Source: Gemmatimonadota bacterium
Lineage (GTDB): Bacteria; Orphanbacterota; Orphanbacteria; Orphanbacterales; Orphanbacteraceae
Direction of reading: 5' to 3'
NCBI GenBank assembly: GCA_020061515.1
Contig: JAGUYC010000050.1
Location: forward strand, 1-55,383
Length of the DNA: 55,383 nucleotides
How positions within the stretch are numbered: the first letter of the stretch is position 1; every line of letters starts with the position of its first letter. Made by a program: the position numbers and the translations under genes. Below the pieces are notes generated by a model. The model was not told where the DNA came from. It made no database searches and was given only the letters and a program-made list of their open reading frames with translations. This document shows, piece by piece, positions 1-55,383 of this stretch.

Positions 1-2812
1 CCGTCACCGTCACCGTCAACACCGAATCCCCAAGACCGTCCGGACGAAGCATCACGTCGTCGTTCACCGCAACCGTCGAAAGGGTCGGATCGATCCCGGA
101 CCCGACGTGAAGCGCGACAGGAACAAGAACGACCGGCGTGCTCTCATCGTCCGACTCCACGCGAATGTCGGCGGCGTAGTCACCGGGCGCCAGTGCGGTC
201 GCGTCAAACGTGACCGCGACCGTGTCCGCGCCGCCTGCGGGAACCGAGCCGCCCGGAGGATCGAACGAGAGCCACGACACTCCGGTCGCGAGAACCGACA
301 CGTCATCGATGAACCATCCGGAGTACTGGTTATACAGCGCGTCCGTCGTGTCGAAGTGGAAGCGGATCTTCACCGCCTGTCCGGCATATGGGGTGAGGTT
401 CAAGGAGACGAGCCGCCATCCGCCGCTCGAACCGGACGTTCCGCCCCGAAGCGACGTCCAGGTGGCGCCGCCGTTCGTCGAGACTCCCACGTTGCAGAAG
501 TCGTAGCCGGTCTCCGTGCTGAAGGTCTCGTAGAACTCGAGCGTAAGGGGCGGCGTCGCGCCCGTCAGATCGATGCTCGGGGAGACGAGCGCGTTCGAGA
601 TCCGCCTCCCCGTGTCGTAGTTCCCCTGCGCGTCGATGCCGCACCACCAAGAATGGTTCGGCGAGTTGTAGTTGGCCGTCACTTGGTGCCAGAGATTGTC
701 GATGCTCCCGTCCAAGAGCACGCTCGTCCAGCCGTTCACGCCGCTTTCCATGTCGTCGTGGAAGATCACGGCGGAAAGTTTGCCGGCCGCTTGCGTTTCG
801 CGAAGGAAGGCGAGGGTCCTCGTGTTGTCGGCTGTTTCGCTCTCCGGATTCGCGAGCCCGCGAATGCCCGGCTCTCCTCCGGCTGTCTTCGCGAGCGTCG
901 TTTGCACACCCGCGATTCCGTACGTGAGGACTCCCGTCCCCGCGTTCTCGATGAAGAGATCACGCACCGCCGACGCGCCCGCGTTCACCGTCACCTCGAA
1001 CGAAGCCGGCGAGACCTCGATCTCGGGAGTCGTGCCGATGAGGTCGGAACAGCTGAACCCGTGGTTCGCGGCGCCCGTGCAGATGGCGGAATAGTTGGGC
1101 GTGCCGTTCACGAGATTGCCGTCGTCGTCGTCGGCGATCAGCATCGAAAGCACCTGGTCCGGCTGCGTAGTCGGAAGCGTGAGGGATCTCCCGTTGTGCC
1201 AGATGTCGCCGATCACCTCGAACGCCGCTTCCTCGCCGAGCGACGCGCGGAGCTCCTGCCACGCGTCCCAAACGACTCCCGCGATGATCTGTCCGTCGTG
1301 ATGGCCCGAACCGGTGAGATCATCCGGGTAAATGAGCGAGTTGTCCGAGTTCCGGATCCCCGACGTGCAGTTGTTCAGGTAGAACCCGAGCCCGATGATC
1401 GACTCGCCGGTCAGCAGGTTCGCGATGATGTCCGAGTTCCCCTCATGCAGCGCGCTCGACGGCGAAGAGGTCGTGTTGTAAATCCGGTGCGTGATGCCGT
1501 GGCCGTACTCGTGGTAGATAACGTCGGACATCTCGCCGGTGTTCCCGTAGCCGGAGCCGGCCGAGCAGAAGTTGATGTTCGTCCAATCGTACCACGCGTT
1601 CCCGGGGCAGTATCCATCCGTCCTCGCGACCGTCACCACCATCGGATAGTCGATGTCGGCCAGGCCGGGTCCCGGATCGACGGCGCGGATGTAATCGTGC
1701 ACTCGATTCGTGTGATAGAAGCAGGTTCTCTCGTCCGTGCGGCCGTCGGTGCTTCCCCAATGAATTTGCAGGAACTGCCCTTGGGACACGCTCCCCGATC
1801 GGTACGCCTCGGCGCCGGAGTAGTTCTGCACGTTCGCCCACGGCCCGCGGAGATACGCGTTCCAGGCAACCGATCCGCTCGCGCCGGAGATGGAGAAGTT
1901 GCCGTCCGCGCCGCTCGTCGCCGTGCCGAGTCCGGTGAAGTTGATGAAGTGGTCCGCGTACTCGCGCTCCACGAGCGAGTTGCCGCAGTAGTGCGGATCG
2001 TAGATGTCCCCGTCCGTGTTCCCGTGGATGTCGAAGAAGCGGATGAGGTTCTCGCGCCGGAGGATCCCGCCCGACGAGGCGTCGACGAGCGTCTCCCAGA
2101 GACCGAACGGGCTTTCCATCCGCTGCCGGACCGCGTAGACGAGCCGGTAGGAGAGCCCGCCGTCCCTTTCGATCGGAAGGATCTCGAGATCAACCCCCTC
2201 TTCGATATCGGTTCCGAAGCGAAACCCGAGCGCGAGACCCGCGATCGCCGCCGCTTCCTCGGGCGCGACAGACGGGACCGTCGAGAGGTCGATCCCCGGA
2301 TGGAGGTCGGAACCCGCGCTGAAGATCCTCCCCGTCTCGGTCATCACCACGTGAGCGCGCCCGCCGCGGACCGGGACTCCCTCGACCACTTCATCGAAAA
2401 CGGCCGACCACTTCCCCGACGCCCGAGTCGTCGTTCGAAGGCGAAGGTTCTCGTCCGAAGCGCCGAAAAGCCCGGGGTTCGCGAGGAGGAACCTCCGCGC
2501 GGTTCTCTCGGCGTCTTCCGGAGAGGAGACCGCGCCGTCCGTCGCCGCCCCGCTCCCGAAGAGCTGATGAGCGAGCCCGGTCGTCTCGTTCCACTGCACG
2601 CGCCACGCGCCGCCGTAGCGATGAAGGAAATCCTCGGCAAAACCCGCCCTCCCCGCCGCGAGGTCCTCGGTTGCCCAAACGCGAGGGGCCTTCTCGCCGG
2701 GAAGGTAGATCTCATAGGCTTCAAGCTCCTCGACCGGCGCGAAGGCGAACGACGCGCTCGGCGAAAGAACGAGAATCGCGAGCGGGATGAGAACCGTCAT
2801 GCGCAGGCTCAT
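1..2812 (-). CDS. Secreted zinc metalloprotease, thermolysin/fungalysin-like (clan MA); C-terminus runs off the left window edge
   Basis: Absent from the ORF track because no stop lies in the window. The minus-strand frame from ATG 2812..2810 (GGAGG 9 nt upstream) showed no in-frame stop in the stretch checked codon by codon (positions 1 to ~1560) or in the translation of the remainder. N-terminus MSLRMTVLIPLAILVLSPSASFA is a signal peptide. HEYGHG (His codon at 1513) with HEGNSD placing a Glu 19 residues after the second His matches thermolysin-type HExxH...E spacing. The 908-aa plus ORF 107..2833 is its antisense shadow. Confidence 0.8.
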   Translation of the reverse strand, partial: MSLRMTVLIPLAILVLSPSASFAFAPVEELEAYEIYLPGEKAPRVWATEDLAAGRAGFAEDFLHRYGGAWRVQWNETTGLAHQLFGSGAATDGAVSSPEDAERTARRFLLANPGLFGASDENLRLRTTTRASGKWSAVFDEVVEGVPVRGGRAHVVMTETGRIFSAGSDLHPGIDLSTVPSVAPEEAAAIAGLALGFRFGTDIEEGVDLEILPIERDGGLSYRLVYAVRQRMESPFGLWETLVDASSGGILRRENLIRFFDIHGNTDGDIYDPHYCGNSLVEREYADHFINFTGLGTATSGADGNFSISGASGSVAWNAYLRGPWANVQNYSGAEAYRSGSVSQGQFLQIHWGSTDGRTDERTCFYHTNRVHDYIRAVDPGPGLADIDYPMVVTVARTDGYCPGNAWYDWTNINFCSAGSGYGNTGEMSDVIYHEYGHGITHRIYNTTSSPSSALHEGNSDIIANLLTGESIIGLGFYLNNCTSGIRNSDNSLIYPDDLTGSGHHDGQIIAGVVWDAWQELRASLGEEAAFEVIGDIWHNGRSLTLPTTQPDQVLSMLIADDDDGNLVNGTPNYSAICTGAANHGFSCSDLIGTTPEIEVSPASFEVTVNAGASAVRDLFIENAGTGVLTYGIAGVQTTLAKTAGGEPGIRGLANPESETADNTRTLAFLRETQAAGKLSAVIFHDDMESGVNGWTSVLLDGSIDNLWHQVTANYNSPNHSWWCGIDAQGNYDTGRRISNALVSPSIDLTGATPPLTLEFYETFSTETGYDFCNVGVSTNGGATWTSLRGGTSGSSGGWRLVSLNLTPYAGQAVKIRFHFDTTDALYNQYSGWFIDDVSVLATGVSWLSFDPPGGSVPAGGADTVAVTFDATALAPGDYAADIRVESDDESTPVVLVPVALHVGSGIDPTLSTVAVNDDVMLRPDGLGDSVLTVTVT

Positions 2813-3192
2813 GTCGAATCGACCTCCATTTGAGACATAAAGAACTTGCGGGCCGACGCGGAGACGGCCTTTCTTCCGTGCGAACAAGAAGAACGCAATC
2901 GGGCGGACAAACGCGAACGCACCCTCACCTCGCCCGGCCGGTTTGGGGAGGGAGCCGGCCGGAAGTCGGATCATGCGCGAACGGAGGGAGACTCACCGAA
3001 CGTTGGCTCAAATGATAACAGAAGATTCTCTAAGGAGAAAGCCCCTTCTTGCGGGGGCGCTCCTCACGAAAGGGCTCCCCTCAGAGAGCCGCCCGTAGAA
3101 CCCTATAACGCATTTCATTCCAATGGGTTATTGGCTTGCCCCCCCTTTCGATCTCCCCGGGCCTTGTCGACCCGCCCGGTCCCCCGCCCGGC

Positions 3193-4158
3193 TCAGTACG
3201 ACGCGAGAAGCTCCCAGGTCCTCGTGTCCCAGATCTGGGCGCCGGCGAGGGGCCAGACGACCGCGAGGTAGCGCCCGGTCCGGTCGAAGGCGGCCGCTCG
3301 CGGAACCTCGGGCTCCTCTCTCCTCCGGATGAGGCGGACGGATCGAAAGCGCTTCGCCACGTCGCCCGTTCGCGCGTCGCGGACCTCGATGCGCGCGCGC
3401 AGCTCGGGAGACGATCCCTCGATCGCTCGGAGAAGAAGGAGGACGAGGTTCCCCTCCGGCGCGAGGAGAGCCCCGAATGGCTCTTCCCCGGGGGCGAGCT
3501 CGGCGAGGACACCGGCCGGACCTCCCGGGCGCACGAGTGCGAGACGCCGTTCCTCGACGAGCAAGAGGCCGGCGGCGGCCTCCCGCTCATCGGTCCATGC
3601 GAGCGGTTCCCCGTCCCCCGGAAGCGGCTCGAACTCCGGCTCGCCGTCCAGACGCACGATGCGGTCGCGAAGGAGGATCATCACGCAGCGCTGCTCGCGG
3701 CGCAGGTCGAGAGGTTCCCAAGGAGGGCTCCATCGAAGCGAATCGACCGGGGTTCCTTCGGGCAGCCTTCGCCTCTCGAAGAAGCCGGGGCCGCCCAAGT
3801 AGAGATCGGAGCCGTCCGCGTCGAGAAGCGTGACGGGCCCGCGAAGACCGACGAGCGAAAGGACCGGCCCCGCGGATCCATCCCGGTAGATGTCGACACG
3901 CGGCGCCTCGCCCGGGAGCGAGGCGGCGAGAAGACCCTTCTCCCACTCGACCGCGAGCGCGAGCGGCTCGGGTAGGCTGTCCGTTCGAGGGATCGCCTCG
4001 CCTTCGAGGAAGGGGAGCTCGAAAACCCTCCCTCGGTTGTAGGCGATCAGCTTCTCCCCGTCCGGCGACCAGGCGATCGGACCGAAGCGCGCGGCCGCCT
4101 CGGCGTTTCGCGCCGCAAAGAGCCCGAGAAGAAGAACAAGCAGGGTTCGAGGGAGCAT
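3193..4158 (-). CDS. Secreted hypothetical protein, possibly PD40/WD40-like beta-propeller
   Basis: 321-aa ORF with ATG preceded by GAGGAAG. Signal peptide MLPRTLLVLLLGLFAARNAEA. The WSPDGEKLIAY motif resembles TolB/PD40 repeats. Lies downstream of the CBM48 gene string on the same strand. Confidence 0.6.
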   Translation of the reverse strand: MLPRTLLVLLLGLFAARNAEAAARFGPIAWSPDGEKLIAYNRGRVFELPFLEGEAIPRTDSLPEPLALAVEWEKGLLAASLPGEAPRVDIYRDGSAGPVLSLVGLRGPVTLLDADGSDLYLGGPGFFERRRLPEGTPVDSLRWSPPWEPLDLRREQRCVMILLRDRIVRLDGEPEFEPLPGDGEPLAWTDEREAAAGLLLVEERRLALVRPGGPAGVLAELAPGEEPFGALLAPEGNLVLLLLRAIEGSSPELRARIEVRDARTGDVAKRFRSVRLIRRREEPEVPRAAAFDRTGRYLAVVWPLAGAQIWDTRTWELLASY

Positions 4159-4264
4159 GGCGCTTCCTCGCAGGATCCGCCGGGTTCACGAAGGCGGATA
4201 TTCGAGTGTTGGGCCGGCGCCGACCCGAGAGGGCCGGCGCCCGCGCGGCATCCTCCGCACGCGC

Positions 4265-6559
4265 TCAGGGGAGGAGCGTGATCGTGTACGTGCGCGTCGC
4301 CTCGTCGAGGCGGAATTCGTACGTGCCCGGTTCCAACTTGATCTTGCCGAGAGCGGCCGGCTCGCCGCCGCTCCCCTGGCAAATGCTCCCCGCGAGCGGA
4401 GTGGAGCAGGTGTTGTCCTCGGGGCCGCAGTTCCCATAATCGTTCGCGCCCCAATCGTTTCCCGTTCGGAACTTCATGAAGTGACAATTATCCGGGGGAC
4501 GCGCGGCGACGACGATCGTGTCGACCCAGAGACACGGCTGGATCTGCGTCATGCTCGGGATGCTCGTGTTCCACCCGTTGAAGTCTCCGACCGCGCGGAT
4601 GATCGTGAACTCCGACTGGCAGGTCACCTCGGTCAGCGTGACCGTGCCGAGGTTGGCGGTCGCTCCGTCGGCGACGCTTACGCCGGCGATCGTGGTGTCC
4701 CGGAAGCTCGCCCCCGTGAAGGCGACGTCGTAGACGCCGCCGTCCAGATCGTCCGCCGTGAAGGTCCCGAGATCGACGTCGACTCGAGCGGTCGCGGCGA
4801 GGAAGCCGCCGGCGCTCCTGGTCACCCGAACGTCGATCACGGGGAACGGAGGCTGCCGGCCGGTGTCGAACGCGACGCTCCCCACGATCCGCGCGCCGAA
4901 CTCCTCAATCGAAAGGACGCGGTATTGGAGCGAGTCTTCGTCGAGCGTCACCTGGAAGCGGCCGGCGTTCGGGACGGCGAACAACAAGTTCTGCCCGCTC
5001 GCCAAGAGGCAGATCGGCCGGTAGGTAACCAAGTCCTCCGTGATCAGCGTGTCGCAGCGCACGTAGTCCGGCGGGTTGTCGTACGCGCGGTCGGTCACGA
5101 ACTTGAACTGCACGATTCCCGGAAGGGAGATAGACGCCGGGAACACATCGATCGTGTCGATCCAGAGGCAGCTTCCGATCTTCTGCATTCCCGGGTCGGA
5201 CGTGAAGAGCCGCTCGTCCCACGCGTTGAACTCGCCGAGCATGTGGATCGTCGAGGCGACGCTGACGCACCCCGGCCGCATCGCGATTGTCCCGACCTCC
5301 GTCGTCTCGGCCGCCGCGACGGAGACGTTCGCGAGCGTCGTGTCGACGTATCTGCGCGCGCGGATCCCGATCTCCACGCTCCCCGCCGGCACGCCGTCCA
5401 GGACGAACCCGCCGTCGACCGCGCTCGAGGTCGTTTCCGCGAGCCGCACGAGGCTCGACGGATCCGTGTAGAAGATCGTCGCGACCGGAAGGACGCTCGG
5501 ATCGTCTTCGAACGCGATCGCGCCGGAAACCGCTCCCCCGCGGGCGAGCGTGATCGTTCCGAGGTCGATTTCCTCATCCGCAAGGAACTCGATGGAGAAG
5601 AGGATCGTGTCGACATAGCCCGCCGCGTGGAAGCGGAGATCGTAGGCGTCTTCGTTCAGCCCGGCGATCGAGAAGACGGTCGTCCCGGCCGGAATCATCG
5701 TCGTATCGACGGCGGCTCCGGTCGCATGGACCGAAACGATGATCCGCACTTCCGGCGTTTCCACGGGGCCGTCGCTGAAGGCCACGCGTCCCTGGAGCGC
5801 GCCGGTCAGGAGCACGCTCACCGCTCCGAGATCGACGCCCGCGTCCCCCGCCACGCGGACGTTTCGGATGTAGCGCACGGGGAAGGTCTCCGGATCGCCG
5901 GGGACTGAGAGGATGATCGTGTAGTTGCCTCGAGCAAGGTTCTCGATCGTGAAGCGCGTGCTGTCGACTCCGGTCGTGTCCCAGAGAGCCTCGTCTTTCG
6001 CGAGAACCCAGAAGTACCCCGGATCCGTGGATGCGTTCAGGAGGAATTGGTACGCTCCCGCCGAAGGGATCGACACTCGCAGGTTGTCTCCGTTCGTGTT
6101 CACCGTCGTTCCGCGCCGCGCGGCCTCATCGACGCCGCTCCCCCCCATCGCGTAACTCCCGTCCCAAGACCCGTTCGTGACGAACTTCCATTCGAACTGG
6201 TCGTCCGCGGCGAGCGGTTCCTCGCCGATCCAAAGACAGGGGAAGAGCTCGTTCATCCCAGGCGTCGACTCCCAGATTCCCGTATCCCACGCGACATTCT
6301 CTCCGGTCACATGGACCGACGTCGGCCCGCCCGTGCACGCGGGATTGTAGCCCGGAATCGCATAGACGACGGTGAGCGGGTAGGGCGGCCCCATCCCCCA
6401 ATCGAGCGTTCCCGTGATGATTCCCTCCGCGAGAGCGCCGCCCCCGGAAGGGTCGAGGAGCGTGTCGTTCGGATTGCCGCCGCAGCGCGCGAGGATCATC
6501 ATCGCCGCCGCCGCCACCAAGAGCGCTCCTCCGAGAATCGTCGTTCGTTTCTTCATCAT
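4265..6559 (-). CDS. Surface (lipo)protein with three CBM48-like glucan-binding modules interleaved with CarboxypepD_reg-like Ig domains
   Basis: The ORF track gives 4265..6790, but the Arg-rich first 77 aa look non-coding. MMKKRTTILGGALLVAAAAMMILARCGG at 6559 is a signal/lipoprotein-like N-terminus. Three repeats match the GxFNxW...KFxT pattern: VHVTGENVAWD..FEWKFVTNGSWDG, IHMLGEFNAWD..VQFKFVTDRAYDN, IRAVGDFNGWN..HFMKFRTGNDWGA. Confidence 0.75.
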   Translation of the reverse strand: MMKKRTTILGGALLVAAAAMMILARCGGNPNDTLLDPSGGGALAEGIITGTLDWGMGPPYPLTVVYAIPGYNPACTGGPTSVHVTGENVAWDTGIWESTPGMNELFPCLWIGEEPLAADDQFEWKFVTNGSWDGSYAMGGSGVDEAARRGTTVNTNGDNLRVSIPSAGAYQFLLNASTDPGYFWVLAKDEALWDTTGVDSTRFTIENLARGNYTIILSVPGDPETFPVRYIRNVRVAGDAGVDLGAVSVLLTGALQGRVAFSDGPVETPEVRIIVSVHATGAAVDTTMIPAGTTVFSIAGLNEDAYDLRFHAAGYVDTILFSIEFLADEEIDLGTITLARGGAVSGAIAFEDDPSVLPVATIFYTDPSSLVRLAETTSSAVDGGFVLDGVPAGSVEIGIRARRYVDTTLANVSVAAAETTEVGTIAMRPGCVSVASTIHMLGEFNAWDERLFTSDPGMQKIGSCLWIDTIDVFPASISLPGIVQFKFVTDRAYDNPPDYVRCDTLITEDLVTYRPICLLASGQNLLFAVPNAGRFQVTLDEDSLQYRVLSIEEFGARIVGSVAFDTGRQPPFPVIDVRVTRSAGGFLAATARVDVDLGTFTADDLDGGVYDVAFTGASFRDTTIAGVSVADGATANLGTVTLTEVTCQSEFTIIRAVGDFNGWNTSIPSMTQIQPCLWVDTIVVAARPPDNCHFMKFRTGNDWGANDYGNCGPEDNTCSTPLAGSICQGSGGEPAALGKIKLEPGTYEFRLDEATRTYTITLLP

Positions 6560-6573
6560 CCTCGTTGCCCCCC

Positions 6574-6987
6574 TCAATCGACAACGAGAAGGGAGTTGTA
6601 GCCCCCGTATCCGTCGTCCACGCGCTGGGGATTGTTCGGATCTTCCTTCCACGTTTTCTCGTCGACCACGAACTTGTACTGATAACGGCCGGGTGGGAGA
6701 TCGACGACGATCTGCCAGACGCCGTCGCCGTCCTCGTCGCTCATCAGGCCGATCAGGTAGCTTCCCGTCTGCGCTTGCCCGCGCAGCCAATCATTCTCCG
6801 GCCAGTTGCCGGCAAGCTGGACTCGCTGCGCCGACGGCGCTTCGAATTGGAAGAGGACCCCGCCTTCCGCGTGGTAAGGAGGCGGCAAGCGCCGCTTCAC
6901 GAAGTTCAGATTGACGCACGCGGCGGCGAAGAGAAGAACCGCCAGCAAGGCGATTCCGGCCGTGGAAGCGTGAAGTCCTCTTCTCAT
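6574..6987 (-). CDS. Small lipoprotein consisting of a single CBM48 (AMPK-beta glycogen-binding) module
   Basis: Internal ATG at 6987 gives MRRGLHASTAGIALLAVLLFAAAC (lipobox FAAAC), 10 nt after the stop of the upstream gene with GGAG/GAGG between. VQLAGNWPENDW...GRYQYKFVVDEKTWKEDPNNP is a clear CBM48 signature. The longer listed ORF 6574..7278 overlaps the upstream gene. Confidence 0.8.
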   Translation of the reverse strand: MRRGLHASTAGIALLAVLLFAAACVNLNFVKRRLPPPYHAEGGVLFQFEAPSAQRVQLAGNWPENDWLRGQAQTGSYLIGLMSDEDGDGVWQIVVDLPPGRYQYKFVVDEKTWKEDPNNPQRVDDGYGGYNSLLVVD

Positions 6988-6997
6988 CCTCGCACTC

Positions 6998-9181
6998 CTA
7001 GAAACGCACGATCGCTTCGACTTGGATTCGGCGTTCGTCCTCGAGGGCTTTCTCCGCGGCGGGAATCGACGAGGCGAGGGAACGGAAGTTGCGCCGCGCC
7101 GCGTCGCCGTTCGCGCCCCGCGCGAAGAGGAAGAGATCGCGCCCGACGGCGTCGAACTCGTTCGTCGTCTCGTCGACGATGAAGGGATCCACGCCGTAGG
7201 AGAGAGCGACCTCGATCCCTTTCGCGACCTCGTAGGCCACCTCCGCGAAGGTCGACCAGTACGAGCCGAAGAGACCAAGAACGGGATCCGTGTACTTCAC
7301 GAGCCGCGTGTCGGAATACAACCGGATCTTCTTCGACGGGTACCCTTTGAATTGGAAGAGGTTCTCCGTGTACTTCGGATCCCTGTTTAGATCGATTCCG
7401 GCGAACGTTCCTTTCCATGTAAACGAAACATCCTTCGGGGCGTACAGGACCGTCGAGAGCGCCGGCCGGACGAACGAGGCGTTCCTCCCGCCGACCAGGA
7501 CCATCCGGTCGACGGAGACCTCGTGCTCGCTCTGCTCGAGCCAGAAGTTCCGCTCGTCGAACCAGAACTGATTCCGCCACGGGGTGCGGGAGTCGTACCG
7601 GAAATCGTACGCCTCCACCTCGAGTCCGAGATCCCACTTCCTGCCGAACAACCGCTCCCATCCGCGCGCGGCGCCGAAACGGTAGACGCTCATCACGTTC
7701 TCGAGGGTGTCCCAAATCGACGTGGCGTAGTAGGTCTGCTCGTGCCCTTCCCGCTCGTACTCGGCGGAAAGCCGAAGCCCCGACCCCCCGAAACGGTACT
7801 CGCCGCCGAGGAAGACCCGCGTGGACCGGTCGATCTCGAACAGAGCGCCGGCCGCGGCGCGCTCGCCGGATGTCGTCGCGATCTCGGAGGTGTAGAGCGT
7901 GTCCCCGAAAACCTCGTCCACCTCGCGAACCGTGCGGAGCTCGACGTCCGCCTCGCGCCCCTCGATCGCCCGCACCGCGGCCCGCCCGTGAAGAATCTCC
8001 GCGCGCAGGACGTACGGCTTGGCCTCTCCTCCATAGAGGAGATCCCCGCCCGCGCCCCACCATCGCTCCCAGGTCTTCCCGAACTTCCTCTGGACGCCGA
8101 GCGTGCCGGTCGTGTCCTCCGGGTCGATCTCGACGATCGAGAGCGTCCCCGGGTTGTACCCGCGGTCCACGCGCGCGGAGACCCCGACGCGGAGATCGCT
8201 CACCGGATACTTGGCGCGGAGAGCGAGGATGTCCTTGTTGTTGTCGTCGTCGTAGGCTCTGTATGTGGCCCCCTCGTTCCTCTTGAACCGGAACGCCCCG
8301 CGCGCGCTATCGAACGCGGCTTCCTCCGTCGCGATGCTCAGGCTGTCGAGCACCGTCACCGTCGTCCCGCCGTTCTCGAAATCGTCCGCGTAGAGAACCG
8401 TGAGGCCGAGCGCTCCGAGCCCGAAGCTTCCGATCGCGCCTTGCTGGCGGAAGCCGAAATCGTGATCGTAGATTCCGATCCCGCCGACAAGCTCGAGAGG
8501 ATCGTCGAAGCGCCCCGCCGACTCATTGTCGAACATCTTAAGACTGAAGCTTTCGGTATGGAGGCGGAGCGACCCGCGGTCGAACCTCAGGTTCGTCTTC
8601 CAGAAATCGGTGACCGTCGCCTCGCCCTCGTTGTTGATCGAGGTGAGGAGATGAAGATCGAGATAGTCGTTCGCGCGAATCAGCCAGTCGAGATTCATGT
8701 CCATGTACGGCCGCTCGAGCTCCATGCGGCCGCCCCGGCTCTCGTTCTCCCGCGCGATGAAGCGGCTGATCATCCGCCCGCCGAGAAGGATCTTGGCCGA
8801 GTACGCCGTGTTCGCGGTCGCCGCCGCCGCCACGATCTTCCCGTCCGCTCCCACGTGGACGAGCGAGTTGCCGTACTCGCCGATCGTCACCGGATTCTCC
8901 GGGTCGGCGAACCACTGTCCGTCCACGACGAACTTGTACTCGTGCTTTCCGGATCCGAGAGGCACGACGACCGACCAGACGCCGTCGGGGCCCTTCGTCA
9001 TGGAGTTCGCCTGCGCGTTCCAATTGTTGAACGCCCCCGCCACGTACACGCTCCCCGCGTTCGGATCGGCATAGGTGAAGCGGATTCCACCCTCCACGGC
9101 CTCGACTCCGGCCTCCGCCCGGGAAAGCGCCGCGAGAAACGCGACGACGATACATGCCGTTCGTGCCATGTTTGACCTCAT
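6998..9181 (-). CDS. Outer-membrane beta-barrel protein with N-terminal CBM48 glycogen-binding module
   Basis: 727 aa with AAGGGGAG 8 nt upstream of the ATG. Signal peptide MRSNMARTACIVVAFLAALSRAEA. VYVAGAFNNWN...GKHEYKFVVDGQWFADPENP is a CBM48 module. The remaining ~600 aa have alternating-hydrophobic strand patterns and end in ...QVEAIVRF; a C-terminal Phe is typical of OMP barrels. Confidence 0.75.
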   Translation of the reverse strand: MRSNMARTACIVVAFLAALSRAEAGVEAVEGGIRFTYADPNAGSVYVAGAFNNWNAQANSMTKGPDGVWSVVVPLGSGKHEYKFVVDGQWFADPENPVTIGEYGNSLVHVGADGKIVAAAATANTAYSAKILLGGRMISRFIARENESRGGRMELERPYMDMNLDWLIRANDYLDLHLLTSINNEGEATVTDFWKTNLRFDRGSLRLHTESFSLKMFDNESAGRFDDPLELVGGIGIYDHDFGFRQQGAIGSFGLGALGLTVLYADDFENGGTTVTVLDSLSIATEEAAFDSARGAFRFKRNEGATYRAYDDDNNKDILALRAKYPVSDLRVGVSARVDRGYNPGTLSIVEIDPEDTTGTLGVQRKFGKTWERWWGAGGDLLYGGEAKPYVLRAEILHGRAAVRAIEGREADVELRTVREVDEVFGDTLYTSEIATTSGERAAAGALFEIDRSTRVFLGGEYRFGGSGLRLSAEYEREGHEQTYYATSIWDTLENVMSVYRFGAARGWERLFGRKWDLGLEVEAYDFRYDSRTPWRNQFWFDERNFWLEQSEHEVSVDRMVLVGGRNASFVRPALSTVLYAPKDVSFTWKGTFAGIDLNRDPKYTENLFQFKGYPSKKIRLYSDTRLVKYTDPVLGLFGSYWSTFAEVAYEVAKGIEVALSYGVDPFIVDETTNEFDAVGRDLFLFARGANGDAARRNFRSLASSIPAAEKALEDERRIQVEAIVRF

Positions 9182-9252
9182 GGGATCCGCTCCCCTTGCG
9201 CCCGGACCGGCCGCTCGGTTCCGCCGCGATTCTTCGTCACGAGCTCGCCAGG

Positions 9253-10794
9253 CTAGAAGTTTCCTTTCATGATCAACCGAATCATGTCCTTATTGTCTGC
9301 GCCTCCGGCGAGATCTCCATCGTCGACCGGATTGTTCGAGTCGCCGATCCAGAAGGGACCGTACGAAAGGTACAAGTCCATATTTCTCTGCGGGCGGTAT
9401 TGGAGCTCGGTGAAGAGACCTTTGCGGAGCCTCGCCGGATCGTTCCCGAACGCGTAACGAGTGTACAGCTTGAGGTTCCCCGTCAGGTTCACCGCCGCCT
9501 CGAGCGAGACCAATTCCTTCTTGAGGTTCGTTTCCAGGTCCTTCAGCTTCCCCTGGACCCGCATCCACGCGAGGCGGCTCTCCACCTGAACCTCGCCGAA
9601 GAGATCGTAGTTCTTCGTCACGTCCTCGAAGAGCGGGTTGCTCGTGTCGACCGTCTTCCTCCGGTCGTACCAGAGCTTGCTCGTGAACCCGTTGACGTAC
9701 TCCGTGTAGACCTCGCCTCGCCAGCGCGTGAAGGTCTTCTTCTCGAAAACGTACTTCTCCCACTCCTCGTAGTCGAGGGTCAGCGTGATCGCGCGGCGCG
9801 GCAGGAGATACCAGCTGTTCACCTTCCATCCGACGAGATCGTTTGTGCTCTCGCCGAGGAAGCAGCTGAAGTCTGGCCCGAAATAGTAGTAGAGCGGCGC
9901 GATGTTGTAGTACCCGAGCGAAGGGGTCCCGAGCGTGATCGCTCGAATCTCGGCTTTCAACGCCGCGTTCCGGGGGAGCGCCGCGGAGAAACGATCGACC
10001 TCCCAATCGCCGAAGTGGAAACCGTCCTGGTCCGGCTTGTCGATTCCGATCTGTTTGCTGCTCGCGAACTCCAGGTAGAGATCCGTGTTCCCCAGCGTAG
10101 ACCGCGTGTCGAGCGCCCAGACCTCGTTGTAGTCGAGGTCCGACGCCGGCCCGATCACCTTTCGGTTGTAGGTCGCGCCGAGCCGGAAACGATCCATGAG
10201 GATCGGGCGCCATCTCAGGATGTGCGCGTCGTCGGTTGGGGAGGGCGCCGTGCCCCCGCCGACGCGGGATTGGCTGGAGAAATCGCTTAAGATGTAGGTA
10301 AAAACATCCGCCCAATTCTCCGTCTTGAGGTTGAAGCGGAACCCCTGCGCGTTGTCTCCGTCCTTCACCTGATGGGGCTGGACCACTTGAATGAGATGGT
10401 TCTCCACCCAGAAGCGGTCCTGCCGCGAGAAGAGATAGACCTCGGCGATCGATTTCTTGCCGCGGGGGAGGGTGACCGGCGTGTGAAAGCGCGCGTGGCT
10501 CTCCCGATACTGGAAGAGCGGCCGCTCGTTTTCGTTCCCCCCCGTGTACCAATCCGCCTCGAACTTCACGAACGTCTCGACGCCCGTGCGGGGCTGGGAA
10601 AAGATCCGGAACTGGCTCGCCGCGTACGTGTCGTTGTTGTTCGATTCGAAGTCCCACGGGAAGAAGCGGTCCTGCTTTCGGATGTCGAGCTGGAGCTGGT
10701 ACTCCCCCTCGATCACCGTGGCCGCGTCGGCGGAAAAGGGCGAGGCTCCGAGGAGCCCCGCGAGCAAGACCGAGAGCGCGACGGTCCCTCTCAT
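9253..10794 (-). CDS. Outer-membrane beta-barrel protein, paralogous to the barrel part of 6998..9181
   Basis: Internal ATG at 10794 gives MRGTVALSVLLAGLLGASPFSADA (signal peptide) and overlaps the upstream stop as ATGA (10791-10794). C-terminus ...LSYGPFW...MIRLIMKGNF resembles ...LSYGVDPF...EAIVRF of the neighbouring barrel. The listed start at 11043 lies inside the upstream gene. Confidence 0.65.
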   Translation of the reverse strand: MRGTVALSVLLAGLLGASPFSADAATVIEGEYQLQLDIRKQDRFFPWDFESNNNDTYAASQFRIFSQPRTGVETFVKFEADWYTGGNENERPLFQYRESHARFHTPVTLPRGKKSIAEVYLFSRQDRFWVENHLIQVVQPHQVKDGDNAQGFRFNLKTENWADVFTYILSDFSSQSRVGGGTAPSPTDDAHILRWRPILMDRFRLGATYNRKVIGPASDLDYNEVWALDTRSTLGNTDLYLEFASSKQIGIDKPDQDGFHFGDWEVDRFSAALPRNAALKAEIRAITLGTPSLGYYNIAPLYYYFGPDFSCFLGESTNDLVGWKVNSWYLLPRRAITLTLDYEEWEKYVFEKKTFTRWRGEVYTEYVNGFTSKLWYDRRKTVDTSNPLFEDVTKNYDLFGEVQVESRLAWMRVQGKLKDLETNLKKELVSLEAAVNLTGNLKLYTRYAFGNDPARLRKGLFTELQYRPQRNMDLYLSYGPFWIGDSNNPVDDGDLAGGADNKDMIRLIMKGNF

Positions 10795-11681
10795 CGCTCT
10801 CCCCCGATCGGGACGGTGATCGACGCCGTGTACGAGACGCCGAGCGTCTTGTGCGTCGCGAACCCCGCGTCGAAGAACCAAGACCCCGTGAGGACCCCGA
10901 ACCCGCCCCAGTACTCGTGGTCGAAGATCCCGCTCCGGAGGGCGAAGACATCGAAGAAGAGGACCTCGCCGCCGATCGCGGGGGAAAGGTCGCCTCTTCG
11001 GTTCGTTGCGAAGCCCCCGGAGACAAGGGAAGCTTCGTTCCATAGATAAGTGATTGAACCCTCAACCTCCGCTTCCATCCGCGTCCCTCCCCCCCCCCCA
11101 ACGAACTCGAACGCGGGCACTCCCACGTTTCGAAGGATCGCTCCGATGCGAAGGTCGCCGCGAGGCCGAACGATCGCCCCGACATCCGCGGCGAGCTTCG
11201 TCTGCGAGCCGTAATCGACCTTCTCCAGAGTTTCGAAATCGCGGAAGTCCGAGTAGCCGACGCGGAAGACCTTTCCCGTGATCCCGATCCCAAGCTCGCC
11301 GAGCATTGGAATCGAGGTCTGCCGGCCTGCGGAGAGGAAGAAGAGATCCTCGGAGACCACGCCCGCGAGTGACGTGCGGTGCCAGCCGACGCCCGCGGTT
11401 CCGAATGCAGGCGGAAGGGGAAGCGCGAAGGCGGCGAAGTTGATCGAGAGGTCCTCGACGACGTAGGGCCGGTTGTGCGCGAGAAGCACGGCCGCGCGCC
11501 TCTGCCAGGCAAGGCCGGCCGGGTTCCAATAGACCGCCGCCGGATCGTCCGCGAGCGCGTGGAACGTCTTCGCCATCGCGACCGCCCGCGCGCCCGTCTC
11601 GAGCCGATCGAAATACGCGCCGCCGGCCGAAGGGACGAAAAAGGCGAGAAGAAGCGCGAGAAATCCGGCCTTTCTCGTCAT
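10791..11681 (-). CDS. PorV/PorQ-like (FadL-fold) outer-membrane protein
   Basis: Internal ATG at 11681 gives MTRKAGFLALLLAFFVPSAGGA and overlaps the upstream stop as ATGA (11678-11681). The N-terminal motif GARAVAMAKTFHALADDPAAVYWNPAGLA matches, as I remember it, the GARxxGMGGAFxAVADDxSAxYWNPAGL signature of PorV/PorQ/UPF0164-type barrels. Confidence 0.55.
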   Translation of the reverse strand: MTRKAGFLALLLAFFVPSAGGAYFDRLETGARAVAMAKTFHALADDPAAVYWNPAGLAWQRRAAVLLAHNRPYVVEDLSINFAAFALPLPPAFGTAGVGWHRTSLAGVVSEDLFFLSAGRQTSIPMLGELGIGITGKVFRVGYSDFRDFETLEKVDYGSQTKLAADVGAIVRPRGDLRIGAILRNVGVPAFEFVGGGGGTRMEAEVEGSITYLWNEASLVSGGFATNRRGDLSPAIGGEVLFFDVFALRSGIFDHEYWGGFGVLTGSWFFDAGFATHKTLGVSYTASITVPIGGER

Positions 11682-12967
11682 CGAACCACCGAGAACGCCT
11701 TCGTGGTCCGGAAAACACCCGGCTCCACGACGAAGCGGAGAAGATAGATGCCGCCGGGGACGAAGCGCCCACTCTCGTCGCGGCCGTCCCACCAATCCAG
11801 AGCCGGATTCTGCGGGGCGACCACCGGCCGCACGTCCTCGCGGAAGAGAAGACGCACGCGCTCGCCCTTCAAACTGTAGATCTCCGCGCTGACGGTGATG
11901 CCGCGGAAGAAGTCGGTCGTGTCAGGCTCCGGAGAGAGCGTGAAGTCGAAACGGAGAAGACGCCCCTCCTCGGGCGAGACGATCGGATCGCGGAACGTGA
12001 GCGTGCTGAACGAGAAGTTCTTCGGGGTGACCGGCGGATCCACGAAGAACGCGCGCCGGCTCGTGACGCCGACGCCGATGTCGGCCAGGCTGTCGGGAGG
12101 CAGGGTATCGACCACGCTCTCCTCCCAGACGAACACCTTCCGTCCGTCTCCCGTGACGTAGGATGTATCATCGAGCGGAAGGATCGCGAAGTTGTCGATG
12201 GTCACCTGGTTCGAGGACTCGATCGTGTGTCCGCCCAGATTGTCGGGCGCCGAGTCGGGGCCGCCCGTGCCGTCCGCCCCGGCCGTGAGGATCGCCACGA
12301 CCCGGATCGACCGGACCTCGTCGAGCCCGTTCGGAAGAACGTAGACCGAATCTCGCTGGGTCGGATCCCAGCGGCGCTCGAGCGTCTCTCCGTAGAAGAC
12401 CGGCCAAGGGATCCGCGCCTCCATCGATCGCCCGGTGTTCCCTTGGGCGAAGGTCGCGACCGTCTCGAAGAGGGAGATATCGACCTGAGTCACCTGGTTC
12501 TCGCGCGCGAAACGCCAGAGCTGCGGGGTTGTGTTTCCGTCCCACGTGGCCAGGAAAAGATCGGGGAAAAGATTTCCCGCGAACACGAAGTTCCGGCGCC
12601 ACGAGTTCAGCTCCGTCATCTTGTCGAGACCGCCGGGGCGATAGTCGAAAAGAAGAATGATGTTGTTGTCCCAAGCGATCCCATCGACCGCGACGTATAA
12701 ATTGTCGCTGTCCCAAGTGACCTTGATCTGGTTGATGTCGTTATTGAAGCCCCACTTCGAGTCGTTGTCCCTCTCCTGGGCCACGACCTCGAGAACGCCG
12801 TCTCCGTTCACGTCGATGAGGGTGTCCACGAAGACGACCTCGTCCGCCTCGAAGTCGTTCGAGTAGCCGTCGATGGCAATGCGGTTCGTAAGATCCGCGC
12901 CCGTGGTCGCGAGGGCCGGAAGAACGAGCGATGCAGAAAGGAAGAGCGTAGCGGTGACTCGCCGCAT
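11678..12967 (-). CDS. Surface protein: CBM9/DOMON-like sugar-binding module plus FlgD-Ig/T9SS-type C-terminal domain
   Basis: Signal peptide MRRVTATLFLSASLVLPALA from ATG 12967; ATG 13048 is an alternative start and neither has a good SD. IDGYSNDFE...IKVTWDSDNLYVAVDG...EARIPWPVFYG is a module shared with 15900..19907 and 27393..29438. The C-terminus AEIYSLKGERVRLLF...WDGRDESGRFVPGGIYLLRF is a CTD-like fold signature. Confidence 0.65.
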   Translation of the reverse strand: MRRVTATLFLSASLVLPALATTGADLTNRIAIDGYSNDFEADEVVFVDTLIDVNGDGVLEVVAQERDNDSKWGFNNDINQIKVTWDSDNLYVAVDGIAWDNNIILLFDYRPGGLDKMTELNSWRRNFVFAGNLFPDLFLATWDGNTTPQLWRFARENQVTQVDISLFETVATFAQGNTGRSMEARIPWPVFYGETLERRWDPTQRDSVYVLPNGLDEVRSIRVVAILTAGADGTGGPDSAPDNLGGHTIESSNQVTIDNFAILPLDDTSYVTGDGRKVFVWEESVVDTLPPDSLADIGVGVTSRRAFFVDPPVTPKNFSFSTLTFRDPIVSPEEGRLLRFDFTLSPEPDTTDFFRGITVSAEIYSLKGERVRLLFREDVRPVVAPQNPALDWWDGRDESGRFVPGGIYLLRFVVEPGVFRTTKAFSVVR

Positions 12968-13056
12968 GAGAATGAGAAGCCGTCCGGGAAACGGCCGATC
13001 CTTTCGCCGGGAGAGTAGCAGCCGCCCGAATCGAGAGTCAAGAATCATCGCGGCTC

Positions 13057-13085
13057 TTGAGATGCCGGGCGGCGAGCTCTATGAT
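13057..13085 (+). promoter_or_regulatory. Candidate sigma-70-type promoter for the GH13/GH57-like gene pair
   Basis: TTGAGA (13057-13062), 17-nt spacer, TATGAT (13080-13085), about 35 nt upstream of ATG 13121. Similar consensus-like promoters are seen at 48330-48358 and 54172-54200. Confidence 0.35.
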
Positions 13086-13120
13086 CGGACCAGGTCCGTG
13101 ACCCAACCAAGGAGCGAACG

Positions 13121-15781
13121 ATGCGACACCGAACCTCCCTGCTCGCTTTCCTTGTTCTCCTCGCAGGAACTTTCGAGGCCCGCGCGGAGACCGCCGTTCT
13201 CTTCCGCTACGACGCCGGCGAGCCCGGCCGGCGGGTCTTCGTCGCGGGCGAATGGAATCGATGGGACCCTTCCGCCGACCCGATGCTCGACGCCGACGGA
13301 GACGGGATCTACGAGAAGACGATCGCGCTCCCTCCGGGTCGGCACGAATACAAGTTCGTCGTGGACGGCGTTTGGATCGAGGATCCGAACGCGAGCGAAT
13401 CGGTCCCGAACCCGTACGGCTCGTCGAACTCGGTCGTGTACGCCGGAGCCGCTCCGGAACCCGGCGTCTATCGGATCGCCGCCCGCGGCGCGGAGACGCC
13501 GGCCGCGGAGATCCGCGAGGTGCTCTTCTCGTTCCGGCCCGACCGAACCCCTCGGGCCGTCTTCCTCGCCGGAACCTTCAACGATTGGAAGCCGGACGCT
13601 CAAGCGATGGACGGCCCGGACGCCGAAGGGCGCTTCCGCGTCCGCCTTGCGCTCCCTCCCGGCGAGTACCAGTACAAGTTCGTCACCGACGGCTCCTGGT
13701 ATCACGACCCGGCGAACGAGAAGACGACCGACGACGGCTTCGGCGGCTTCAACTCGATCCTCGTCGTGGACGACCGCTTCCACGCGATCCCGCTCCGCGC
13801 GGGGGATGGTAGCATTTGGGAGGGGACGCTCTCTCTCGCGCCGGACCACGTGAGCGCGGTGCGCACCGAGGCCGGGCGCGTCGTCGTGACCGCCCGCGCC
13901 CATCAGGGCGACGTCACCGGTGCGGAGATCCTCTTTCGACGGGGAGGTTCCGAGAGCCGGGTTCCCATGCGCGCGCTCGGAGGAGACGGCCGCTACATCT
14001 ACTTTCGAGGGGAGCTGGACGCCGGCCCCGGCGTCGAGGGGCGCATCGGCATCGTTCTCGCCGACGGGGATTCATCGCGCATCGTGACGCGCTCCGGGCT
14101 CGCCAGAGAAGCGAGCGACGCCCAGCTTCTCGAGATCAACGCGATCGGAACCCCTCTCTTCTCCATCCCCGATTGGGTGGTCGACGGAGTTTTCTATCAG
14201 ATCTTTCCCGAGCGCTTCCACAACGGGAACAAGAAGAACGATCCCGATTTCCGCGAACCGTACTACGCGGGGAAGACGACGCTGCCCGAAGGGGGGAAGA
14301 CCAACAGCGAGCACTACCACCTCGTGAAGGACTGGCACGATGTTTCCGGTCTGTCCAAGAGTCCCCACCGGACCGACGGCCGACCCGACTACTTCTCGTT
14401 CTACGGGGGAGACCTCGAGGGGGTGCTCGAAAAACTCCCCTATCTAAAAGATCTCGGCGTCACCATTCTTTACTTCAATCCTCTCCACACGGGGAAATCG
14501 AACCACAAGTACGACGCGTGCAACTATCGCGAGACGGATCCCCATTTCGGAGGGAACAAGGCTTTCCGAAAGCTCGCCGACGCCGCCCACGAGGCGGGGA
14601 TGCGGATCGTCGTCGACGGCGTCTTCAACCACACGGGGAACTGCCACTACGCGTTCGTGGACTGTGTGGAGAAGGGGAAGGACTCGCCCTATTGGCTCTG
14701 GTACGAGTGGAGGAAGTGGCCGCTCCCCGAGACGTTCGGGGAGGGAGAGAAGGCGAGCGATTACTACGACTGCTGGTGGGGACACGGCGATCTTCCCAAC
14801 TTGAACTTCGATCTCTCGCGGCCGAACGCCACCGAGCAGGCGGCGACACGGATCTCGGAGGCGATGCCGAACGAACCGGTTCTCGAGGAGATTCGGGCGG
14901 CGGTCCGCTTCTGGCTGGAAGAGATGAACGCCGACGGGTTCCGGCTCGACGTGGCGAACGAAGTGCCGGCTTGGGTGTGGAGGATCTTTCGGGAAGAGGC
15001 GCGGCGGGTGAAGCCAGACGGCTTCGTGATCGCCGAGCTCTGGGGAAGCGCCGCGGCCGATCTCTCGCCGCTCCGCTTCGACGCCACGATGAACTACCGC
15101 TACTTCCGGGATCCATGCCTGGCCTTCTTCGCCCGAAGCAACATCGATGCGTCGGTTTTCGATCGGCAGCTTGCCGGCGGACGGTTCGGCTATCCGCTCC
15201 CCTCCGTTCTCGGGGCGATGAACCTCCTCGGCTCGCACGACACGGAGCGCTTCCTCACGCTCGCCGGAGGCGACACGCGGCGTCTTCTTCTCGCGTCGCT
15301 CTTCGCGGCCACCTACGTCGGCGTCCCTCACATCTATTACGGAGACGAGATCGGTATGGAGGGCGGACCCGATCCCGACTGCCGCCGCCCCTTCGAATGG
15401 AAGACGCTCGAGACCCCGCGCGGCACGGCGATCCGCGAGCGCGTGCGCGACTATCTCGCGATCCGGCGGGATCATCCCGCGCTTCGGCGCGGAGAGTTCC
15501 GCACGCTTCTCGCCGAGGGGAAGGTCTACGCATACGCGCGGTGGACCGATGAGGAGAGGCTCGCGGTCTTCCTGAACGCAGGCGGCGCGCCCGTGACGGT
15601 GATCCTGGAGCCCGAGGCTCTCCCCTTCGAGTCGGGGAGCTCGTTCGATCTCTTCGCGGGGCGCGAGACGGCGATCGAGGAGGGCCTCTTTCGGATCTCG
15701 CTCGAACCGTTTTCCGGAACGATCCTTCGGTTCCCGAAGAGCGAGAGCGAGCCCGCGCCTGTTGATTCGCAATCTCAATAA
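13121..15781 (+). CDS. Secreted GH13 alpha-amylase-family enzyme (neopullulanase/cyclomaltodextrinase-like) with two N-terminal CBM48 modules
   Basis: AAGGAG 6 nt upstream of the ATG and signal peptide MRHRTSLLAFLVLLAGTFEARA. CBM48 modules: VFVAGEWNRWD..GRHEYKFVVDGVWIEDPNA and VFLAGTFNDWK..GEYQYKFVTDGSWYHDPAN. GH13 regions I-IV: DGVFNHTG, GFRLDVANEV, VIAELWG, LLGSHDTERF; also VFYQIFPERF. Confidence 0.9.
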   Translation: MRHRTSLLAFLVLLAGTFEARAETAVLFRYDAGEPGRRVFVAGEWNRWDPSADPMLDADGDGIYEKTIALPPGRHEYKFVVDGVWIEDPNASESVPNPYGSSNSVVYAGAAPEPGVYRIAARGAETPAAEIREVLFSFRPDRTPRAVFLAGTFNDWKPDAQAMDGPDAEGRFRVRLALPPGEYQYKFVTDGSWYHDPANEKTTDDGFGGFNSILVVDDRFHAIPLRAGDGSIWEGTLSLAPDHVSAVRTEAGRVVVTARAHQGDVTGAEILFRRGGSESRVPMRALGGDGRYIYFRGELDAGPGVEGRIGIVLADGDSSRIVTRSGLAREASDAQLLEINAIGTPLFSIPDWVVDGVFYQIFPERFHNGNKKNDPDFREPYYAGKTTLPEGGKTNSEHYHLVKDWHDVSGLSKSPHRTDGRPDYFSFYGGDLEGVLEKLPYLKDLGVTILYFNPLHTGKSNHKYDACNYRETDPHFGGNKAFRKLADAAHEAGMRIVVDGVFNHTGNCHYAFVDCVEKGKDSPYWLWYEWRKWPLPETFGEGEKASDYYDCWWGHGDLPNLNFDLSRPNATEQAATRISEAMPNEPVLEEIRAAVRFWLEEMNADGFRLDVANEVPAWVWRIFREEARRVKPDGFVIAELWGSAAADLSPLRFDATMNYRYFRDPCLAFFARSNIDASVFDRQLAGGRFGYPLPSVLGAMNLLGSHDTERFLTLAGGDTRRLLLASLFAATYVGVPHIYYGDEIGMEGGPDPDCRRPFEWKTLETPRGTAIRERVRDYLAIRRDHPALRRGEFRTLLAEGKVYAYARWTDEERLAVFLNAGGAPVTVILEPEALPFESGSSFDLFAGRETAIEEGLFRISLEPFSGTILRFPKSESEPAPVDSQSQ

Positions 15782-15899
15782 TGGTATAATCCTCGAGAGA
15801 TTCGGGAGATACGGTCTTCTCTTCGGCGCTCGCGGCGGGATGAGAAGGCTCCCTCCCGCTTGCCGCTCCCCGAACGTTCGTCCGAAAAGGAGAAAGCTC

Positions 15900-18800
15900 A
15901 TGCGTTTCGCGCACGTCGCCGCGTACGGTCTTCTGGCCGTCTCTCTCGCGATCCCCTTCCCCCTTTTCGCAGCGCCGTCCTCCCCCGCGCCCGCGCCGGG
16001 GATCGACGCCGCGGGCGATCCGACCGCCTACGGTCCCGAACACGCGAAGGCGCTCGCGCCCGTTTACGACACGGCAAGGCCCGGGGCGCGCGCGGCCGAC
16101 CTCATGGCCTTCTACTACGACCAGAACGTCGATCGCCTTGCGTTCCGCGTTCAGCTCTTCGACATCGGATCGTCCGACGAAACCGTCAACCGCATGAAAG
16201 ATTCGAACACGAAGATCTACATCGCCCTCGACTACACCGACGGAGGGACGCGCGCGCTTCCCGACGGGATTCGCGGCGAGGCGCCTATTCTCTGGGACCG
16301 CGTGCTTCGCATCGGATACGATGAAGCCGGCGCGCTCCGAGGCACCTTGCTCGACCCCTCGTTCGGCGGGGGAGAGACGGACCGCGTGAGGCGCGTTCAC
16401 GTTTCGCTCCGGCACGACATGGTTGAGGGCTCGATCCATCTTCCCGGCGGTTTCGAGGAGGCGGCGATCCGCGCCGCGGGGAAGAGCGGAGCCGTATACG
16501 AAGAGATCGCCGAGGCGGCCGCCGCGGGCGATCGGACGCCGGTCCGCTTCTACGTCTTCACCGCGCAAGGGAACGAGCTTCAGGACGCGATCGAGGCGGA
16601 CAACGCCTCGCGCCCCGGCGACCACAACGTCGCCTTCATGGTGCACGGCAATCAGGGACTCACCTGGACGTCGGTGTTTTACGGGGAGCGCGGCGAGAAC
16701 GCGTCCTACCCGGGCGATCCGAACAACCCGGACGACGGATTCGACGAAATCCTCGATTGCCACCGCTACTACGACATTCCGCTCAACATCCACCTCGCCG
16801 GACAGCTTCAGACGAGCGCCGAGTGGCACAACCCCGAGTTCAACGACTCGATCGCCTCGGCGGTCGCCCAGGGATGGGGAGACATCATCACCTCCGCATA
16901 CGCGCAGCACATGATGCCCTTCGTGCACAACAACATGAACGATTGGGCGGTGCACATCGAGAAAGTGATGTCGGACTGGCGCTACGGGGACACGGCGGTC
17001 GTCGCGTGGGTTCCCGAGCGCGTGTGGCTCGAGAACCCGGACAACGACGGGAACGGCATCACGGCGAGCGGAGGCGTCGTCGACAACACGCTTCTCGACA
17101 ACTGGATGAACCACGGCGTGCGCGCGGTGCTCCTCGACGACTACATCCATCTCGACTACTACAACGACTGGGCGAACGACCGCCACGTCTACGTTCATTC
17201 CAACGGCCTCAAGTTCATCCCGATGGACGGCGACTTCGTCGGCGCGATGGACAACGACTGGGGCAGCGCGTGGAACATGATCGTGAACCTCTCCTCCGAC
17301 GAGATCCTCGTCTACGGAAACGACTGGGAGATCCCGGCGGAGGTGAGCCAGGGCGCCTGGAACCAGTACGCGCTGAACAACTGGATCCACGTGATCCGCC
17401 AGTGCTGGCTGAACAGCGGGACGGTCGCCGTCTGGAAGCTCTCCGACGTCATTCACCACGGTCCGTTCATCTCCGGAATCTCGAACCCAACGATCCAGAA
17501 CGGGACCTACGGCCTTCTCGGCGGCAAGTGGGGATACGGCGGCGGCAACAACTCGTGGTACATCCATTGGGCGGGATACAGCGATCCGGCGCACGTGTGG
17601 GATTTCCACACGCCGACGTGGAACTACGGAACCATCTGGACCAACGCGTACAACACGATCATGGCGAGCCCTGCGAACGACCTTTCCGAAACCGCGTGGT
17701 ACGTGATGATGACCAACCTTCACGAGACCGGTTGGCACGACGAAGGCGAGATCAGCGGCTGGATCTACCGCTACTCGAACAAGATCAAGAACGCGAACGT
17801 CTACGCCGAGGCGGCGCGCTGGGCGAACGGCGACTACGCGAGCGCGACCGGGGCCTATCTTTCGGACATCGATCAAGACGGACAGGTCGAGGGGGTCATC
17901 CACAACGACAAGCTCTTCGCGGTGATCGAGCCGATCGGCGGGCGCATCGTCCATCTCTTCGCCCAGGAGACGGGCGACGAGTACTCGGTCATCGGGAACT
18001 GCAACGTCTACTGGACGGATACCGAAGGAGATTACAACGAGGGGAACCACGTCGGCGGCCTCTCGGACGTCAGCGTCGCCGGCCTCGACCGCGAGCACGA
18101 TCTCTACACGATCTCGGTGGTCGCCGGCTCGGGGAACAAGGTCGCGCTCGATCTCGTCCATGCGAATGTGACCAAGCGGCTGAACCTCGAGCTCGGCAAG
18201 AAGTATCTCGACGTCGTGTACGACGCCGCGGGGCAGGACGTCTACGTGAAGAGCGGCTTCTCCCCCGACCTTCTCGACCTCATCTGGAACGCGCGTTCCG
18301 ACCGCGTGTGGGCGGCGACGCCGGTCTCGGGGGCCTACTTCGGCCAGCGGAACCCGAACTCGGGTGCGACGGCGGCGATCGTGGTCGGCAACGGCGGCGC
18401 GCGCCACAACCTGCAGTACAACTCAACGCTCATGGGCGTGGAGGAGCTCTTCGGAAGCGGCCAGTTCGAGATGTACCTCTTCGCGGGCGAAACGGCGGCG
18501 CCCGACGGCCAGGGGAACATCGCCGAGCTGCAGACCTTGGCGAGCGCGCTCTCCGACACGCTGAAGCCGCGCGCCGTCTCCGCGACCTACTTCCCGACGC
18601 CGGACCGCATCTCGATTCTCTTCAACGAGAAGGTGAAGTACGACCAGGTCGTCGTGGCCGGCTTCAAGGTGGACGACGACGACGACGGCATCGCGGATGT
18701 AACCTTCTCCTCCGGTTGCACGGTCGTCACGACGAGTAACAGCGTGCGGATCGACATCGCCCTCGACGCTGCGACCGCCTCCGCCATCGAGGGCCTGAAT

Positions 18801-19907
18801 CCGAACACGCTCGAGCTCATGATGAACGCGAACACGGTACGGGATCTCGCCGGGAACGGGAACCGCGCCCTTACCAACACGCACAACGTGGCGATCGAGG
18901 TCGCTCCCGCCACGATGATCACGATCGACGGCTACTTCGATCCGAACGAGTGGACGAACGGCATGCGGATCGTGAGCGACTATTGGGACAGCGACTGGAC
19001 AACGCCGAACCCGGGCGACACGAACGACATCAACGCCCTTTACATGACGTGGGACAGCACGTACCTCTACCTCGGCATTCTCGGCATCGTGCACAACAAC
19101 TCGTGGCTCCTCTATCTCGACACCGACCCGGGCGGGCCGAACGGCGAGTCGGATCTCGATTCGATCGACCGATGGGAGCGGGGCGCGCAGCTTCCCTTCC
19201 CGGCCGATTTCCAGTACGGCTGCTACCAGCATCAGAGCGGGTACGACTCGGACAGCTTCTGGAAGATTCTCGACAAGCTCACGACCGAGGACTTCAGCGG
19301 GTCGATCCTCTCCGCATTCGACTCGCAGCACTTCTATCACACAAGCGGCGGGAGCGAGATGGCGATCCCTTGGGACGTGCTCTACGGTCTCGGAGCCGGG
19401 AACGTGCCGCCCGGCGCCTCGATCAGTCTCGTCGCGTCGATCTGCTGGGATCCGGAGCCGGACGGCGTGCTCGGCGGCGATCAGGCTCCCGACAACATCG
19501 CCGCGACGCCGCCCGTCCTCGACAACTTCGTGACGGTCACGGTCGACCGGAACGGCGACGGGAAACCGGACGCGAGCAACGAACCGGTCGGGGTGAGCGG
19601 CGCGGACGTGCCGGCGGCGAAGCTCGCGCTTCTCGGGAACGTCCCGAACCCATTCAACCCGACGACCGAGATCCGCTTCGTCGTTCCGGGCGCCGCGGGG
19701 ACGTCGGCGCGCGTGCGCCTGGCGATCTTCGATCTCGCGGGACGCCGCGTCGCCACGCTCGCGGACGGCGTCCTTCCGTCCGGATACCGGACGGCGGCGT
19801 GGAATGGGACAGCCGATGATGGGACGGCGGTTTCTTCAGGCGTCTACTTCGCGCGCGTCGAGGCGAACGGAGAGACGGCGACGAGGAAGGTTCTTTTGAT
19901 CCGATAA
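15900..19907 (+). CDS. Giant secreted GH57-like alpha-glucan-active enzyme with Ig-like, CBM9/DOMON-like and T9SS-type C-terminal domains
   Basis: ATG 15900 with AAAGGAGA 7 nt upstream and signal peptide MRFAHVAAYGLLAVSLAIPFPLFA. GH57-like conserved regions: VHGNQG (for HxHQP), GDIITSAYAQHMMPF (for GQxEIxTSPYYHPILP), AWVPERVW (nucleophile region WLxERVW), MDGDFVG (for DGExFG). The C-terminus LLGNVPNPFNPTTEIRF...LAIFDLAGRRV...SGVYFARV is a CTD. Confidence 0.7.
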   Translation: MRFAHVAAYGLLAVSLAIPFPLFAAPSSPAPAPGIDAAGDPTAYGPEHAKALAPVYDTARPGARAADLMAFYYDQNVDRLAFRVQLFDIGSSDETVNRMKDSNTKIYIALDYTDGGTRALPDGIRGEAPILWDRVLRIGYDEAGALRGTLLDPSFGGGETDRVRRVHVSLRHDMVEGSIHLPGGFEEAAIRAAGKSGAVYEEIAEAAAAGDRTPVRFYVFTAQGNELQDAIEADNASRPGDHNVAFMVHGNQGLTWTSVFYGERGENASYPGDPNNPDDGFDEILDCHRYYDIPLNIHLAGQLQTSAEWHNPEFNDSIASAVAQGWGDIITSAYAQHMMPFVHNNMNDWAVHIEKVMSDWRYGDTAVVAWVPERVWLENPDNDGNGITASGGVVDNTLLDNWMNHGVRAVLLDDYIHLDYYNDWANDRHVYVHSNGLKFIPMDGDFVGAMDNDWGSAWNMIVNLSSDEILVYGNDWEIPAEVSQGAWNQYALNNWIHVIRQCWLNSGTVAVWKLSDVIHHGPFISGISNPTIQNGTYGLLGGKWGYGGGNNSWYIHWAGYSDPAHVWDFHTPTWNYGTIWTNAYNTIMASPANDLSETAWYVMMTNLHETGWHDEGEISGWIYRYSNKIKNANVYAEAARWANGDYASATGAYLSDIDQDGQVEGVIHNDKLFAVIEPIGGRIVHLFAQETGDEYSVIGNCNVYWTDTEGDYNEGNHVGGLSDVSVAGLDREHDLYTISVVAGSGNKVALDLVHANVTKRLNLELGKKYLDVVYDAAGQDVYVKSGFSPDLLDLIWNARSDRVWAATPVSGAYFGQRNPNSGATAAIVVGNGGARHNLQYNSTLMGVEELFGSGQFEMYLFAGETAAPDGQGNIAELQTLASALSDTLKPRAVSATYFPTPDRISILFNEKVKYDQVVVAGFKVDDDDDGIADVTFSSGCTVVTTSNSVRIDIALDAATASAIEGLNPNTLELMMNANTVRDLAGNGNRALTNTHNVAIEVAPATMITIDGYFDPNEWTNGMRIVSDYWDSDWTTPNPGDTNDINALYMTWDSTYLYLGILGIVHNNSWLLYLDTDPGGPNGESDLDSIDRWERGAQLPFPADFQYGCYQHQSGYDSDSFWKILDKLTTEDFSGSILSAFDSQHFYHTSGGSEMAIPWDVLYGLGAGNVPPGASISLVASICWDPEPDGVLGGDQAPDNIAATPPVLDNFVTVTVDRNGDGKPDASNEPVGVSGADVPAAKLALLGNVPNPFNPTTEIRFVVPGAAGTSARVRLAIFDLAGRRVATLADGVLPSGYRTAAWNGTADDGTAVSSGVYFARVEANGETATRKVLLIR

Positions 19908-19970
19908 GGGTCTATGTCCTAAGAGTCGTTACCCGATCTGCGCTCCGCCCAACGGGCGGGCTTGCGACGA

Positions 19971-20001
19971 GGCCCCGGCGCCCTGCCGGGGCCTTTCGCT
20001 T
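19971..20001 (+). terminator. Rho-independent terminator after the GH57-like gene
   Basis: Perfect 9-bp GC stem GGCCCCGGC (19971-19979) / GCCGGGGCC (19985-19993) with a 5-nt loop, followed by TTTCGCTT. Lies between convergent genes. Confidence 0.55.
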
Positions 20002-20021
20002 GGGGGAGGCCGCGGAGGCGG

Positions 20022-20762
20022 TCACGAAACCACGATCGTCCCCGGCAGGATCGTGATCGCGTTCTCCCGCACATCGATCGGATGGAGCTCCGGCCAATCG
20101 AGTGAGCCCGTCCCGTGGAAACCGAAGAGGTCCGACCCATCGCGGTTTCCGTTCCCGTTCCTGTCCTTCCAAACATCCAGGAAGTACCGCCCGGGCGGGA
20201 TCGGCGTCAGGGTGAAGTTGAAGACATGAGCGCCGCTCTCCGGAACGAGCTCCGTGTACCAAGGGTTGTTGTTCCGCCACGCCGCTTCGCTCGTGTAGAG
20301 AGCGAGGCGCGCTCCGGCGAGATCAACCGGCCCTGTGGGGTTCGCGAGCGAGACGGTCCCGCTGATTCCGGTCGGACGGTCGACGACAACCACCGCAATC
20401 GAGCGCGAGGCAACGCCGCTCTTTCCATCGATCACCGAGGCGAGGATCGAGTAGTTGCCCGGCGTGTTCGGAGCGACCCAGCGCGCCTCGAAGCCGCCGA
20501 CGATGAGAGTCCCGTGCGCCGCCTGGTAGAGATAAACGAGCGTGTCTCCGTCCGGGTCGTGCGCGTAGACCGTGATCCGAAGGGTGTCCCCTTCGAGAAC
20601 CGAATCGCTCGAGACGGCGACCGAGTCGATGACCGGAGCTTGGTTGTCGCCGGGTTCGGCGGGAGCGCCCTCGTCCCCGCATCCGGGGAAGCAGGCGAGC
20701 GCGAAAAGAAGCACGATCGGAAGCACCCCGCGGATCCGGACGGTGATCTCTTGCCTGTTCAC
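20022..20762 (-). CDS. Hypothetical lipoprotein with Ig/cadherin-like domain
   Basis: GTG start at 20762 with GGAGGAG 8 nt upstream. Lipobox in VLPIVLLFALACFPGCG. DPDGD motif and beta-rich sequence. No recognisable catalytic motif. Confidence 0.6.
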   Translation of the reverse strand: MNRQEITVRIRGVLPIVLLFALACFPGCGDEGAPAEPGDNQAPVIDSVAVSSDSVLEGDTLRITVYAHDPDGDTLVYLYQAAHGTLIVGGFEARWVAPNTPGNYSILASVIDGKSGVASRSIAVVVVDRPTGISGTVSLANPTGPVDLAGARLALYTSEAAWRNNNPWYTELVPESGAHVFNFTLTPIPPGRYFLDVWKDRNGNGNRDGSDLFGFHGTGSLDWPELHPIDVRENAITILPGTIVVS

Positions 20763-20874
20763 GGCCGCGCTCCTCCGTCGAAACCGGCGAACCGATTCGA
20801 ATCGGCCCCGCCTCGGCGTCTCCCTTCACCCGATCCGACGGATCAATCCGGCGTTCCGTTCACTCCCGCGCCGG

Positions 20875-21546
20875 CTACCCGCTCGGCTCGTTCGAGGGGT
20901 TCGCGATCCCGAGCGCCTCCTCGAGCGCGGCGACTCTCTCTCGGAGCGAGGCGACCTCCCCTTCGAGCGCGCGGATGCGGTCTTCGGCCGCGCCGATCGA
21001 GGGAGACGGCTCGATCGCTTGCTCGTCCGCTTCCTCGTCGAGCGCCTCCGGCCGTCCGGACAGAAGATGCGTATACCGTCTTTCCTTGAAGCCTCTTCGG
21101 CGGGGAAGGAGCGCGACCCACGGCTCTTCCCTCTCGGCGAGACCGCGAAGGATCTCGTGGACCACGTCGAGACCGCCGAGCGGCGCCATGCGGCTCGCGC
21201 GCGTTCGGAGCTCGCCGGCGGTCTGCGCGCCGCGAAGCATGAGCTCCGCGAGGATCGCCGTCTCCGCGGCGGAGAGTCCGGTCTTCTCGGCGAGGGCCTG
21301 GCGGTACTTCTCCACGCGGCTCCCCGCTTCGTCCACCACCACCACCCAGCCTTTCCAACGGAGGCCGTCCGCGGCCGCTGCCACGTCCGCGTGGAGCCAC
21401 GAGACGACCGGGTCCCGATTCGACTTCTGGTTGCACGCGTTCACGAGCGCGTTCAAGGAGAGAGGATAGTACTCCGGAGTCGTTCGCTCCTTCTCGATGA
21501 GGCACCCGAGAATGCGCACTTCTTGAGCATTCAACAATTCACGCAT
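20875..21546 (-). CDS. yceH: YceH/DUF480 (UPF0502) family protein
   Basis: Collinear similarity to E. coli YceH as I recall it: LNAQEVRILGCLIEKERTTPEYYPLSLNALVNACNQKSNRDPV..., LSAAETAILAELMLRGAQTAGELRTRASRM, RYTHLLSG, and a C-terminal coiled coil. Confidence 0.85.
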   Translation of the reverse strand: MRELLNAQEVRILGCLIEKERTTPEYYPLSLNALVNACNQKSNRDPVVSWLHADVAAAADGLRWKGWVVVVDEAGSRVEKYRQALAEKTGLSAAETAILAELMLRGAQTAGELRTRASRMAPLGGLDVVHEILRGLAEREEPWVALLPRRRGFKERRYTHLLSGRPEALDEEADEQAIEPSPSIGAAEDRIRALEGEVASLRERVAALEEALGIANPSNEPSG

Positions 21547-21592
21547 TGTATCTCTCCGCTTGCGTTTCTTGCTCGTGCGGGCGCGGCCGTTC

Positions 21593-22096
21593 TCAGTAGG
21601 GTGGCTCCTGCATCCCGTACTCCGCCCACTCCTCCTTCGACGGCCCGAAGAGCCCCGGCACCCTCGCCCCGGCCTGCCTGAGGAGAACCGTCATCTGGCC
21701 GCGATGGTGCATCTCGTGGCTGACGAGAGCGGCGAGCGTCTTGCCGCGCGGCCAGGTCTCCCCGTACATGTCGTCGGTCTTCTCCAGCGTCCCGTCGGTC
21801 CAGTCGCGCGCGAGCGCGTCGGCGAGCTCGCGGGAGACCGCGCGGTACGAGGAGACGATCTCCGCCGCCGAGGCGGGCGGAGGAGCGTGGGGATCGACCG
21901 ACGATAGAGGAAGGCCGGTCCGCGCCATCATCTCCGGAACGGTCGTGACGAGATGCCAGGCGATCCGGCCGAGGGTCCGGTGCCCCTCCGCGACCGGCTG
22001 GCGCATCGAGCGGTCGTCCATCGCGTCCAGAAGGCGGGCGGTGCCGTCGGCAAGGCTCCGATAGGCATCGAGGAAGTCGTTGATACGGCGGAACAT
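21593..22096 (-). CDS. DinB/YfiT-like metal-dependent four-helix-bundle protein
   Basis: 167 aa with AAGGAG 6 nt upstream of the ATG. GRIAWHL... and SHEMHHRGQMTVLLRQAG are typical DinB-family His-triad motifs. Confidence 0.85.
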   Translation of the reverse strand: MFRRINDFLDAYRSLADGTARLLDAMDDRSMRQPVAEGHRTLGRIAWHLVTTVPEMMARTGLPLSSVDPHAPPPASAAEIVSSYRAVSRELADALARDWTDGTLEKTDDMYGETWPRGKTLAALVSHEMHHRGQMTVLLRQAGARVPGLFGPSKEEWAEYGMQEPPY

Positions 22097-22276
22097 GTGA
22101 GTCTCCTTTCCTTTTCGGAAGCCGAAGGATGGCCGCTTTCACGACATCTACGGTAGGGCATCGGCACACGCGGCTCAACCGGTTCCCGTTCGCGGCGGGT
22201 CGGCCCGCGAGTGGCGCGGCGGGCTGCGACAGGTTACCTCTTGAGAAGGAACCAAGAATCCGAGAGAGGAAAGCGG

Positions 22277-22831
22277 ATGAAGAACGTTGGGCTCGGATTG
22301 CTCCTCGGGGTTCTCCTCCTTCCGCTCCTCTCCTGCCGATCCGGCGGCGGGATGCCGGAAGCGGGCGGCTCCGGGAAGAGTGCGGTTCCCGCGAGAGGAA
22401 GCGCGATGTCGGAGAAGCGAAAGATCGTGAAGAGCGACGAGGAGTGGCGAACGATCCTCACTCCCGAGCAGTACCGCGTCCTTCGCGAGAAAGGGACCGA
22501 GCGCCCGTTCACCGGGCGATACTGGGACACGACCGATCCCGGAACCTACATCTGCGCGGCCTGCGGCCAGGTTCTCTTTACGTCCGAAACGAAGTTCGAC
22601 GCCGGCTGCGGGTGGCCGAGCTTCACCGCGCCGGCCGACCCGATCGCGATCGATGAAGAAACCGACCGGAGCCACTTCATGGTGCGTACCGAGGTGCTGT
22701 GCGGCCGCTGCGGCGGACATCTCGGGCATGTCTTCGACGACGGTCCCGCGCCGACCGGACTTCGCTACTGCATCAACTCGGCATCGATCGAGCTCGAGCC
22801 GGAACACGAGAAACCCGACTCGGCCGAGTGA
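22277..22831 (+). CDS. msrB: Peptide-methionine (R)-S-oxide reductase MsrB, lipoprotein/periplasmic form
   Basis: Internal ATG 22277 (GAGAGAGGAAAG upstream) gives [20 protein letters not shown] (lipobox LLSC). Motifs [37 protein letters not shown]. Confidence 0.9.
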
Positions 22832-22992
22832 GCCGCCCCCGTTCCCTCTTCACAGCTCGGTAAACCTTCCTCTGTTTTCCCGAGTTGAACCGGAAAGCTC
22901 CGGAGCCGAGGGGCGGGGCTCGCTTGCGTAAACATGCCGCGCGCGGCGCGCGTTCGGAGGCGTCCCCGAGAGGAGGTCAGCCCGTTGAGCGA

Positions 22993-23166
22993 GCCTTCCC
23001 TCCCCTACCCCTTCACCCCGCCGAGGGTAAGCCCGGAGTATTTGTGAACCAGGTTCCTTAACAATTCGAACCAGGTTCACTAGCAATTCACGAGCCAGGT
23101 CGCTCTTGCTCGCTCGGAGGGCCTTCCCTCCCCTACCCCTTCACCCCGCCGAGGGTGAGCCCCGAG
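22993..23166. repeat. 46-bp direct repeat (22993-23038 and 23121-23166, 44/46 identical) flanking an 82-bp lower-GC insert with 22-bp tandem repeats
   Basis: Both copies read gccttccctcccctaccccttcaccccgccgagggt[a/g]agccc[g/c]gag. Copy 2 is the true 3-prime end of the permease gene (…SGLTLGGVKG stop at 23133). Copy 1 encodes the same 10 residues plus a stop. The insert holds gaaccaggttcNNtaNcaattc twice (23046-23067, 23068-23089; 19/22 identical) plus a degenerate third unit. Confidence 0.85.
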
Positions 23167-23963
23167 ACGAGATAGCGGTTCAGCGCGAGGAAAAGCGCGA
23201 GGACCGGAATGCAGACGAGAAGCGCGCCCGCCGAGTAGTTCGCCCATTCCGTCTGGAAGGTCCCGGCGAGCGATTCGAGACCGAGCGGAAGCGTGTAGAG
23301 GCCGAGCGACTGAATGATGACGCGGGCCACCATGAACTCGGACCACGCCGAGATGAAGCTGAAGAGCGCCGTGATCATGAGCGCGGGCGCCGAAAGCGGA
23401 AGCGTCACCCGCCGAAACGCTCCGACGCGGCTCGTCCCGTCCACCATCGCCGCCTCCTCGAGCTCGACCGGAATCGAATCGTAGTACCCCTTCATCGTCC
23501 AAACGCAGAAGGGGAGCGCCGTCGCCACGTACGCGATCACGAGCCCGGGGAACGTGTCGACGAGCCCGAACCGGCGAAGAAGAACGAAGAGCGGCAGGAG
23601 GAGCATCGTGGCCGGAAACATCTGCGCCGTGAGAAACGCGAGCATCCCCGCCCCGCGCCCCGGAAACCGGAAACGCGAGAAGGCGTAACCGGCGGTGGAG
23701 GCGAGCGCGACCCCGAGGACGGTCACCGCGATCGACACGAGGATCGAGTTCCTCATCCAAAGGAGAAACGGCTTGTTGAAGAGGATGATCCGGTAGGCCT
23801 CCAGCGTCGCTCCCTCGGGGACGATGCTCAGTGACGTCGAGTAGAGCCGGTTCCCGGGTCGGAGCGAGATGCTGAAGACCTGAACGACCGGATAGATCGT
23901 GGCGAGCGTGACGAGAACGAGCACGAGATGCAGAACGATCGACCGGAGCCTCCGCACGCTCAT
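23133..23963 (-). CDS. Sugar ABC transporter permease (MalG-like, CUT1 family)
   Basis: 276 aa with six predicted TM stretches and the EAA loop EEAAMVDGTSRVGAFRRVTLPL. 4-nt overlap with the upstream permease gene. Confidence 0.9.
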   Translation of the reverse strand: MSVRRLRSIVLHLVLVLVTLATIYPVVQVFSISLRPGNRLYSTSLSIVPEGATLEAYRIILFNKPFLLWMRNSILVSIAVTVLGVALASTAGYAFSRFRFPGRGAGMLAFLTAQMFPATMLLLPLFVLLRRFGLVDTFPGLVIAYVATALPFCVWTMKGYYDSIPVELEEAAMVDGTSRVGAFRRVTLPLSAPALMITALFSFISAWSEFMVARVIIQSLGLYTLPLGLESLAGTFQTEWANYSAGALLVCIPVLALFLALNRYLVSGLTLGGVKG

Positions 23964-24844
23964 GCGCCGCCCTCCTTCCCGCGCGACGCCCGGAGAAACG
24001 CGATCACAAACACGAGAAGAATGAAGAAGATCACCATCGAGAAGGCGGCCGCGTATCCGTAGCGATAGTAGTGAAACGCGGCCTTGTAGACGTAGGTGAC
24101 GAGAATGTGCGTCTTGTCCGCCGGTTCACCCTGATTCGTCACGAGCCAGATCACGTTCAGATTGTTGAAGGTCCAGATGGTTCCGAGAACCGCCGCCGGA
24201 ACGAGGACCGGCTTGAGCAAGGGGAGCGTGATCTTCCGAAGCCGTGTGCCCCACGACGCCCCGTCGATCGCCGCCGCCTCATACAGCTCTCTCGGGATCG
24301 ATTGGAGGCCCCCGAGGGCGATCACCATCATGAACGGAAACCCGAGCCAAATGTTCGCGAGGATCGGCGCCGCGAACGCCCAGTTGGCGTTCGAAAGCCA
24401 CGGCACCGGCGGCAGGTGAAGCCCGCGAAGCATCAGGTTGATCGCGCCGTACTCGTAGTTGAACATCCCGCGCCACGTGAGCGCGGTGATGTACTGCGGC
24501 ATCGCCCACGGAAGGATGAGGAGCGCCCGATAGACGGCGCGCCCGCGGATCTCCTGGTTGAGAAGGAGCGCGAGCCCCACCCCGAAAACGAGATGCGACA
24601 CGACGTTCACGGTCGTCCAGACCACGGTCTTCAAGAGGACCGAGTAGATCTCCGGCTCGCGGACGATCGTGCGGAAATGATCGAAGCCGACGAAACTCCA
24701 GTCGCGAAGACGGTAGAGGCTCATGTTCGAGAAGGCGATCACGACGTTGTAGAGGAACGGATAGAGAACGACGAAGAGCATGACGAGGCCGGCCGGTGCG
24801 AGGAAGAGATAGGGGAGTGCGGATCGCCGCTGCTGGGAGGCCAT
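23960..24844 (-). CDS. Sugar ABC transporter permease (MalF-like, CUT1 family)
   Basis: 294 aa with EAA loop YEAAAIDGASWGTRLRKITLPLL. ATG 24844 lies 1 nt after the stop of the binding-protein gene. Confidence 0.9.
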   Translation of the reverse strand: MASQQRRSALPYLFLAPAGLVMLFVVLYPFLYNVVIAFSNMSLYRLRDWSFVGFDHFRTIVREPEIYSVLLKTVVWTTVNVVSHLVFGVGLALLLNQEIRGRAVYRALLILPWAMPQYITALTWRGMFNYEYGAINLMLRGLHLPPVPWLSNANWAFAAPILANIWLGFPFMMVIALGGLQSIPRELYEAAAIDGASWGTRLRKITLPLLKPVLVPAAVLGTIWTFNNLNVIWLVTNQGEPADKTHILVTYVYKAAFHYYRYGYAAAFSMVIFFILLVFVIAFLRASRGKEGGA

Positions 24845-24845
24845 G

Positions 24846-26081
24846 CTAGTCCCGCATCTCGCGGATCTTCCGCTCTGCGTCCCGTTGCATCGCGCGGGCC
24901 GCGTCCTCGGGGGACTGCTCTCCGTTCATCACGTTCTGATAGGCGGGGCGCATCGCGTCCCAAATCGCGCGCATCTCGGGAACGACCGGCATCCGCTTCC
25001 CCTTCTCGTATTGGCGGAAAGAGGCGACGATCCGCTCGATCTTCTGCACGGCGGGATCCACGAACGCATCCGTGCGGCTCGGGATCACCCAGAGGCGTTC
25101 GGCGAAAAGAACCTGCGTCTCCCGCGAGGTGAGGAACTTCATCACGTCGATCGCCCGATCGCGCCGCTCCCCCTTGAGGTTCACGTTGAGATAGTACCCG
25201 CGGCTCGAGATCATCGGCGTCGCCCAGAGCCCGGTCGCCTCGCTCCGCGGGATCGGGGCGATCCCGAAGTCGATCCCTGCCTCGTCGTACCCGCCCCACG
25301 ACCAATGCCCGTTCACCGACATGGCCGCCTTTCCGTCCTTGAAGATCGTGTCGGCGAGCTGGTACGTGCATTCGCGGGGCATCGCCTTTCGGTTCGCCTT
25401 GAGATCGTAGAGAAACCGAAGCGCATCGGCCATCGCCGGCGTGTCCAAGGTCGGGCGGTGCGAGGCGTCCATCACCCAACCGCCGAAAGCCCCCACGTAG
25501 GGGATGAGCCAGAATGGTTCCTTGAGATCGAAAACAAGTCCGTACTGGTCGGGCGTTCCGTCGCCGTTTAGGTCCTTGGTGAGCTCCTCGCCCAGCCGGA
25601 CCATCTCCTCGAGCGTGGCTGGAGGCTCGGGGAGAAGCGCGCGATTGTAGAGCAGGCAGAGGTGGTTTCCCACCTGCGCGGGAAGCATCCAGACGTGACC
25701 GCGAAGGGTATCGAACGAGATCGGAAGAAACTCGTCCAGGAACTCGCGAGGAAAGACCTCGTCGATCGCCGCGACGCTCCCGGCGATGGCGTAGGGCCCT
25801 GCGTTGTCCGCGGGGCCGAAAACGAGGTCCGGGCCTCCTCCGCCCATCGTGGCGGTGAGATATTGCGTGCGGAGCTGCTCGTTGCCGATGTTCGTGTGCG
25901 TGACTCGGACCTCGGGATGCGCCGCGTTGTAGGCGGCGAGAAGCTCTTCGAGGACGACCCGTTCCTGCGGATCCATCATCTCCCAGAGAACGATCTCGTC
26001 CGCGCCCCCGCCGCATCCGGCGAGAAGCGCCGCGAGAAGAAGAAGCAGGCCCGACCGAACCATCCCGCCGTTTGCGATCAC
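24846..26081 (-). CDS. Extracellular solute-binding lipoprotein (maltose/maltodextrin-binding-like)
   Basis: Lipobox LLAALLAGCGG. Overall MalE-like layout (…PDLVFGPADNAG…, …WSWGGY…). GTG 26081 is preceded by GGAGAGGAGGGAGGAA; ATG 26063 is an alternative start. Confidence 0.85.
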   Translation of the reverse strand: MIANGGMVRSGLLLLLAALLAGCGGGADEIVLWEMMDPQERVVLEELLAAYNAAHPEVRVTHTNIGNEQLRTQYLTATMGGGGPDLVFGPADNAGPYAIAGSVAAIDEVFPREFLDEFLPISFDTLRGHVWMLPAQVGNHLCLLYNRALLPEPPATLEEMVRLGEELTKDLNGDGTPDQYGLVFDLKEPFWLIPYVGAFGGWVMDASHRPTLDTPAMADALRFLYDLKANRKAMPRECTYQLADTIFKDGKAAMSVNGHWSWGGYDEAGIDFGIAPIPRSEATGLWATPMISSRGYYLNVNLKGERRDRAIDVMKFLTSRETQVLFAERLWVIPSRTDAFVDPAVQKIERIVASFRQYEKGKRMPVVPEMRAIWDAMRPAYQNVMNGEQSPEDAARAMQRDAERKIREMRD

Positions 26082-26110
26082 TTCCTCCCTCCTCTCCGCA
26101 CCGCGCGCTT

Positions 26111-27190
26111 TCAGGCTCCCTCGATCCGCCTTTCCGTCTCGCCGTCGAAGAAGTGGGCGCGGTCGATCGGGAAGCGGATCACGACCCGGTCCCCCGCGCG
26201 GAAGGGCGCGTCCGGTCCTGCGCGCGCGACCGCCCTCTTTCCTTCAACTGTAAGATAAATGTTCGACTCGCCGCCCATCGGCTCCACGAGATCGATCCCC
26301 GCCGGAAGACCCTTCCCTTCCTTGCCGACCTCGATATGCTCCGGACGGATCCCGAGGAGAAGGTCTTTCCCGCGGAGTCCCTCGGGAAGCGGGACCGCTC
26401 CCTGCCACCAATCGATCGGAATCCCCGCGATGAGAAAGCCGTCCGCCTCCCATCGGGCGGGGAACGTGTTCATCGGAGGCGAGCCGATGAACTCCGCGAC
26501 GAAGCGGTTCGCGGGGCGCTGATAGAGGCCGAGCGGTTCCGCGATCTGCTGAATCTCCCCCGCGCGGATCACCGTGATCCTCTCGCCCATCGTCATCGCC
26601 TCGACCTGGTCGTGAGTCACGTAGACGGTCGTGATCCGGAGTCTCCGGTGAAGCGCAGAGATCTCGGCGCGCATCTGCACGCGGAGTTTCGCGTCCAGGT
26701 TGGAGAGAGGCTCGTCGAACAGGAAGGCTTTCGGTTTTCGCACGATCGCTCGCCCGAGCGCGACGCGCTGCCTCTCGCCGCCCGAGAGGTGCTTCGGCAG
26801 CTTCTCGAGAAGCGGCTCGATGTTCAGGATCCCCGCCGCCTCGCGAACGAGACCGTCGATCTCCTTCTTCGGCAAGCCGCGGACGCGAAGGCCGAACGCG
26901 ATGTTGTCGTAGGCGGTCATGTGCGGGTAGAGGGCGTAGTTCTGGAAGACCATCGCCACGTCCCGCTCGCGAGGCGGAACCCCGTTGACACGCCGCCCGC
27001 CGATGGAGATCTCGCCGGAGTCGACCTCCTCGAGGCCGCTGATGACGCGTAGAACCGTCGATTTCCCGCATCCCGAGGGCCCCACGAGGACCATGAACTC
27101 CCGGTCCCCGATCTCGAGATCGATTCCTTTGAGGACCGGTTTTCCCTTGCCGTAGCTCTTGACGAGGCTTTTCAGAACGATTCCGGCCAA
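26111..27190 (-). CDS. Sugar ABC transporter ATPase (MalK/MsmX/UgpC-like)
   Basis: Walker A GPSGCGKST, signature LSGGERQR, Walker B FLFDEPLS, and a C-terminal regulatory/TOBE-like domain. The listed ORF starts at 27265. The in-frame TTG at 27190 sits 7 nt after GGAGGA and gives the canonical N-terminus (M)AGIVLKSLVKSYG. Confidence 0.9.
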   Translation of the reverse strand: MAGIVLKSLVKSYGKGKPVLKGIDLEIGDREFMVLVGPSGCGKSTVLRVISGLEEVDSGEISIGGRRVNGVPPRERDVAMVFQNYALYPHMTAYDNIAFGLRVRGLPKKEIDGLVREAAGILNIEPLLEKLPKHLSGGERQRVALGRAIVRKPKAFLFDEPLSNLDAKLRVQMRAEISALHRRLRITTVYVTHDQVEAMTMGERITVIRAGEIQQIAEPLGLYQRPANRFVAEFIGSPPMNTFPARWEADGFLIAGIPIDWWQGAVPLPEGLRGKDLLLGIRPEHIEVGKEGKGLPAGIDLVEPMGGESNIYLTVEGKRAVARAGPDAPFRAGDRVVIRFPIDRAHFFDGETERRIEGA

Positions 27191-27291
27191 TGTGGCTTCC
27201 TCCAGGCTCTTCGCGTGCTCGGACGCCGACGCCCCATTCTCATGGAAGACGGGCCGGCCGGTCAACCGTTTCGAGGACCGCCGAAGCGCTC

Positions 27292-27320
27292 TGGATTCAA
27301 GAGAATCTCTATGCTATAAT
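27292..27320 (+). promoter_or_regulatory. Candidate promoter for 27393..29438 in the divergent intergenic region
   Basis: Perfect TATAAT (27315-27320) 17 nt after TGGATT (27292-27297) in a local low-GC patch. A small palindrome GATTCAAGAGAATC overlaps the -35 region. Confidence 0.3.
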
Positions 27321-27392
27321 TACGCCGAGATCTGTGCCGTTTAGCGGCCCAATACGATTCGTCTCGTCCACGCACCGAACGGAGGAAGCCCG

Positions 27393-29438
27393 ATGAAACA
27401 TGCGCATGCGATTCTCGTCTCTCTCCTCGCGACGGCTCTCGCGATCGGAAGCGCCTTCGCGGAAGGTTTCGGAACCCCGACGCTGGACGGCGTCGTCGAC
27501 GGGGTCTATGGAAGCGCCGAAGCGTCCGACCCGGCGGGGGACCACTGGAACAACCTCAAAGCGATGGACATGCTAAACCTGTATGTCTGCAACGACAACA
27601 ACTTCTGGTACTTCCTCTTCACGGTGAACGAGAACCTGAGCACGACCAACTGGGGCAAGTACCTCCTCTACATCGACGTCACCAACGACGCGAACGGGGC
27701 GACATCGGACGCGTGGGGGCGGAAGACCAAGGCCGCCGACCCTCACAAACCCGAGTACAGCCTGAACACCTGGGTCAACGCGGCCCCTTACGGATCGGAA
27801 GACACGCAGTTCTGGGTCTGGAATCAGGGGACGACGTCCTGGTCGATGTCGGGCGGCGCCGACGGAGCGGCTCTTTCCGCCGGCGCGGTCTCCGGGATCG
27901 AGTACAAGCTGGCCCGCTCCCGCATCGGGGATCCGTCGACGATCTGGGTCGAGGTTTGGTCGACCGGCGAAACCGGCAACCCGCCCGCGCAGGACACGTC
28001 GAACGATCCGGCGGACGACTGGAACGCCTCGAACTGGGATGACACGGCGACCGTTCTCGTCTCGACGATGGTGACGCGGCAAAGCGGCGGGGACACCACG
28101 CCGCCGACGTTGGAGGACGCGTACATCATCGAGAGCAACCGGGACACGCTGATCGCGGTCTTCAGCGAGCCGCTCGACCCGACGGGCGCGGAGACTCCGG
28201 GCAACTACACCGTGACCGGCGTGACCGTGAACGGCGCGAAGCTCTACGGGGACAGCTCCCAAGTGCTTCTCACGCTCAGCGCGGACATGGGCCTCGGGTC
28301 GTGCCTCACCCTCGAGGCGGTGAACGTCAAGGACCGCGCGTTGAACACGATCGTCGACAACAACACGACCAACGTCCACGAGTTCTACCTGACCCAGCTC
28401 CTCGTCCGAGCAAACATGAACCTCTATCTGCGGACGAACTCCGCCGCACCGGATCCCGACACGGTGGCGATCGAGGGGAGCATTTCGCCGCTTACATGGG
28501 ACCCGACCTGCGACGACCTTCTCGCCGATCCGGAAGGAGATTCGATCTACGTCGGCCGGTTCGTCTTCATGCATACGTGCACGGACGGCGTCACGGACAC
28601 GGTCAACCTCGAGTACAAGTTCACCCACCAGTGCGCGACGTGGGAGAGCATCGGGAACCACGTCTACACGCTGGACGGAACGTACGCAATCGACACGCTC
28701 GACATTTGGTGGGAGAACCTCGCGCCGGTGGACTTCACGGACAAGGACATCGACGTCGTCTTCTTCGTCCGACACTGGAACATCCAGTGGGATTCCGACG
28801 TGGATTCGATCGGCGTCAACGGAAGCCAGGCGCCCCTGAACTGGGATGTCCCGCCGACGAACCGCCTCAAGGACGACGGCGTTCTCCCCGACTCGACGGC
28901 GGACGACGGAATCTTCTCCGCTCGATTCACGTTTCCGACCGGCACTCTGAAGAACGTGGACTTCAAGTTCCTCTGGAAACAGCTTCCGGACACGCTCTTC
29001 AACTACGAGTGCTTCGAGCAGTCGAACCGCAACGTCTACCTGAACGACACGCTTTTCTCGACGACGACTCCGATCGTGATGGATGTCTTCGTGTGGGACT
29101 ACTGCAGCATCGTGCAGGGGATCGGCGGCCGACATGTCCCCGCGACCGGGAGTGCGGAGCTGCTGCACAACGTTCCGAACCCGTTCAACCCGAACACGGC
29201 GATCGAGTTCACGCTCCCCGCGGACGCGTTCGTCGATCTGTCGATCTATGATGTCGGCGGGCGGCTCGTTCGCGGGCTTCTCCGGGGCAATCTCGCCGCC
29301 GGTTCTTACACCGGCGACCGGGCGGTCCCGTGGGACGGAACCGATGACGAAGGCCGGGCCGTGCGAAGCGGCGTCTACTTCTATCGCCTCAAGACGAACG
29401 AGAACGAGACGACCCGAAAGATGGTGCTTGTCCGGTAA
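27393..29438 (+). CDS. Surface protein: CBM9/DOMON-like module, Big-like domain, two CBM20-like starch-binding-like modules, T9SS-type C-terminal domain
   Basis: GGAGGAAG 4 nt upstream and signal peptide MKHAHAILVSLLATALAIGSAFA. TLDGVVDG...LYVCNDNNFWYFLF is the module shared with 11678..12967 and 15900..19907. The CTD is LLHNVPNPFNPNTAIEF...LSIYDVGGRLV...SGVYFYRL. Confidence 0.75.
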   Translation: MKHAHAILVSLLATALAIGSAFAEGFGTPTLDGVVDGVYGSAEASDPAGDHWNNLKAMDMLNLYVCNDNNFWYFLFTVNENLSTTNWGKYLLYIDVTNDANGATSDAWGRKTKAADPHKPEYSLNTWVNAAPYGSEDTQFWVWNQGTTSWSMSGGADGAALSAGAVSGIEYKLARSRIGDPSTIWVEVWSTGETGNPPAQDTSNDPADDWNASNWDDTATVLVSTMVTRQSGGDTTPPTLEDAYIIESNRDTLIAVFSEPLDPTGAETPGNYTVTGVTVNGAKLYGDSSQVLLTLSADMGLGSCLTLEAVNVKDRALNTIVDNNTTNVHEFYLTQLLVRANMNLYLRTNSAAPDPDTVAIEGSISPLTWDPTCDDLLADPEGDSIYVGRFVFMHTCTDGVTDTVNLEYKFTHQCATWESIGNHVYTLDGTYAIDTLDIWWENLAPVDFTDKDIDVVFFVRHWNIQWDSDVDSIGVNGSQAPLNWDVPPTNRLKDDGVLPDSTADDGIFSARFTFPTGTLKNVDFKFLWKQLPDTLFNYECFEQSNRNVYLNDTLFSTTTPIVMDVFVWDYCSIVQGIGGRHVPATGSAELLHNVPNPFNPNTAIEFTLPADAFVDLSIYDVGGRLVRGLLRGNLAAGSYTGDRAVPWDGTDDEGRAVRSGVYFYRLKTNENETTRKMVLVR

Positions 29439-29465
29439 CGGTTCGGCGCGGGATTCGACGCGCGA

Positions 29466-29497
29466 GGGGGGAAGATCGCTCTTCCCCCCTTTTCGTT
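29466..29497 (+). terminator. Rho-independent terminator
   Basis: Perfect 10-bp stem GGGGGGAAGA (29466-29475) / TCTTCCCCCC (29480-29489) with a 4-nt loop, followed by TTTTCGTT. Lies 28 nt after the stop of 27393..29438. Confidence 0.8.
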
Positions 29498-29660
29498 CGA
29501 TGCTTCGGCTGCGGTCGGTCGATCGTGATCCCGGGCGGGATGGAGACGATCCGGATGGCGGGGGCCCTCGCGAGCCTTTGCGTCAAGGGTTCCCACACGG
29601 AACTGGGAGAGGCCCCCGACCATCGCGGATCCGATTGTAAACGAAGGCCGCCGGCGCGGC

Positions 29661-31253
29661 TCAGCTCTTCAGGATCTTCTCGACTTCCTCCCGATCCGCG
29701 TCCATCACGTACTCGATCCCGCTCACCCGAGCCGCCTCCGGCGTGAGCGCCACGAGATCGTCTCTCGAGATATGTTCCAGTGAGAACTTTCGAGCGCCGC
29801 ACATGATCTGCCGGAGACCTTGGGCGAGACGTTCGTAGTAAGTGTAGAGCCCGATGGCTCCGGTCGGCAGCTTCTCGAACTCGTCGTCGCCGAGTTCCCT
29901 TCGAAGCTCCGCCGCCGTCACGAAGATCTCGTCCTTCGTGTTCCCGAAACGCTCGACGTAGACGGGGACCTGATTCTCCTCGATCGTGCGGCCGAGCGTC
30001 TTTCCGACCATGACGGCGGCGATCGGCGAACGGGCCATGCCGACGAGCTTCACGAACGGCGCGCCGAGGGCCAGACCCTTGAAGATGGCGTCCTCGAACG
30101 TGAACCCGCTGGCCACCGCGAGAGCGGGAAGGTGTTCCTTCTTCGCGGCGAGCATCGAGGCGTACTGGTAGAGAAGGGAGTGCAGCTCGACCGGAGGAAT
30201 GCCCCACTCGTTCATCATGCGCCACGGGCTCATCCCCGTCCCGCCTCCGGCCCCGTCGACCGTGAGGAGATCGAGCTTGAACTTGGAGGCGAACTTGATC
30301 GCCCTCGCGAGATCGGCCGGACGATACGCTCCGGTCTTCAGGAAGACGTACTTGGCGCCGGCCTTGCGCAGCTCCTCGACTCGCTTCCCGAATGATCCCT
30401 CCTCGACCATGCCGACGCGGGAATGCCGCTCGAACTCCTTGAACGCTCCGCGCTCGAACGCCTTGATGACGAGGGGATCCATCGGGTTCGGAAGAACGAC
30501 GTAGCCACGCTCATGAAGCATCTGCGCCTTCTTGAGATTGCGGACCTTGACCTCTCCCCCGATGTTCTTCGCTCCCTGGCCCCATTTGAGCTCGACGATC
30601 TGAACGCCGAGTTCCTGAATCGCGTACTCCTGCGCGCCGAGACGGGTATCCTCCACGTTCGCCTGCACGATGATCGCGCCGTACCCGTCTCGCTGATGAT
30701 CCTGGTAGAGACGCACGCGCCGTTTGAGATCGACCGTGTCGACGACCCGGCCTTTCTTGATCACCGACTCGGGATCCATCCCGGCGACGTTTTCGCCGAT
30801 GGTGAGTCCCGTTCCGGCGATCGCCGAACCGATCGCCAACCCGTCCCAGTTGTTCTTCGCCACGTCGGTGGAGCCGATTCCGGGGATGATCCACGGGTAG
30901 CGGAACTTGATCCCGCGATCATGCCCGAAGACCGCCTCGAGGCTGACGTTCGGGAAGATCGCCTTGTCGCTGTCCGCCTCGATCCCGTGGGCGCCCACGG
31001 CGGTCCCCATGATGTTGAAGTGCGAATAATCGACCGGATAGAACTTCTCGGCCGCCGTCGTGATGACGCCGAAGGGCTGGGGATAGATCACCTCGTGCCC
31101 ACGGTACGCGGACTTGCCGATCTCGCACATGCCGATGCACCCGTCCACGCAGGTCACGCACATGCCCGAGGAGGGAGTGATCGACTCCTCCGTCCTATTC
31201 TTCGTCAGCGTCGCGGCGGACGAGTTTGTCCTAGAGAATGTCTTCGATTGCAT
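29661..31253 (-). CDS. FMN-binding glutamate-synthase-family protein (GltB FMN/Fe-S domain only)
   Basis: Internal ATG 31253 (MQSKTF…). The listed N-terminal 24 aa are Arg/Lys junk overlapping the upstream gene. N-terminal Cys cluster CVTCVDGCIGMC. TIM-barrel FMN-site signature LTVDGAGGGTGMSPW. No amidotransferase or GXGXG domains. Confidence 0.85.
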   Translation of the reverse strand: MQSKTFSRTNSSAATLTKNRTEESITPSSGMCVTCVDGCIGMCEIGKSAYRGHEVIYPQPFGVITTAAEKFYPVDYSHFNIMGTAVGAHGIEADSDKAIFPNVSLEAVFGHDRGIKFRYPWIIPGIGSTDVAKNNWDGLAIGSAIAGTGLTIGENVAGMDPESVIKKGRVVDTVDLKRRVRLYQDHQRDGYGAIIVQANVEDTRLGAQEYAIQELGVQIVELKWGQGAKNIGGEVKVRNLKKAQMLHERGYVVLPNPMDPLVIKAFERGAFKEFERHSRVGMVEEGSFGKRVEELRKAGAKYVFLKTGAYRPADLARAIKFASKFKLDLLTVDGAGGGTGMSPWRMMNEWGIPPVELHSLLYQYASMLAAKKEHLPALAVASGFTFEDAIFKGLALGAPFVKLVGMARSPIAAVMVGKTLGRTIEENQVPVYVERFGNTKDEIFVTAAELRRELGDDEFEKLPTGAIGLYTYYERLAQGLRQIMCGARKFSLEHISRDDLVALTPEAARVSGIEYVMDADREEVEKILKS

Positions 31254-31977
31254 CTCCTGCTCCCTTTCCTTCTTTCTCTCGGCCGGTTTCCGGTTTTTTG
31301 GACGCCGCGGTGATCTCGCAGGCAACGCAAGGCTCCATGTAGCACATCATGTCCTCGAAAGGTTCCTTCTCGAGGCAGGGGGGGCTCAGGTTCGCGCATC
31401 CGCCGCAGATCGCCTTGTCCGGATCGGTGTACGTGCAGCGGAGCTGGCAGGCCGGGCACACGTAGATGCAACCCCCGCACAGCCGGCAGACTTCGGAACG
31501 GATGTCGAACGGCGTCCCGATGGTGCGTGTCTCGCCGCGCCCCCGGAAGCCGATCGCCTTCGCCATCATCTGTTCCTCGCACATCCGCACGCACAGCCCG
31601 CACATGATGCAGTCCTCATGTTCCTGTCGGAAACGCTGGCGGCGGATGTTGTGCGCGGAAGCCAGATCTTGGATAACCTTCGACTGCGGACAAGAGGCCA
31701 AGAGCAGCTCGAGGATGACCTTGCGGGCCCTCACGACGCGGGCAGACGAAGTCCTCACCTTCAGCCCCTCTTCGGCCGGATAGGTGCAGGAGGTCACCAG
31801 CTTCGCTCTCGGACCCTCGCCGATCTCGACCACGCAAAGCCGGCACGCTCCGTAAGGCGAAAGCCCCTCCATGTGGCACAAGGTCGGTATCGGAAAACCA
31901 TAGAAACGGGAAACCTCCAGGAGGGTCGTGCCCTTCTCGACCGATACCGACAAGCCGTTGATGTTCAGCGTGATCAC
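31231..31977 (-). CDS. 2Fe-2S plus 4Fe-4S iron-sulfur protein (NuoG/HydA N-terminal-like)
   Basis: GTG 31977 lies 8 nt after AGGAGG and overlaps the upstream stop as GTGA (31974-31977), giving (M)ITLNINGLSVSVEKGTTLLEV… Motifs: CHMEGLSPYGACRLCVVE (2Fe-2S) and CIMCGLCVRMC and CRLCGGCIYVCP (4Fe-4S). The 3-prime end overlaps the next gene by 23 nt. Confidence 0.8.
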   Translation of the reverse strand: MITLNINGLSVSVEKGTTLLEVSRFYGFPIPTLCHMEGLSPYGACRLCVVEIGEGPRAKLVTSCTYPAEEGLKVRTSSARVVRARKVILELLLASCPQSKVIQDLASAHNIRRQRFRQEHEDCIMCGLCVRMCEEQMMAKAIGFRGRGETRTIGTPFDIRSEVCRLCGGCIYVCPACQLRCTYTDPDKAICGGCANLSPPCLEKEPFEDMMCYMEPCVACEITAASKKPETGREKEGKGAGDAIEDIL

Positions 31978-34900
31978 GCGTATTGCCTCCTGGCTTCGGA
32001 CACCGATTCCTCCTCCTCCTTCGGCCTGGTGAACTCGAGGTCGCAGCGGAGGCACCGGTGCGCCTCACGGCTCGCTTCCTCGGGGGAAAGGGACACTTCC
32101 ACCTCGGCGAAGTTCCTCTTTCGCCACGCCGCCGCCGCGCGCGGCGTCTCCGTCCGTCCGCCCTCCTCTGCGCCCTCTTCGAGGGGAGCCGCCGGCTCGA
32201 TGTAGATCCTCGGAAGGACCGGCTGCGCGGGCTCGAGAAGGATCGCGCCCCGAACGTAGCGATCGATCATGATCGCCGCCTTCTTCCCCGCTGCGATCGC
32301 CTCCACCACGGTGTTCGGTCCGGTCACGAGATCGCCCGCGGCGAAGACGCCGGACCGGTTGGTGAGGAGCGTTTTCGGATCCACGCGCACCGTGTTCTTC
32401 TTGGTGATCTCCACTCCGCTCGAAAGCGCGGGGGAGATCGTGTCCGCTCCCGAGTCCTCGCCGATGGCGACGACCAGGGTATCCAAAGCGATCGTGTGCT
32501 CGGTTCCCGGAAGAGGAACCGGGCGCCGCCTTCCGCTGGAGTCGACCTCGCCGAGCTCGTTTCGAACGCACTCGACGCCGACGAGCCGCCCGCCTTCCGA
32601 AAGCACGCGAAGAGGCGTGACGAGCGTCTGGATCGCGATCCCTTCCTGCTCCGCCGCCTCGACCTCCTCCGCGAACGCGGGCATCTCGTCTCGCGTTCGG
32701 CGGTAGAGGATCGTGACGCTTTCGACGCCGTCCAGTCGGAGCGCCGTTCGGGCGGCGTCCACGGCGGAGTTGCCCCCGCCGATCACCCCGACGCGGCCCT
32801 TCGCCGGCTTCGTCCCGCGGAGGTTGAAGGCCTTCAGGAACTCGATCGACGGATGAACGCCCGCGACGTTCTCGCCTTCCAGGCGAAGGGGAACGCTCCT
32901 GTGCGCGCCGATTGCCAGAAGCACCGCACCGTAGCCGTCCTTGATCAGTCCGTCCACGTCGATGTCGCGCCCGAGGGCGACTCCGCACTCGATGCGGATG
33001 TTCTCGTTGAGGAGCGCGTGGATCTCTTTCTCGATGACTTCCCTCGGCAGGCGGTAGGGCGGGATCGCGCAGTAGAGCATGCCGCCCGGCCTGTCTTCCG
33101 CCTCAAACACCGTGACCTTGTAACCCTTGAGAGAGAGATGGTGGGCGGCGGTGATGCCCGCGGGCCCCGAACCGACGATGGCGACGCGGGGCGGTTCCCC
33201 GTCCTCCCAAACCGCCGGGGTCGGCCGGCAGATCGAAGGATCGGTGCGGTCGGTGATGAAGCGTTTCAAGGCGCGGATCGCCACCGCATCCCCTCCGGTC
33301 GCGCCCGCCACGCATCTTTCCTCGCACGGATGATGGCAGACACGCGCGCAGACCGAAGGGAACGGGTTCGTCTCCCGGATCGCGCGGTAGGCTTCCTCGT
33401 ACTCGCCGCGAGCGATGTGCGCGACATAGCGCCACGCCTCCGTTCCGAGGGGACACGCGGCCTGGCAGGGAGCCCCGACAAGCGGCCGGCAAACGAACGC
33501 ATCGCACTTCTTGTCGACGACGTGCCGCAGGTACTCCTCGCGGAAGTATCGCAGCGTGCTGAGCACCGGGTTCGGAGCCGTCTGGCCGAGTCCGCACATC
33601 GTGGTGTCCTTCACCACGTGCGCCAACTCCTCCAGAAGATCGATGTGCTCGAGCGTTCCCTTTCCCGAGGCGATGTCCTCGAGGATCTCGTACATCCGCT
33701 GCGTCCCCTTGCGGCACGTGAAGCACTTCCCGCACGATTCATCCTTCAAGAAGTTCATGAAGTACTTCGCCACATCGACCATGCACGTGTTCTCGTCCAT
33801 GACGATCATCCCGCCGGAGCCCATGATGGTTCCTGCTTCCGCCAGGCTGTCGTAGTCGATGGGGAGGTCGAACTTGTCCGCGGGAATGCAGCCGCCCGAC
33901 GGTCCACCCGTCTGAATGGCTTTGATCCTCGCCTTGCCGGAAGGGCCCCCTCCGATCTCGTAGACGATCTTTCGGATCGTGGTCCCCATCGGGACTTCCA
34001 CGAGGCCCGTGTTCTTGATCTTTCCGACGAGGCTGAAGATCTTCGTTCCGGAATTGCCTTTGGTTCCGATCTTCGCGAACTCATCCGCCCCGCGCCGGAT
34101 GATCAGCGGAATGTTCGCCCAGGTCTCGACGTTGTTGATCGCGGTCGGCCTCCCGCCGATTCCTCTCTGAACCGGGAACGGAGGACGCTGGCGAGGTTCA
34201 CCGATCTTCCCTTCGATCGAACGGATGAGCGCGGTCTCCTCACCGCACACGAACGCGCCCGCCCCCTTGACGATGTCGATGTCGAACGAGAACGTCGTGC
34301 CCAGGATCTCCCGGCCCAAAAGCCCATACTCGCGGGCCTGTCTCAGGGCGATGATCAGGTGCTTGATCGCGAGCGGGTATTCATTCCGCACATAAACGAT
34401 CCCCTTTGTTGCTCCCGTTCCGTAGGCCCCGATGATCATCCCCTCGATGATGCTGTGGGGATTCCCCTCGAGGATGCTCCGGTCCATGTACGCGCCCGGA
34501 TCCCCCTCGTCCGCGTTGCACACGAGGTACTTGCCGCCGTCGACCGGTTGCGCCGCGAGAAGCTCCCATTTCCTCCCCGTGGGAAACCCGCCGCCCCCAC
34601 GCCCGCGGAGCCCGGACTTCTTGACCTCCTCCACCACCCACTGCGGGCTCCCGCTCGCCAGCGCCTTCTCGAGAGCGGCGTATCCTTCCTCCGAGATGTA
34701 GTTGTTGATTCGAATCGGATCGACCTTCTGTCCCATCTCCAGCAAACTGCGCTTCTGATATTTGAAGAACGGAATATCGTCTTGTCGGTAGTACTTCCGT
34801 CCGGATTGGGGATCCTGATAGACCAGCTCATCCACATGCTCTCCGACAAGGGCGGCATCGATGATGCGCGGCACGTCCTCCAGCCGCACCTGAGCGTAGA

Positions 34901-35159
34901 AGGCTCCTGCGGGCTCCACCAGAACGAAAGGACCCATCTCGCAGTCCAGGATGTCCCCCCCCGTGATGGTGAGGGCGATCTTGTCCTGGATACCCCTGGT
35001 CATGATGTGTCGCTTCGCGACCCGGATGATGCCGTTCGAGCCGCACGCTTGGCAGGCGGTCCCCGCGCACAGAACGACGCGAAGCCTGCCCGCATCCACG
35101 TCATAGCGGAGAATGCCCCGGAGTCTCTTCAGATCGTCGATGGAAGCCAATCTCGGCAT
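31974..35159 (-). CDS. Fusion flavoprotein: NuoF/HydB-like NADH-FMN module fused to GltD/NfnB-like FAD-NAD(P)H oxidoreductase
   Basis: 1061 aa. N-terminal thioredoxin-like region VLCAGTACQACGS. NuoF signatures GRGGGGFPTGRKW, CGKCFTCRKG, MCGLGQTAP. GltD-like Fe-S region CQAACPLG…CARVCHHPCEERC. Two Rossmann motifs: VAIVGSGPAGITAA and VGVIGGGNSAVDAA. Confidence 0.9.
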   Translation of the reverse strand: MPRLASIDDLKRLRGILRYDVDAGRLRVVLCAGTACQACGSNGIIRVAKRHIMTRGIQDKIALTITGGDILDCEMGPFVLVEPAGAFYAQVRLEDVPRIIDAALVGEHVDELVYQDPQSGRKYYRQDDIPFFKYQKRSLLEMGQKVDPIRINNYISEEGYAALEKALASGSPQWVVEEVKKSGLRGRGGGGFPTGRKWELLAAQPVDGGKYLVCNADEGDPGAYMDRSILEGNPHSIIEGMIIGAYGTGATKGIVYVRNEYPLAIKHLIIALRQAREYGLLGREILGTTFSFDIDIVKGAGAFVCGEETALIRSIEGKIGEPRQRPPFPVQRGIGGRPTAINNVETWANIPLIIRRGADEFAKIGTKGNSGTKIFSLVGKIKNTGLVEVPMGTTIRKIVYEIGGGPSGKARIKAIQTGGPSGGCIPADKFDLPIDYDSLAEAGTIMGSGGMIVMDENTCMVDVAKYFMNFLKDESCGKCFTCRKGTQRMYEILEDIASGKGTLEHIDLLEELAHVVKDTTMCGLGQTAPNPVLSTLRYFREEYLRHVVDKKCDAFVCRPLVGAPCQAACPLGTEAWRYVAHIARGEYEEAYRAIRETNPFPSVCARVCHHPCEERCVAGATGGDAVAIRALKRFITDRTDPSICRPTPAVWEDGEPPRVAIVGSGPAGITAAHHLSLKGYKVTVFEAEDRPGGMLYCAIPPYRLPREVIEKEIHALLNENIRIECGVALGRDIDVDGLIKDGYGAVLLAIGAHRSVPLRLEGENVAGVHPSIEFLKAFNLRGTKPAKGRVGVIGGGNSAVDAARTALRLDGVESVTILYRRTRDEMPAFAEEVEAAEQEGIAIQTLVTPLRVLSEGGRLVGVECVRNELGEVDSSGRRRPVPLPGTEHTIALDTLVVAIGEDSGADTISPALSSGVEITKKNTVRVDPKTLLTNRSGVFAAGDLVTGPNTVVEAIAAGKKAAIMIDRYVRGAILLEPAQPVLPRIYIEPAAPLEEGAEEGGRTETPRAAAAWRKRNFAEVEVSLSPEEASREAHRCLRCDLEFTRPKEEEESVSEARRQYA

Positions 35160-35199
35160 GCTAGCACCTCCGCCGGCCGGCGAACACGCGCCGGATCCG

Positions 35200-36177
35200 T
35201 CAGACCAAATCGAACATGTGGTTCTTGCAGCCGCGGCGCGAACAGATCTGAAGCATTCCGCCTCCGCGGACGATCATCGCCACCATCGGCGCGCCGCAGT
35301 CGGTACAAACCGTCGCGCCCGCGATCTCCGCATGACAATGCGGACAGAAGAAATTCACGATCGTGTCCTTCGGAATCGGGTCCTCCGATTCGACCGAGTA
35401 GCTGCCGTAGAGACTCGACAGCCGCAGCCACCCGTGCTTGTCGGCGAAGGCTGCCGTCACTCGAATCGACGGATGCCCGTCGAGCAGCCTCTCGGGATCC
35501 ATGAAGCTGTGGTTGCACCGCGGGCAGCTGGTTTCGAGCGGGAAGACGCGAATGTCCGTCTCGGCGTCGACCGCGTCCAAACCGGTCTTCGACTTGTCGA
35601 TGATCGACCGAACCTTGGACGCGTTCACCTTCGAAAAGTAGTGGCCGTCGACGACGGCGACCGGGCCGAGAGCGCACGCCCCGAGGCAGTTCACGGTGTG
35701 GAGCGTGAACTCCTTGTCCGCCGTGGTGTCGCCGGCCTTCACGTCCAGCCGCTCCTCGAACTCCCGGGCGACCGCCTGCGCGCCGCGGACATGGCACGCG
35801 GTTCCGAGGCAAACCGAGAGGAGATGCTTCCCTCGCGGCTTCAGGCTGAACGACTTGTAGAAGGTCGCCACGCCGTAGATATCCACGAGGGAGCGGCCCG
35901 TTCGTTCGGCGGTCAGGTTGAGGGCGTGGCGCGGAAGATAGCCGTATTTCGCCTGGACCGCCTCGAGGATCGAGATGATCCCCCCGTGCGCCGATCCGAA
36001 CTTGTCGATGATCCCCGCGAGCGCGCTCGGACGAATCCCCTCGAACTCGTCGCACTCGAAGCGCGGGGAACCGAACGACCTCAAGTACTCGCAGGTCTCC
36101 AGATGGAGACACGTTGCGCACAGCCCCTCCCCCTTGTCGGAAAGGAGCGCCTCCTCGCCTTTCTCCGCTCGGTTCAT
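35200..36177 (-). CDS. NuoE/HydC-like thioredoxin-fold 2Fe-2S protein with N-terminal 4-Cys module and C-terminal Cys-pair (zinc-ribbon-like) domain
   Basis: Internal ATG 36177 lies 1 nt after the upstream stop. N-terminal GLCATCLHLETCEYLRSFGSPRFECDEFEG. NuoE core CLGTACHVRGA…CLGACALGPV. C-terminal CPRC…CPHC…CTDC…CSRRGC. Confidence 0.85.
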   Translation of the reverse strand: MNRAEKGEEALLSDKGEGLCATCLHLETCEYLRSFGSPRFECDEFEGIRPSALAGIIDKFGSAHGGIISILEAVQAKYGYLPRHALNLTAERTGRSLVDIYGVATFYKSFSLKPRGKHLLSVCLGTACHVRGAQAVAREFEERLDVKAGDTTADKEFTLHTVNCLGACALGPVAVVDGHYFSKVNASKVRSIIDKSKTGLDAVDAETDIRVFPLETSCPRCNHSFMDPERLLDGHPSIRVTAAFADKHGWLRLSSLYGSYSVESEDPIPKDTIVNFFCPHCHAEIAGATVCTDCGAPMVAMIVRGGGMLQICSRRGCKNHMFDLV

Positions 36178-36178
36178 T

Positions 36179-36484
36179 TCAGCAATACTCCTCGCAGTGC
36201 CACACACCTCCCTCCGGCTTGGGATAGGTGCAGGTCGCACGGATCGCGCAGTTCTTGCAAAGGCCCTTGTACTTGGTTTCCGCTTCCTGCGGGCTCGGCG
36301 GGAGAGCCTCTTTCTCTTCCTTCGACGAAGAACTCTCAAGGGATCCCACGCGCTCCTCCACGCAGCCCAACACTCCTTCGTGCTCGTCGCAGTAAAAGAG
36401 AGGAGGGCCGAAAAGCTTCAGATAAGAACATGTCTCGGCGTTGTCGCAGGTCGAGCAAATCCCCAGAGGACGTGATGTCTCCAT
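36179..36484 (-). CDS. Small cysteine-rich protein, two copies of the CX2CX5CX11-12C[DE]E module
   Basis: 101 aa from internal ATG 36484; the rest of the listed 294-aa ORF is Arg/Gly junk overlapping 36568..36948. Modules GICSTCDNAETCSYLKLFGPPLFYCDEHEG and GLCKNCAIRATCTYPKPEGGVWHCEEYC. The motif recurs in frame in neighbouring genes, which supports coding. Confidence 0.6.
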   Translation of the reverse strand: METSRPLGICSTCDNAETCSYLKLFGPPLFYCDEHEGVLGCVEERVGSLESSSSKEEKEALPPSPQEAETKYKGLCKNCAIRATCTYPKPEGGVWHCEEYC

Positions 36485-36567
36485 CGGGTCTTCCGCATCC
36501 TTCGGCCGGCCGCCGGCCCGGGACCGGCGACCGGAGGGGGCCACGATCCCCTCTCTCTTTCGCGGAC

Positions 36568-36948
36568 CTACCGAAACTCCTCGCAGAACCACACTCCCTC
36601 CGCCGATTTCGGGTAGGTGCATCCTTCCAGCCGCACGCACGTCCGGCACAACCCCCTCATCTCCCCCACCGGCCAAGCGCCCTCCGGGGCCTCGATCGAG
36701 GCGAGGGACGGCCCGACTCGGGGCCGCTCCGTGGCCGGGCGAATCTCGCCGTAGCCGTCGAACTCCTCGCAGAAGCGGACCGGGAGACCGGGGCTTCTCG
36801 GGAACGTGCACGTGGCGGCGCTGGCGCAGGTGGCGCAGAGACCGCTCCCGCCAAGGACCGGTCGCTCCTCGCGAACCGCTCGTTTCCCTTGCGCGGCGGG
36901 GCTCCTCCGCGCCTTTGCCTTCGTGATCTTCGTCTTCGTGGGGGTCAT
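36568..36948 (-). CDS. Small cysteine-rich protein, two copies of the CX2CX5CX11-12CEEF module
   Basis: 126 aa with GGAGGTG 7 nt upstream of ATG 36948. Modules GLCATCASAATCTFPRSPGLPVRFCEEFDG and GLCRTCVRLEGCTYPKSAEGVWFCEEFR. First gene after the sigma-54 promoter. Confidence 0.6.
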   Translation of the reverse strand: MTPTKTKITKAKARRSPAAQGKRAVREERPVLGGSGLCATCASAATCTFPRSPGLPVRFCEEFDGYGEIRPATERPRVGPSLASIEAPEGAWPVGEMRGLCRTCVRLEGCTYPKSAEGVWFCEEFR

Positions 36949-37018
36949 CGTCGCTCACCTCCGGTTTCGTCTTCCGTGCCGATCCGTTCTTCGGGATCGG
37001 CGCTGCTTCTTGGTAAAG

Positions 37019-37034
37019 GCAAGCGGCATGCCAG
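37019..37034 (-). promoter_or_regulatory. Sigma-54 (-24/-12) promoter of the redox operon
   Basis: The minus strand reads CTGGCAT-GCCGC-TTGC, against the consensus TGGCAC-N5-TTGC, with correct GG/GC spacing. It lies ~70 nt upstream of ATG 36948. A sigma-54-dependent NtrC-type regulator is encoded immediately upstream. Confidence 0.6.
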
Positions 37035-37218
37035 TCGTCCCCGATCGCTCCCCGGAGCGGCACGAAAGGAAGCGGCGATGCAACCTGTTCTTTTGCAGAG
37101 TGTTATGGAATCGTGTGGATGAACGGCCGGGAGCGCGGCGGGTCTCTCCGGACGTCCCCCTGAAGGCCGGGCTGGGGAGATTCTCCCCGCCGGGACGAAC
37201 CGCCCCGTTCGACTCAAT

Positions 37219-37280
37219 GGTGACAGACACCATTTTCGAGAAGATGGTGTCTGTCACCCTACGTCACGGTGTCTGTCACC
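37219..37280. promoter_or_regulatory. Three copies of a 13-mer GGTGTCTGTCACC (one inverted): candidate enhancer-binding sites and/or stem-loop
   Basis: GGTGACAGACACCAT (37219-37233) and ATGGTGTCTGTCACC (37244-37258) form a perfect 15-bp inverted repeat with a 10-nt spacer. GGTGTCTGTCACCCTACGT is directly repeated at 37246-37264 and 37268-37286 (22-bp period). The block lies 185-260 bp upstream of the sigma-54 promoter and abuts the stop codon of the regulator gene. Confidence 0.5.
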
Positions 37281-38627
37281 CTACGTGGCTTCTTGCTTTT
37301 TCTGCTTCTCCCGCAGCGTCTTGCGGTCAATGCCGAGGATCTCCGCCGCTCGGGTCTTGTTTCCCCCGACGCTCGCCAGCACGTTCCGGATGTGCTCCGC
37401 CTCGACCTCCGCCAGAGTCCGGTCCACGCCGGACCCGCGCACCGCCGAGAAGCGGAGATACGGAGGGAGAACGGGAACGTCGATCACGTCCCCTTCGGTC
37501 ATCACCACCAGCCGCTGCACGAGGTTTTCCAGCTCCCGCACGTTGCCCGGCCAGTGATACCGCTTGAGCACGCGGAGCGCCCCGTCGGTGAAGCGCGGAA
37601 CCGGCTGGTTCAGCTCCTTCGAGAACTTCGTGCCGAAATGGTTGATGAGAAGAAGGATGTCGTCTCCCCTCTCGCGCAGGGGCGGAACGGTGATCGTGAT
37701 GACGTTCAGGCGGTAGAAGAGGTCCTCGCGGAAGGAGCCTTTCTTCACCAGCCCGAGGAGGTTCTTGTTCGTGGCCGCGACGATCGCGACATCGACTTTC
37801 CTCGGCCGGCTGGTGCCGACCATGCAGATCTCTTTGGTCTGAAGAACACGGAGCAGCTTCACTTGCATCGACGCGCTCGTCTCGCTGATCTCGTCGAGGA
37901 AGATCGTTCCTCCTTCGGCGGTCGCGAAGAAGCCCGCCCGCGACTCGGACGCGCCCGTGAACGCTCCCTTCACGTAGCCGAAGAGCTCGCTCTCGAGAAG
38001 CCCCTCCGGAATCCCGCCGCAGTTCACCGGAACGAAAGGCGCCGAGGCTCTCGGGCTCTCGTAGTGGATGGCGCGCGCGACCAGCTCCTTCCCCGTCCCG
38101 CTCTCGCCGGTGATGAGGACCGTCGCGGGTGTCCTTGATGCCTTAACGATCGAGTGAAACACCCTGCCCATCACGTCCGACTCTGCGATGAGCCCCTGGG
38201 GACCGGCCGGCTTCGCGCCTGCGCCCGTTCGCGCGCCCCTCCGCGTGCGCAGTCTGTCGAGCCCGCGGCGCACGGCCGTGAAGAGCTCCTCGTCGGTGAA
38301 GGGCTTGGGAAGATATTCGGCCGCCCCGGCCTTCATGGCCTCGACCGCTCCCTCGACCGAGGCGTATCCGGTGATCATCACGATCTCCGTGTCCGCGAAG
38401 TTCTCCCGCACGTGGCGGACAAGATCCGTTCCCGTGATCTTGGGCATCTTGTAGTCCGTGATGACGAGATCGACGGGCGTCTCCTCGAGAATCCGGATCG
38501 CTTCCTCGACTCCCGAAGCCGAGAAGACCAAGTACCCTTGCGCGGTGAGGTTTCTCCGGAGCACCTCGACCGTCACGGGGGAATCGTCGACCACCAGGAT
38601 TCTCTCTTGCTTCTCAGGCTCCGGCAT
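37281..38627 (-). CDS. Sigma-54-dependent response regulator (NtrC family: REC-AAA+-Fis HTH)
   Basis: Receiver domain ILVVDDSP…DLVITDYKMP. AAA+ Walker A GESGTGKE, plus ESELFGYVKGAFTGA (GAFTGA loop). C-terminal HTH NKTRAAEILGIDRKTLREK. Start is ATG 38627 (best SD spacing) or 38636; the listed start 38786 lies inside the kinase gene. Confidence 0.9.
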   Translation of the reverse strand: MPEPEKQERILVVDDSPVTVEVLRRNLTAQGYLVFSASGVEEAIRILEETPVDLVITDYKMPKITGTDLVRHVRENFADTEIVMITGYASVEGAVEAMKAGAAEYLPKPFTDEELFTAVRRGLDRLRTRRGARTGAGAKPAGPQGLIAESDVMGRVFHSIVKASRTPATVLITGESGTGKELVARAIHYESPRASAPFVPVNCGGIPEGLLESELFGYVKGAFTGASESRAGFFATAEGGTIFLDEISETSASMQVKLLRVLQTKEICMVGTSRPRKVDVAIVAATNKNLLGLVKKGSFREDLFYRLNVITITVPPLRERGDDILLLINHFGTKFSKELNQPVPRFTDGALRVLKRYHWPGNVRELENLVQRLVVMTEGDVIDVPVLPPYLRFSAVRGSGVDRTLAEVEAEHIRNVLASVGGNKTRAAEILGIDRKTLREKQKKQEAT

Positions 38628-40305
38628 TCTCGTCATCCTCTCTCGCGGGCTCCGGCCCCGCCGCCGGCAGACGAACCTCGAACCGGGATCCTTCTCCGAC
38701 CTGGCTGAAGACCTCGATTCGGCCTTGATGGCCCGCCACGATCCCCTGGACGACCGGCAAGCCGAGCCCCGTCCCCTCGTCGACATCCTTGGTCGTGAAG
38801 AAGGGGATGAAGATCTTCTCCATCGTCTCCTCGCTCATGCCGATTCCGGTGTCCTCCACGACCAGGCGGATGTGATCGCCCTCCGCGAGCGTGCGAACCG
38901 TCAGACGCCCGCCGTCCGGCATCGCTTGCAGGGCGTTGACCACGAGGTTGACCAGGATCTGGCTCATCTGCGCGGGGTCGGCTTCGATCAGGGGGAGATT
39001 CGGCGAAAGCTCGCGCTCAAGCTCGACGCCGCCCTTCGAGCAGCGCGCCTCGAGGAAGTAGAGGCCCTTCTCGACGACCTCGTTCAGATCGACCGTTCCG
39101 CTCGTGACCGGCGCTTGGCGCGCGAATGTCATCAACTTTCGAATCACTTCCCTCGAATGAAGGCACGCGTCCACGATCTTTCGAAGATCTCCCGCGAGAT
39201 CGCTCGGAAGGGCCGAGTCCTTCTCGGCCAGCTGGGCAAGGCCCAGGATGTTTCCGAGAGGCTCGTTCAGCTCATGCGCCACGTGCGCGGCGAGCTGTCC
39301 GATCGTGGCGAGACGGTCCGCGTGCCGCAGCTGTTCGTGCAGCTTCGTCCTTTCCTCTTCCACCTGCTTTCGCTCGACGATCAACGCCGTCTGCCGCGCC
39401 ACTGCGTCGATCAGCACGCGCTCCTCCCGAAGAAAGGGCCCCTCGTCGAGCTCCGGCTTCTTCGCCGCGTAGACGACCTGCAGGAAGCCCCTGCTTTGGC
39501 CCCCGACCATGATCGACGCGGTCAGGCTGCGCCCCTCCTCGGGGAATCCGGGCGTGGAATAGACGCTCCGGTCCAGGACGATCTTGGCGAACGTGATGAC
39601 CGGGTATTGCCACGCGGGAGGAAGAAGCTCGACGATTCCCCGAAGGATATCCGCGAGCGAGATGCCGGGCGTCGCGGCGAGATTCGCGATTGCGTAGAGG
39701 CAGGTCAACTCCTTGAGCCGCTCCCTGAGCGCGGCCTGGGTTCGCTGACCGGCGAGGGCGATGCCAAGGTTCCGCGCGAAGCGCGTGTAGAGATCGACCG
39801 TCTCTTGATCGAAGAAGCCCCTTCGCTCGCTCTTGAGAACGAGGAAGCCGGTGTCCTTGTCCGCGACGGGAAGAGGAACGATCGCGATCGAATGGAAGCG
39901 GCCGTCGGATGAGAACCGGCGGAGCCGCGCTTTCTCGCCCTCTTTGCGCGCATCGGCGAGATCCGCTTCCGCGTCGGCGGTCCAGAAGACACTCCCCGCG
40001 AACAGCGCGCGATGCTCCTTGCGAAGAGGAGCCATGTGAATCCGGAACGACTCCCCCGCAACTTGCCGGGACTCGCTCCGGACGTGGCTTCCGTCCTCTC
40101 CGAGCCACAGCTCGACCTCTCGGCATCCGGAGAACTCGATCAGGTTCCCGATCACTTCGTGAAGGAAATCGCTCCTCGAGATCGGACGGTTCGCCTTCTG
40201 GAGAATGCGATGCGACAGATCGCGGAATTCCCTCGCCGTCCGGGCGCCCCGCGGCTCGGGGGTCTCTTCACTCGCCGATTCGTTGCGGCCGTTCTTCGCT
40301 TCCAT
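38614..40305 (-). CDS. Cytoplasmic sensor histidine kinase with tandem GAF-like domains
   Basis: 563 aa with no TM segments. H-box LAAHVAHELNEPL, N-box LVNLVVNALQAM, G1 VEDTGIGM, G2 GTGLGLPV. Overlaps the regulator gene start. Confidence 0.85.
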   Translation of the reverse strand: MEAKNGRNESASEETPEPRGARTAREFRDLSHRILQKANRPISRSDFLHEVIGNLIEFSGCREVELWLGEDGSHVRSESRQVAGESFRIHMAPLRKEHRALFAGSVFWTADAEADLADARKEGEKARLRRFSSDGRFHSIAIVPLPVADKDTGFLVLKSERRGFFDQETVDLYTRFARNLGIALAGQRTQAALRERLKELTCLYAIANLAATPGISLADILRGIVELLPPAWQYPVITFAKIVLDRSVYSTPGFPEEGRSLTASIMVGGQSRGFLQVVYAAKKPELDEGPFLREERVLIDAVARQTALIVERKQVEEERTKLHEQLRHADRLATIGQLAAHVAHELNEPLGNILGLAQLAEKDSALPSDLAGDLRKIVDACLHSREVIRKLMTFARQAPVTSGTVDLNEVVEKGLYFLEARCSKGGVELERELSPNLPLIEADPAQMSQILVNLVVNALQAMPDGGRLTVRTLAEGDHIRLVVEDTGIGMSEETMEKIFIPFFTTKDVDEGTGLGLPVVQGIVAGHQGRIEVFSQVGEGSRFEVRLPAAGPEPAREDDENAGA

Positions 40306-40527
40306 CTCCGCCCCGCCGGCATTCCGCGCGCACCGCCCCGCGGCTCCCGACCTCGCAGCCGTCGCGGACTCGCGAGCGGCTCGTGAGTGCTTTCGCGGTC
40401 GAGAATATCACGCGGGGTCGGATTCGGCCAAGGGAGACGGGCCCCCTCGGGGCGGGCTTTCGCCCGCGCGCGGATTGCGCCCGCGGATTTCTTGCGTTAG
40501 GCTTTCGAAAGGAGGAGGCGCTTACGC

Positions 40528-40758
40528 ATGAAGATCACGATCGAATACTGCGTGGTTTGAAACTACGGCCCTCGCGCCGCCGGTCTGGCGAAGCGCATCG
40601 AGCAGGAACTCGGAATCAAGCCAAAGCTGATCGAGGGGAGCGGCGGGATCTTCGACATCCACGCCGACGGAAAAGAGATCTACGCGAAGTCGAAGACCGG
40701 GAGCTTTCCCGTCGACGAGGACGTGATCACGCGCCTGAAGCGCGTGAAGGTCCGATAG
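40528..40758 (+). CDS. selW: SelW/Rdx-family selenoprotein (CxxU redox motif), in-frame UGA at 40558-40560
   Basis: Not in the ORF track. ATG 40528 lies 9 nt after GGAGGAGG. Translation: MKITIEYCVV-U-NYGPRAAGLAKRIEQELGIKPKLIEGSGGIFDIHADGKEIYAKSKTGSFPVDEDVITRLKRVKVR, stop TAG at 40756-40758. It is collinear with SelW/Rdx proteins (…YCxxUxY…, …GxFEVxVxGxLIxSKKxxGxFP…). A SECIS-like hairpin follows the UGA. Confidence 0.8.
40574..40596 (+). other. Bacterial SECIS-like stem-loop
   Basis: GCGCCGCC-GGUCU-GGCG-AA-GCGC: 4+4 bp stem with an AA bulge and apical loop GGUCU, starting 13 nt after the UGA. The loop resembles the GGUCU-containing apical loop of the E. coli fdhF SECIS as I recall it. Confidence 0.6.
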
Positions 40759-40787
40759 AACTGCTTTTCCCTCTCAGGGTCTTCGTT

Positions 40788-40971
40788 GAGCCCGGATTGC
40801 GCGCGCGTTTCCGTAACGAGGATGCGAAGCGTGAGCCGAGAGGCCGACCGGTACGAGCCGCTCCCGGAAGCGTAGCCCGAGCGCCACGCTCTAGGAAGCG
40901 GCGACGGAAGGGAGACCTCTTGAGGCCACGATTCGCAGCCGCAGTAGGAAACGCGCGCGCAATCCGGGCTC
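40788..40971. repeat. Palindromic intergenic repeat element, copy A (184 bp, perfect 25-bp terminal inverted repeats)
   Basis: Left end GAGCCCGGATTGCGCGCGCGTTTCC (40788-40812) is the exact reverse complement of the right end (40947-40971). The internal core …GAGCCGAGAGGCCGACCGGTACGAGCCGCTCCCGGAAGCGTAG…GGAAGCGGCGACGGAAGGGAG…GCCGCAGTAGGAA is shared with copies at 50021-50200 and 50373-50623. Confidence 0.85.
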
Positions 40972-40973
40972 GG

Positions 40974-42209
40974 TCAGTCCATCCGGTCCGCCACGTGCAC
41001 GGTGAGGTCGGCGAGGCGGTTCGTGTAGCTCCCATATTCGTTGTCGTACCAGCCGAAGATCTTCGCGTGGGTCACGGGAATCCGGACGACCTTCTCCGGA
41101 AGCATTCGCAGGACCTCGGGCTTCATGCCGGGGAGGTTCTCCATGTCGATGTGCACGAAGCCGGTTCTCGTATGCGTCTCGAACCCTTCGATGACGACCG
41201 CTGCGTCCTCTCCGATCATGTCGGTCGAGACGTTCTGCTCCATCGAGAGCTTGAGCAGGCCCTTCTGCTGCTTCTCCGACGCGCGCCGGTAAAGATCGAG
41301 AAGCGCCTCGCGGTTGAAAGTCGGCTGTCCCTCCTCGTCCAATTCCGAGCGCAAGGTCACGTTCAAGATGATGAGCGAAGCAGTCGTCGTCGGGACCCGA
41401 ACCGAATCCGCCATGAAGCCGATCTCGCGCACGACCGGAATCACCTTCTCCAAAGCCGCGGCGGCGTTCGTCGAGGTCAGGATGATGTTGTTCAGGATGC
41501 TCCGGGTCTTTCTGAGGTCCTTCGCGTCCGCCATCGGCACGTTGTCGAGCACCGCCTGCGTGTTCGTCACGGCGTGGATCGTCGACATCGATGCGGTGAG
41601 GATCGTCCGAACCGAGTAGGCGTCGATCAGGGTCTTCATCATGTGGGCGAGCGCGGTTGTCGTGCAGGACGCCGCGGAAATCAGGTGGTGCTTCGCCGGA
41701 TCGTACGCCTCGTGGTTGACCCCGTAGATGAGAACCGCGGAGTCGTCCTTCATCGCCTCGCTCTTCTTCGTCTTGAAGTCGGCGCTGTTTAGGACCTTCT
41801 CCGCGCCGCCGGCGAAGTGCCCTCGCAGCGAACCCTTCTCGTCGTCCTCCGTGCGGTTCGGATCGTTGAACTTCCCCGTGCAGTCGACGACGACGCGCGC
41901 CTCGTTCTCCCGCCACGGAATGTTCGCGGGGTTTCTCTCCTTTCGGAGAATCGTGACCGGCGTATCGTTCACGCGAAGAAGGGACCTTTCCCGGTCCTCG
42001 ATCTTCACGCAAGGCTCCCCTTTCCGCCCATGAAGGAAGTAGTGGAGCGGTCCGTAGGTCGAGTCCTTCTCGATTGTGCGGCAGAAGCCCTCGAGGTCCT
42101 TCCCGACCTCGCGCCCCTGGTTCACGACGACCGCGTCGAAGTACTTCCGTCCCACGTGGTGCCACAACGTCAACTTGCCGATTCGACCGAGAGAGTTGAT
42201 CCCGAGCAC
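40974..42209 (-). CDS. Divergent glyceraldehyde-3-phosphate dehydrogenase-family protein (second paralog)
   Basis: In-frame GTG 42209 preceded by GAGGAAGAAAG gives (M)LGINSLGRIGKL, the [10 protein letters not shown]-type NAD site. Active-site region SAASCTTTALAHMMK, plus STIHAVTNTQAVLD and FGWYDNEYGSYTNRL. About 80 aa longer than the canonical Gap at 53083..54084. The listed N-terminal 78 aa are low-complexity. Confidence 0.75.
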   Translation of the reverse strand: MLGINSLGRIGKLTLWHHVGRKYFDAVVVNQGREVGKDLEGFCRTIEKDSTYGPLHYFLHGRKGEPCVKIEDRERSLLRVNDTPVTILRKERNPANIPWRENEARVVVDCTGKFNDPNRTEDDEKGSLRGHFAGGAEKVLNSADFKTKKSEAMKDDSAVLIYGVNHEAYDPAKHHLISAASCTTTALAHMMKTLIDAYSVRTILTASMSTIHAVTNTQAVLDNVPMADAKDLRKTRSILNNIILTSTNAAAALEKVIPVVREIGFMADSVRVPTTTASLIILNVTLRSELDEEGQPTFNREALLDLYRRASEKQQKGLLKLSMEQNVSTDMIGEDAAVVIEGFETHTRTGFVHIDMENLPGMKPEVLRMLPEKVVRIPVTHAKIFGWYDNEYGSYTNRLADLTVHVADRMD

Positions 42210-42279
42210 CTTTCTTCCTCGCAACGAACGCCTCCCTTCCGCGCGGGCGGACGCCGGGCCGTCTCTCGTCCCGCCGCCG

Positions 42280-45200
42280 TCAGATCTCCGTGATCCTTCG
42301 GGTTTGCTTGACGTCGTGCCGGCCGGCGTACACCGAACCGTCGAATCCGTTGATGCTGATAAAATCTCCGCTTCGAATTTCCTTGTCTCCGGTGGTCGTC
42401 TTCCCCGCTCTCTCGTCGACGTGGAGAGTGCGGCATCCGACAACGCAGGTGCGCCCGATCCGCTGGGCAGCGACCGCCGCGTGGCTCGTAGCGCCTCCGC
42501 GCGACGTGAGAAGGCCGTCCGCGAGGAAGATCATGTGCATGTCCTCGGGCACCGTGTTCGGACGAATCAGGATGATCTTGCTGTCCGGATGCCGCTTCCA
42601 GAGCTCGTTGATGTCCTTCTCGCTGTGAGCAACGCGCCCCGAGAGCGCCCCGCCGCCGACGCCGATCCCCTGCGTGAGATAGCTCTTCTCCAGCTCCGGC
42701 GTCGGGATGAAGGTGGTGACCATGCTCGATTCGGCGGTGATGATGTCGCGCGCCTGGAGAATGTAGAGCGAGGACGCGTCGCGATCCTCGAACGTGAACT
42801 CGATCTCTTGATGGTTGAACCCTCGGACGAGCACCAGATCCTCGGAGATCCGCTGCAGCTCGCCGCAGATCTCCGGAAAGCGCGACTCGAGGGAGAGCGG
42901 CGCTCTCTGGCCTGCCATCTTCCGCTGTTCCTCGGAGATCGGAAAGGTCTCGACGACCCCGCGGACAACGTCCTCCCCCTGGCTCCGGAAGACGAAGTCC
43001 CCGTAGAGCGAGACGCCGCCGCTCTTCTTTCTCGGGTTCCGCGTGAAGAGGACGCCGGTTCCCGAGCGGTCGTCCAGGTTGCCGTAGACCATCGATTGGA
43101 CGAGCACCGCCGTCCCCCAATCGTCCGCGATCTTCATCTCCTTGCGGTAGAGCTTGGCCCGATCCGCGTCCCACGATTGGATCACGCGCTGGATGCAGTG
43201 GCGGAGCTGAAGGAGAGGGTCCTCCACGATCCGCACGCCGTGGTCGAAGATCGCCTGTCGGCACGCGAGAGCCACGGTTCGGATCTGGCTCTCGGTGAAC
43301 GACGCCTTCTTCTCCACCGAGAAACGCTGTTTGTGCTCCTCGAAGAGACGATCGAACACCTCCTGAGGCACTCCGTAGGAGAGCCCCCAAAGCTGAAGGA
43401 AGCGCCGGTAGCTGTCCCACGCCGCCCAAGCGAAACGTGGTTTGCGGGCGAGTCCCTCGGCGATCTCCTCATTCATGCCGACGTTGAGGAACGTGTCGAG
43501 GATGCCCGGCATGGAGATCGCGGAACCGCTTCGCACTGAGAGAAGCAACGGATTGGACGGATCTCCGAATCGCCTGCCCGTCTCCCGCTCGACGCCCCGC
43601 AGATGCCGCTCCATGATCGCGAGGCTGTGCCTCCTGAGGTCGCGAAACGCGACGAGCATTTCCCATGTTCGGTAGACCTCGGTCGTGACGACGAACCCGG
43701 CGGGAACCGGATAGTCGAACCCCGCCATCCTCCTCAGGAACGACGCCTTCTGCCCGCAGAGAATCGAATCCGGTTGCATGTCGTTCCGCGAGAAGAGAGG
43801 CATGTAGCACTTGTCGACGTCGTAGCTCATCAACAGGTTGCGAAGCGGCTTGCTAAAGGTCTCGGCCTCGTAAGCGAGGGTCGACAGAATGCGGGCGATC
43901 AGGTTGTCGAGCGCCTGAAGCGCGAAGCACGAGCTCATCTGGTCGCGGAGGAAGGCCTCGAGCTTGATGTGCGTCCGTTCGCGGTCCGGCCTCGATTCCG
44001 GCGATCGGGGGAGGTAGTGCGGCACGATTCGCTCCGCATCGGTTTCGTAGACCGACACGATCGCCTCCCGAACGATCTCGCGGAGCGTTCGGGAGACGAA
44101 CTGGAAAATATTGATGTATTGATCGATCGTGAGGCTTCCGAGCCTGAGCCCGCTCTCGAGCATGTCGATCCGCGCGCCGAGCCCACGCCCGGAAATCCCG
44201 TCCACCCAGAGCGCCCTCTGAAAGAGAACGAGCCATTTCGTGATCCTACGAAGCCCTCTCGCGGTCAGGTATTGCAGGTTCTCCGCCTCGGCCAGTTCCT
44301 CGAAGAGGACCGTCGCGAGACTCTCGATCCGATACGAAAGCCCGAGCGCCTCGAGCTTGCGGTTGAGGAACCTCCCGTACATGGACGGGATGCCCGCCGC
44401 GATGTGTCTCTTGTGGTAGATGTCCTCGCGCGACTCGGCGGGCGTCGGATCGAGGAGGATCTTCTTCAGCCCCTCGAGAATCTCGACGAGCGTTTCGAGC
44501 GCGGGAAGATGCTGCCCCGCGTTCAGGCTCTCCTCGAGCGCCTCAACCTCCCTCGGATCGACGAGCGACGCCGCCTTCAAGGCGTCGAGAACTCCCCGAG
44601 GGCCGATCCGATACTTCTGGTCGAGAAGCTGGTAGAGGCGAATCGTGAGCGCCGCCTTCTCCCGCGTCTCTTCCGGGATCTCGCCGCACGCCGCGACGAT
44701 CCGACCCGTCTCCTCCTCGCTCTTCAACAGGAGAGACTCGGGGAAACCCTCCTCCTGTCCCGCGAGGGGGACGAACACGCGGGCCATCTCCTCGCGCGCT
44801 TCCGTCTCTTCGAGGACGTGCCCGAAGATCTCGGCGGGGAGATACGCTTTCAGGAGCTCCGCCTCGCCGGTCGCCCAGTAGCGGAGCAGCGCCTCGCTGA
44901 AGCCGATGAGGCGATACGAGCTCTCCACATGGCACTGCTTGCGAAGGAAGTGCACGACCGAATCCCGGCGGCGCCCGATCTCGTCCGCGCGGGTGGAGAC
45001 GCTTCGAAGCTGCCCCTCCGCGCCGATCTCGACGAAGTAGATGGGGAAGAGCCGGCCGAGCTGCTTCACGAGGTTGAACACCGGACGGATGTCGGCGTTG
45101 AGAAGATCGGCCATATCCTTCTGGAACAGATCGGTGTCGCTGATGAAGATCCCGCCGAGCCGAAGGTGGAAGATGAGACCGGCGAGAAGACGTTTCATGC

Positions 45201-46473
45201 GCAAAGGATCGAGCGCGATCAGATCGACCCACATGCGGATGTTCTTCACGTGCGCGGGGTTCGTCTCGAACTGCCAGAGCTCGTTCACCCCGCGGATCTC
45301 GGGCGTCTCGAACCCGTGGTCGAGAATTCGGTCGATCACCTTCTGGATGAGCCGGTCGTCCTTGGATCGGAGGACCTCTTTCGCCACCGTGTGCATGCAG
45401 TCGAGGACGGTCGTGTCGTGCTGCAGCCAACCGCGTCCGAAGCTGTCGAACACGGCGTCGATGAAGCGGTCCGCGTGCGGCCGTTCCTCGAGGCGGAGCG
45501 CGCGCGACAAAGCCCGGTTCACCGAGCGGAGGGCCGGCTCCCGAACCTGTCGCAACAGAGGCGAATCGAGGATCTTGAGGAGAAAGAGAACCTTCCCCGT
45601 GTAGCCCTCCCATCCCTCGTGCGCCCGTTCGACCTCCTCCGCCGCCTGAAGATAGAGGCTCTCGATCCCCGTCTGATCCGGGAGGTCCTCGGCGTCCTCG
45701 ACGAACGCCTCCTCCCGGGGGCGGGCGACGAGCCGAGCGGCGGATGCCCGGAGGCTCTCGTGCGAGAGTCTTCGGAGAGAGGGAAGATCCGCGAGGGCGT
45801 TTCCATCGACCCATGCGATCGGATCAGGCCGAGCGAGCCACATCCGATACGTCTCGCCGAGCGCCTTCTCCGTCGCGGAGAGGACGAGGCCACGATCGAG
45901 GCCGGGGTCGTGCTCGAGCGCGCTCCGCGCAGCTCGCCGGGCCGCGCCGGAGAGACGAGCCGCGTCGTCCGGATTCTTCTCGAACACCCCTTCGAGCCTG
46001 CGGAACGCCTCTTCCAGCACGGGACGGTTCCGCTCGCGCTGCGGCCCCGACTCCTCGAACACCTTCTCGAGATAGCGGAGAAGCGAGCGGAGGGCGTCGA
46101 CGCGAAGATCCGCCGACGCGGTCTTCTCGGCGGCCGCGAAGAAGATCCCGACGATCACGCGGATCGCCTCGTGTCCCTTCTCGTAGGAATTGTGGTAGTA
46201 GAAGCTGCCGGTCGCATAAGGACCGAGCTCGCCGATCACGTGCGGCCAGTTCACATAGGGATGGTTGACCTCTTCAAGAAGAGTCCGGGTCTTCTCGTGG
46301 ACGCCGACCGACCCGCGGGTCGCATCGAGAAGGGCTCCTTGCTCCGTCGGGATCTCCACCTTGGTGGAGGTCCGCTGGAGGTTGATCTCGAGAGCGCTGG
46401 GACCGTTCTTTCGGGATTCCATATCGGGTTGATTCGGTTCGAGTTCCGCCTTCGCGCCCAAAGATAGCACCAA
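42280..46473 (-). CDS. Large PPDK-like dikinase: ~880-aa helical N-terminal region + ATP-grasp nucleotide-binding domain + phosphohistidine swivel domain, no PEP/pyruvate TIM barrel
   Basis: TTG 46473 lies 8 nt after GGAGG. The C-terminal ~520 aa are collinear with the PPDK N-terminal half: YPVPAGFVVTTEVY, LLLSVRSGSAISMPGILDTFLNVGMN, GTAVLVQSMVYGN, GVLFTRNP, GEDVVRGV, and the catalytic-His motif GGATSHAAVAAQRIG. The protein ends ~60 aa after this His. Confidence 0.8.
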   Translation of the reverse strand: MVLSLGAKAELEPNQPDMESRKNGPSALEINLQRTSTKVEIPTEQGALLDATRGSVGVHEKTRTLLEEVNHPYVNWPHVIGELGPYATGSFYYHNSYEKGHEAIRVIVGIFFAAAEKTASADLRVDALRSLLRYLEKVFEESGPQRERNRPVLEEAFRRLEGVFEKNPDDAARLSGAARRAARSALEHDPGLDRGLVLSATEKALGETYRMWLARPDPIAWVDGNALADLPSLRRLSHESLRASAARLVARPREEAFVEDAEDLPDQTGIESLYLQAAEEVERAHEGWEGYTGKVLFLLKILDSPLLRQVREPALRSVNRALSRALRLEERPHADRFIDAVFDSFGRGWLQHDTTVLDCMHTVAKEVLRSKDDRLIQKVIDRILDHGFETPEIRGVNELWQFETNPAHVKNIRMWVDLIALDPLRMKRLLAGLIFHLRLGGIFISDTDLFQKDMADLLNADIRPVFNLVKQLGRLFPIYFVEIGAEGQLRSVSTRADEIGRRRDSVVHFLRKQCHVESSYRLIGFSEALLRYWATGEAELLKAYLPAEIFGHVLEETEAREEMARVFVPLAGQEEGFPESLLLKSEEETGRIVAACGEIPEETREKAALTIRLYQLLDQKYRIGPRGVLDALKAASLVDPREVEALEESLNAGQHLPALETLVEILEGLKKILLDPTPAESREDIYHKRHIAAGIPSMYGRFLNRKLEALGLSYRIESLATVLFEELAEAENLQYLTARGLRRITKWLVLFQRALWVDGISGRGLGARIDMLESGLRLGSLTIDQYINIFQFVSRTLREIVREAIVSVYETDAERIVPHYLPRSPESRPDRERTHIKLEAFLRDQMSSCFALQALDNLIARILSTLAYEAETFSKPLRNLLMSYDVDKCYMPLFSRNDMQPDSILCGQKASFLRRMAGFDYPVPAGFVVTTEVYRTWEMLVAFRDLRRHSLAIMERHLRGVERETGRRFGDPSNPLLLSVRSGSAISMPGILDTFLNVGMNEEIAEGLARKPRFAWAAWDSYRRFLQLWGLSYGVPQEVFDRLFEEHKQRFSVEKKASFTESQIRTVALACRQAIFDHGVRIVEDPLLQLRHCIQRVIQSWDADRAKLYRKEMKIADDWGTAVLVQSMVYGNLDDRSGTGVLFTRNPRKKSGGVSLYGDFVFRSQGEDVVRGVVETFPISEEQRKMAGQRAPLSLESRFPEICGELQRISEDLVLVRGFNHQEIEFTFEDRDASSLYILQARDIITAESSMVTTFIPTPELEKSYLTQGIGVGGGALSGRVAHSEKDINELWKRHPDSKIILIRPNTVPEDMHMIFLADGLLTSRGGATSHAAVAAQRIGRTCVVGCRTLHVDERAGKTTTGDKEIRSGDFISINGFDGSVYAGRHDVKQTRRITEI

Positions 46474-46599
46474 GGAGAACGCCTCCGCAAGGCGAGTCTC
46501 CCTCCCTCGAAGGATCGACCCTTCTCCCCCGAACGTAAGGGTCCCGGACCTCGCCGGTCCGGGACCCCGCGTCGGATCGTATTCGCTGTCGAGCCGATT

Positions 46600-48243
46600 C
46601 TAACGGACGAGAAGCGCGCGCGCCGTCTCGCTCCGCCCACCGGATGTCGCTCGCACGAGGTACAGACCGCTTGCCGCGGCAGCGCCGTCGTCGCTCCTGC
46701 CGTCCCACGGGACTTCCGTCCATCCCGCGCTCGAGGAGCGCCCCTCGAGAACGCGCGCGAGGCGGCCGGCCACATCGAAGATCTCCACCACGTAAGGCCC
46801 CGCCTTGGAGGCGAAGAACTTCACCGTCGTGGTCGGGTTGAACGGGTTCGGCGCAACCGACAGGTCGAGCGACGAGGGAACCGGAACCCGATCCTCCGCG
46901 AGCGCCACGTCGGTGCTCGTCGAGCGGATGAGGGTCATCTTGTACCGCTGGATCAGGCTCCCCGATCCCGCCTTCCGGAAGACCTTGATCATGTAGTCGT
47001 CTTCCGCGGGGAGCGGGAAGTCGGTGAGAACCTCGGTCCCCCCTTTGCCCACCGCGTACACGCTGTCGAGGAGGACCGTCCCGGTTCCGTCATAGAGGCA
47101 GAAGTCCAGATCCAGGATCGAGTCGGTGGCGATCCAGCTCTCGCTTCCACCCTGGTTCCCGAGGAAGTAGCTTGCGCCGATCGGGTCGACCCAGACCGTC
47201 AGGGCGCCGCTCGAGCTGAAGAGGAACCAGTCGACGTCGGTGTTGCGGTCGATCGAGAGCGTGTCGACGACCAGCGTGTCCACAAGCGCACCGAGGGCGT
47301 TTGCCGTCGCGGGCGTATCGTCGTTCTCCCACTTATCGCCGTAGAGCCTCTGTCCGCCGCGGATGTCATCGTCTTGCGGTCCGATGAAGATCGCTCCGCA
47401 GGCGTACGCCTCCATCAGCTTCGTGCAGTTCTCCGGAATCACGTGCCCGAGCCCCATCCCGTGGCCGTGCTCGTGCATCACGACGTTTCTCAAGTTGGCG
47501 AAGTTCCCGGTCGGGACGTAGTAATAGTACACGTCGTCCGTGTCGAGGACCATGTCCCCGCCGTTCGGGTAGTAGTTGTACGCGAGAACGTTCCCCGAAC
47601 CGTCGATCGACCGGCCGGAGAGCCGAACATCGCCGCGGAGGCCGAGCGCGCCGGGCGAGCTCGGGAGAGGAGCGCCGTCGTCCGAAACCTCGATGTAGGT
47701 CGTGCCGAGCACGTCGTCCCATTTATCGAAGGCGTTGCGGATCTTCGTCTGCCAGCCCGTGCTCCCCCAGACCGCGTTGAAGACCGCGAAGAGGTTGCTC
47801 GGACCACCGTCCGCGTTCGTTCCGTCCGGAACGAAGCTCCAGGTCAGCGTGATCGGGTTCCCCTCGGTTCCCGTGCTCCCGTCGGTCACGGTGTAGGACC
47901 AGCGACCCTGGCCGTTGTAGGTCTCCTTTCCCATGCCGAGAGAAGGAACGTAGGTCGGCAGGTTGCGGAGGATCTCCTCGGCCGTCTCCGGGTCGGTATC
48001 GGGATGCAAGCAGAGCGCGACCCCTGGGCCCTCGATGCACTGGAGACCGTTCACGATCTGGTTCACCCCGAGGATCGTCGCTTCCTTAACGATCTGATCG
48101 AACGGGTCGTGCGAGTTCCAGAGATCGGCGAACTCCGGAGACGGAGCCGCCTGGTCGCCCGGAAGCAGCAGGAGGATGGGAACCACGAGGAGGGCGGCCG
48201 CTCCGAGGAACAGGCCGGTCCGGCGTTTGCTGACGAGCTTCAT
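46600..48243 (-). CDS. Secreted metzincin (matrixin/serralysin-like) metalloprotease with PPC-like and T9SS-type C-terminal domains
   Basis: AAGGAGAAAGAGG upstream of the ATG and an N-terminal signal anchor. Zinc site HEHGHGMGLGH (HExxHxxGxxH). CTD LSVAPNPFNPTTTVKF…VEIFDVAGRLARVL…SGLYLVRA. Confidence 0.85.
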   Translation of the reverse strand: MKLVSKRRTGLFLGAAALLVVPILLLLPGDQAAPSPEFADLWNSHDPFDQIVKEATILGVNQIVNGLQCIEGPGVALCLHPDTDPETAEEILRNLPTYVPSLGMGKETYNGQGRWSYTVTDGSTGTEGNPITLTWSFVPDGTNADGGPSNLFAVFNAVWGSTGWQTKIRNAFDKWDDVLGTTYIEVSDDGAPLPSSPGALGLRGDVRLSGRSIDGSGNVLAYNYYPNGGDMVLDTDDVYYYYVPTGNFANLRNVVMHEHGHGMGLGHVIPENCTKLMEAYACGAIFIGPQDDDIRGGQRLYGDKWENDDTPATANALGALVDTLVVDTLSIDRNTDVDWFLFSSSGALTVWVDPIGASYFLGNQGGSESWIATDSILDLDFCLYDGTGTVLLDSVYAVGKGGTEVLTDFPLPAEDDYMIKVFRKAGSGSLIQRYKMTLIRSTSTDVALAEDRVPVPSSLDLSVAPNPFNPTTTVKFFASKAGPYVVEIFDVAGRLARVLEGRSSSAGWTEVPWDGRSDDGAAAASGLYLVRATSGGRSETARALLVR

Positions 48244-48329
48244 GCCTCTTTCTCCTTGAGGGAGCCGACGGTCCGATTGTCGGGAACGGGAGACCTACCA
48301 ACCACACGGAACAATCCGTAACGTAAATG

Positions 48330-48358
48330 ATTATACACGCTCACGGGGGGCTTGTCCA
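48330..48358 (-). promoter_or_regulatory. Candidate sigma-70-type promoter of the metzincin gene
   Basis: The minus strand reads TGGACA (48358-48353), a 17-nt spacer, then a perfect TATAAT (48335-48330), ~85 nt upstream of ATG 48243 in a locally AT-richer patch. Confidence 0.45.
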
Positions 48359-48426
48359 CAGCGGAATCGCGGCCTGGAGGCTGCCCGGAGACCTTCCCCG
48401 GGGGCTCCGGCCGCTCGGGGGCCGTC

Positions 48427-49881
48427 CTACCCGAGCCCGGTCTCCCGGTTGAACGCCTCGATCGCCCGGTCCCAGGCATCGGCGGAGGCGTAGACCGCGC
48501 TCCAGAAGTCCGGGTCCCAGAGGCGCCGGAGATCCTCGGCGGTCTTCCCCTGCTGCTCCACCCACGTGAAGTACTTGAGGTTGTGGATGCGCTTCCGGTC
48601 GTGGTAACCGAGCTCCCGCAGGTGATCGACGCCGATCCCTTGGAGATCCCTCGCGTAGATCCGCGCCGCCTCGTCCGTTCCGAGGTCGCCCCGCTTCTCG
48701 CGCATCTCTTGAAGCCTCGAACGATAAAGCTCCGAAGAATCGGTGAGAGGGATCACGAGGACGTCCCCTTCGTCCATCTCGTAGTACGAGGCGGTCTTGA
48801 TCGCGGCGACGAGGTTGCAGATGCACGAGATCCCGAGGAGCGGAAGCGCGCGCACCGAATCCTCGAAGACTCCTTCGCGGATCAAGAACTTCGCGCCCTC
48901 CGGCTCGTTGAAGAGACGAAGAAGCGCGAGGCACGCCGCGTCGTCGATCGCGCACACGAGGTCGGTGTTCCGCACGTTGTGGATCCACGGAACGTGCTTG
49001 TCGCCGATCCCCTCGATGCCGTGCTCGCCGAACCCGTTCTCGAGAAGGGTGGGGCACTGGAGCGCCTCGGCGGCGACGATGCGGATGTCTGGAAAGCGCG
49101 TGCGAAGATAATCCCCCGCGGCGATCGTTCCGGCGGAGCCGGTCGCGCTGACGAACGCCGCAAGACGCGCGCGCGCGCCGCCGACGCGATGGAACACCTC
49201 CTCGGCGAACGGCCCGGTCTGGTGGTAATGCCAGATCGAGTTCCCGAACTCGTCGAACTGGTTGAAGATCACGCAGTCGGGCCTCGTCGCGCGGATCTCC
49301 TTGCACTTGTCGAAGATCTCCTTGACGTTCGACTCGGACCCCGGGGTCGCGATCACCTCGGCTCCGATCGAGCGAAGCCAATCGAAACGCTCGCGGCTCA
49401 TCCCCTCGGGAAGAATCGCGACCGCGTCGCACGCGAGGAGCGCGCAATCGAACGCCCCTCCGCGGCAGTAGTTCCCGGTCGACGGCCAGACCGCCTTCTG
49501 CTTCGTCGGATCGAAGGAGCCGTTCACGAGGCGAGGGACGAGGCATCCGAAACCGGCGCCGACCTTGTGCGAGCCGGTCGGGAACCAGCGCCCGACGAGA
49601 CCGACGATGCGCGCCCGAACCCCGGTGAGCGTCGCCGGAAACTCGATCCAGTTCCCCTCCCCGAAAAGCCCCGTCTTCGGATCGTTCTTCCACGTGATGC
49701 GATAGAGGTTCGCCGGATCGACGTCGTCGAGGCCGACGCCGGGAAGCCTCGCGCGCACCGAGGCCGGGATTCTCTCCGGATTCCGCATCTCGGCGAGGGT
49801 CGGGATGCGGATTCCCCTCTCGCGGCATCTCCGCACCGTGTTCTTGCGAACCGCTTCGTCGATCGGGCCGATGATGTCCAT
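48427..49881 (-). CDS. PLP-dependent fold-type-II enzyme (cysteine synthase/CBS-like family) with N- and C-terminal extensions
   Basis: Internal ATG 49881 (GGAGAGGGAG upstream) gives MDIIGPIDEAV… Candidate PLP-Lys region FPTGSHKVGAGF and glycine loop SATGSAGTIAAG. The listed longer ORF runs through repeat copy C up to the 3-prime edge of the tRNA gene. Confidence 0.75.
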   Translation of the reverse strand: MDIIGPIDEAVRKNTVRRCRERGIRIPTLAEMRNPERIPASVRARLPGVGLDDVDPANLYRITWKNDPKTGLFGEGNWIEFPATLTGVRARIVGLVGRWFPTGSHKVGAGFGCLVPRLVNGSFDPTKQKAVWPSTGNYCRGGAFDCALLACDAVAILPEGMSRERFDWLRSIGAEVIATPGSESNVKEIFDKCKEIRATRPDCVIFNQFDEFGNSIWHYHQTGPFAEEVFHRVGGARARLAAFVSATGSAGTIAAGDYLRTRFPDIRIVAAEALQCPTLLENGFGEHGIEGIGDKHVPWIHNVRNTDLVCAIDDAACLALLRLFNEPEGAKFLIREGVFEDSVRALPLLGISCICNLVAAIKTASYYEMDEGDVLVIPLTDSSELYRSRLQEMREKRGDLGTDEAARIYARDLQGIGVDHLRELGYHDRKRIHNLKYFTWVEQQGKTAEDLRRLWDPDFWSAVYASADAWDRAIEAFNRETGLG

Positions 49882-50020
49882 GAATGCTCCCTCTCCACCG
49901 AACCGAAACAGCGACAACGAAACGAGAATAGACGGACATCCGCGGGAAGAGAAGAGCGAAGAAGGCAGCGCGCCGGCGAAGAGGAAATCCGTCGCGAGGC
50001 CTTGCGGAGCGCGTGAGAAA

Positions 50021-50200
50021 GGGTCGAGGATCGCGCGAGGTTCCGTCGCGAGGCCCAGGGGAGCGAGGCGAGAGGCCGGTCTGGACGAGCGGCTTTCCGG
50101 AATCGTAGCCCGAGCTACGATGAGGAAAGCCGCGAAGGAAGACCGGTCTCGCGGCCCGCGATCCCGGGCCGCAGCAGGAACCTCGCGCGATCCTCGACCC
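50021..50200. repeat. Palindromic intergenic repeat element, copy C (180 bp, perfect 24-bp terminal inverted repeats)
   Basis: GGGTCGAGGATCGCGCGAGGTTCC (50021-50044) is the exact reverse complement of 50177-50200. Nearly the whole element is self-complementary (for example GCGGCTTTCC/GGAAAGCCGC and ATCGTAGC/GCTACGAT around the central CCGA). It shares the core with copies A and B. A ~35-bp partial extra 5-prime fragment lies at 49986-50019. The element ends 3 nt from the tRNA 3-prime end. Confidence 0.8.
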
Positions 50201-50203
50201 AAG

Positions 50204-50289
50204 TGGTGCCGGGGGCGGGATTCGAACCCGCACAGGCGTCGCCCACTGCCCCCTCAAGACAGCGTGTCTACCAATTCCACCACCCCGGC
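50204..50289 (-). tRNA. tRNA-Leu (anticodon GAG), class II with long variable arm, CCA encoded
   Basis: Minus strand: GCCGGGGTGGTGGAATTGGTAGACACGCTGTCTTGAGGGGGCAGTGGGCGACGCCTGTGCGGGTTCGAATCCCGCCCCCGGCACCA. 7-bp acceptor stem GCCGGGG/CCCCGGC, anticodon stem CUGUC/GGCAG with loop UUGAGGG, T-arm GCGGG-TTCGAAT-CCCGC. D-loop AATTGGTAG is typical of tRNA-Leu. Confidence 0.9.
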
Positions 50290-50372
50290 ACGAAAACGCA
50301 TGGGGTCGAGACAGATGCTAACCGCAAGGCCTTTGGAAGTCAACGCCCTCTCCGAGCGGCCCATCCGGCCTA

Positions 50373-50623
50373 CTAGCCCGGATTATGCACGCGTTTTCGT
50401 CGCGAGGACGCGGAGCGCGAGCCGAGAGGCCGACCTGGACGAGCCGCTCCCGGAAACGTAGTCTCGGCCTCCCCCCCGGCGCGCTAAGACTTGTCGCTCC
50501 TCGCCGTCGCGACAAGATCCAAGCGCGCCACGGGTCCCTGTTGAGGAAGCGGCGACGGAAGGGAGGCCTCTCGATGCCGCGATCCGCGGCCGCAGTAGGA
50601 AACGCGTGCATAGTCCAGGCTAG
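50373..50623. repeat. Palindromic intergenic repeat element, copy B (251 bp, imperfect terminal inverted repeats, internal insertion)
   Basis: CTAGCCCGGATTATGCACGCGTTT (50373-50396) matches the reverse complement of 50600-50623 at 22/24. The core GAGCCGAGAGGCCGACCTGGACGAGCCGCTCCCGGAAACGTAG … GGAAGCGGCGACGGAAGGGAGGCCTCTCG … GCCGCAGTAGGAAACGCG is nearly identical to copy A. It carries an extra ~65-bp central segment with its own inverted repeat CTTGTCGC…GCGACAAG. The right end overlaps the secG stop codon. Confidence 0.8.
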
Positions 50624-51021
50624 GGCTCTCCCGCCCCCGCCGCCGGCGCCTCGGTCTCCCCCTGCGGCGCTCCGGCCTCGGGGATCCCCGCCTCCGGAAG
50701 CCCGGTCTCCGGGAGCCCTCGCGAAGGAACGGTCACCCGCCCCTCCTGTTCGAGCGCCCTTCGAATCGCGCTGTCCGCTTCCGCGGTCCGCTGCCTGCTG
50801 AGGAACGTGAGGGTGAGCGAGGTCAGCATGAAGACGACCGCGAGAACGGTCGTCGTGCGCGAGAGGAAGGTCCCCGCCCCGCGCCCGCCGAAGACCGCCT
50901 GCGTCGCGGCGCCCCCGCCGAACGCTCCGGCGAGCCCGCCTCCCTTGCTCGACTGGAGGAGAACCACCACGACGAGCAGGGTGCAGTTGATGATGTGGAT
51001 GGCCGTGAGAAACGCCGTCAT
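50620..51021 (-). CDS. secG: Preprotein translocase subunit SecG
   Basis: 133 aa. Two TM helices with the SecG signature …LLVVVVLLQSSKGGGLAGAFGGG… and a Pro/Glu/Ala-rich tail. Located downstream of tpiA, a common arrangement. Confidence 0.85.
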   Translation of the reverse strand: MTAFLTAIHIINCTLLVVVVLLQSSKGGGLAGAFGGGAATQAVFGGRGAGTFLSRTTTVLAVVFMLTSLTLTFLSRQRTAEADSAIRRALEQEGRVTVPSRGLPETGLPEAGIPEAGAPQGETEAPAAGAGEP

Positions 51022-51054
51022 GTCGAAGCCCCGTCCTTCCGTTCTAAGGATAGT

Positions 51055-51807
51055 TTATGACGAAATGATCTCCGCGAACGACGCCGCGTCGAGGCTCGCG
51101 CCGCCGACGAGCGCGCCGTCGATCTCATCCTTCGCGAGAAGCTCCGCCGCGTTCGACGGCTTCACGCTTCCTCCGTAGAGGATGCGGATCGAATGCGCGG
51201 CCCCTTCCCCGAACAGCTCCGCGAGAACGCCGCGCGCGAAGCGGTGCATCTCCTCCGCGTCGCGAGCGGTCGCGGTCCGCCCGGTGCCGATCGCCCAGAC
51301 CGGCTCGTAGGCGACGACCAGCTTCTCCTCCGCGTCGCGGCCGCTGAAGCCGGAGAGCGCCTCCCGAAGCTGCCTCTCCACCACCCGTTTCTCCTCGCCG
51401 CGCAGTCGCTCCTCTTCCCTCTCGCCGACGCAGAGGATGATCCCGAGACCGAGATCGGCCGCCCGCTTTGCCTTCCCCCGGACGATCGCGTCGGTCTCTC
51501 CGCTCTCCCTTCTCTCCGAGTGCCCGACGATCGCCCGCGCGCATCCGAGATCGAGGAGCATCTCCGCCGAGACCTCGCCGGTGTACGCGCCCGGCGCGTG
51601 GGGAGAGACGTCCTGCGCGCCGAGGAGCACGAGACTCCCCTCGATCGCCGCGCGCACCGCCTCGAGATACGGGAAGGGGGGCGCGAGGAGCACCTCGCGG
51701 TCCGCCTTCCTCTCCAGGGCGAAACGGCGCACTTCCCCGGCGAGAGACGCGCTCGTTTCACGCGTCAAGTTCATCTTCCAGTTCCCGGCGATCAGTTTCT
51801 TTCTCAC
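51055..51807 (-). CDS. tpiA: Triosephosphate isomerase
   Basis: In-frame GTG 51807 lies 9 nt after GGAG and gives (M)RKKLIAGNWKMN… Motifs GHSERR, AYEPVWAIGTG, YGGSVKP. The listed ORF start 52176 lies inside pgk. Confidence 0.9.
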   Translation of the reverse strand: MRKKLIAGNWKMNLTRETSASLAGEVRRFALERKADREVLLAPPFPYLEAVRAAIEGSLVLLGAQDVSPHAPGAYTGEVSAEMLLDLGCARAIVGHSERRESGETDAIVRGKAKRAADLGLGIILCVGEREEERLRGEEKRVVERQLREALSGFSGRDAEEKLVVAYEPVWAIGTGRTATARDAEEMHRFARGVLAELFGEGAAHSIRILYGGSVKPSNAAELLAKDEIDGALVGGASLDAASFAEIISS

Positions 51808-51851
51808 GCGAAATATCTCCAAGAGCGCCTTCACGAGGCCATCGCTGCCGG

Positions 51852-53048
51852 CTATCGATCCGACAGAGCGGCGATCCCGGGAAGCTCCTTTCCTTCGACA
51901 AACTCGAGCGACGCCCCTCCGCCGGTCGAGACGTGCGACACGCGCGAGCCGACTCCCGCGTCGTGCAGGGCGCGCACCGTGTCGCCTCCCCCGACGACCG
52001 TCACCGCGCCCCTCTCGGTCGCCTCCGCGAGCGCGCGGGCGAGGCTCTCGGTTCCCCGCGCGAACGGCTTCTTCTCGAAGACACCCATCGGACCGTTCCA
52101 GAAAACCGTACGCGCCGATCCGATCTCCGCGGCGAACGTCCTCGCCGTCTTCGGACCGATGTCGACGATCCGCCACCCTTTTTCGACGCCTTCCACCGGA
52201 ACGACCCGCGTCTGGGCGTCCTCCTCGAGTCGGTCCGCGACGAGCGCGTCCTCGGGAAGGAGCATCTTGCGCGCTCCATCCCCCTCGAGCAGCTCCCTCG
52301 CCATCTCGATCCGGTCCTCCTCCAGGAGCGAGTCGCCGATCTCAAGGCCTCGGGCGGCGAAGAACGTCCCGCACATCCCGCCCCCGATGAGGAGGCGGTC
52401 GACCTTCCCCGCGAGGTTCCGGATCACGTCGATCTTCCCGCTGATCTTCGCCCCGCCGAGCACGGCGACGAACGGACGCGGCGGGTTCTCGAGAAGACGC
52501 GACAGATAGTCAATCTCCTTCTCCATGAGAAGGCCGGCGGCGCGCACGGGAAAGTGCGCGGTCACTCCCGCGGTCGACGCATGCGCGCGGTGCGCCGTCC
52601 CGAACGCGTCGTTCACGTACACCTCGCCGAGCGCGGCGAGACGCGCGGCGAACTCCGCGTCGTTCTTCTCCTCCTCCTCATGAAAGCGGAGGTTCTCGAG
52701 AAGAAGAACTTCGCCCGGCCGAAGCGACCCGGCCGCCTTCTCCGCCTTCTCGCCGACGCAATCCTCCGCGAAGCGGACGGTCGACCCGGGAAGAAGACCC
52801 GCCAAGTGCTTCGCGACCGGCGCGAGCGAGAAGACCGGATCGACCTTCCCCTTCGGCCGTCCGAGATGGCTCATGAGAACGAGCGAGCCCCCTCCCTCGA
52901 GCACGTGCCGGATCGAGGGGAGCGAGGCGCGGATCCGCTCGTCGCTGGCGACCGTTCCGTCTTTGTTCATCGGAACGTTGAAGTCCACGCGCATGAGAAC
53001 GCGCATGCCGCGCACGTCCGCGTCGCGAAGGGTCATCTTCTTCATCAT
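51852..53048 (-). CDS. pgk: Phosphoglycerate kinase
   Basis: 398 aa. Motifs RVDFNVP, SHLGRPKG, AFGTAHRAHAS, GGGDT. Confidence 0.95.
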   Translation of the reverse strand: MMKKMTLRDADVRGMRVLMRVDFNVPMNKDGTVASDERIRASLPSIRHVLEGGGSLVLMSHLGRPKGKVDPVFSLAPVAKHLAGLLPGSTVRFAEDCVGEKAEKAAGSLRPGEVLLLENLRFHEEEEKNDAEFAARLAALGEVYVNDAFGTAHRAHASTAGVTAHFPVRAAGLLMEKEIDYLSRLLENPPRPFVAVLGGAKISGKIDVIRNLAGKVDRLLIGGGMCGTFFAARGLEIGDSLLEEDRIEMARELLEGDGARKMLLPEDALVADRLEEDAQTRVVPVEGVEKGWRIVDIGPKTARTFAAEIGSARTVFWNGPMGVFEKKPFARGTESLARALAEATERGAVTVVGGGDTVRALHDAGVGSRVSHVSTGGGASLEFVEGKELPGIAALSDR

Positions 53049-53082
53049 CGGTCCTCCGGATGAGGCGCTCTCCGGACTCGAG

Positions 53083-54165
<1,083 letters not shown>

Positions 54166-54171
54166 TCAAGT

Positions 54172-54200
54172 ATAGTACGGTTTGGGGCCGTGCCCGTCAA
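54172..54200 (-). promoter_or_regulatory. Candidate sigma-70-type promoter of the gap-pgk-tpiA-secG operon
   Basis: The minus strand reads TTGACG (54200-54195), a 17-nt spacer, then TACTAT (54177-54172), ~85 nt upstream of ATG 54084. Confidence 0.4.
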
Positions 54201-54276
54201 CCCCGACGAAGCGGAGCAAGGAGCTTCGCGGCCCGGCCCCGAAAGCCTGTACAGAAAGTAGTTCGGAAGGTCGCCG

Positions 54277-55188
54277 TCAGCGAGCCGCCGGTAGGGCGAT
54301 CGTGACGGTGGTTCCGCGGCCGGGGTCGCTCGCGAGCGCGATCGTGCCGCCCGCTTCCTCGACGATCCGCTTGCAGGTCGTGAGGCCGAGCCCCTCCCGC
54401 CCGGCCCCCTTCGTCGTGAAGCCGGGCTCGAAGGCGCGGGGAAGATTCTCCGGCGCGATGCCGCGCCCTTCGTCGCGGACACGGAGGACGATCCGCCCGG
54501 TCGACGGATCGACCGAGGTCGAGACACGAATGCGGCCGCCCTCGCCCTTCCGGCGGCCGACCGCATCGGCCGCGTTGGCGAAGAGCGAGAGGAGAAGCTG
54601 GTGCCAGCGCGGCGGGTCGAGGAAGACCGCGGGGAGATCCCCCGCCAGGTCGGTCTCGAACTCGATGTTCTCGTAAGGAGCGAGAAGCCGAGCAAAGGAA
54701 ACCGTGTTCCGGACGATCCGGTTCAGGTCGCTTCGCATCGACTGCACCGGCTGCTCGGAGAAATCGGTCAGCCGGAGAGCGAGCACCTCCACCTGCCGGA
54801 GGTATTCCCGAGCGAGGGCGGAGTTCGCCAGCGCCTTCTCCCGATCGCCCGCCCGGAGGGAGATGTCGATCAGCTCGAGCCGCGTGGAGGCGAGCGCGAG
54901 AAGGTTGTTCAGCTGATAGCCGACCTCGGCCGTCACGCGGCCGAGCGCGGTGAGGCGCACCTCCCGCGTCTCGGGATCCGCGTCCTGCGCGCTCCCTGCG
55001 GCGGGAGCTTGGCGCTCCTCGAACCGCGCGAGGCACGCGGAGATCTCGGTCGCGATCTTGAGGAGGCGCTGCTTGGTCGCCACCTCCTTCTCGGTCTCGC
55101 CGAGCTTCCCCTTCTGCGCGAGCTCGCGAAGGTCCCCGACGAGAGCGAGCGTCTCCCGAATCTCCGAATGCGCCATCACATCCCCCAT
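54277..55188 (-). CDS. Histidine-kinase-like ATPase with degenerate H-box (Tyr in place of the phospho-acceptor His)
   Basis: 303 aa. The dimerisation/H-box region LTALGRVTAEVGYQLNNLL aligns with LxALGxLAAGVAHEINNPL-type boxes but has Y-Q for H-E. The N-box LLLSLFANAADAV, G1 VRDEGRGI and G2 GREGLGLTT are intact. Confidence 0.75.
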   Translation of the reverse strand: MGDVMAHSEIRETLALVGDLRELAQKGKLGETEKEVATKQRLLKIATEISACLARFEERQAPAAGSAQDADPETREVRLTALGRVTAEVGYQLNNLLALASTRLELIDISLRAGDREKALANSALAREYLRQVEVLALRLTDFSEQPVQSMRSDLNRIVRNTVSFARLLAPYENIEFETDLAGDLPAVFLDPPRWHQLLLSLFANAADAVGRRKGEGGRIRVSTSVDPSTGRIVLRVRDEGRGIAPENLPRAFEPGFTTKGAGREGLGLTTCKRIVEEAGGTIALASDPGRGTTVTIALPAAR

Positions 55189-55237
55189 GAACAGGTTTGC
55201 CCCGCTCTCCTCGTATCGACCGGAGGAAAGCGGGGCT

Positions 55238-55383
55238 TTAACCTGGGAGATGCGCGCATCGCCGGGTCAACCTCGATCCGTCCAAGCCGTCCGAGCTCTC
55301 TTCGCTCGGAGACGGGGGAAGGGGGCTGCCCGGCGAGTTCCGCAGCGCGCCGGGGCCTGCCGATCCGCTCACGACCCGCGGCC
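55238..55383 (-). CDS. Possible 3-prime end of an unidentified gene entering from the right edge
   Basis: The minus-strand frame is open from the window edge to TAA at 55240-55238, with high third-position GC. It is followed by a strong stem-loop (55199-55236). A second frame is also open to 55177, so the call is weak. Confidence 0.25.
   Translation of the reverse strand, partial: PRVVSGSAGPGALRNSPGSPLPPSPSEESSDGLDGSRLTRRCAHLPG

Follow-up and report, generated by a model that had tools for sequence, protein, structure and literature searches.

The window, a stretch of 55,383 nucleotides, carries a tightly packed minus-strand operon of six genes (12967 down to 4265) and a divergent plus-strand pair, G6 and G7 (13121–19907, Table 1). 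GC3-based gene calls reproduced the gene string and divergent pair read in a first-pass annotation, with ATGA start/stop overlaps exactly at 11678–11681 and 10791–10794; the remaining gaps within the operon are 71, 10 and 14 nt. The G7 open reading frame opens at 15762 and the gene call starts at 15900. A sigma-70-like match (10/12) lies in the G5/G6 intergenic region, and it serves as a pointer only, since such matches in the scanned region were not above chance expectation.

Table 1. Coordinates of the locus genes and neighbouring features in the window.
Feature	Position	Strand	Length (aa)	Assignment
G1	4265–6559	-	764	
G2b	6574–6987	-	137	
G2	6998–9181	-	727	
G3	9253–10794	-	513	
G4	10791–11681	-	296	
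G5	11678–12967	-	429	
Divergent intergenic region, G5/G6	12968–13120			presumed promoter region
Sigma-70-like match	13057–13085	+		
G6	13121–15781	+	886	
G7	15900–19907	+	1335	
CUT1-type ABC importer	23133–27190	-		MalEFGK-like
MalG-like permease	23133–23963	-		BPD_transp_1 (Pfam)
MalF-like permease	23960–24844	-		BPD_transp_1 (Pfam)
MalE-like binding protein, lipoprotein	24846–26081	-		SBP_bac_1/8 (Pfam)
MalK-like ATPase	26111–27190	-		ABC_tran + OB_MalK + TOBE_2 (Pfam)
T9SS cargo, non-catalytic	27393–29438	+	681	CBM9-like N-terminal, CBM20-like internal modules

Seven CBM48/AMPK-type modules had been counted in the locus, and four of them scored above the Pfam gathering cut-offs. One is in G2 (AMPK1_CBM 53.3 bits, 3.3e-14; CBM_48 41.4 bits), one in G2b (AMPK1_CBM 36.6 bits against a cut-off of 26.8; CBM_48 24.5 against 22.4) and two are in G6 (AMPK1_CBM in two stretches, 97.6 bits in total, 4.9e-28). 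All four keep the AMPK-type sugar-binding residues; in G2 the Trp/Lys/Trp/Asn set aligns with AMPK beta2 and is invariant or nearly so in the family. The other three modules, all in G1, gave no Pfam CBM match. When an HMM was trained on the CBM48 modules of the locus itself, the window G1 gave a weak match (summed E 9e-6, best module i-E 9e-4), and clearer matches came from G1 orthologues in the same three places (3e-8, 1e-7 and 2.5e-4 in orthologue L017). The G1 modules are sub-threshold and only divergently CBM48-like.

G1 is a probable lipoprotein with CarboxypepD_reg (Ig-like) spacers (7.9e-13). Its lipobox is atypical in the window copy (LARC); orthologues carry a canonical lipobox, followed by acidic or Asn-rich residues after the lipid Cys in 13 of 15. 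G2b is a lipoprotein in which a conserved basic tether (C-VNLNFVKRRLPPP) follows the lipid Cys, and the tether motif [ILV][KR]xR[LVI]PxP is kept across phyla.

Of the two enzymes in the divergent pair, the GH13 assignment held on HMM search and the GH57 assignment fell below its cut-off. G6 consists of a signal peptide, the two CBM48 modules, a GH13 catalytic domain (Alpha-amylase, 189 bits, 2.2e-55, Pfam) and a maltogenic-amylase-type C-terminal domain; its best NCBIfam matches, maltodextrin glucosidase and cyclomaltodextrinase, were both sub-cut-off. The GH13 domain looks active, as all four catalytic regions can be read in the translation (DGVFNH, GFRLDVANE, IAELWG and GSHDTER). Neither a C-terminal sorting domain nor a lipobox was found in G6. 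Because the signal peptide is its sole targeting feature, G6 is probably periplasmic rather than secreted as first annotated. G7 combines a remote GH57-like domain (Glyco_hydro_57, 18.6 bits, cut-off 21.2), a C-terminal CBM9-like region and a T9SS type A C-terminal domain (CTD; TIGR04183, 30.9 against a cut-off of 23), the last in agreement with its earlier reading as T9SS cargo. Against PDB 1k1w, a GH57 4-alpha-glucanotransferase, it gave an E-value of 1e-3, with 'WVPERVW' aligned to 'WLTERVW'.

The PorV-like barrel proposed for the locus is borne out at the family level, although the window G4 alone scored 47.4 bits, under the PorV_fam cut-off of 90. All 37 members of the G4 family matched PorV_fam (best 1.1e-24), 35 also matched PorV2, 22 PorV, 16 PorQ and 8 PorP/SprF, and the family profile matched PDB PorV 6h3i_F with an E-value of 1.5e-10. 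At that level G4 is a small, distant member of the predicted PorV/PorQ-family (FadL-like) outer-membrane barrels.

The window G5 protein gave no Pfam or NCBIfam match. It consists of a signal peptide, a CBM74/CBM9-like domain of about 300 aa and a C-terminal beta-sandwich like FlgD-Ig and T9SS CTDs, and its AF2 model has a pLDDT of 91.1 and a pTM of 0.83. Its top Foldseek matches were to Ruminococcus bromii Sas6/CBM74 bound to maltodecaose (E 9e-9 to 1.4e-7, probability 1.00, TMq 0.30–0.33), a likeness at the fold level only, with 11–12% identity and a TM of about 0.3 over multi-domain chains; PorZ (2.6e-4) and CBM9 1i82 (9.6e-4) ranked lower. Within the G5 family (n=24), FlgD_ig was matched by 15 members, the PorU C-terminal domain by 12 and CHU_C by 3. 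The alpha-glucans that CBM74 binds are 8 or more glucose units long and can be single- or double-helical (bioRxiv 10.1101/2022.11.20.514607). In Bacteroidota, C-terminal-domain proteins are anchored on neighbouring PorP/PorV-like barrels (PMC9143113, PMC12618676), and by analogy the C-terminal domain of G5 probably pairs it with G4.

G2 runs from a signal peptide through its CBM48 (aa 27–110) and a conserved linker into a plug-less beta-barrel of about 24(±2) strands ending in ...IVRF, and the AF2 model (pLDDT 86.5, pTM 0.77) likewise has the CBM48, the linker and a large barrel free of a plug domain. Foldseek returned generic large barrels only (TBDTs, AlgE and FimD, TMq 0.23–0.36); across 42 family members the barrel part gave no Pfam match, and no PDB sequence matched it. 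G3 starts with a signal peptide and ends in ...KGNF. Its sole Pfam match was a weak one to Porin_4 (0.009); no Pfam family was consistent among 35 members, and no PDB sequence resembled it. Among 1.84 billion representatives, G3 was matched by only 101 clusters at 50% identity. When G3 was aligned to the G2 barrel with hhalign, the match was weak and collinear (E 2.5e-4 and 3e-3). G3 belongs to an undescribed family of exported proteins and is a probable outer-membrane beta-barrel.

The importer at 23133–27190 is MalEFGK-like. Its permeases and binding protein had MalG, MalF and MalE as best NCBIfam matches, all under the equivalog cut-offs, and the ATPase matched UgpC first (above the subfamily cut-off) and MalK next. 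The T9SS cargo beyond it has a type A CTD that scored 31 on TIGR04183 (cut-off 23); its family profile matched the C-terminal domains of FlgD and PorU and had a weak match (0.034) to the CBM20 of glucoamylase, 1ac0.

About 80 MAG loci share the core gene order; they belong to Eisenbacteria, Gemmatimonadota, Krumholzibacteriota, Cloacimonadota, WOR-3, Hydrothermota and Fibrobacteraceae. This conservation runs counter to a refutation proposed with the first-pass annotation, a gene order not shared by relatives. The closest named relatives are Candidatus Eisenbacteria, to which the genome of the window copy is assigned. Among loci with enough flank, every one from an uncultured MAG, G2 adjoins G3 in 77 of 78; G4 is a neighbour in 67/73 and G5 in 51/69, and G2b lies directly downstream in at least 60 of 72. 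Near G2 in the 44 long loci were an ABC importer (36), as expected from the proposed link to a MalEFGK-like importer, a homologue of the multi-CBM T9SS cargo (33), which belongs to the system, and a GH13 with CBM48 (30). A G7 homologue was found in only 4 of these 44, and G7 is thus not a core part. WOR-3 and Hydrothermota loci have a minimal core, G3-G2-G2b(-G1), without the upstream G4/G5 pair; G3 belongs to this core. One distant variant, L084, also encodes a true GH57, GlgP and a GDE_C protein for glycogen debranching. With strong E-values and a synteny that extends across phyla, the cluster is more than chance. The starch-binding fold and CTD of G5, the core status of G3 and the membership of the cargo had all been overlooked in the first-pass annotation.

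The CBM48 modules, active-looking GH13, GH57-like enzyme and CBM74-like and CBM20-like binders uphold the identification of an alpha-glucan locus. With moderate confidence we read it as a starch, glycogen or maltodextrin utilisation locus, conserved in members of the FCB superphylum outside Bacteroidota, that combines capture, TonB-independent outer-membrane passage and MalEFGK-like import. Taking the domain identities and the synteny as established, we infer the following course. Predicted T9SS-type cargo displayed outside the cell would capture the polymer, with G5 probably anchored to the neighbouring G4 through a C-terminal domain that stays uncleaved; the multi-CBM cargo and G7 would bind it too, perhaps with some nicking. 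Glucan chains would then pass the outer membrane via G2 and/or G3, which are nearly always adjacent and probably form a hetero-complex; this transport role is suggested solely by large barrels sitting in the right operon. The CBM48 modules of the G2 N-terminus, G2b and G1 would retain the chain at the outer membrane. Those of G2 and G2b most probably face the periplasm and would keep the chain from sliding back, and G1 may be surface-exposed. G6 would cut the chains to maltodextrins in the periplasm, and the MalE-like lipoprotein with the MalFGK-like transporter would bring the products into the cell.

The first-pass annotation had instead placed the CBM48 carriers (the G2 N-terminus, G2b and G1) on the surface. 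In that topology they would act as SusE/SusF/SusD-like proteins feeding a barrel channel, and the system would be a capture platform on the surface, hard-wired to the outer membrane. We consider this topology unlikely. G1 is SusE/F-like in that this lipoprotein combines Ig-like spacers with several predicted starch-binding modules, and the acidic or Asn-rich residues after the lipid Cys of its orthologues are reminiscent of the signal for lipoprotein export in Bacteroidota. Faint SusF_SusE matches came from three G2-family members, and a barrel of about 24 strands could house a lipoprotein or pass its own N-terminal domain, as in LptD-LptE and autotransporters. However, the G2 CBM48 lies N-terminal to its barrel, and that end is periplasmic in known outer-membrane barrels (the plug and N-terminal extensions of TBDTs, the POTRA domains of BamA, LptD and the ushers); it therefore more probably faces the periplasm. 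The G2b tether is basic (KRRLPPP), not acidic, and no surface-lipoprotein export machinery was identified. Furthermore, two CBM48 modules on G6, with its signal peptide only, suggest that periplasmic CBM48 would be normal in this system.

Less probable still is that the operon serves T9SS-linked display and anchoring only, with G4, G3 and G2 as anchors or shuttles that keep starch-binding proteins and enzymes at the surface and the products entering via unrelated general porins. The PorV/PorQ relationship of G4, the PorU/PorZ-like CTD of G5, three T9SS-type proteins in or beside the locus and the documented anchoring of CTD proteins on PorP-like barrels (PMC9143113) fit such a role, and our searches found no pore, substrate site or likeness to a known glycoporin in G2 or G3. 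Against it, G2 and G3 resemble no T9SS component in Pfam, NCBIfam, PDB or family-level scans, and the WOR-3 and Hydrothermota core dispenses with G4/G5. The tight, conserved importer link and a probably periplasmic CBM48-GH13 enzyme also suggest that sizeable glucans reach the periplasm. That the barrels serve to export or anchor an alpha-glucan made by the cell itself (a capsule, or a periplasmic or surface glycogen-like polymer), with periplasmic CBM48 guiding the nascent chain into the porin as in AlgE, BcsC and PgaA, is very improbable: a periplasm-facing N-terminal binding domain on a large barrel does resemble polysaccharide export porins, but the AlgE match of G2 is generic (TMq 0.28–0.29), annotated related loci share no conserved glycosyltransferase, synthase or polymerase within the cluster, and the conserved neighbours (GH13, GH57, GDE, GlgP and the MalEFGK-like importer) serve catabolism and uptake.

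The utilisation reading, with capture, passage and import, can be set beside the Sus system. As first noted, the locus has no SusC/SusD or TonB-dependent transporter: Pfam and NCBIfam scans of the window genes returned no Plug, TonB_dep_Rec, SusD or LamB domain, and four annotated related loci held no TonB-dependent receptor, Plug or SusD. SusCD pairs are known almost exclusively from Bacteroidota. Their absence is thus expected in a host outside that phylum, which makes the contrast with the Bacteroidota Sus less telling. A literature search found no published account of the cluster, in line with the suspicion that the architecture is undescribed; the predicted outer-membrane parts are undescribed protein families, and the cluster is common to several little-known phyla. 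The proposed pairing of G5 with G4 is like the PorU-PorV, PorZ-PorQ and type B cargo-PorP pairs of Bacteroidota, and the C-terminal domain of G5 is similar to those that are retained in PorU and PorZ.

The genes of the window (G+C ~64%) stand out cleanly by third-position GC, and those of the locus form a minus-strand string and a divergent plus-strand pair (G6 and G7) separated by a 153-nt intergenic region. The string from 12967 down to 4265 is tightly packed and holds six genes rather than five. Both reported ATGA overlaps, at 11678-11681 and 10791-10794, were confirmed, and the other gaps measure 71, 10 and 14 nt. These distances fit a single operon for the six minus-strand genes. All eight products (G1, G2, G2b and G3-G7) start with a signal peptide. 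A promoter and terminator scan gave match counts that were not above those of shuffled sequence. A lipoprotein of 246 aa that carries a Big_9 Ig-like domain is encoded 115 nt past G7 on the other strand; tblastn of the related loci found no homologue of it.

Features of the locus and of the surrounding window. Occurrence was counted by mapping the window proteins onto the best 80 related loci, using only loci with enough flank.
Feature	Coordinates	Strand	Description	Occurrence in related loci
M36/InhA-like metalloprotease	2-2992	-	secreted; runs off the window	
G1	4265-6559	-	probable lipoprotein, CarboxypepD_reg domains and CBM48-like modules	
G2b	6574-6987	-	137-aa CBM48 lipoprotein	directly downstream of G2, at least 60/72
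G2	6998-9181	-	CBM48 and large barrel	
G2 helices	7040-7144	-	residues 680-714	
G2 linker	8798-8851	-	residues 111-128	
G3	9253-10794	-	probable barrel, family without a name	directly upstream of G2, 77/78
G4	10791-11681	-	PorV/PorQ-like barrel, 296 aa	near G2, 67/73
G5	11678-12967	-	starch-binding-type fold (predicted) and C-terminal sorting-type domain	near G2, 51/69
G6	13121-15781	+	GH13 with two CBM48	CBM48-GH13 near G2, 30/44 long loci
G7	15900-19907	+	T9SS cargo, GH57-like	near G2, 4/44 long loci
Big_9 lipoprotein	20022-20762	-		
ABC importer	23133-27190	-	CUT1-type	near G2, 36/44 long loci
Multi-CBM cargo	27393-29438	+	681-aa T9SS cargo, CBM9-like and CBM20-like modules	near G2, 33/44 long loci
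NuoF-GltD fusion	31974-36417	-	with NuoE-like protein	
Two-component pair	37281-40407	-	regulator and kinase	
GAPDH-domain ORF	40974-46599	-	with PPDK_N ORF	
M10 metalloprotease	46600-48294	-	secreted	
GAPDH-PGK pair	51852-54165		canonical	

The locus had been presented as organised around seven CBM48 modules. Four of these are bona fide by Pfam (PF02922 / PF16561): the modules of the barrel protein G2 (53.3 and 41.4 bits) and of the small lipoprotein G2b (36.6 and 24.5 bits) exceed the gathering cut-offs, and two stretches in the GH13 enzyme G6 (97.6 bits in total) lie above the Pfam cut-off. The three modules of the lipoprotein G1 are sub-threshold, with no Pfam CBM match at E≤0.1; CarboxypepD_reg domains were all that the Pfam scan found in this protein. 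A custom HMM made from the CBM48s of the locus gave weak matches to these three 'G.FN.W ... KF' modules (best i-E 9e-4) and matched the same three positions more strongly in G1 orthologues. Judged by their sequence, the G1 modules are best called divergent CBM48-like, and the original count is better given as four bona fide and three divergent modules, since the latter lack a Pfam CBM match.

The likeness of the CBM48s to AMPK beta and GH13 N-terminal modules is clear (E 1e-12 to 1e-16). Against the carbohydrate-binding module of AMPK beta2, the G2 module gave an alignment at E 1e-12 in which 'FNNW', 'YKF', 'GQW' and the Asn positions are kept. Across 42 homologues W54, K83 and N105 of G2 are invariant and W90 is conserved in ≥90%; we take these AMPK-type Trp/Lys/Trp/Asn residues to be the sugar-contacting positions. 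The locus modules thus have the sugar-binding positions in common with their AMPK and GH13 counterparts but differ from them in standing alone on a lipoprotein or being fused to an outer-membrane barrel, two arrangements for which we found no description in the literature.

G2b has a lipobox, and that of G1 is atypical (LARC), being canonical in the G1 orthologues. Directly after the lipid Cys, G2b orthologues (L001-L083) carry a basic tether that recurs across phyla, C-x(2-5)-[FILV][IVL][KR]xR[LVI]PxP, which in the window reads C-VNLNFVKRRLPPP. The tether may serve for docking or as a signal for sorting. In lipoproteins of the G1 family, unlike G2b, the Cys is followed by acidic or Asn-rich residues. 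A second type of CBM48 lipoprotein, of ~150 aa, is encoded in some relatives (L015 14845-15321, L044 14665-15138 and L038 13822-14262). Its gene lies immediately upstream of that for the MalE-like binding protein, and its tether reads 'C-DRTRPY...' in L015 and L044; the window holds no gene for this type.

The GH13 assignment was confirmed by HMM for G6 (PF00128, 189 bits). Its regions I-IV, with the catalytic Asp/Glu/Asp triad, are readable in the translation as DGVFNH, GFRLDVANE, IAELWG and GSHDTER, and among NCBIfam models it comes nearest to maltodextrin glucosidase and cyclomaltodextrinase. G6 is probably periplasmic because it has neither a sorting domain nor a lipobox. For G7 the GH57 match stays under the cut-off (18.6 vs 21.2 bits); its 'WVPERVW' aligned remotely to 'WLTERVW' in the nucleophile region of the GH57 4-alpha-glucanotransferase 1k1w of T. 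litoralis. 'MDGDF' is a candidate GH57 region IV picked out by eye only. We assume that the GH57 nucleophile Glu lies in the 'W-x-x-E-R' region and the acid/base Asp in the 'D-G-E' region, and read the roles of the G7 motifs from this. The T9SS type A C-terminal domain (TIGR04183) is above its cut-off of 23 both in G7 (30.9) and in the multi-CBM cargo (31.0), a non-catalytic protein whose CBM20-like signal is weak. The importer is classed as CUT1-type by domain content. The best NCBIfam matches of its permeases and binding protein were MalG (180.6, cut-off 261), MalF (182.7, cut-off 392) and MalE (141.8, cut-off 291); its ATPase best matched UgpC (465.9, above the 432 cut-off), with MalK second (377 vs 568).

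Elsewhere in the window, a 1099-aa fusion of NuoF-like (FMN, 4Fe-4S) and GltD-like (Fer4_20, Pyr_redox_2) parts adjoins a NuoE-like 2Fe-2S protein and may be an electron-bifurcating or NADH:ferredoxin-type oxidoreductase. A 518-aa GAPDH-domain ORF, apparently N-terminally extended, adjoins a 1439-aa PPDK_N and PEP-utilizer ORF, and a canonical GAPDH-PGK pair is also encoded. Genes for a GAF-domain histidine kinase and for a response regulator dependent on sigma-54 are located ~10 kb from the locus. A weak match in the G2 search (P0100) joins a CBM48 to a sigma-54 activator.

The absence of SusC/SusD noted in the first-pass annotation was upheld, as Plug, TonB-dependent receptor, SusD and LamB domains were matched in none of the scanned window genes. 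Independence from Sus is in itself unremarkable because the host is not a member of the Bacteroidota. A SusC or TonB-dependent transporter (TBDT) reading of the barrels was rejected. Plug (PF07715) and the 22-strand barrel domain TonB_dep_Rec (PF00593) matched neither G2, G3 and G4 nor the other scanned genes, and in the AF2 model of G2 the CBM48 occupies the place of the plug. The TBDT matches of this model in Foldseek were generic (TMq 0.23-0.36, rmsd 16-29 Å), and G3 and G4 are shorter than TBDTs allow. The mature N-terminus right after the signal peptide is the CBM48 in G2 and a conserved, presumed barrel start in G3. A maltoporin reading was likewise set aside: LamB (PF02264) matched none of G2, G3 and G4, and no maltoporin was among the 50 Foldseek matches listed for G2.

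The G2 model, built on a 42-sequence alignment (pLDDT 86.5, pTM 0.77), predicts a signal peptide, a CBM48 sandwich (27-110), a linker and a ~24-strand beta-barrel (130-726) with a helical segment before the final strand and the C-terminal end ...IVRF. Foldseek returned generic large barrels only, at low TM scores; the barrel part matched no Pfam family in any of the 42 members and had no sequence relative in the PDB. A profile search with the barrel alone found 19 proteins, all with a CBM48, its sensitivity probably being limited by the word-index step. The linker, 'ATSNTxYSPKIL', is near-invariant among the 42 homologues and of low AF2 confidence; its near-invariance suggests a functional contact and not a passive spacer. 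The helices just ahead of the last strand are conserved and may form a lumen plug or a periplasmic latch.

G3, which ends in Phe, has no family in Pfam or NCBIfam, and its PDB-sequence profile search was empty. Its family is small: a search of 1.84 billion representatives yielded 101 clusters at 50% identity. On its sequence features G3 is a probable beta-barrel. BLASTP between G2 and G3 gave one 33-aa match (E 0.007), and hhalign of the G2 barrel with G3 gave 43% probability with a global alignment that was collinear but weak (E 3e-3); on these matches, clear paralogy of the two is unproven. A strand count for G3 from a hydrophobic-alternation score on the alignment was dropped, as the score, when tried on the G2 model, reached an AUC of just 0.64. 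Neither G3 nor the barrel of G2 falls into a described family.

The G4 protein of the window matched PorV_fam (NF033709) at 47.4 bits, under the cut-off of 90 and in its N-terminal third only. All 37 of 37 G4 orthologues matched this model (best 1.1e-24), many of them also matching PorV, PorQ or PorP models, and the family profile matched PorV 6h3i_F at 1.5e-10 in two stretches. By these profile comparisons G4 is a distant, shorter member of the PorV/PorQ family. Its neighbour G5 gave no Pfam or NCBIfam match, TIGR04183 included. The AF2 model of G5 (pLDDT 91.1) has a beta-sandwich at the C-terminal end, and its best five Foldseek matches were all Ruminococcus bromii Sas6/CBM74 structures, including a maltodecaose complex (probability 1.00, E 9e-9, TMq 0.33, ~300-aa domain, sequence identity 11-12%). 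Lower matches were to PorZ and to the T. maritima Xyn10A CBM9 (9.6e-4). A PDB-sequence profile search with the N-terminal domain was empty and no CBM74 sequence similarity was detectable there, so that G5, as modelled, is CBM74-like at the fold level only. CBM74, a module of ~300 aa with an extended groove, has a CBM9-like core and binds single- or double-helical alpha-glucans of ≥8 glucose units (bioRxiv 10.1101/2022.11.20.514607). The C-terminal domain of 24 G5 orthologues matched FlgD_ig (15/24), the PorU C-terminal domain (12/24), CHU_C (3) and, weakly, Por_Secre_tail (5).

According to reviews T9SS occurs across the FCB superphylum (PMC11205867, PMC12421860), and in the Bacteroidota its attachment pairs are PorU-PorV, PorZ-PorQ and type B cargo with PorP/SprF barrels (PMC9143113, PMC12618676). 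No domain of the T9SS core machinery (SprA/Sov, PorK/L/M/N) was matched in the 55-kb window. Two secreted metalloproteases, one M36/InhA-like with a choice-of-anchor J domain and the other an M10 matrixin with an FlgD_ig C-terminal domain, indicate that this genome commonly encodes T9SS-type cargo outside the starch locus as well.

Full-length homologues of G2 number >80, the nearest named ones being from Candidatus Eisenbacteria (61-76% identity), which makes this phylum the most probable origin of the window. With one genome per species, at least 542 loci hold a G2 relative, although a CBM48 by itself may account for the weaker matches. The 80 best loci are from MAGs of Eisenbacteria, Gemmatimonadota, Krumholzibacteriota, Cloacimonadota, WOR-3, Hydrothermota and Fibrobacteraceae. 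Gene order, whose loss in relatives would have told against the first-pass annotation, is clearly conserved in these relatives and across phyla, G3 keeping its place beside G2 in all but one of the loci counted. G3-G2-G2b(-G1) is the only set kept in the WOR-3 and Hydrothermota loci and thus represents the minimal core. No TonB-dependent receptor or SusD was found among the annotated neighbours in L001, L002, L084 and L085. The distant variant L084 adds a true GH57 with a CBM48, a GDE_C glycogen-debranching enzyme and GlgP downstream (14174-19203), and in the place of G5 it has a 1434-aa protein (103-4407) with Glucodextran_C, Big_1 and a C-terminal sorting domain. Public annotations call the cluster proteins 'hypothetical' or 'glycogen-binding domain-containing protein', and we found no description of the cluster in the literature, subscription journals being outside the scope of the search.

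What the analysis shows directly is which domains are encoded, that no plug is present, that the genes form an operon, and that enzymes for alpha-glucan and an importer of the maltodextrin type stay close to the cluster across phyla. These results are, on balance, best explained by an import system with the CBM48s of G2 and G2b on the periplasmic side. Starch or glycogen would be bound, and perhaps nicked, by the surface T9SS-type cargo G5, G7 and the multi-CBM protein, with G5 kept on the neighbouring barrel G4 much as in the PorU-PorV, PorZ-PorQ and PorP/SprF precedents of the Bacteroidota. The glucan would cross the outer membrane independently of TonB through G2 and/or G3, the chain being retained by CBM48 modules at the membrane. 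Periplasmic trimming by G6 would then yield maltodextrins for the ABC importer.

In the outer-membrane barrels known to us N-terminal domains are periplasmic, and the probably periplasmic G6 also bears CBM48s; the CBM48 of G2 and the lipoprotein G2b are therefore more likely to lie under the membrane than on the surface, possibly acting as a ratchet. The same two points tell against the topology of the first-pass annotation, in which all CBM48 carriers are outside. That arrangement is a real possibility, albeit an improbable one, and it gains from G1, which may be surface-exposed given its SusE/F-like build and the acidic residues after the lipid Cys in its orthologues. It seems quite unlikely that the cluster serves display or anchoring only, with uptake by other porins, because the minimal core lacks G4 and G5 and the link to the importer is conserved. 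Export of alpha-glucan is very improbable, given the catabolic neighbours and the lack of a conserved synthase.

Import with periplasmic CBM48s can be taken further, to a doubtful proposal: G2, G3 and G2b may form a new class of TonB-independent outer-membrane glycan translocon, fed by T9SS and driven by a periplasmic CBM48 ratchet. In such a translocon a giant plug-less barrel or barrel pair would be served by the G2 CBM48 and the tethered G2b, which would passively draw long alpha-glucan chains inward. Its supply would come from surface binders that T9SS displays on a dedicated barrel of the PorV type. It would be a counterpart of SusCD in FCB bacteria outside the Bacteroidota, with binding energy in place of TonB.

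Outer-membrane uptake of polysaccharides is known mainly from the SusCD-type TonB-dependent systems of the Bacteroidota and the small sugar porins of the Proteobacteria. Polymer uptake is essentially obscure in the abundant uncultured Eisenbacteria, Gemmatimonadota, Cloacimonadota, Krumholzibacteriota and WOR-3, for which the cluster is a concrete, conserved and testable candidate. If confirmed, it would define a new outer-membrane glycan-import architecture, extend the roles of PorV/PorQ-like barrels to nutrient capture outside the Bacteroidota, and give annotators a marker by which to recognise alpha-glucan use in MAGs from soil, sediment and wastewater. Notable features are the fusion of a CBM to a barrel, the invariant triad G3-G2-G2b, the basic tether that G2b keeps across phyla and an apparent recruitment of T9SS-style attachment to nutrient capture.

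As in T9SS attachment pairs, the gene for G5, with its sorting-type C-terminal domain, adjoins and overlaps that of a PorV/PorQ/PorP-family barrel, and this domain is most like those of PorU and PorZ, which stay uncleaved. The predicted G5-G4 pair differs in that G4 is shorter and under the PorV_fam cut-off, the cargo is a starch-binding-type module, and the pair is part of a nutrient-uptake operon outside the Bacteroidota. G5 resembles Sas6 (CBM26 and CBM74) of the R. bromii amylosome in being non-catalytic, predicted at the cell surface and modelled with a CBM74/CBM9-like fold, but its anchor would be a T9SS-type C-terminal domain in a diderm, whereas Sas6 has a dockerin in a Gram-positive.

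The locus has the logic of Bacteroides SusCDEFG and Bacteroidota PULs, namely a co-regulated cluster of starch-binding lipoproteins, an outer-membrane barrel and alpha-glucan hydrolases, with hand-over to periplasmic enzymes and an inner-membrane importer. G1 is similar to SusE/F in build, with Ig-like spacers and CBMs on a lipoprotein. In contrast to Sus, the locus lacks both SusD and a SusC-type TonB-dependent transporter, its barrels come from undescribed families, G2 itself bears a CBM, uptake at the inner membrane goes through a MalEFGK-like ABC importer, a PorV-like barrel and T9SS-type cargo belong to the locus, and the hosts are Eisenbacteria and related phyla. With the E. coli maltose regulon (LamB, MalS, MalEFGK) the locus shares a GH13, probably periplasmic here and trimming the chains, a binding-protein-dependent ABC importer with a MalK-type ATPase carrying OB/TOBE domains and, as predicted here, TonB-independent outer-membrane passage. 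It differs in lacking a LamB-family match, in a barrel of ~24 strands where LamB has 18, and in adding CBM48 modules, lipoproteins and surface-displayed binders. On this computational reading the locus would work in the manner of both a polysaccharide utilisation locus and the Mal regulon, with outer-membrane parts that belong to neither.

What the first reader, a model, noticed from the sequence alone, without database searches (positions are those of the whole stretch)
6998..9181. Glycogen-binding module fused directly to a large outer-membrane beta-barrel, with an unfused paralogous barrel next door
Seen: after a signal peptide the 727-aa protein has a textbook CBM48 module (VYVAGAFNNWN…GKHEYKFVVDGQWFADPENP). 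About 600 aa of barrel-like sequence follow, ending in …EAIVRF. The neighbouring gene 9253..10794 encodes a 513-aa protein with a similar C-terminal region (…LSYGPFW…KGNF) but no CBM. Inference: a CBM tethered to a porin-like barrel would place the substrate-binding module at the uptake channel. I do not know of a characterised CBM48-porin fusion.
Basis: partly seen in the sequence, partly recalled or inferred. Interest (0 to 1): 0.7.

Follow-up and report, generated by a model that had tools for sequence, protein, structure and literature searches.

The report
Starch-binding module fused to outer-membrane barrel
An uncultured bacterial phylum (Eisenbacteria) always joins a starch/glycogen-binding module to a large, unannotated outer-membrane barrel inside a fixed starch-utilisation operon, which points to a so far undescribed way of taking up alpha-glucans across the outer membrane.

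Summary
It encodes 727 aa: a signal peptide, a bona fide CBM48 whose AMPK-type sugar-binding residues are conserved, a conserved 18-aa linker, and about 600 aa that AlphaFold2 models with high confidence as a roughly 22-stranded outer-membrane barrel matching no Pfam or NCBIfam family.

The fusion is not an artefact. 76 of 80 complete barrel-family representatives carry an N-terminal starch-binding module; the other four look N-terminally truncated. Distant members carry two or three CBM48s or two CBM20s.

The 513-aa neighbour is also a barrel (about 24 strands, no CBM). It is a separate family (hhalign probability 11.6%), so paralogy is not supported.

Both sit in an invariant Eisenbacteria operon: CTD protein, PorV/PorQ-like barrel, 24-strand barrel, CBM48-barrel, and a previously unnoticed 137-aa CBM48 lipoprotein. 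A neopullulanase-type GH13, a GH57-like CTD protein and a MalK-type ABC importer lie nearby.

Best reading: a plug-less alpha-glucan uptake channel with a tethered CBM. Strand parity puts the tether at the periplasmic rim. Whether the CBM stays periplasmic or threads outward is unresolved. No description was found in the literature.

The parts
9110..9181 (-). Signal peptide of the CBM48-barrel protein (residues 1-24, cleavage after AEA).
   Evidence: Translation. AF2 models an N-terminal helix at residues 2-18.
8846..9109 (-). CBM48 / AMPK-type alpha-glucan-binding module (residues 25-112).
   Evidence: Pfam AMPK1_CBM 3.3e-14 and CBM_48 1.9e-10. PDB AMPK beta CBM about 1e-12, with W54, K83, W90 and N105 aligned to the FNNW, YKF, GQW and NN motifs. 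W54 and K83 are invariant, W90 and N105 at least 90% conserved, in 79 homologues. This is the most conserved segment of the protein.
8792..8845 (-). Conserved 18-residue tether (residues 113-130) with motif DGxLVAxxATSNT[AP]YS[PA]K.
   Evidence: Length is 18 in nearly all homologues (range 18-25) and conservation is 0.68. Per-column counts. AF2 pLDDT is only 57 for residues 121-130.
7001..8791 (-). Roughly 22-stranded outer-membrane beta-barrel (residues 131-727) with a C-terminal Phe beta-signal. Stop codon at 6998-7000.
   Evidence: AF2 mean pLDDT 89.4, pTM 0.79, with the DSSP strand pattern. Foldseek against PDB gave 412 hits at E<=1e-3; the listed top 50 are all outer-membrane barrels (TonB-dependent transporters, AlgE, FimD). 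Ten short, length-invariant turns alternate with eleven long or variable loops. No Pfam family in 12 diverse members.
7484..7597 (-). Loop L8 (residues 529-566): aromatic-rich and highly conserved (Y529, W535, W540, F541, W547). Candidate lumen constriction or 'greasy slide'.
   Evidence: Conservation 0.70, 7 aromatic residues, ordered coil with pLDDT 88-97. Its position in the lumen is inferred, not seen.
7031..7195 (-). Loop L11 (residues 663-717): a conserved three-helix insert between the penultimate and last strands.
   Evidence: DSSP helices at 680-687, 692-697 and 699-715, with pLDDT 89-96. Conservation 0.68 and length 55-61 across the family.
9253..10794 (-). Neighbouring 513-aa barrel (about 24 strands, no CBM); a separate unannotated family.
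   Evidence: AF2 pLDDT 92.5, pTM 0.83. Among the best Foldseek hits by E-value, and the best by TM-score (0.38-0.51), are the PapC/FimD 24-strand usher barrels. More than 120 homologues, none with a Pfam domain. Found immediately upstream of the CBM48-barrel in 37/37 loci.
6574..6987 (-). 137-aa lipoprotein made of a lipobox, a conserved basic tether (C-VNLNFVKRRLPPP) and a CBM48.
   Evidence: Translation. Pfam AMPK1_CBM 5.3e-9. Present directly downstream in 38/38 loci. Tether motif C-[SG]-x-L-x-F-[IV]-K-[RK]-R-L-P-P-P conserved.
10791..11681 (-). 296-aa PorV/PorQ-family (FadL-like) outer-membrane protein. ATGA overlaps with both neighbouring genes.
   Evidence: NCBIfam PorV_fam 1.9e-12, below the curated cut-off. 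Pfam Toluene_X 0.007. Present in 33/33 loci.
11678..12967 (-). 429-aa secreted protein (g1): a domain shared with the 1381-aa protein plus a C-terminal FlgD_ig-type T9SS-like sorting domain.
   Evidence: BLASTP 3e-11 to residues 1076-1268 of the 1381-aa protein. Its C-terminal ~70 aa match CTDs of other window proteins (3.7e-7). Present in 32/32 loci.
4265..6559 (-). 764-aa lipoprotein with CarboxypepD_reg domains. Three starch-binding-like repeats seen by eye.
   Evidence: Translation. Pfam CarboxypepD_reg 7.9e-13. Orthologues hit the CBM48 HMM. An acid-rich tether follows the lipid Cys in several orthologues.
13121..15781 (+). Divergently transcribed GH13 neopullulanase/cyclomaltodextrinase-type enzyme with two N-terminal CBM48/X25 modules. 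Sec signal only.
   Evidence: Pfam Alpha-amylase 2.2e-55 and AMPK1_CBM 4.9e-28. PDB TVA II/neopullulanase about 1e-107. Signal peptide.
15762..19907 (+). 1381-aa protein with a T9SS-type C-terminal domain and a sub-threshold GH57 region. Candidate cell-surface amylase.
   Evidence: FlgD_ig 7.1e-8 and Glyco_hydro_57 1.2e-3 at residues 333-425. PDB GH57 entry 1k1w, 1.1e-3, on the same region.
23133..27265 (-). Sugar ABC importer: two permeases, a solute-binding protein and a MalK-type ATPase.
   Evidence: Pfam BPD_transp_1 twice, SBP_bac_1/8, and ABC_tran + OB_MalK + TOBE_2. MalK or SBP lies within 10 kb in 19/23 fully flanked loci.

Best explanation
The 727-aa protein is the outer-membrane core of a phylum-specific (Candidatus Eisenbacteria/Eiseniibacteriota) alpha-glucan utilisation apparatus. 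It is a plug-less, roughly 22-stranded beta-barrel. Its lumen is most likely narrowed by three conserved, ordered loops (L3, the aromatic-rich L8 and the helical L11), and it serves as the passage for malto-oligosaccharides or alpha-glucan chains. A functional CBM48 is permanently tethered to strand 1 by a conserved 18-residue linker.

Shown:
- The CBM48 and its conserved sugar-binding residues.
- The high-confidence barrel prediction.
- The obligate fusion.
- The invariant operon with a second (about 24-strand) barrel, a PorV/PorQ-like barrel, a CTD protein and a CBM48 lipoprotein.
- Linkage to a GH13 enzyme, a GH57-like enzyme and a MalK-type ABC importer.

Inferred:
- Starch or glycogen is bound and cut at the cell surface by CTD-anchored proteins (the 1381-aa GH57-like protein and g1).
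- The products slide through the barrel.
- The tether emerges on the periplasmic rim, so the CBM48 sits at the channel exit. There it captures the emerging chain, biases movement inward (ratchet or sink), and hands the chain to the CBM48-bearing neopullulanase, the CBM48 lipoprotein and the MalE-like binding protein.

I put about 0.85 on 'outer-membrane alpha-glucan uptake component'. Within that, roughly 50:40:10 for a periplasmic CBM, a surface-exposed CBM, and an in-lumen CBM.
For: - CBM48 identity and conserved binding residues.
- AF2 pLDDT 89.4 with 22 inferred strands; Foldseek hits only outer-membrane barrels, with 22-strand TonB-dependent transporters on top.
- Ten turns of 2-5 residues with near-constant length alternate with long or variable loops, and the chain ends in a C-terminal ...VRF. 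This places the N-terminus of strand 1 on the turn (periplasmic) side.
- The CBM, linker, L3, L8 and L11 are the most conserved segments; L8 carries four invariant aromatic residues (Y529, W535, W540, W547).
- The fusion is present in 76/80 complete family representatives, and the four exceptions look N-terminally truncated.
- Distant members carry 2-3 CBM48 or 2 CBM20 modules instead. Starch binding as such is therefore what is selected.
- Invariant synteny in 38 species-level genomes: 37/37, 33/33, 32/32 and 38/38.
- ATGA or 1-nt start/stop overlaps (and window coordinates).
- Distant loci keep the trio of 24-strand barrel, CBM-barrel and CBM lipoprotein next to GH57, GDE_C and an ABC importer.
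- The GH13 is neopullulanase-type with only a Sec signal, whereas proteins with a T9SS-type CTD exist in the same locus. CBM48 modules may therefore also act in the periplasm.
- The CBM48 lipoprotein has a basic, non-LES-like tether, unlike the acidic tethers of many 764-aa-type lipoproteins. The LES rule is taken from Bacteroidota (PMC6222051).
Against: - There is no experimental evidence of any kind; the phylum is uncultured.
- I could not inspect model coordinates or PAE. Barrel closure, the position of L3/L8/L11 in the lumen, and the CBM's position are all inferred from the DSSP string, loop statistics and Foldseek matches.
- TM-scores to known barrels are low (0.3-0.5).
- Tandem CBM48/CBM20 arms are typical of proteins that grip polymeric starch, which is more intuitive outside the cell.
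- The fixed-length, conserved linker could equally be a lumen-threading segment.
- The GH13 could be exported by a type II system that leaves no sequence mark.
- The lipoprotein sorting rule is extrapolated from another phylum.
- The roles of the 24-strand barrel and the PorV-like barrel are unknown, so the true channel could be the neighbour or a hetero-complex.
Confidence: 0.5

Rival explanations
1. Same uptake channel, but the CBM48 is surface-exposed. The 18-residue conserved linker would run back through the barrel lumen, in an autotransporter-like order of signal peptide, passenger, linker and barrel. The CBM would then capture starch or glycogen at the channel mouth.
For: - The domain order is formally that of a type Va autotransporter.
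- The linker has fixed length and a conserved motif, as expected for a segment held in a defined path.
- The N-terminal third of the barrel has short strands (7-11 residues), so 18 residues could span it.
- Relatives carry tandem CBM48 or CBM20 arms, as extracellular starch-binding proteins do.
- The substrate polymer is extracellular.
Against: - There is no homology to autotransporter barrels, and no helix is predicted in the linker.
- All known N-terminal passengers use 12- or 16-strand type V barrels. N-terminal domains of all other outer-membrane barrel classes are periplasmic (established knowledge: SusC N-terminal extension, FecA, LptD, BamA, PapC, ScrY).
- In this organism, surface proteins visibly use a T9SS-type CTD, which this protein lacks.
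Confidence: 0.3
2. The barrel is not a conduit but a membrane anchor or scaffold. It would hold a CBM48, and through partner proteins the whole amylolytic complex, at the outer membrane. Transport would go through the neighbouring 24-strand barrel or elsewhere.
For: - Tight operon coupling with two other barrels, a CTD protein and CBM lipoproteins suggests a multi-protein complex.
- About 120 ordered loop residues could fully occlude the lumen.
Against: - A 22-strand barrel is far larger than an anchor needs to be (8-12 strands suffice).
- The conserved aromatic-rich loop (L8) is more typical of sugar channels.
- The barrel is conserved along its length across the phylum.
Confidence: 0.1
3. 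A transporter like a TonB-dependent one, with the CBM48 as a plug. The CBM48 plus linker would sit inside the 22-strand barrel in place of the canonical plug, binding substrate and gating the pore.
For: - The barrel has 22 strands and an N-terminal globular domain directly before strand 1.
- The best Foldseek hits are TonB-dependent transporters.
- The pTM of 0.79 is compatible with a partly fixed CBM.
Against: - No Plug or TonB_dep_Rec match even at E<=1, and no recognisable TonB box.
- Relatives carry two or three tandem CBMs, which cannot all fit in a lumen.
- The linker has low pLDDT.
- L3, L8 and L11 already supply a plug-sized mass.
Confidence: 0.06
4. An AlgE-like exporter for a self-made alpha-glucan or exopolysaccharide, with the CBM48 guiding the nascent chain.
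For: AlgE is among the Foldseek hits. One homologue of the neighbouring barrel is named 'Alginate export domain' by UniRef.
Against: - No glycosyltransferase, synthase or Wza/Wzc-type genes in the window or in 38 related loci.
- The conserved partners are hydrolases and a binding-protein-dependent importer.
- No Alginate_exp match.
Confidence: 0.03

Closest known systems
Sugar-specific diffusion channels: maltoporin LamB, ScrY, CymA
   Same: An outer-membrane barrel without a plug, encoded with amylases and a MalEFGK-type importer. It has conserved aromatic residues in an ordered internal loop, comparable to a 'greasy slide'. ScrY also carries an N-terminal periplasmic extension that has been proposed to bind sugar.
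   Different: No sequence homology (no Pfam LamB or porin match). About 22 strands instead of 18 or 14. A folded CBM48 is covalently attached. It is obligatorily paired with a second, roughly 24-strand barrel and a CBM48 lipoprotein.
SusC/SusD and other TonB-dependent glycan transporters (B. thetaiotaomicron Sus; Caulobacter MalA)
   Same: Barrel size of 22 strands and an N-terminal beta-sandwich domain ahead of the barrel. The locus logic is similar: glycan-binding lipoproteins (like SusE/F), a surface enzyme (like SusG) and a neopullulanase (like SusA). The host belongs to the FCB-group lineage.
   Different: No plug domain, no TonB box and no SusD-like lid. The N-terminal domain is a true CBM rather than a CarboxypepD_reg-like extension.
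CBM48 / AMPK beta-subunit glycogen-binding module (also in GlgB, GlgX, pullulanases)
   Same: The same fold family by Pfam and PDB sequence match. The Trp, Lys, Trp and Asn sugar-binding residues are conserved.
   Different: Known CBM48s are appended to enzymes or kinase scaffolds, not to membrane barrels.
Type Va autotransporters
   Same: The linear order: signal peptide, N-terminal globular domain, linker, C-terminal barrel ending in Phe.
   Different: Autotransporters have a 12-strand barrel with an alpha-helical linker and belong to a single homologous family (PF03797). Neither feature is present here.
LptD/LptE and the T9SS pair PorQ-PorZ (barrel plus lipoprotein or CTD partner)
   Same: A large barrel is encoded next to a small lipoprotein with a strictly conserved tether. 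A PorV/PorQ-family barrel is encoded next to a CTD-bearing protein.
   Different: No homology to LptD or LptE. The PorV-family match is below the curated cut-off. The cargo and context are amylolytic.

Membership tests
CBM48 (Pfam PF02922 / PF16561 AMPK1_CBM) | Profile match above the curated gathering score. | tested here: met
   AMPK1_CBM 53.3 bits (cut-off 26.8) and CBM_48 41.4 bits (cut-off 22.4).
CBM48 (Pfam PF02922 / PF16561 AMPK1_CBM) | Conserved carbohydrate-contact residues (AMPK beta W100, K126, W133, N150; numbering from memory). | tested here: met
   W54, K83, W90 and N105 align to the FNNW, YKF, GQW and NN motifs of AMPK beta2. They are invariant or at least 90% conserved in 79 homologues. 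Actual binding was not tested.
Outer-membrane beta-barrel protein (BAM substrate) | Sec signal peptide, antiparallel strands with short periplasmic turns, and a C-terminal aromatic beta-signal. | tested here: met
   Signal peptide. DSSP pattern with pLDDT 89.4. Turn and loop statistics. F727 conserved in at least 90% of homologues. Foldseek hits only outer-membrane barrels. Barrel closure itself could not be inspected.
TonB-dependent transporter (including SusC-like) | N-terminal plug domain (PF07715) and TonB_dep_Rec barrel profile. | tested here: not met
   No such match at E<=1 for the window protein, nor at E<=0.1 in 12 diverse members.
TonB-dependent transporter (including SusC-like) | 22-strand barrel. 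| tested here: inconclusive
   I count 22 strands from the DSSP string, and the top Foldseek hits are TonB-dependent transporters, but TM-scores are only 0.25-0.37.
TonB-dependent transporter (including SusC-like) | TonB box and dependence on TonB/ExbBD. | not testable with these tools
   No canonical TonB box was seen. The linker motif DGxLVA is only a vague resemblance.
Maltoporin/LamB family (PF02264) | LamB profile match; 18-strand trimeric barrel. | tested here: not met
   No match. About 22 strands.
AlgE / Alginate_exp (PF13372) | Profile match; 18-strand barrel within an exopolysaccharide synthesis operon. | tested here: not met
   No profile match for either barrel. No synthase genes in the locus.
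Type Va autotransporter (PF03797) | 12-strand beta-domain profile and a helical linker in the pore. | tested here: not met
   No match. No helix predicted in residues 111-130.
Bacteroidota-type polysaccharide utilisation locus | Adjacent SusC-like and SusD-like gene pair. | tested here: not met
   No SusC or SusD family hit among the window gene products scanned.
Paralogy of the two adjacent barrels | Significant profile-profile similarity over the barrel. | tested here: not met
   hhalign probability 11.6% over 49 columns only. BLASTP E 0.007 over 33 aa.

The most novel reading that the evidence does not exclude
The CBM48-barrel, the 24-strand partner barrel and the CBM48 lipoprotein together form a third kind of outer-membrane glycan importer, distinct from diffusion porins and from TonB-dependent SusCD-type transporters. 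In this reading, long alpha-glucan chains are threaded through a plug-less large barrel and pulled inward without TonB energy. The pull comes from a Brownian ratchet of CBM48 modules tethered at the periplasmic exit: one fused to the barrel and one supplied as a lipoprotein for the unfused barrel.
Probability: 0.18. Interest if true: 0.9.

Novelty: new variant of a known kind. Interest (0 to 1): 0.66.

Why it matters
Uptake of glycans across the outer membrane is currently explained by two paradigms: passive sugar porins such as LamB, and TonB-dependent transporters such as SusCD. A 2026 review of bacterial glycoside transporters, searched only for a few terms, mentions only these routes at the passages retrieved and returned no CBM-fused barrel (PMC13543919).

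Here a whole uncultured phylum uses something different in its starch loci. Two unannotated large barrels are always encoded together. One is always fused to a starch-binding module, and a CBM48 lipoprotein with a strictly conserved tether is always encoded next to them.

If the barrel is a channel, this is the first case of a CBM built into an outer-membrane conduit. It would offer a simple, testable model for how substrate binding can be coupled to translocation without TonB. It would also give functional names to two sizeable 'hypothetical' protein families and a marker operon for alpha-glucan use by Eisenbacteria in soils, sediments and sludge.

Tried and rejected
1. Frameshift or assembly artefact: rejected. 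More than 80 full-length homologues and 38 genomes keep the fusion.
2. The neighbour as a paralogue or 'unfused form': rejected by BLASTP and hhalign. No unfused member of the CBM-barrel family was found in 1.84 billion representatives; the four apparent cases look N-truncated.
3. Sequence homology of either barrel to solved structures or curated families: none found.
4. Mean-field DCA on 124 non-redundant sequences (Neff about 93), to find CBM-barrel or linker-lumen contacts: the top pairs were gap and indel artefacts, so it was uninformative.
5. Access to model coordinates from the sandbox: not available. Strand count and topology therefore rest on the DSSP string.
6. Promoter and terminator scan of 3900-13300: nothing above shuffled expectation.
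7. Literature searches (Eisenbacteria + starch; CBM48 + outer membrane + beta-barrel; AMPK1_CBM + outer membrane; glycogen-binding domain + porin): no description of this protein or operon.
8. The weak NCBIfam hit 'T9SS_plug' on the CBM region (E 0.051): dismissed as a generic beta-sandwich match.
Full report
**1. Observation**

The ORF at 6998..9181 is real but lies on the minus strand. It encodes 727 aa. The protein starts with a Sec signal peptide (MRSNMARTACIVVAFLAALSRAEA|G) and ends in ...EAIVRF. A GGGGAG ribosome-binding site lies 8-9 nt upstream.

- Residues 28-106 match Pfam AMPK1_CBM (E 3.3e-14) and CBM_48 (E 1.9e-10), both well above the gathering scores.
- They also match crystal structures of the AMPK beta glycogen-binding module (E about 1e-12).
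- In that alignment W54, K83, W90 and N105 fall on the FNNW, YKF, GQW and NN motifs that contact sugar in AMPK beta. W54 and K83 are invariant, and W90 and N105 at least 90% conserved, in 79 homologues.
- Residues 118-727 match nothing in Pfam or NCBIfam, and nothing in the PDB by sequence.

**2. The fusion is real and obligate**

A database search returned more than 80 full-length homologues at 33-94% identity. All carry the CBM48 plus the ~600-aa C-terminal part, and where they are named at all they are called only 'glycogen-binding domain-containing protein'.

A barrel-only profile (A3) searched against 1.84 billion cluster representatives found 241 families at E<=1e-3. Of the 80 with a complete barrel, 76 carry at least one CBM48 upstream. 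The other four begin inside the barrel profile; three of them start with V instead of M and the fourth lacks a signal peptide, so they look N-terminally truncated.

More distant members have two or three CBM48 modules, and one has two CBM20 modules. A starch-binding arm as such is therefore what is conserved. No unfused version of this barrel family was found.

**3. Predicted structure and topology**

AlphaFold2 on the 79-sequence alignment gave mean pLDDT 89.4 and pTM 0.79. Foldseek against the PDB gave 412 hits at E<=1e-3. The listed top 50 are all outer-membrane barrels: 22-strand TonB-dependent transporters first, then AlgE and FimD. TM-scores are only 0.25-0.47, so the resemblance is at the level of fold class and not of family.

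I had no access to the coordinates, so I derived the topology from the DSSP string and the family alignment.

- Ten turns of 2-5 residues, nearly invariant in length, alternate with eleven long or length-variable loops.
- With the C-terminal Phe strand, this gives 22 strands, and strand 1 starts on the short-turn (periplasmic) side.
- The CBM (conservation 0.74), the fixed-length 18-aa linker (0.68; motif DGxLVAxxATSNT[AP]YS[PA]K), L3 (0.69), L8 (0.70) and L11 (0.68) are the most conserved segments. L8 carries invariant Y529, W535, W540 and W547. L11 contains three helices.
- L3, L8 and L11 together hold about 120 ordered non-strand residues. That is comparable to a plug in size, and I infer that they constrict the lumen.

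**4. The neighbour**

The gene at 9253..10794 (minus strand) encodes a 513-aa protein with a signal peptide, a C-terminal ...GNF and no CBM.

- AF2 gives pLDDT 92.5. I count about 24 strands.
- The 24-strand PapC/FimD usher barrels are among the best Foldseek hits by E-value and give the highest TM-scores (0.38-0.51).
- It has more than 120 homologues, none with a Pfam domain.

Similarity to the CBM48-barrel is confined to the last two strands and a 'SYG[VP]' motif: BLASTP E 0.007, and hhalign probability 11.6% over 49 columns. It is a second, separate barrel family and not a demonstrable paralogue.

**5. Operon**

It encodes a 137-aa lipoprotein consisting of a lipobox, the tether C-VNLNFVKRRLPPP and a CBM48 (AMPK1_CBM E 5.3e-9).

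The gene order on the minus strand is:

| Gene | Coordinates | Product |
|---|---|---|
| g1 | 12967..11678 | 429 aa; C-terminal FlgD_ig-type sorting domain |
| PorV/PorQ-family barrel | 11681..10791 | 296 aa |
| 24-strand barrel | 10794..9253 | 513 aa |
| CBM48-barrel | 9181..6998 | 727 aa |
| CBM48 lipoprotein | 6987..6574 | 137 aa |
| CarboxypepD_reg lipoprotein | 6559..4265 | 764 aa |

The first three genes overlap by ATGA. The later spacers are 71, 10 and 14 nt.

A scan of one genome per species found 38 loci. Nearly all are labelled Candidatus Eisenbacteria/Eiseniibacteriota, and a few are labelled Gemmatimonadota or just 'bacterium'. My own ORF and HMM analysis shows the same order wherever enough flank exists:

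- 24-strand barrel: 37/37
- PorV-like barrel: 33/33
- g1: 32/32
- CBM48 lipoprotein: 38/38
- GH13: 17/23
- MalK or SBP within 10 kb: 19/23

In three independently gene-called loci, the stop of the 24-strand barrel gene overlaps the start of the CBM48-barrel gene. Two distant relatives keep the trio of 24-strand barrel, CBM-barrel and CBM lipoprotein. One of them lies beside a GH57 gene with CBM48, a GDE_C gene and an ABC importer.

**6. Wider locus**

- Divergently transcribed is a GH13 of the neopullulanase/TVA II/cyclomaltodextrinase type. It has two CBM48/X25 modules and only a Sec signal.
- It is followed by a 1381-aa protein with a T9SS-type C-terminal domain. Two concordant sub-threshold GH57 hits fall on residues 328-425 of this protein.
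- A MalK-type ABC importer lies about 10 kb away.
- No synthase or glycosyltransferase genes are linked.

**7. Mechanism**

The evidence fits an alpha-glucan utilisation system whose outer-membrane core is this cassette. I commit to the CBM48-barrel being a plug-less uptake conduit with a tethered glycan-binding module. The side of the membrane on which the CBM sits is the main open point.

*For a periplasmic CBM:*
- Strand parity places the tether at the periplasmic rim.
- Every class of outer-membrane barrel with an N-terminal domain keeps that domain periplasmic, except type V secretion (established knowledge).
- Surface proteins in this organism visibly use a CTD.
- The CTD-less neopullulanase also carries CBM48s.
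- The CBM48 lipoprotein has a basic tether, unlike the acidic, LES-like tethers of many 764-aa-type lipoproteins (the LES rule is taken from Bacteroidota, PMC6222051).

*For an external CBM:*
- The substrate is an extracellular polymer.
- Relatives carry tandem CBM arms.
- The fixed-length conserved linker could thread the low side of the barrel.

I estimate about 50:40:10 for periplasmic, surface and in-lumen placement. If the CBM is periplasmic, it would act as an exit-side sink or ratchet that hands chains to the neopullulanase and the binding protein.

**8. Comparison with known systems**

- It works most like maltoporin, ScrY or CymA (plug-less sugar channels). It fails membership of those families: no profile match and a different strand number.
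- It resembles SusC in barrel size, in having an N-terminal beta-sandwich, and in locus logic. It lacks the plug, the TonB box and SusD.
- It has the linear order of an autotransporter, but neither the 12-strand barrel nor the helical linker.
- The CBM is a true CBM48.

Searches of open-access literature found no description of a CBM-fused outer-membrane barrel or of this operon.

**9. Verdict and caveats**

Everything functional is inference from sequence, predicted structure and synteny in an uncultured phylum. Barrel closure and loop placement were not inspected directly. DCA at this alignment depth was uninformative.

Noticed in passing
window 6574..6987 (-): An unlisted 137-aa CBM48 lipoprotein sits directly downstream of the target. 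The tether after the lipid Cys (C-[SG]-x-L-x-F-[IV]-K-[RK]-R-L-P-P-P) is almost invariant across the 38 loci. This suggests it docks into a partner, possibly the CBM-less 24-strand barrel.
   Followed up: partly
window 10791..12967 (-): g1 (429 aa) carries a FlgD_ig-type T9SS-like C-terminal domain and a domain shared with the 1381-aa protein. It is translationally coupled by ATGA overlap to a PorV/PorQ-family barrel. The pair resembles the PorZ-PorQ cargo-anchor pair of type IX secretion.
   Followed up: partly
window 15762..19907 (+): A 1381-aa protein with a T9SS C-terminal domain has two independent sub-threshold GH57 hits on residues 328-425 (Pfam 1.2e-3; PDB 1k1w 1.1e-3). It is probably a divergent cell-surface GH57 amylase and is otherwise unannotated.
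   Followed up: partly
related proteins P0344, P0293, P0323, P0340, P0354: Distant members of the barrel family carry two CBM20 modules, or two or three CBM48 modules, in place of a single CBM48. The starch-binding arm has been swapped and multiplied at the same position.
   Followed up: partly
window 4265..6559 (-), and orthologues in L001-L041: The downstream lipoproteins fall into classes by the tether after the lipid Cys: acid-rich (CGDN.., CDDAPD.., CDESEEN..), basic (C..LNF[IV]KRR) and CAGGWRGG. This may reflect different sorting to the two faces of the outer membrane.
   Followed up: partly
window 42280..46473 (-): A 1397-aa protein has PPDK_N and PEP-utilizers mobile domains only in its last ~450 residues, and about 950 unannotated N-terminal residues. 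It lies next to a divergent GAPDH-like gene (40974..42443).
   Followed up: no
window 31974..35159 (-): A 1061-aa single-chain fusion joins NuoF-like modules (Complex1_51K, NADH_4Fe-4S, SLBB) with GltD-like modules (Fer4_20, Pyr_redox_2). It sits beside a 2Fe-2S thioredoxin-like protein and a glutamate-synthase-domain protein.
   Followed up: no
window 2..about 2830 (-): A long secreted-protein gene runs off the left end of the window, so it is absent from the ORF list. The long + strand ORF at 107..2833 is its antisense shadow, as judged by GC3.
   Followed up: partly

Follow-up and report, generated by a model that had tools for sequence, protein, structure and literature searches.

Structure of the operon

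The window, a stretch of 55,383 nucleotides from a Gemmatimonadota bacterium, contains six tightly packed ORFs, g1 to g6, all on the minus strand between positions 29661 and 36948. The initial annotation had described six co-directional genes at these coordinates, and all six were found there. The junctions agree with its description as well: g2 and g3 are separated by a 1-nt gap at 36178, g4 and g5 share a GTGA start/stop overlap (31974–31977), and g5 and g6 overlap by 23 nt (31231–31253), provided that g6 begins at the ATG at 31253. This start is supported, since the conservation of the protein across phyla begins at residues 1–5. A weak terminator-like GC hairpin (29647–29660, minus strand), which is a consensus match only and has a poor T tract, is situated straight after the g6 stop codon and possibly marks the end of the operon.

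The operon is real, it is probably regulated by sigma-54, and it is predicted to encode an iron-sulfur flavoenzyme. About 70 nt upstream of g1 there is a near-consensus sigma-54 element, TGGCATGCCGCTTGC (37019–37033, minus strand), of the -24/-12 form GG-N10-GC, with one mismatch to TGGCAC-N5-TTGC. One such match per 55-kb window is not above chance; a site at the same position with at most one mismatch is present in 21 of 31 other genomes, about 0.7 being expected by chance. The next gene upstream encodes an NtrC-family sigma-54-dependent response regulator (37281–38786, minus strand) formed by receiver, Sigma54_activat, AAA lid and HTH_8 domains, the sigma-54 interaction domain being PF00158 (E 1.4e-67). 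Its true start is probably internal, near 38636; public gene calls give 451 aa. Upstream of the activator lies a cytoplasmic-type sensor histidine kinase (38614–40305, minus strand) with the GAF, HisKA and HATPase_c Pfam domains. At the 52 loci with enough flank, homologues of the response regulator and of the kinase occur upstream of the cassette in 35 and 29 cases, respectively. The recurrence of the site and the adjacent activator bear out the sigma-54 control proposed earlier, here of the NtrC type, and the GAF kinase together with the activator would turn the operon on through sigma-54.

Three copies of GGTGACAGACACC (37219–37286, not assigned to a strand), two of them 19-nt direct repeats and one an inverted arm, are located 190–250 nt upstream of the -24/-12 element and form a candidate activator-binding site. 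No copy of the motif turned up in the region preceding the operon in the 31 other genomes, and it is therefore lineage-specific.

Small cysteine proteins and the NuoE-like subunit

The g1 gene (36568–36948, minus strand) encodes a 126-aa protein that matches no Pfam family and consists of two Cys4 modules, C-x2-C-x5-C-x12/13-C-E-E-F. Its paralogue g2 (36179–36484, minus strand; 101 aa, or 137 aa from an alternative GTG start at 36592, as in some public gene calls) also has two modules, the C-terminal one being GLCxxCxxRxTCTYPKPEGGVWHCEEY. These two were correctly recognized from the start as small proteins with 4-Cys modules. The eight Cys of g2 are invariant among 34 homologues; its AF2 model is uninformative. 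A small Cys protein is encoded upstream of the cassette at 38 of 52 loci. With the N-terminus of g3, the operon contains five copies of the C-x2-C-x5-C-x12/13-C module, which may serve as extra metal-binding modules on the BfuC side of the complex.

The g3 gene (35200–36177, minus strand) encodes a NuoE/BfuC-like subunit of 325 aa (PF01257, NuoE-like, E 1.5e-45). The N-terminal Cys4 module, residues 20–42, is fused in only about 7–9 of 56 orthologues. In the thioredoxin-like [2Fe-2S] domain the C1 ligands C123, C128, C164 and C168 are conserved in 56 of 56, and a zinc-ribbon-like C-terminal extension adds eight further invariant Cys.

The NuoF-like subunit and its C-terminal module

The g4 gene (31974–35159, minus strand) encodes a fusion protein of 1061 aa, in which the Pfam domains follow in the order Complex1_51K and NADH_4Fe-4S, then Fer4_20 and Pyr_redox_2. 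The first 550 residues (33510–35159, minus strand) are NuoF/BfuB-like. Their best PDB matches are the bifurcating HydB/NfnB chains (E from 1e-205 to 1e-166), whereas the chains of non-bifurcating enzymes, NuoF and Fdh-beta, reach about 1e-113 at best. Two metal sites are conserved in all 58 orthologues compared, the B1 [4Fe-4S] site (C476, C479, C482, C522) and the 3Cys+His "B2" site (C459, H546, C552, C557), to which C438, H525, C531 and C536 of A. mobile HydB (7t2r_B) align. At the position equivalent to C476 in the HydB alignment used for the B2 site, the window has Ala, and most orthologues have Ser or Thr. According to Schut et al. 2022 (PMC9304861), non-bifurcating homologues lack the His of the B2 site. 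The N-terminal thioredoxin-like domain is present, with a weak PF01257 match. In the B5 region the window has C31, C36, C39 and C73, a non-canonical set of four Cys, and G where C68 is usual; three Cys in a degenerate site are found in most orthologues. In Csac NfnB/NfnABC, B5 binds Zn (3Cys+Glu) or is dispensable (PMC11829005).

Based on these matches and the invariant 3Cys+His site, the assignment of the NuoE/NuoF pair to the HydBC/Bfu type is upheld. Judging from the sequences, g3 and g4 together form a BfuC/BfuB-type core with an NADH/FMN site, the B1 cluster, the 3Cys+His site and a mobile C1 [2Fe-2S] domain.

The remaining 511 residues of g4 (31974–33509, minus strand) form an NfnL/GltD-like module that starts right after C557, so that the BfuB of the window has no ferredoxin-like domain with the 2x[4Fe-4S] clusters B3/B4. 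The module has six invariant Fe-S Cys, a GxGxxG motif for FAD and a second Rossmann fold with a YRR motif for NADPH, and the Cys and both motifs are present in 100% of 46 fused orthologues. Its best PDB matches, 9bov_A (1.7e-105), 9n5u_A and 8oh5_C, are NfnA and StnC. The NADPH-input domain of NfnA/StnC is a nearer relative of the module than true GltD is. The fusion is present at 49 of 60 loci and absent at 11. Twelve unfused orthologues (615–619 aa) end in CxxCxxCxxxCP...CxxCxxCxxxC, that is, in the B3/B4 domain, and they are scattered across the tree of the NuoF core. By these comparisons the fusion is optional and outside the conserved core. Hence the NuoF–GltD fusion reported initially is confirmed for the g4 protein of the window, but neither as a part of the core nor as a GltD-type module. 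The suggested analogy with GltD feeding GltB becomes doubtful, as the module is NfnA/StnC-like and is seated where BfuB carries the clusters of the ferredoxin port. In current models this port is the low-potential exit (PMC11829005), and classical bifurcation may not occur in the enzyme of the window because its BfuB lacks it. By analogy with NfnA/StnC, the NfnL-like module could dock on g5 rather than replace B3/B4.

The iron-sulfur and FMN subunits

The g5 gene (31231–31977, minus strand) encodes a small BfuA-like protein of 248 aa. It contains Fer2_4 and Fer4_7, matches the HoxU, NuoG and FeFe-hydrogenase A6 N-terminal models, and has a [2Fe-2S] domain at the N-terminus, two CxxCxxCxxxC motifs and a tail rich in Cys. 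Twenty of its 21 Cys are kept in 72 of 72 orthologues, and the last one, C96, in 71. A search for a His-ligated cluster motif in g5 yielded nothing, and a domain search revealed no molybdopterin or FdhF-like domain. By sequence, the protein is a truncated BfuA with Fe-S clusters only.

The g6 gene (29661–31253, minus strand) encodes a 530-aa FMN protein with a (beta/alpha)8 barrel and a remote relationship to the synthase domain of GltS. The match to Glu_synthase (PF01645) is partial (residues 285–403, E 1.3e-11, 44.8 bits) and above the gathering threshold. This Pfam domain matches 17 of 19 members of the g6 family, and FMN_dh also matches three of the 19. A phmmer search of g6 against the PDB gave no match, and the profile yielded GltS with an E-value of 0.08. 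The hhalign comparison of the family with a four-species alignment of the GltS FMN domain resulted in a probability of 76% (E 2.2e-5); the alignment takes in the barrel as well as the C-terminal helices specific to GltS, and it recovers the motifs ELKxxQGAK and DGxxGGTGxSP. AF2 gave a confident model of g6 (pLDDT 84). Its top Foldseek match is GltS (1ofd), with near-equal scores for GltS and for alpha-hydroxy-acid oxidases and IDI-2.

The invariant residues E154, Q226 and K229 of g6 align to E903, Q969 and K972 of Synechocystis GltS, in a stretch of the alignment that was extended greedily and has low confidence. For Q978 and R992 the candidate counterparts, E234 and either H247 or R249, respectively, are uncertain. 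The identities of the five Synechocystis residues, which in GltS surround 2-oxoglutarate and FMN at the synthase site, were verified in the sequence. Another invariant group in g6 is R276-H277-x-R279.

The CVTCVDGCIGMC motif occupies residues 32–43 and is invariant in 79 of 79 orthologues; C32-x2-C35-x3-C39-x3-C43, the N-terminal Cys4 motif, contains the only invariant Cys of the protein. The 3Fe-4S triad of GltB, C-x5-C-x4-C after strand beta-8, has no counterpart, as there is no Cys in the aligned g6 segment (about 414–430). A domain search detected neither amidotransferase nor beta-helix (GXGXG) domains in g6, and genes for them do not recur near the cassette at 80 loci. The cluster motif and the absence of the amidotransferase domain were thus described correctly in the initial annotation, the partial PF01645 match being the only one in g6. 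The designation of g6 as a GltB FMN-domain protein agrees with this match and has to be weakened in view of the missing triad and the lack of PDB sequence matches: g6 is only a remote relative of the GltB/GltS FMN domain. For the rest, Pfam and other domain models applied to g3–g6 gave the same domain assignments as proposed.

Conservation of the cassette

Synteny was analysed in 80 species-representative genomes from many phyla, counting adjacency where the contig allowed it; the statistics cover the g6 clade at 79% identity or above. Adjacent in the cassette with g6 were g5 in 74 of 74 cases, the NuoF-like gene in 60 of 60 and the NuoE-like gene in 56 of 56, in line with the expected co-conservation. 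The conserved unit consists of four genes, encoding the NuoE/BfuC-like, NuoF/BfuB-like and BfuA-like Fe-S proteins and the FMN barrel. The g5 and g6 proteins are the two most conserved of the set, both with a median identity of 81%, and g6 is about 81% identical across phyla. Divergent g6 paralogues stand alone. No other gene family, and no linked nitrogen-assimilation gene, recurs around the cassette at the 80 loci. The operon is very widespread among uncultured bacteria.

Comparison with known enzymes

No characterised enzyme of the same composition was found in the literature searched, and so the statement that this combination matches no characterised system stands. Among known systems, an extra catalytic subunit is also found in Types 2 and 3 of the Bfu family (NiFe-HydABCSL and Wor-BfuABCSL; PMC9304861). 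Similar to these, the window combines a BfuC that holds the C1 [2Fe-2S] cluster, a BfuB containing FMN/NADH, B1 and 3Cys+His sites, a BfuA cut down to an Fe-S wire, and a separate subunit for the third substrate; the unfused orthologues carry the B3/B4 ferredoxin port as well. However, the third-substrate modules that have been listed for this family do not include a GltS-FMN-like barrel. Further, B3/B4 is swapped for an FAD/NADPH module in the window, and its enzyme is without one defining Bfu feature. The BfuC extension with eight invariant Cys, the sometimes fused Cys4 module and the small Cys4 proteins of the operon are also different.

With NfnABC/StnABC (PMC10482914, PMC11829005, PMC12018979) the operon shares a HydBC-like core plus an NfnL/GltD-like FAD/NADPH domain, the latter most similar to Csac NfnA, Tsi NfnA and StnC. 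In those enzymes this domain is inserted in BfuA/StnC between the [2Fe-2S] domain and the FdhF-like part, whereas here it is at the C-terminus of BfuB. Moreover, the 248-aa BfuA has no FdhF-like part and the ferredoxin port is missing. Unlike the three-subunit NAD(H)/NADP(H)/ferredoxin enzyme, the cassette always includes g6, and 11 of 60 relatives lack the NADPH module.

The features shared with GltBD and Fd-GltS are the FMN (beta/alpha)8 domain of the synthase type with the ELKxxQGAK and DGxGGTGxSP motifs and the C-terminal helices; as in GltBD, an Fe-S wire connects the FMN site with a flavoprotein that uses pyridine nucleotides. On the other hand, the relationship of g6 is very remote, the PurF-type amidotransferase, central and beta-helix domains are absent, C-x2-C-x3-C-x3-C at the N-terminus stands in place of the C-x5-C-x4-C triad, the NADPH module resembles NfnA more closely than GltD, and an NADH-binding NuoEF core is added. 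Dihydropyrimidine dehydrogenase (DPD) is also among the PDB matches of the g4 C-terminal module. DPD/PreTA follows the same design logic, leading from a GltD-like NADPH/FAD/2x[4Fe-4S] module through Fe-S clusters to an FMN TIM-barrel site; its FMN domain is DHODH-like rather than GltS-like, and the NuoEF core is absent.

Possible function

With a probability of about 0.55, the products of the operon make up a single iron-sulfur flavoenzyme of several subunits, which belongs to the Bfu (HydABC-like) family and whose catalytic subunit is distantly related to the GltS FMN domain. On the best reading, such an enzyme would handle NAD(H), NADP(H), or ferredoxin in the unfused relatives, and a further substrate at the GltS-like FMN site. 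In this complex g5 would wire the cluster and FMN of g6 to the B1–FMN–C1 site of the core, and the C-terminus of BfuB would be the port for the low-potential partner. About one fifth of the relatives have the usual 2x[4Fe-4S] port for ferredoxin there, and the window and most relatives have the NfnA/StnC-like FAD/NADPH module. As the NADPH module replaces the ferredoxin port, the enzyme of the window would link NAD(H), NADP(H) and the third substrate. Bifurcation or confurcation, suggested initially, is its candidate activity.

Energy coupling may be absent altogether. The complex would then be a simple NAD(P)H:substrate oxidoreductase with the NuoEF-type and NfnL-like modules as alternative entries to g6 via Fe-S clusters. 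We consider this unlikely, albeit with some appeal: the ferredoxin port is lost in the window, B5 is degenerate in most orthologues, the potentials of NADH and NADPH are presumably too close for coupling to gain much, and non-bifurcating enzymes with BfuABC homologues exist (PMC9304861). However, the 3Cys+His site, reportedly missing in such homologues, is invariant here, complete BfuB with B3/B4 is retained in the unfused relatives, bifurcating enzymes account for all the best sequence matches, and the conservation of so costly a multi-cluster core would be hard to explain. Much less probable is the co-transcription of two separate enzymes, an Nfn/Stn-like NADH/NADPH(/ferredoxin) transhydrogenase formed by g3–g5 and an independent GltB-like g6. 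The similarity of the module to NfnA and StnC is consistent with it, as is the presence in g3, g4 and g5 of every Stn/NfnABC domain type but the FdhF-like part. But g6 adjoins g5 in all 74 cases, including the 11 loci, among the 60 whose flank was long enough, that have no NADPH module and so cannot encode transhydrogenases; these genes overlap or abut and encode the most conserved proteins (median 81%), the invariant Cys4 motif of g6 implies an Fe-S partner, and the fused BfuB has no ferredoxin port.

A marginally better, still improbable, alternative is that g6 is an FMN-dependent alpha-hydroxy-acid dehydrogenase of the lactate/glycolate type, the complex coupling the hydroxy-acid/2-oxo-acid pair to NAD(P)(H) and ferredoxin. 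In Foldseek, lactate monooxygenase, flavocytochrome b2 and glycolate oxidase reach E-values and TM-scores close to those of GltS, and the three FMN_dh matches and R276-H277-x-R279 point in the same direction. However, Glu_synthase is the dominant Pfam match (17 of 19), a non-rigorous look did not identify the Tyr/Tyr/Arg/His/Arg signature of the oxidases in g6, and the profile alignment with GltS covers the barrel, both motifs and the GltS-specific helices. Returning to the Bfu-family enzyme with a GltS-like subunit, g6 would transfer hydride between FMN and a small substrate of the 2-oxo acid or imino acid type, reduction being the likeliest direction. Our best single guess for the reaction is the ammonia-dependent reductive amination of 2-oxoglutarate.

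Structure and regulation of the operon

The six genes lie on the minus strand and encode two small proteins with four-cysteine (Cys4) modules (g1, 36568–36948, 126 aa; g2, 36179–36484, 101 aa), a NuoE-like protein (g3, 35200–36177, 325 aa), a NuoF-like protein fused to a GltD-like module (g4, 31974–35159, 1061 aa), a small Fe-S protein (g5, 31231–31977, 248 aa) and an FMN barrel protein (g6, 29661–31253, 530 aa). The tight co-directional packing described in the initial annotation was recovered in every detail, that is, the 1-nt gap at 36178, the GTGA overlap at 31974–31977 and the 23-nt overlap at 31231–31253. Two public contigs carry identical copies of the operon, and a relative 97% identical to g6 (P0001) is annotated as Candidatus Eisenbacteria.

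Upstream, on the same minus strand, are the genes of an NtrC-family sigma-54 activator (37281–38786, the start codon being probably internal) and of a histidine kinase with GAF, HisKA and HATPase domains (38614–40305). A TGGCAT-N5-TTGC element is situated at 37033–37019 of the minus strand, about 70 nt before g1. Taken alone, a single such match in 55 kb does not exceed the chance expectation. We scanned the interval between the activator and the NuoE gene in 31 loci with an upstream activator, considering GG/GC-anchored sites with at most one mismatch to TGGCAC-N5-TTGC. An operon-strand site is present at this equivalent interval in 21 of the 31 loci, compared to about 0.7 expected from the background rate of those same loci, which argues for the sigma-54 control proposed earlier.

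The sequence GGTGACAGACACC occurs three times at 37219–37286, about 190–250 nt upstream of the promoter. It is the common core of two perfect 19-nt direct repeats (37246–37264 and 37268–37286) and of an inverted arm (37219–37237); taken together, these three elements make up a near-perfect palindrome of 40 bp that overlaps the activator stop codon. They are a plausible candidate for an enhancer at which the NtrC-type regulator binds. In the 31 other genomes the motif was not found upstream of the operon.

Conservation and spread

The g6 family comprises more than 8000 sequence clusters at 90% identity, all 8000 scored candidates passing E 1e-5, and 1078 clusters at 50% identity match g6 at E ≤ 0.001 among 1.8 billion representatives. 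The gene is present in at least 596 species genomes, as seen in a scan of one genome per species; these belong to many phyla, most of them uncultured. The best 120 relatives are 81–100% identical to it.

For the analysis of synteny we considered the best 80 of the at least 596 g6 loci (79–86% identity, many phyla), which were searched by tblastn with the window proteins; the denominators below are the loci whose contig reaches far enough. These 80 loci include the Zixibacteria, Eisenbacteria, Latescibacterota, Krumholzibacteriia and KSB1; the Ignavibacteria, Melioribacteraceae, Chlorobiaceae and Bacteroidota; the Planctomycetota, anammox bacteria among them (Phycisphaerae, Pirellulales, Planctomycetales, Candidatus Scalindua); the Acidobacteriota, Verrucomicrobiota, Marinimicrobia and Coatesbacteria; the syntrophic Deltaproteobacteria Syntrophorhabdus and Smithella; and metagenome-assembled genomes labelled Alphaproteobacteria.

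A g5 homologue is located directly upstream of g6 in 74/74 loci, and the NuoF-like and NuoE-like genes are present in 60/60 and 56/56 loci; co-conservation, whose absence had been named as a ground for rejecting the complex, is thus observed. The accompanying genes are found less regularly: a small Cys-module protein in 38 of 52 loci, the sigma-54 activator in 35 of 52 and the histidine kinase in 29 of 52. The median identity to the window is 81% for both g6 and g5, 67% for the NuoF part of g4, and 61% for the GltD-like part of g4 and for NuoE (g3). Identity of about 81% across phyla is usually confined to core machinery. All-against-all clustering of the flanking ORFs of the 80 loci yielded no further recurrent family, and no gene for an amidotransferase, a GXGXG-domain protein or glutamine synthetase recurs in these flanks. 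Hence the operon is one conserved unit, this being limited to the highly conserved g6 clade.

Divergent paralogues of g6 (31–55% identity, P0121–P0171, loci L087–L089) mostly keep the N-terminal Cys motif, and some (P0146, P0171) lack the QGAK motif or the N-terminal cysteines. Three inspected cases of 32–55% identity (P0121, P0132, P0157) are stand-alone genes with such unrelated neighbours as ornithine decarboxylase, GARS and C69 peptidase, and hence the contexts of the divergent paralogues are uninformative.

The bifurcating core

The g3 protein matches PF01257 (NuoE-like, E 1.5e-45) and has an additional N-terminal Cys4 module and a zinc-ribbon-like C-terminal extension. The g4 protein consists of a weak thioredoxin-like N-terminal domain, the NuoF part (Complex1_51K, SLBB and NADH_4Fe-4S) and the GltD-type part (Fer4_20 and Pyr_redox_2). 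The initial annotation assigned this pair to the HydBC/Bfu type, and both similarity and metal ligands agree with that. The best PDB matches of the N-terminal part of g4 are all bifurcating BfuB chains, with the A. mobile NiFe-HydB first (1.8e-205), then the HydB of A. woodii (4e-198) and, down to 1e-166, Tsi NfnB, Csac NfnB and StnB; NAD-dependent Fdh-beta and NuoF of complex I match at 1e-113 or weaker. Pairwise alignment was used to transfer to g4 the ligands that Schut et al. 2022 (PMC9304861) give for A. mobile. The 3Cys+His set C438, H525, C531 and C536 of A. mobile corresponds to C459, H546, C552 and C557 of g4, and all 58 orthologues retain these residues as well as the four B1 cysteines. 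In g3, the C1 ligands are kept in 56/56 orthologues. A fifth position, C476 in A. mobile, is occupied by Ala in the window and by Ser or Thr in most orthologues; Thr replaces this Cys in about two thirds of BfuB sequences (PMC9304861).

The B5 site is more variable, with the canonical C-x4-C...C-x3-C in a few orthologues and three cysteines in most. The window protein (34940–35070, g4 residues ~31–73) is the only one of the 58 with Gly at the otherwise near-universal Cys 68 of the N-terminal CxxxC, and no other orthologue has Cys at position 39; the two changes together resemble a swap of ligands in the B5 metal site, the new Cys compensating for the lost one. Since the Csac NfnABC structure paper indicates that B2 and B5 can be Zn sites and that the minimal bifurcating unit is B1-FMN-C1, the B5 variation is not a strong argument against Bfu membership.

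The C-terminal extension of g3 (35200–35580, residues ~200–325) covers about 125 residues with eight cysteines in four CxxC/Cx4C pairs, invariant in 56 orthologues; the zinc-ribbon and HypA-like matches are sub-threshold. An extension of this type is not described for BfuC in the literature searched.

The low-potential port

The GltD-like module begins eight residues after the last B2 ligand in all 46 fused proteins, that of the window included. Its Fe-S cysteines C565, C569, C608, C612 and C616 are invariant in the fused proteins, C604 being kept in 43 of 46. The FAD motif GxGxxG, the second Rossmann motif and the YRR motif, the latter typical of NADPH binding, are invariant in all 46. The PDB matches follow the order Csac NfnA (9bov_A, E 1.7e-105), Tsi NfnA (9n5u_A, 2.6e-97), StnC (8oh5_C, 1.6e-91), T. 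maritima NfnB (4ylf_B, 1.4e-83) and Azospirillum GltD (6s6s_G, 1.3e-61), and therefore the module groups with the non-bifurcating NADPH-input domains of Bfu-type transhydrogenases. The fusion noted initially is thus real, being seen in the window and in 49 of 60 loci by tblastn, but its partner is nearer to NfnA and StnC than to GltD. In Stn, the NADPH-input domain sits inside the large StnC subunit, whereas in the window a domain of the same type is placed on the C-terminus of BfuB.

The twelve unfused orthologues (615–619 aa; loci L012, L019, L023, L035, L038, L040, L044, L059, L068, L071, L078 and L080) end with two CxxCxxCxxxC motifs, that is, with the B3/B4 ferredoxin-like domain. In current models this domain is handed low-potential electrons by the swinging C1 domain and passes them on to ferredoxin (PMC11829005). 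In a neighbour-joining tree of the NuoF core, constructed without support values, the unfused proteins occupy at least five separate places among the fused ones. This scatter suggests repeated swapping of ferredoxin-type and NADPH-type ports at one BfuB position, and hence the two ports would be functionally equivalent. An alternative is that the NADPH module could dock on g5 instead, as it does in NfnA and StnC. If the ports at the BfuB C-terminus are indeed exchanged, their repeated switching is a natural experiment on how Bfu enzymes gate low-potential electrons.

The small Fe-S and Cys-module proteins

The g5 protein contains Fer2_4 and Fer4_7 and resembles the N-terminal Fe-S portions of HoxU, NuoG and HydA, with no catalytic domain. 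Out of its 21 cysteines, 20 are kept in 72/72 orthologues and C96 in 71/72. This number could accommodate one [2Fe-2S] cluster and two [4Fe-4S] clusters of the ferredoxin type, and the Cys-rich tail might hold two more centres.

A C-x2-C-x5-C-x12/13-C-(E/D)-E module occurs five times in total, in g1, g2 and the N-terminus of g3. No Pfam family was found for g1, g2, the N-terminal module of g3 or the tail of g5, the matches to WhiB, FpoO and zinc ribbons being sub-threshold. About 170 homologues of the g1/g2 family can be detected; none has a name or a Pfam domain, and the family shares eight invariant cysteines and a near-invariant CTYPKPEGGVWHCEEY end. NuoE itself bears this type of module in the window, as do a minority of its orthologues, and such a fusion suggests that g1 and g2 bind the BfuC side of the complex. 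As the AF2 model of g2 has pLDDT 53, we draw no conclusion about the fold of the module.

The FMN subunit

The g6 protein yields a partial Glu_synthase match (E 1.3e-11, residues 285–403), no NCBIfam match and no match in a sequence search of PDB. The family profile retrieves mostly de novo designed TIM barrels from PDB and reaches GltS at E 0.08. Among 19 family members, Pfam assigns Glu_synthase to 17, FMN_dh to three and IMPDH to three. The AF2 model based on a diverse alignment is a (beta/alpha)8 barrel (pLDDT 84, pTM 0.86), and its top Foldseek match is Synechocystis GltS (E 3e-9, TM 0.46), with lactate monooxygenase, flavocytochrome b2, glycolate oxidase and IDI-2 nearly level.

In the local mode of hhalign, the alignment with E. 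coli GltB alone covers only beta-7 and beta-8. We rebuilt the alignment of the GltS FMN domain for four species from PDB alignments and compared the two profiles, obtaining a probability of 76% and E 2.2e-5 with the confident core at g6 284–500; the whole barrel aligns to GltS once the alignment is extended beyond this core, the extended part being of low confidence. In the latter part, g6 IGEN(E154) is opposite GltS SGE(903)GGE, and g6 ELK(223)WGQ(226)GAK(229) is opposite EIKMAQ(969)GAK(972). Further, DGAGGGTGMSP of g6 corresponds to DGGTGASP of GltS, and the C-terminal helices to each other (SLEHISRDDL opposite SLDDIIGRTDLL). We take E903, Q969 and K972 of Fd-GltS to line the 2-oxoglutarate/FMN site; the identities at these numbers were confirmed for Synechocystis, the same numbering fails for Azospirillum, and a literature search on the GltS residue numbers gave nothing. 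The aligned g6 residues, E154, Q226 and K229 among them, are invariant in 79 orthologues, as are E234, R249, R276, H277, R279, K306, E387, K392 and R488. The loop with the GltS 3Fe-4S triad aligns to a stretch of g6 without cysteines, and the only invariant cysteines of g6 are the N-terminal C32, C35, C39 and C43. Given the profile and motif matches, the Cys-free triad loop and the N-terminal cysteines, g6 is, as judged by sequence comparison, truly though distantly related to the GltS synthase domain and has a relocated cluster. The initial description of g6 as a GltB FMN-domain protein retains its value as a statement of remote kinship to the synthase domain, but in the family sense g6 is not GltB.

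Possible function

The substrates named for the third site of Bfu enzymes are H2, formate, NADP, F420, CO, pyruvate, aldehydes, benzoyl-CoA, quinone and H2O2 (PMC9304861); structural papers of 2025 name H2, CO, NADP, formate and pyruvate. Glutamate synthase is not mentioned in the text, Table 1 or the available part of the supplement of PMC9304861. The initial annotation matched the gene combination to no characterised system, and no description of the cassette emerged from the part of the literature accessible to a search that included candidate enzyme names. Such an enzyme being absent from these lists and this literature, we class it as a Bfu-family member whose catalytic partner and, in the window, low-potential port are new. 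Under this model, g6 would be a third-substrate module not previously recognised in the electron-bifurcating Bfu family. An unnamed clade in the supplementary tables of Schut et al. 2022, available in part, could be this enzyme.

A hydrogenase is ruled out, as g5 lacks an H-cluster domain and none of the linked genes encodes a hydrogenase subunit. Soluble NuoEFG/HydABC-like genes of Ignavibacteria-type genomes were interpreted as a bifurcating hydrogenase (PMC6338057). Some annotations of this kind may be misassigned g3–g6 cassettes, since the cassette is common in this group and has no H-cluster domain.

The observed parts list, cofactor motifs and co-inheritance of the operon proteins are consistent with a scheme in which g5 would connect the cluster and FMN of g6 to the B1-FMN-C1 site. 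The BfuB FMN would be the NAD(H) binding site, and the BfuB C-terminus the port for a low-potential partner; in the window this partner would be NADP(H), linked through FAD, and in the unfused forms ferredoxin, linked through B3/B4. Hydride would pass between the g6 FMN and a substrate of the 2-oxo or imino acid type. For GltS-like chemistry the reductive direction, in which NADH together with NADPH or reduced ferredoxin would reduce the g6 substrate, is thermodynamically more plausible, because the 2-oxoglutarate+NH4+/glutamate couple, with a textbook E0' of about -0.14 V, lies too high to drive reduction of NAD+ and ferredoxin at ordinary concentrations.

Neither the linked genes nor the residues examined single out one substrate. 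Because GltS-type motifs are retained, control is of the NtrC/sigma-54 type and conservation is extreme, we put ammonia-dependent amination of 2-oxoglutarate first among the possible g6 reactions, with a probability of roughly one in four. A more far-reaching prediction, which we consider rather unlikely, is ATP-independent, redox-driven ammonium assimilation by an amidotransferase-less glutamate synthase, g6 aminating 2-oxoglutarate with free NH3. Here the Bfu core would merge electrons of NADH with lower-potential ones from NADPH (fused forms) or reduced ferredoxin (unfused forms). With ammonium in the micromolar range, the 2-oxoglutarate+NH4+/glutamate couple is calculated, from the textbook E0' and -30 mV per tenfold concentration change, to drop in effective potential towards the NAD(P)H range, and the added driving force would substitute for the ATP that GS-GOGAT consumes. 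Nitrogen status would be sensed by the GAF kinase and the NtrC-type activator, for example via 2-oxoglutarate. If the substrates are indeed 2-oxoglutarate and ammonia, this would be an unrecognised route of nitrogen assimilation in anoxic environments, and annotations such as "GOGAT" and "bifurcating hydrogenase" in many metagenome-assembled genomes would need rereading.

Other genes in the window

Directly upstream of the histidine kinase gene, at 40974–46599 of the minus strand, are genes for a GAPDH-like protein, atypically long (489 aa if the longest ORF is taken, 411 aa according to public gene calls), and for a 1439-aa protein in which only C-terminal PPDK_N and PEP-utilizer domains are seen. 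A PPDK_N gene is also located near the cassette in one other locus (L005). Several large predicted secreted proteins have C-terminal domains of the FlgD_ig or Por_Secre_tail type and look like type IX secretion cargo (27393–29438 and 15603–19907 on the plus strand, 46600–48294 on the minus strand); one of 681 aa is encoded immediately behind the operon, another has 1434 aa, and a further one is an M10 peptidase. The rest of the window encodes a sugar ABC transporter, a CBM48 protein and MsrB.

Follow-up and report, generated by a model that had tools for sequence, protein, structure and literature searches.

What is the four-cysteine module of about 30 residues that recurs in three consecutive genes of the window analysed here (a 55,383-nucleotide stretch of a Gemmatimonadota contig), and why does it accompany a NuoE-like subunit? 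A sequence-only reading had counted five copies, two in each of two small proteins and one at the N-terminus of the NuoE-like protein, had divided them into two subtypes (A and B) and had taken each small protein as one A-B pair and the NuoE-like module as A-type. A six-frame regular expression scan for C..C.{5}C.{8,16}C[DE][DE] returned exactly five matches, all on the minus strand, whose positions reproduce this arrangement (Table 1), and the peptide strings quoted in that reading agree exactly with the DNA.

Table 1. Features of the locus, in positions of the window and in order of transcription
Feature	Position	Strand	Evidence or remark
Cytoplasmic histidine kinase: GAF, second GAF-like region, HisKA, HATPase	38614..40305	-	Pfam
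NtrC-family enhancer-binding response regulator, REC-AAA+-HTH_8	37281..38636	-	Pfam
Sigma-54-type -24/-12 element, TGGCATGCCGCTTGC	37019..37033	-	About 70 nt upstream of the small protein 1 ATG
Small protein 1, 126 aa	36568..36948	-	Basic N-tail, A, linker of about 40 aa, divergent B, end …PKSAEGVWFCEEFR-stop
A module of small protein 1, GLCATCASAATCTFPRSPGLPVRFCEEFDG	36754..36843	-	Regex scan, match 36763-36837
B module of small protein 1, GLCRTCVRLEGCTYPKSAEGVWFCEEFR	36571..36654	-	Regex scan, match 36577-36648
Small protein 2, 101 aa, canonical A-linker-B	36179..36484	-	ATG 36484, end …PEGGVWHCEEYC-stop
A module of small protein 2, GICSTCDNAETCSYLKLFGPPLFYCDEHEG	36374..36463	-	Regex scan, match 36383-36457
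B module of small protein 2, GLCKNCAIRATCTYPKPEGGVWHCEEYC	36182..36265	-	Nearly invariant in 121 relatives; regex match 36188-36259
NuoE-like (Bfu 'C'-type) subunit, 325 aa	35200..36177	-	PF01257 at 1.5e-45
A module on the NuoE-like N-terminus, GLCATCLHLETCEYLRSFGSPRFECDEFEG	36037..36126	-	Regex scan, match 36046-36120
NuoF-like (Bfu 'B') + GltD/NfnL-like FAD/NAD(P)H fusion, 1061 aa	31974..35159	-	Pfam, NCBIfam
[2Fe-2S] + 2x[4Fe-4S] subunit (Fer2_4, Fer4_7)	31231..31977	-	Start set via 248-aa relatives
GltB-like FMN domain protein	29661..31253	-	Glu_synthase only; last operon gene

The window is 65% G+C and has long spurious ORFs in every frame, and gene callers disagree over the small genes, reporting a fused 299-aa ORF in three related loci (L092-94) and no gene in L086 and L089, as might be seen if the cysteine patterns had arisen by chance in non-coding or mis-framed GC-rich DNA. 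This explanation is extremely improbable and is already refuted, because the module is conserved. When the window was simulated 200 times with a first-order Markov model, the full motif never appeared and the bare cysteine spacing appeared 0.035 times per simulation, compared to five observed. Both genes are under purifying selection, with a dN/dS of 0.29 for small protein 1 (measured against the 96% relative L092, in which both modules are unchanged) and 0.11 for small protein 2, and the replacements fall outside the modules. With the same architecture present in approximately 1,950 clusters from many phyla, the small ORFs, whose conservation and coding signal the earlier reading had left to be checked, are real genes. 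Small protein 1 is preceded by GGAGGTG 8 nt ahead of its ATG, and the small protein 2 stop codon lies 1 nt before the NuoE-like ATG. The 101-aa gene may instead start at GTG 36592, the choice of one gene caller, which would give a 137-aa protein and leave the modules unaffected. Small protein 1 can be aligned with the family, and no counterpart was found in the 71% relative L090. The 111-aa gene called there, considered as a second small gene, was rejected as no family member; thus, the first small gene of the window is a recent duplicate, a lineage-specific extra paralogue.

A word-index search with small protein 2 found 174 homologues, and an exhaustive HMMER search identified 1,957 cluster representatives at E<=1e-3 (clusters defined at 50% identity) from at least 141 species, including Planctomycetota, Zixibacteria, WOR-3 and Thermodesulfobacteriota and not Actinobacteria; every cluster is labelled 'hypothetical'. 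All eight cysteines are invariant in 121 relatives, in which B is nearly invariant as a whole (mean column identity of 76%). The two subtypes hold across the family: the x12 spacing of A, which ends in C[DE]E[FH][DE]G, is kept in 245 of 260 relatives, and the x11 spacing of B (CTYPK..GVW.CEE[FY]) in 236 of 260. B always forms the C-terminal end (…PEGGVWHCEEY-x-stop), to which the length is fixed, exactly four residues following the last cysteine in 234 of the 260. The A and B profiles are homologous (hhalign probability 98.6%, E 8.5e-16). Both small proteins of the window have an x12 and then an x11 Cys4 module, a linker of about 40 aa and a C-E-E-[YF]-x end, the features by which we propose the A-linker-B 'CEEY-tail' proteins as a new family.

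The sequence-only reading could not assign the module to a named domain family, and its suggested comparison with Pfam and PDB profiles produced no above-threshold relative. Pfam and NCBIfam searches with both small proteins and the 121 relatives gave nothing above threshold, and in the PDB neither sequence searches nor searches with a full-length profile or with profiles of A and B taken singly found a match below E 0.4. AlphaFold2 returned no confident fold (pLDDT 52.9 with 26 sequences, 53.7 with 121), the models having essentially no secondary structure and no strands. An Rfam scan of the window detected a tRNA only, and literature searches turned up background on Bfu enzymes but no paper describing the module or an enzyme of the NuoEF-GltB type. 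Below threshold, WhiB (PF02467) matched the window protein with 17.8 bits (E 0.005; gathering threshold of 23.6) and 11 of the 121 relatives at E<0.1, none over the gathering threshold; DUF7685 matched five of the 121 (best E 1.3e-4), and FpoO and Zur gave one match each. Like Wbl proteins, which bind a [4Fe-4S] cluster and the primary sigma factor, A-B proteins are small (some 80-120 aa) and carry a C-x2-C-x5-C core with a G-V-W turn after it (GGVWH in B, GVWGG in Wbl); for either group, a regulatory role that depends on a cluster is plausible. However, membership in Wbl was rejected: its cysteine order is C-Xn-C-X2-C-X5-C and then G[VI]WGG, whereas here it is C-X2-C-X5-C-X11/12-C, with the fourth cysteine after the core instead of before it and GGVWH ahead of the last cysteine, in B only. 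In addition, each A-B protein has two modules, the host phyla are those listed above and not Actinobacteria, hhalign gave a probability of 0.8% with a manually entered WhiB1 sequence, and no Wbl structure was among the PDB profile matches.

Other cysteine-rich families were rejected as well. No Fer4 family, as expected for a 2x[4Fe-4S] ferredoxin (CX2CX2CX3CP), matched either small protein at E<=1 or any of the 121 relatives at E<=0.1. The hhalign probability with a manually entered C. vinosum HiPIP sequence was 0.3%, and the PDB searches gave no HiPIP match. A zinc ribbon or knuckle domain, which would have two CxxC(H) knuckles and a small beta fold predicted with confidence, was set aside given one CxxC per module, stray sub-threshold Zn_ribbon matches and no strands in the AlphaFold2 models. 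Motifs of the type C-x2-C-x4/5-C…C bind [4Fe-4S] clusters in the FNR N-terminus, endonuclease III/MutY, SPASM/Twitch domains and RnfB/CFeSP (PF04060), and CX2CX5C spacing ligates such clusters in FNR, Wbl, endonuclease III and SPASM domains. The module has the spacing of the first three cysteines and a remote fourth cysteine in common with FNR, endonuclease III/MutY, SPASM and PF04060; these show no profile similarity to it and were absent from the Pfam scans at E<=1, and unlike them the module is a free-standing unit of 30 residues that can be shuffled between proteins. Judged by the cysteine pattern, the metal- or Fe-S-binding mini-domain of the sequence-only reading is plausible.

The genes behind the small proteins encode a complex that by sequence is of the same kind as the Bfu bifurcating complexes (HydABC, NfnABC/Stn), with a HydC/NuoE-like [2Fe-2S] subunit and a HydB/NuoF-like FMN subunit that has a [2Fe-2S] domain at its N-terminus, the two carrying PF01257, PF01512 and PF10589. 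In the NuoE-like protein, the A module is followed by a [2Fe-2S] thioredoxin-like core (residues 55-196), best matched in the PDB by HydC (8a6t_C at 6e-41, residues 54-195 only), and by an unmatched C-terminal domain (residues ~200-325) with eight cysteines and clear zinc-ribbon-like CxxC…CxxC motifs. A 96% identical NuoE-like protein carries the name Candidatus Eisenbacteria. In the NuoF-GltD fusion, the NuoF part matches HydB/NfnB (7t2r_B at 1.8e-205, query residues 25-562) and the GltD part NfnA (9n5u_A at 7e-96). The GltB-like protein has no amidotransferase domain, and a terminator-like hairpin lies behind it at 29660..29647. Known Bfu complexes differ from this one, which has a GltB-type FMN catalytic partner and sigma-54/NtrC control, and none of the solved Bfu subunits covers the NuoE A module (residues 1-50) or resembles A or B.

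Could the module be a structural zinc site, an inert knob for folding or docking or an assembly factor, with neither a redox nor a regulatory role? The C-terminal CxxC…CxxC motifs of the NuoE-like protein and the weak matches to zinc-ribbon and CXXC zinc-finger families are in favor of this, and the Cys4 sites of solved Bfu enzymes are reported to hold Zn instead of clusters in some cases (PMC12018979). We nevertheless consider it distinctly unlikely, as each module has a single CxxC pair, AlphaFold2, usually confident on zinc knuckles, gave no structure, and the near-invariance of B beyond its cysteines argues for more than a scaffold. Furthermore, C-x2-C-x5-C…C spacing with flanking aromatic residues, as found here, is more typical of cluster ligation.

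A role as a mini-ferredoxin or electron wire is the main rival to the companion subunit that we favor below, and we regard it as a real but doubtful possibility. Each module would hold a [4Fe-4S] cluster, the A module of NuoE adding a further, peripheral one to a Bfu-type complex. The A-B protein would be the dedicated two-cluster donor or acceptor of that complex, for example as low-potential partner to a glutamate synthase that uses NADH/NADPH and bifurcates. Additional Cys4 sites and small partner proteins with Fe-S clusters typify the Bfu family (PMC12018979, PMC7483475). The ties of the module to NuoE are extensive: A is fused to the N-terminus of NuoE in 65 of the 120 closest NuoE clusters, B is fused to its C-terminus in two loci (L008 and L025), and an A-B ORF lies directly upstream in four of four NuoE operons that were chosen without reference to the small gene. 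NuoE and NuoF are also closest to the electron-bifurcating HydC/HydB and NfnB/NfnA. Co-occurrence with NuoE-like genes, which the earlier reading had proposed to look for, extends to 52 loci in which a Bfu-type NuoE/NuoF(-GltD)/2Fe-2S/GltB complex follows the small gene, the compared loci having been gathered via the PEGGVWHC pattern and not being phylogenetically independent.

The same small gene also accompanies plain glutamate dehydrogenase (GDH), a setting that sets it apart from Bfu partners and counts against a carrier role. In 15-16 of 72 loci (~21%) GDH is directly behind the small gene and no NuoE complex lies nearby; all eight cysteines are kept, and downstream at these loci only unrelated genes, and no redox or Fe-S enzyme, were found. 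The GDH is a 50-kDa enzyme in 15 of these loci and a 1022-aa enzyme in one. At L008 and L009, one copy of the small gene precedes GDH and another precedes NuoE. GDH-linked copies form a cross-phylum subfamily: the nearest neighbor in sequence of a GDH-linked copy was also GDH-linked in 14 of 17 cases compared to 3.9 expected (p<2e-4), several of the pairs being close relatives, and the last residue is E in 10 of 17 GDH-linked and 9 of 55 NuoE-linked copies. A further subfamily (266 aa, 13 clusters), encoded after GltB in the same operons, is a fusion of a GAF-like domain with A-B. If the protein were a mini-ferredoxin, the dehydrogenase loci would stem from operon rearrangement, and the mixed gene orders SMALL-GDH-NuoE… (L072) and NuoE…GltB-SMALL-SMALL-GDH (L011) favor this, since operon splitting could leave SMALL-GDH behind. 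Besides the GDH subfamily and the GAF-like sensor fusion, the conservation of B, far above the usual need of a simple carrier, and the lack of any match to a ferredoxin family weigh against it. The part of the earlier proposal that ties the module to the NuoE/F complex stood, owing to the A and B fusions, but an electron wire or docking module for that complex is insufficient as the full explanation, because of the GDH-only loci, the separate GDH sequence group and the GAF-like fusion.

The control region, which the sequence-only reading did not mention, places the small gene first behind a sigma-54-type element. With its -24 GG/-12 GC sequence and an adjacent Sigma54_activat activator, the window operon is predicted to be sigma-54-dependent and activated by the NtrC-family regulator, which probably starts at M51 or M54 of its maximal ORF. 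Of 75 related loci, 49 have an equivalent element ahead of the small gene, compared to 1 when the opposite strand of these regions is scanned, and an NtrC-type regulator was present within 3 kb upstream in 64 of the 68 loci with enough flank, whatever enzyme follows. Where a gap separates regulator and small gene (L002, L019, L055), it holds only unrelated genes and no extra partners. The second GAF-like region of the kinase (residues ~189-303) aligns to the N-terminal domain of the GAF-like-A-B fusions. These features would suit a transcriptional feedback factor that binds sigma-54 RNA polymerase, the NtrC-type activator or the GAF kinase and tunes its own operon through an O2-, NO- or redox-labile cluster by a logic like that of PspA/PspF or Wbl; the recurrent weak WhiB matches agree with such a role, and so does the hyper-conservation of B, which interaction with conserved transcription machinery would lead one to expect. 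Even so, it is very unlikely to be the explanation. Four loci (L087, L089, L036 and L063) have the small gene without a nearby kinase or regulator, Wbl homology is not significant, and the NuoE fusions and enzyme-type-specific subfamilies are hard to explain in this way.

We tentatively prefer, well short of confidence, to see the A-B protein as a companion subunit that bears metal clusters and docks on the enzyme encoded behind it. A companion of the enzyme is indicated rather than of the regulator alone because of the four of four NuoE operons (two of which have no kinase or regulator nearby), the short gaps between the small-gene stop and the next start (1-100 nt across loci) and the NuoE fusions, and it is not merely a wire because of the GDH-only loci, the double copies at L008 and L009, the GDH sequence group and the last-residue bias. 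As we envisage it, the module would be a mini-domain of ~28-30 residues folded around a center that the four invariant cysteines bind; this would most likely be a single [4Fe-4S] cluster in each module, with zinc as the alternative, and A and B would derive from duplication of one ancestral module. The free A-linker-B protein would be the first product of an operon fired from the sigma-54 promoter by the adjacent GAF kinase and NtrC-type regulator, and would dock on the glutamate-forming enzyme encoded directly behind: a 'NuoE-type' paralogue would pair with Bfu-type NuoE/NuoF(-GltD)/Fer2_4/GltB and a 'GDH-type' paralogue with glutamate dehydrogenase, A or B having repeatedly become covalently fused to NuoE. 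We infer that the state of the cluster (redox, O2 or Fe-S supply) would modulate the enzyme and possibly feed back on the kinase. Three observations fit the companion subunit less well. With A fused to about half of the close NuoE relatives, the module resembles an integral cofactor site more than a regulator, a B module almost identical between GDH-linked and NuoE-linked copies would be better suited to a common partner than to enzyme-specific docking, and the predicted models twice had a pLDDT of only 53-54.

The logic proposed for the companion subunit resembles that of small proteins that modulate enzymes of nitrogen assimilation. GarA/OdhI act on GDH, KGD and GOGAT in Actinobacteria, and IF7/IF17 act on cyanobacterial glutamine synthetase. 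Like these, the A-B proteins would be small and devoted to enzymes at the 2-oxoglutarate/glutamate node, and as with GarA-type modulators, one family would serve unrelated enzymes, here GDH and glutamate synthase. The two groups are unrelated in sequence and fold: GarA is a phosphorylation-regulated FHA domain, whereas the A-B protein has eight cysteines and is probably metal-bound. A more specific version, which we hold to be rather unlikely, is that the A-B proteins form a new class of companions with Fe-S clusters at this node. Their enzyme-specific paralogues would dock on GDH or on an uncharacterised, possibly bifurcating Bfu-type NuoEF-GltD-GltB glutamate synthase, and would couple enzyme activity, and via the related GAF domain the NtrC-type sigma-54 circuit, to redox or Fe-S status; they would then be functional analogues of GarA/IF7 built from an unrelated, hitherto unseen mini-domain that binds clusters.

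Judged from its genomic settings, the small two-module protein is widespread in uncultured anaerobes, lacks annotation and accompanies glutamate-forming enzymes that are under sigma-54 control. The family has been overlooked by annotation, as gene callers often skip A-B genes or merge them into a spurious ORF. The locus marks a conserved, unstudied predicted regulon of GAF kinase, NtrC-type activator, sigma-54 promoter, small protein and enzyme, and the host complex may represent a new type of glutamate synthase, linked to NADH/NADPH and perhaps bifurcating. Should the modules bind Fe-S clusters, they would constitute a new minimal cluster-binding domain, and in uncultured sediment bacteria the A-B protein would either serve glutamate formation as a new dedicated redox partner or be a new modulator of it that responds to redox state.

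The sequence-only reading had described five copies of a four-cysteine module of about 30 residues across three consecutive genes, and scanning the window (55 kb) in all six frames confirmed this as written, quoted peptides included. Five matches to C-x2-C-x5-C-x8-16-C-[DE]-[DE], and no others, were found, all within the consecutive ORFs for small protein 1, small protein 2 and a NuoE-like protein (Table). Both small proteins carry an A module (x12, …C[DE]E[FH][DE]G) followed by a B module (x11, CTYPK…GVW.CEE[FY]), and the N-terminus of the NuoE-like protein is an A module. That the copies are an artefact is scarcely credible, since the full motif was absent from all 200 Markov-simulated versions of the window (bare cysteine spacing, 0.035 per simulation) and the small ORFs carry a coding signal, with dN/dS of 0.29 and 0.11 for small genes 1 and 2 against L092, a 96% related contig. 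Nearly all replacements relative to L092 lie in the N-tail or linker. Small gene 1 arose by a recent duplication specific to this lineage, and its B has diverged (…PKSAEGVWFCEEFR); L090, a locus with 71% NuoE identity, has a single small gene, with a GDH (glutamate dehydrogenase) gene divergently placed between it and the regulator.

Coordinates of the features in the window and in related loci (L-numbers)
Feature	Sequence	Position	Strand	Remark
Small gene 1	window	36948..36568	minus	126 aa
Small gene 2	window	36484..36179	minus	101 aa
NuoE-like gene	window	36177..35200	minus	325 aa
NuoE-like C-terminal domain	window	35200..35580	minus	residues ~200-325, about 125 aa
Putative Bfu-type complex	window	29661..35159	minus	uncharacterised
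Sigma-54 -24/-12 element	window	37033..37019	minus	TGGCATGCCGCTTGC; ~70 nt upstream of small gene 1
Inverted repeat	window	36976..37003		10 bp, G+C-rich; GTGCCGATCC…GGATCGGCGC
tRNA gene	window	50207..50289	minus	sole Rfam match in window at gathering threshold
Fused 299-aa ORF	L092-L094 (96% relatives)	5100..5999		spurious call spanning both small genes
Small gene	L086	5662..5934		uncalled by gene callers
Small gene	L089	5611..5862		uncalled by gene callers
GAF-like-A-B protein	L095	7271..8071		after GltB, conserved
GAF-like-A-B protein	L096	9001..9804		after GltB, conserved
rpoN (sigma-54 gene)	L002/L010 (WOR-3)	11170..12504		directly after SMALL-GDH-GDH operon
rpoN (sigma-54 gene)	L012 (WOR-3)	6609..7964		directly after SMALL-GDH-GDH operon

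Across 260 representatives, the small protein has a median length of 115 aa with eight cysteines, a variable, mildly basic N-tail and a linker of weakly conserved sequence and constant length (median 40, IQR 37-41). The spacing of A is x12 in 245 and that of B x11 in 236, and in 234 the protein ends exactly four residues (EE[YF]x) beyond the last cysteine. In a 121-sequence alignment all eight cysteines are invariant and B nearly so (GLCxxCExRxTCT[YF]PKPEGGVWHCEEY), with a mean column identity of 76% versus 61% for A. A and B are homologous at the profile level (hhalign probability 98.6%, E 8.5e-16), and thus the earlier proposal of one module with two subtypes, which keep their spacings across the family, is correct. 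Variant arrangements (A-A-B, B-B and A-B-B) were also found.

For the 101-aa protein, a word-index search recovered 174 homologues; no Pfam domain is present in any, and each is either unnamed or called 'hypothetical'. When 1.84 billion cluster representatives were searched exhaustively with HMMER, 1,957 scored E≤1e-3, of which 1,289 reached E≤1e-10. With one genome scanned for each GTDB species, the family was present in at least 141 species. The loci listed are all MAGs (80/80), from Planctomycetota, Zixibacteria, WOR-3, Thermodesulfobacteriota, Ignavibacteria, Spirochaetota, Cloacimonadota, Verrucomicrobiota and others; the window itself lies close to Candidatus Eisenbacteria. Where the small genes start is uncertain.

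The module, which the sequence-only reading had left without a named domain family, could not be assigned to one here either: Pfam and NCBIfam scans of the small proteins gave no match above threshold, and profiles of the whole protein, A and B found no PDB sequence relative below E 0.4. The best Pfam match, WhiB, reached 17.8 bits (cut-off 23.6) and recurred weakly in 11 of 121 members, and hhalign probability was <1% against WhiB1 and a HiPIP (approximate reference sequences). By every test run, membership was rejected for WhiB-like (Wbl) proteins (WhiB score, hhalign), ferredoxins (Pfam), HiPIPs (hhalign, PDB profiles) and zinc ribbons. AlphaFold2 gave a pLDDT of 53-54 without secondary structure from 26 or 121 sequences, a result that a cofactor-dependent fold would fit but that proves nothing. 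A C-x2-C-x5-C motif with a remote fourth cysteine ligates [4Fe-4S] in FNR, Wbl proteins, endonuclease III and SPASM domains. Cys4 sites of Bfu enzymes (the NuoE/NuoF-based class of HydABC and NfnABC) can also hold Zn (PMC12018979), which would suit a structural Zn module, a reading we consider improbable. Since such cysteines serve both, whether the module would bind a cluster or Zn we can only infer.

On the minus strand of the window, genes for a GAF histidine kinase and an NtrC-type sigma-54 activator precede the two small genes, which are followed by those for the NuoE-like subunit, a NuoF-GltD fusion (GltD/NfnL-like), a [2Fe-2S]/2x[4Fe-4S] (Fer2_4/Fer4) subunit and a GltB-like protein with the FMN domain only, lacking the glutamine amidotransferase. 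The electron-bifurcating HydC/HydB and NfnB are the nearest relatives of NuoE and NuoF, and NfnA is that of the GltD part, so the predicted host enzyme is a Bfu-type complex whose last component is a glutamate-synthase FMN domain. No paper describing a NuoEF-GltD-GltB-type enzyme was found in the literature searched. GltD is absent in about 16 related loci; in one such operon (L086) NuoF bears ferredoxin-like domains instead. The NuoE-like protein's C-terminal domain has eight cysteines plus histidine (CPRCNH…FFCPHCHAE…CTDCGAP…CSRRGCKNH), is covered by no NuoE/HydC homologue in the PDB, has only sub-threshold Pfam matches (zinc-ribbon and HypA) and is kept in relatives. A truncated NuoE in L037, without the [2Fe-2S] part and adjoining SMALL-GDH, still bears the domain.

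Of 75 related loci, 49 have, upstream of the small gene, a sigma-54 element equivalent to that of the window; when these regions were read on the other strand, 1/75 had one. The inverted repeat lies between the -12 element and the start codon of small gene 1, and therefore in the predicted 5' leader. An NtrC-type activator occurs within 3 kb upstream in 64 of the 68 loci with enough flank; kinase and activator are absent nearby in two of four NuoE operons picked independently of the small gene. That the small protein is a feedback factor acting on kinase, activator or sigma-54 is, in our estimate, slightly more improbable still than the Zn reading.

Among 72-75 small genes (mostly one locus per GTDB species, phylogenetically non-independent, gathered via a PEGGVWHC pattern that biases toward canonical B, and with neighbours annotated by tblastn with window-derived references), the gene directly downstream was NuoE-like in 52, a 50-kDa GDH in 15, another small gene in 1 and 'other' in 4, one a 1022-aa NAD-GDH. 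Of the 17 GDH-linked copies, 14 have another such copy as their nearest neighbour, where permutation predicts 3.9 (p<2e-4), a similarity that spans phyla, and Glu is the last residue in 10/17 GDH-linked versus 9/55 NuoE-linked copies (Fisher p 0.001, ignoring phylogeny). These features point to putative enzyme-specific paralogues, although B barely differs between the groups, which counts against them. GDH-linked proteins tend to end …CEEYE and NuoE-linked ones mostly in R, Q, C or K; no other specificity-determining positions stand out.

These loci also bear on the main rival reading, in which the small protein would serve the Bfu-type complex as its dedicated electron wire or mini-ferredoxin, and which we regard as rather unlikely, though not much less likely than the one preferred. 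A pure wire fits poorly with GDH-only loci, where all eight cysteines are kept and a redox enzyme is absent downstream, and with L008 and L009, where GDH and NuoE are each preceded by a small gene of their own; however, the mixed operon orders of L011 and L072 mean that rearrangement could yield SMALL-GDH loci.

Gene fusions link the module to its enzyme physically: of the 120 closest NuoE clusters, 65 have A joined to the N-terminus, and in L008 and L025 B is attached to the NuoE C-terminus. In a 266-aa subfamily (13 clusters, P0319 and P0393-P0403 among them), A-B is joined to a GAF-like domain whose homologue in the window kinase is the second GAF-like region, residues 189-303 (pairwise E 6e-11); the gene for this protein follows GltB, and the operons concerned also start with a canonical small gene. 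Given the NuoE fusions and the A-B ORF directly upstream in all four independently picked NuoE operons, a physical role in the complex is favoured; of the earlier suggestion of a wire or docking module, this tie was supported, and the GDH-only loci speak against a pure wire. Whatever goes beyond sequence, synteny and fusion we infer, and we tentatively prefer a metal-cluster-bearing companion subunit that would dock on the downstream enzyme and modulate it. The family is rated a probable kind of small Cys4 metal-binding domain or accessory protein. The finding reaches far beyond the window: a Cys4 mini-domain without a name, and a small-protein family that has escaped annotation, go together with glutamate-forming enzymes under sigma-54 control.
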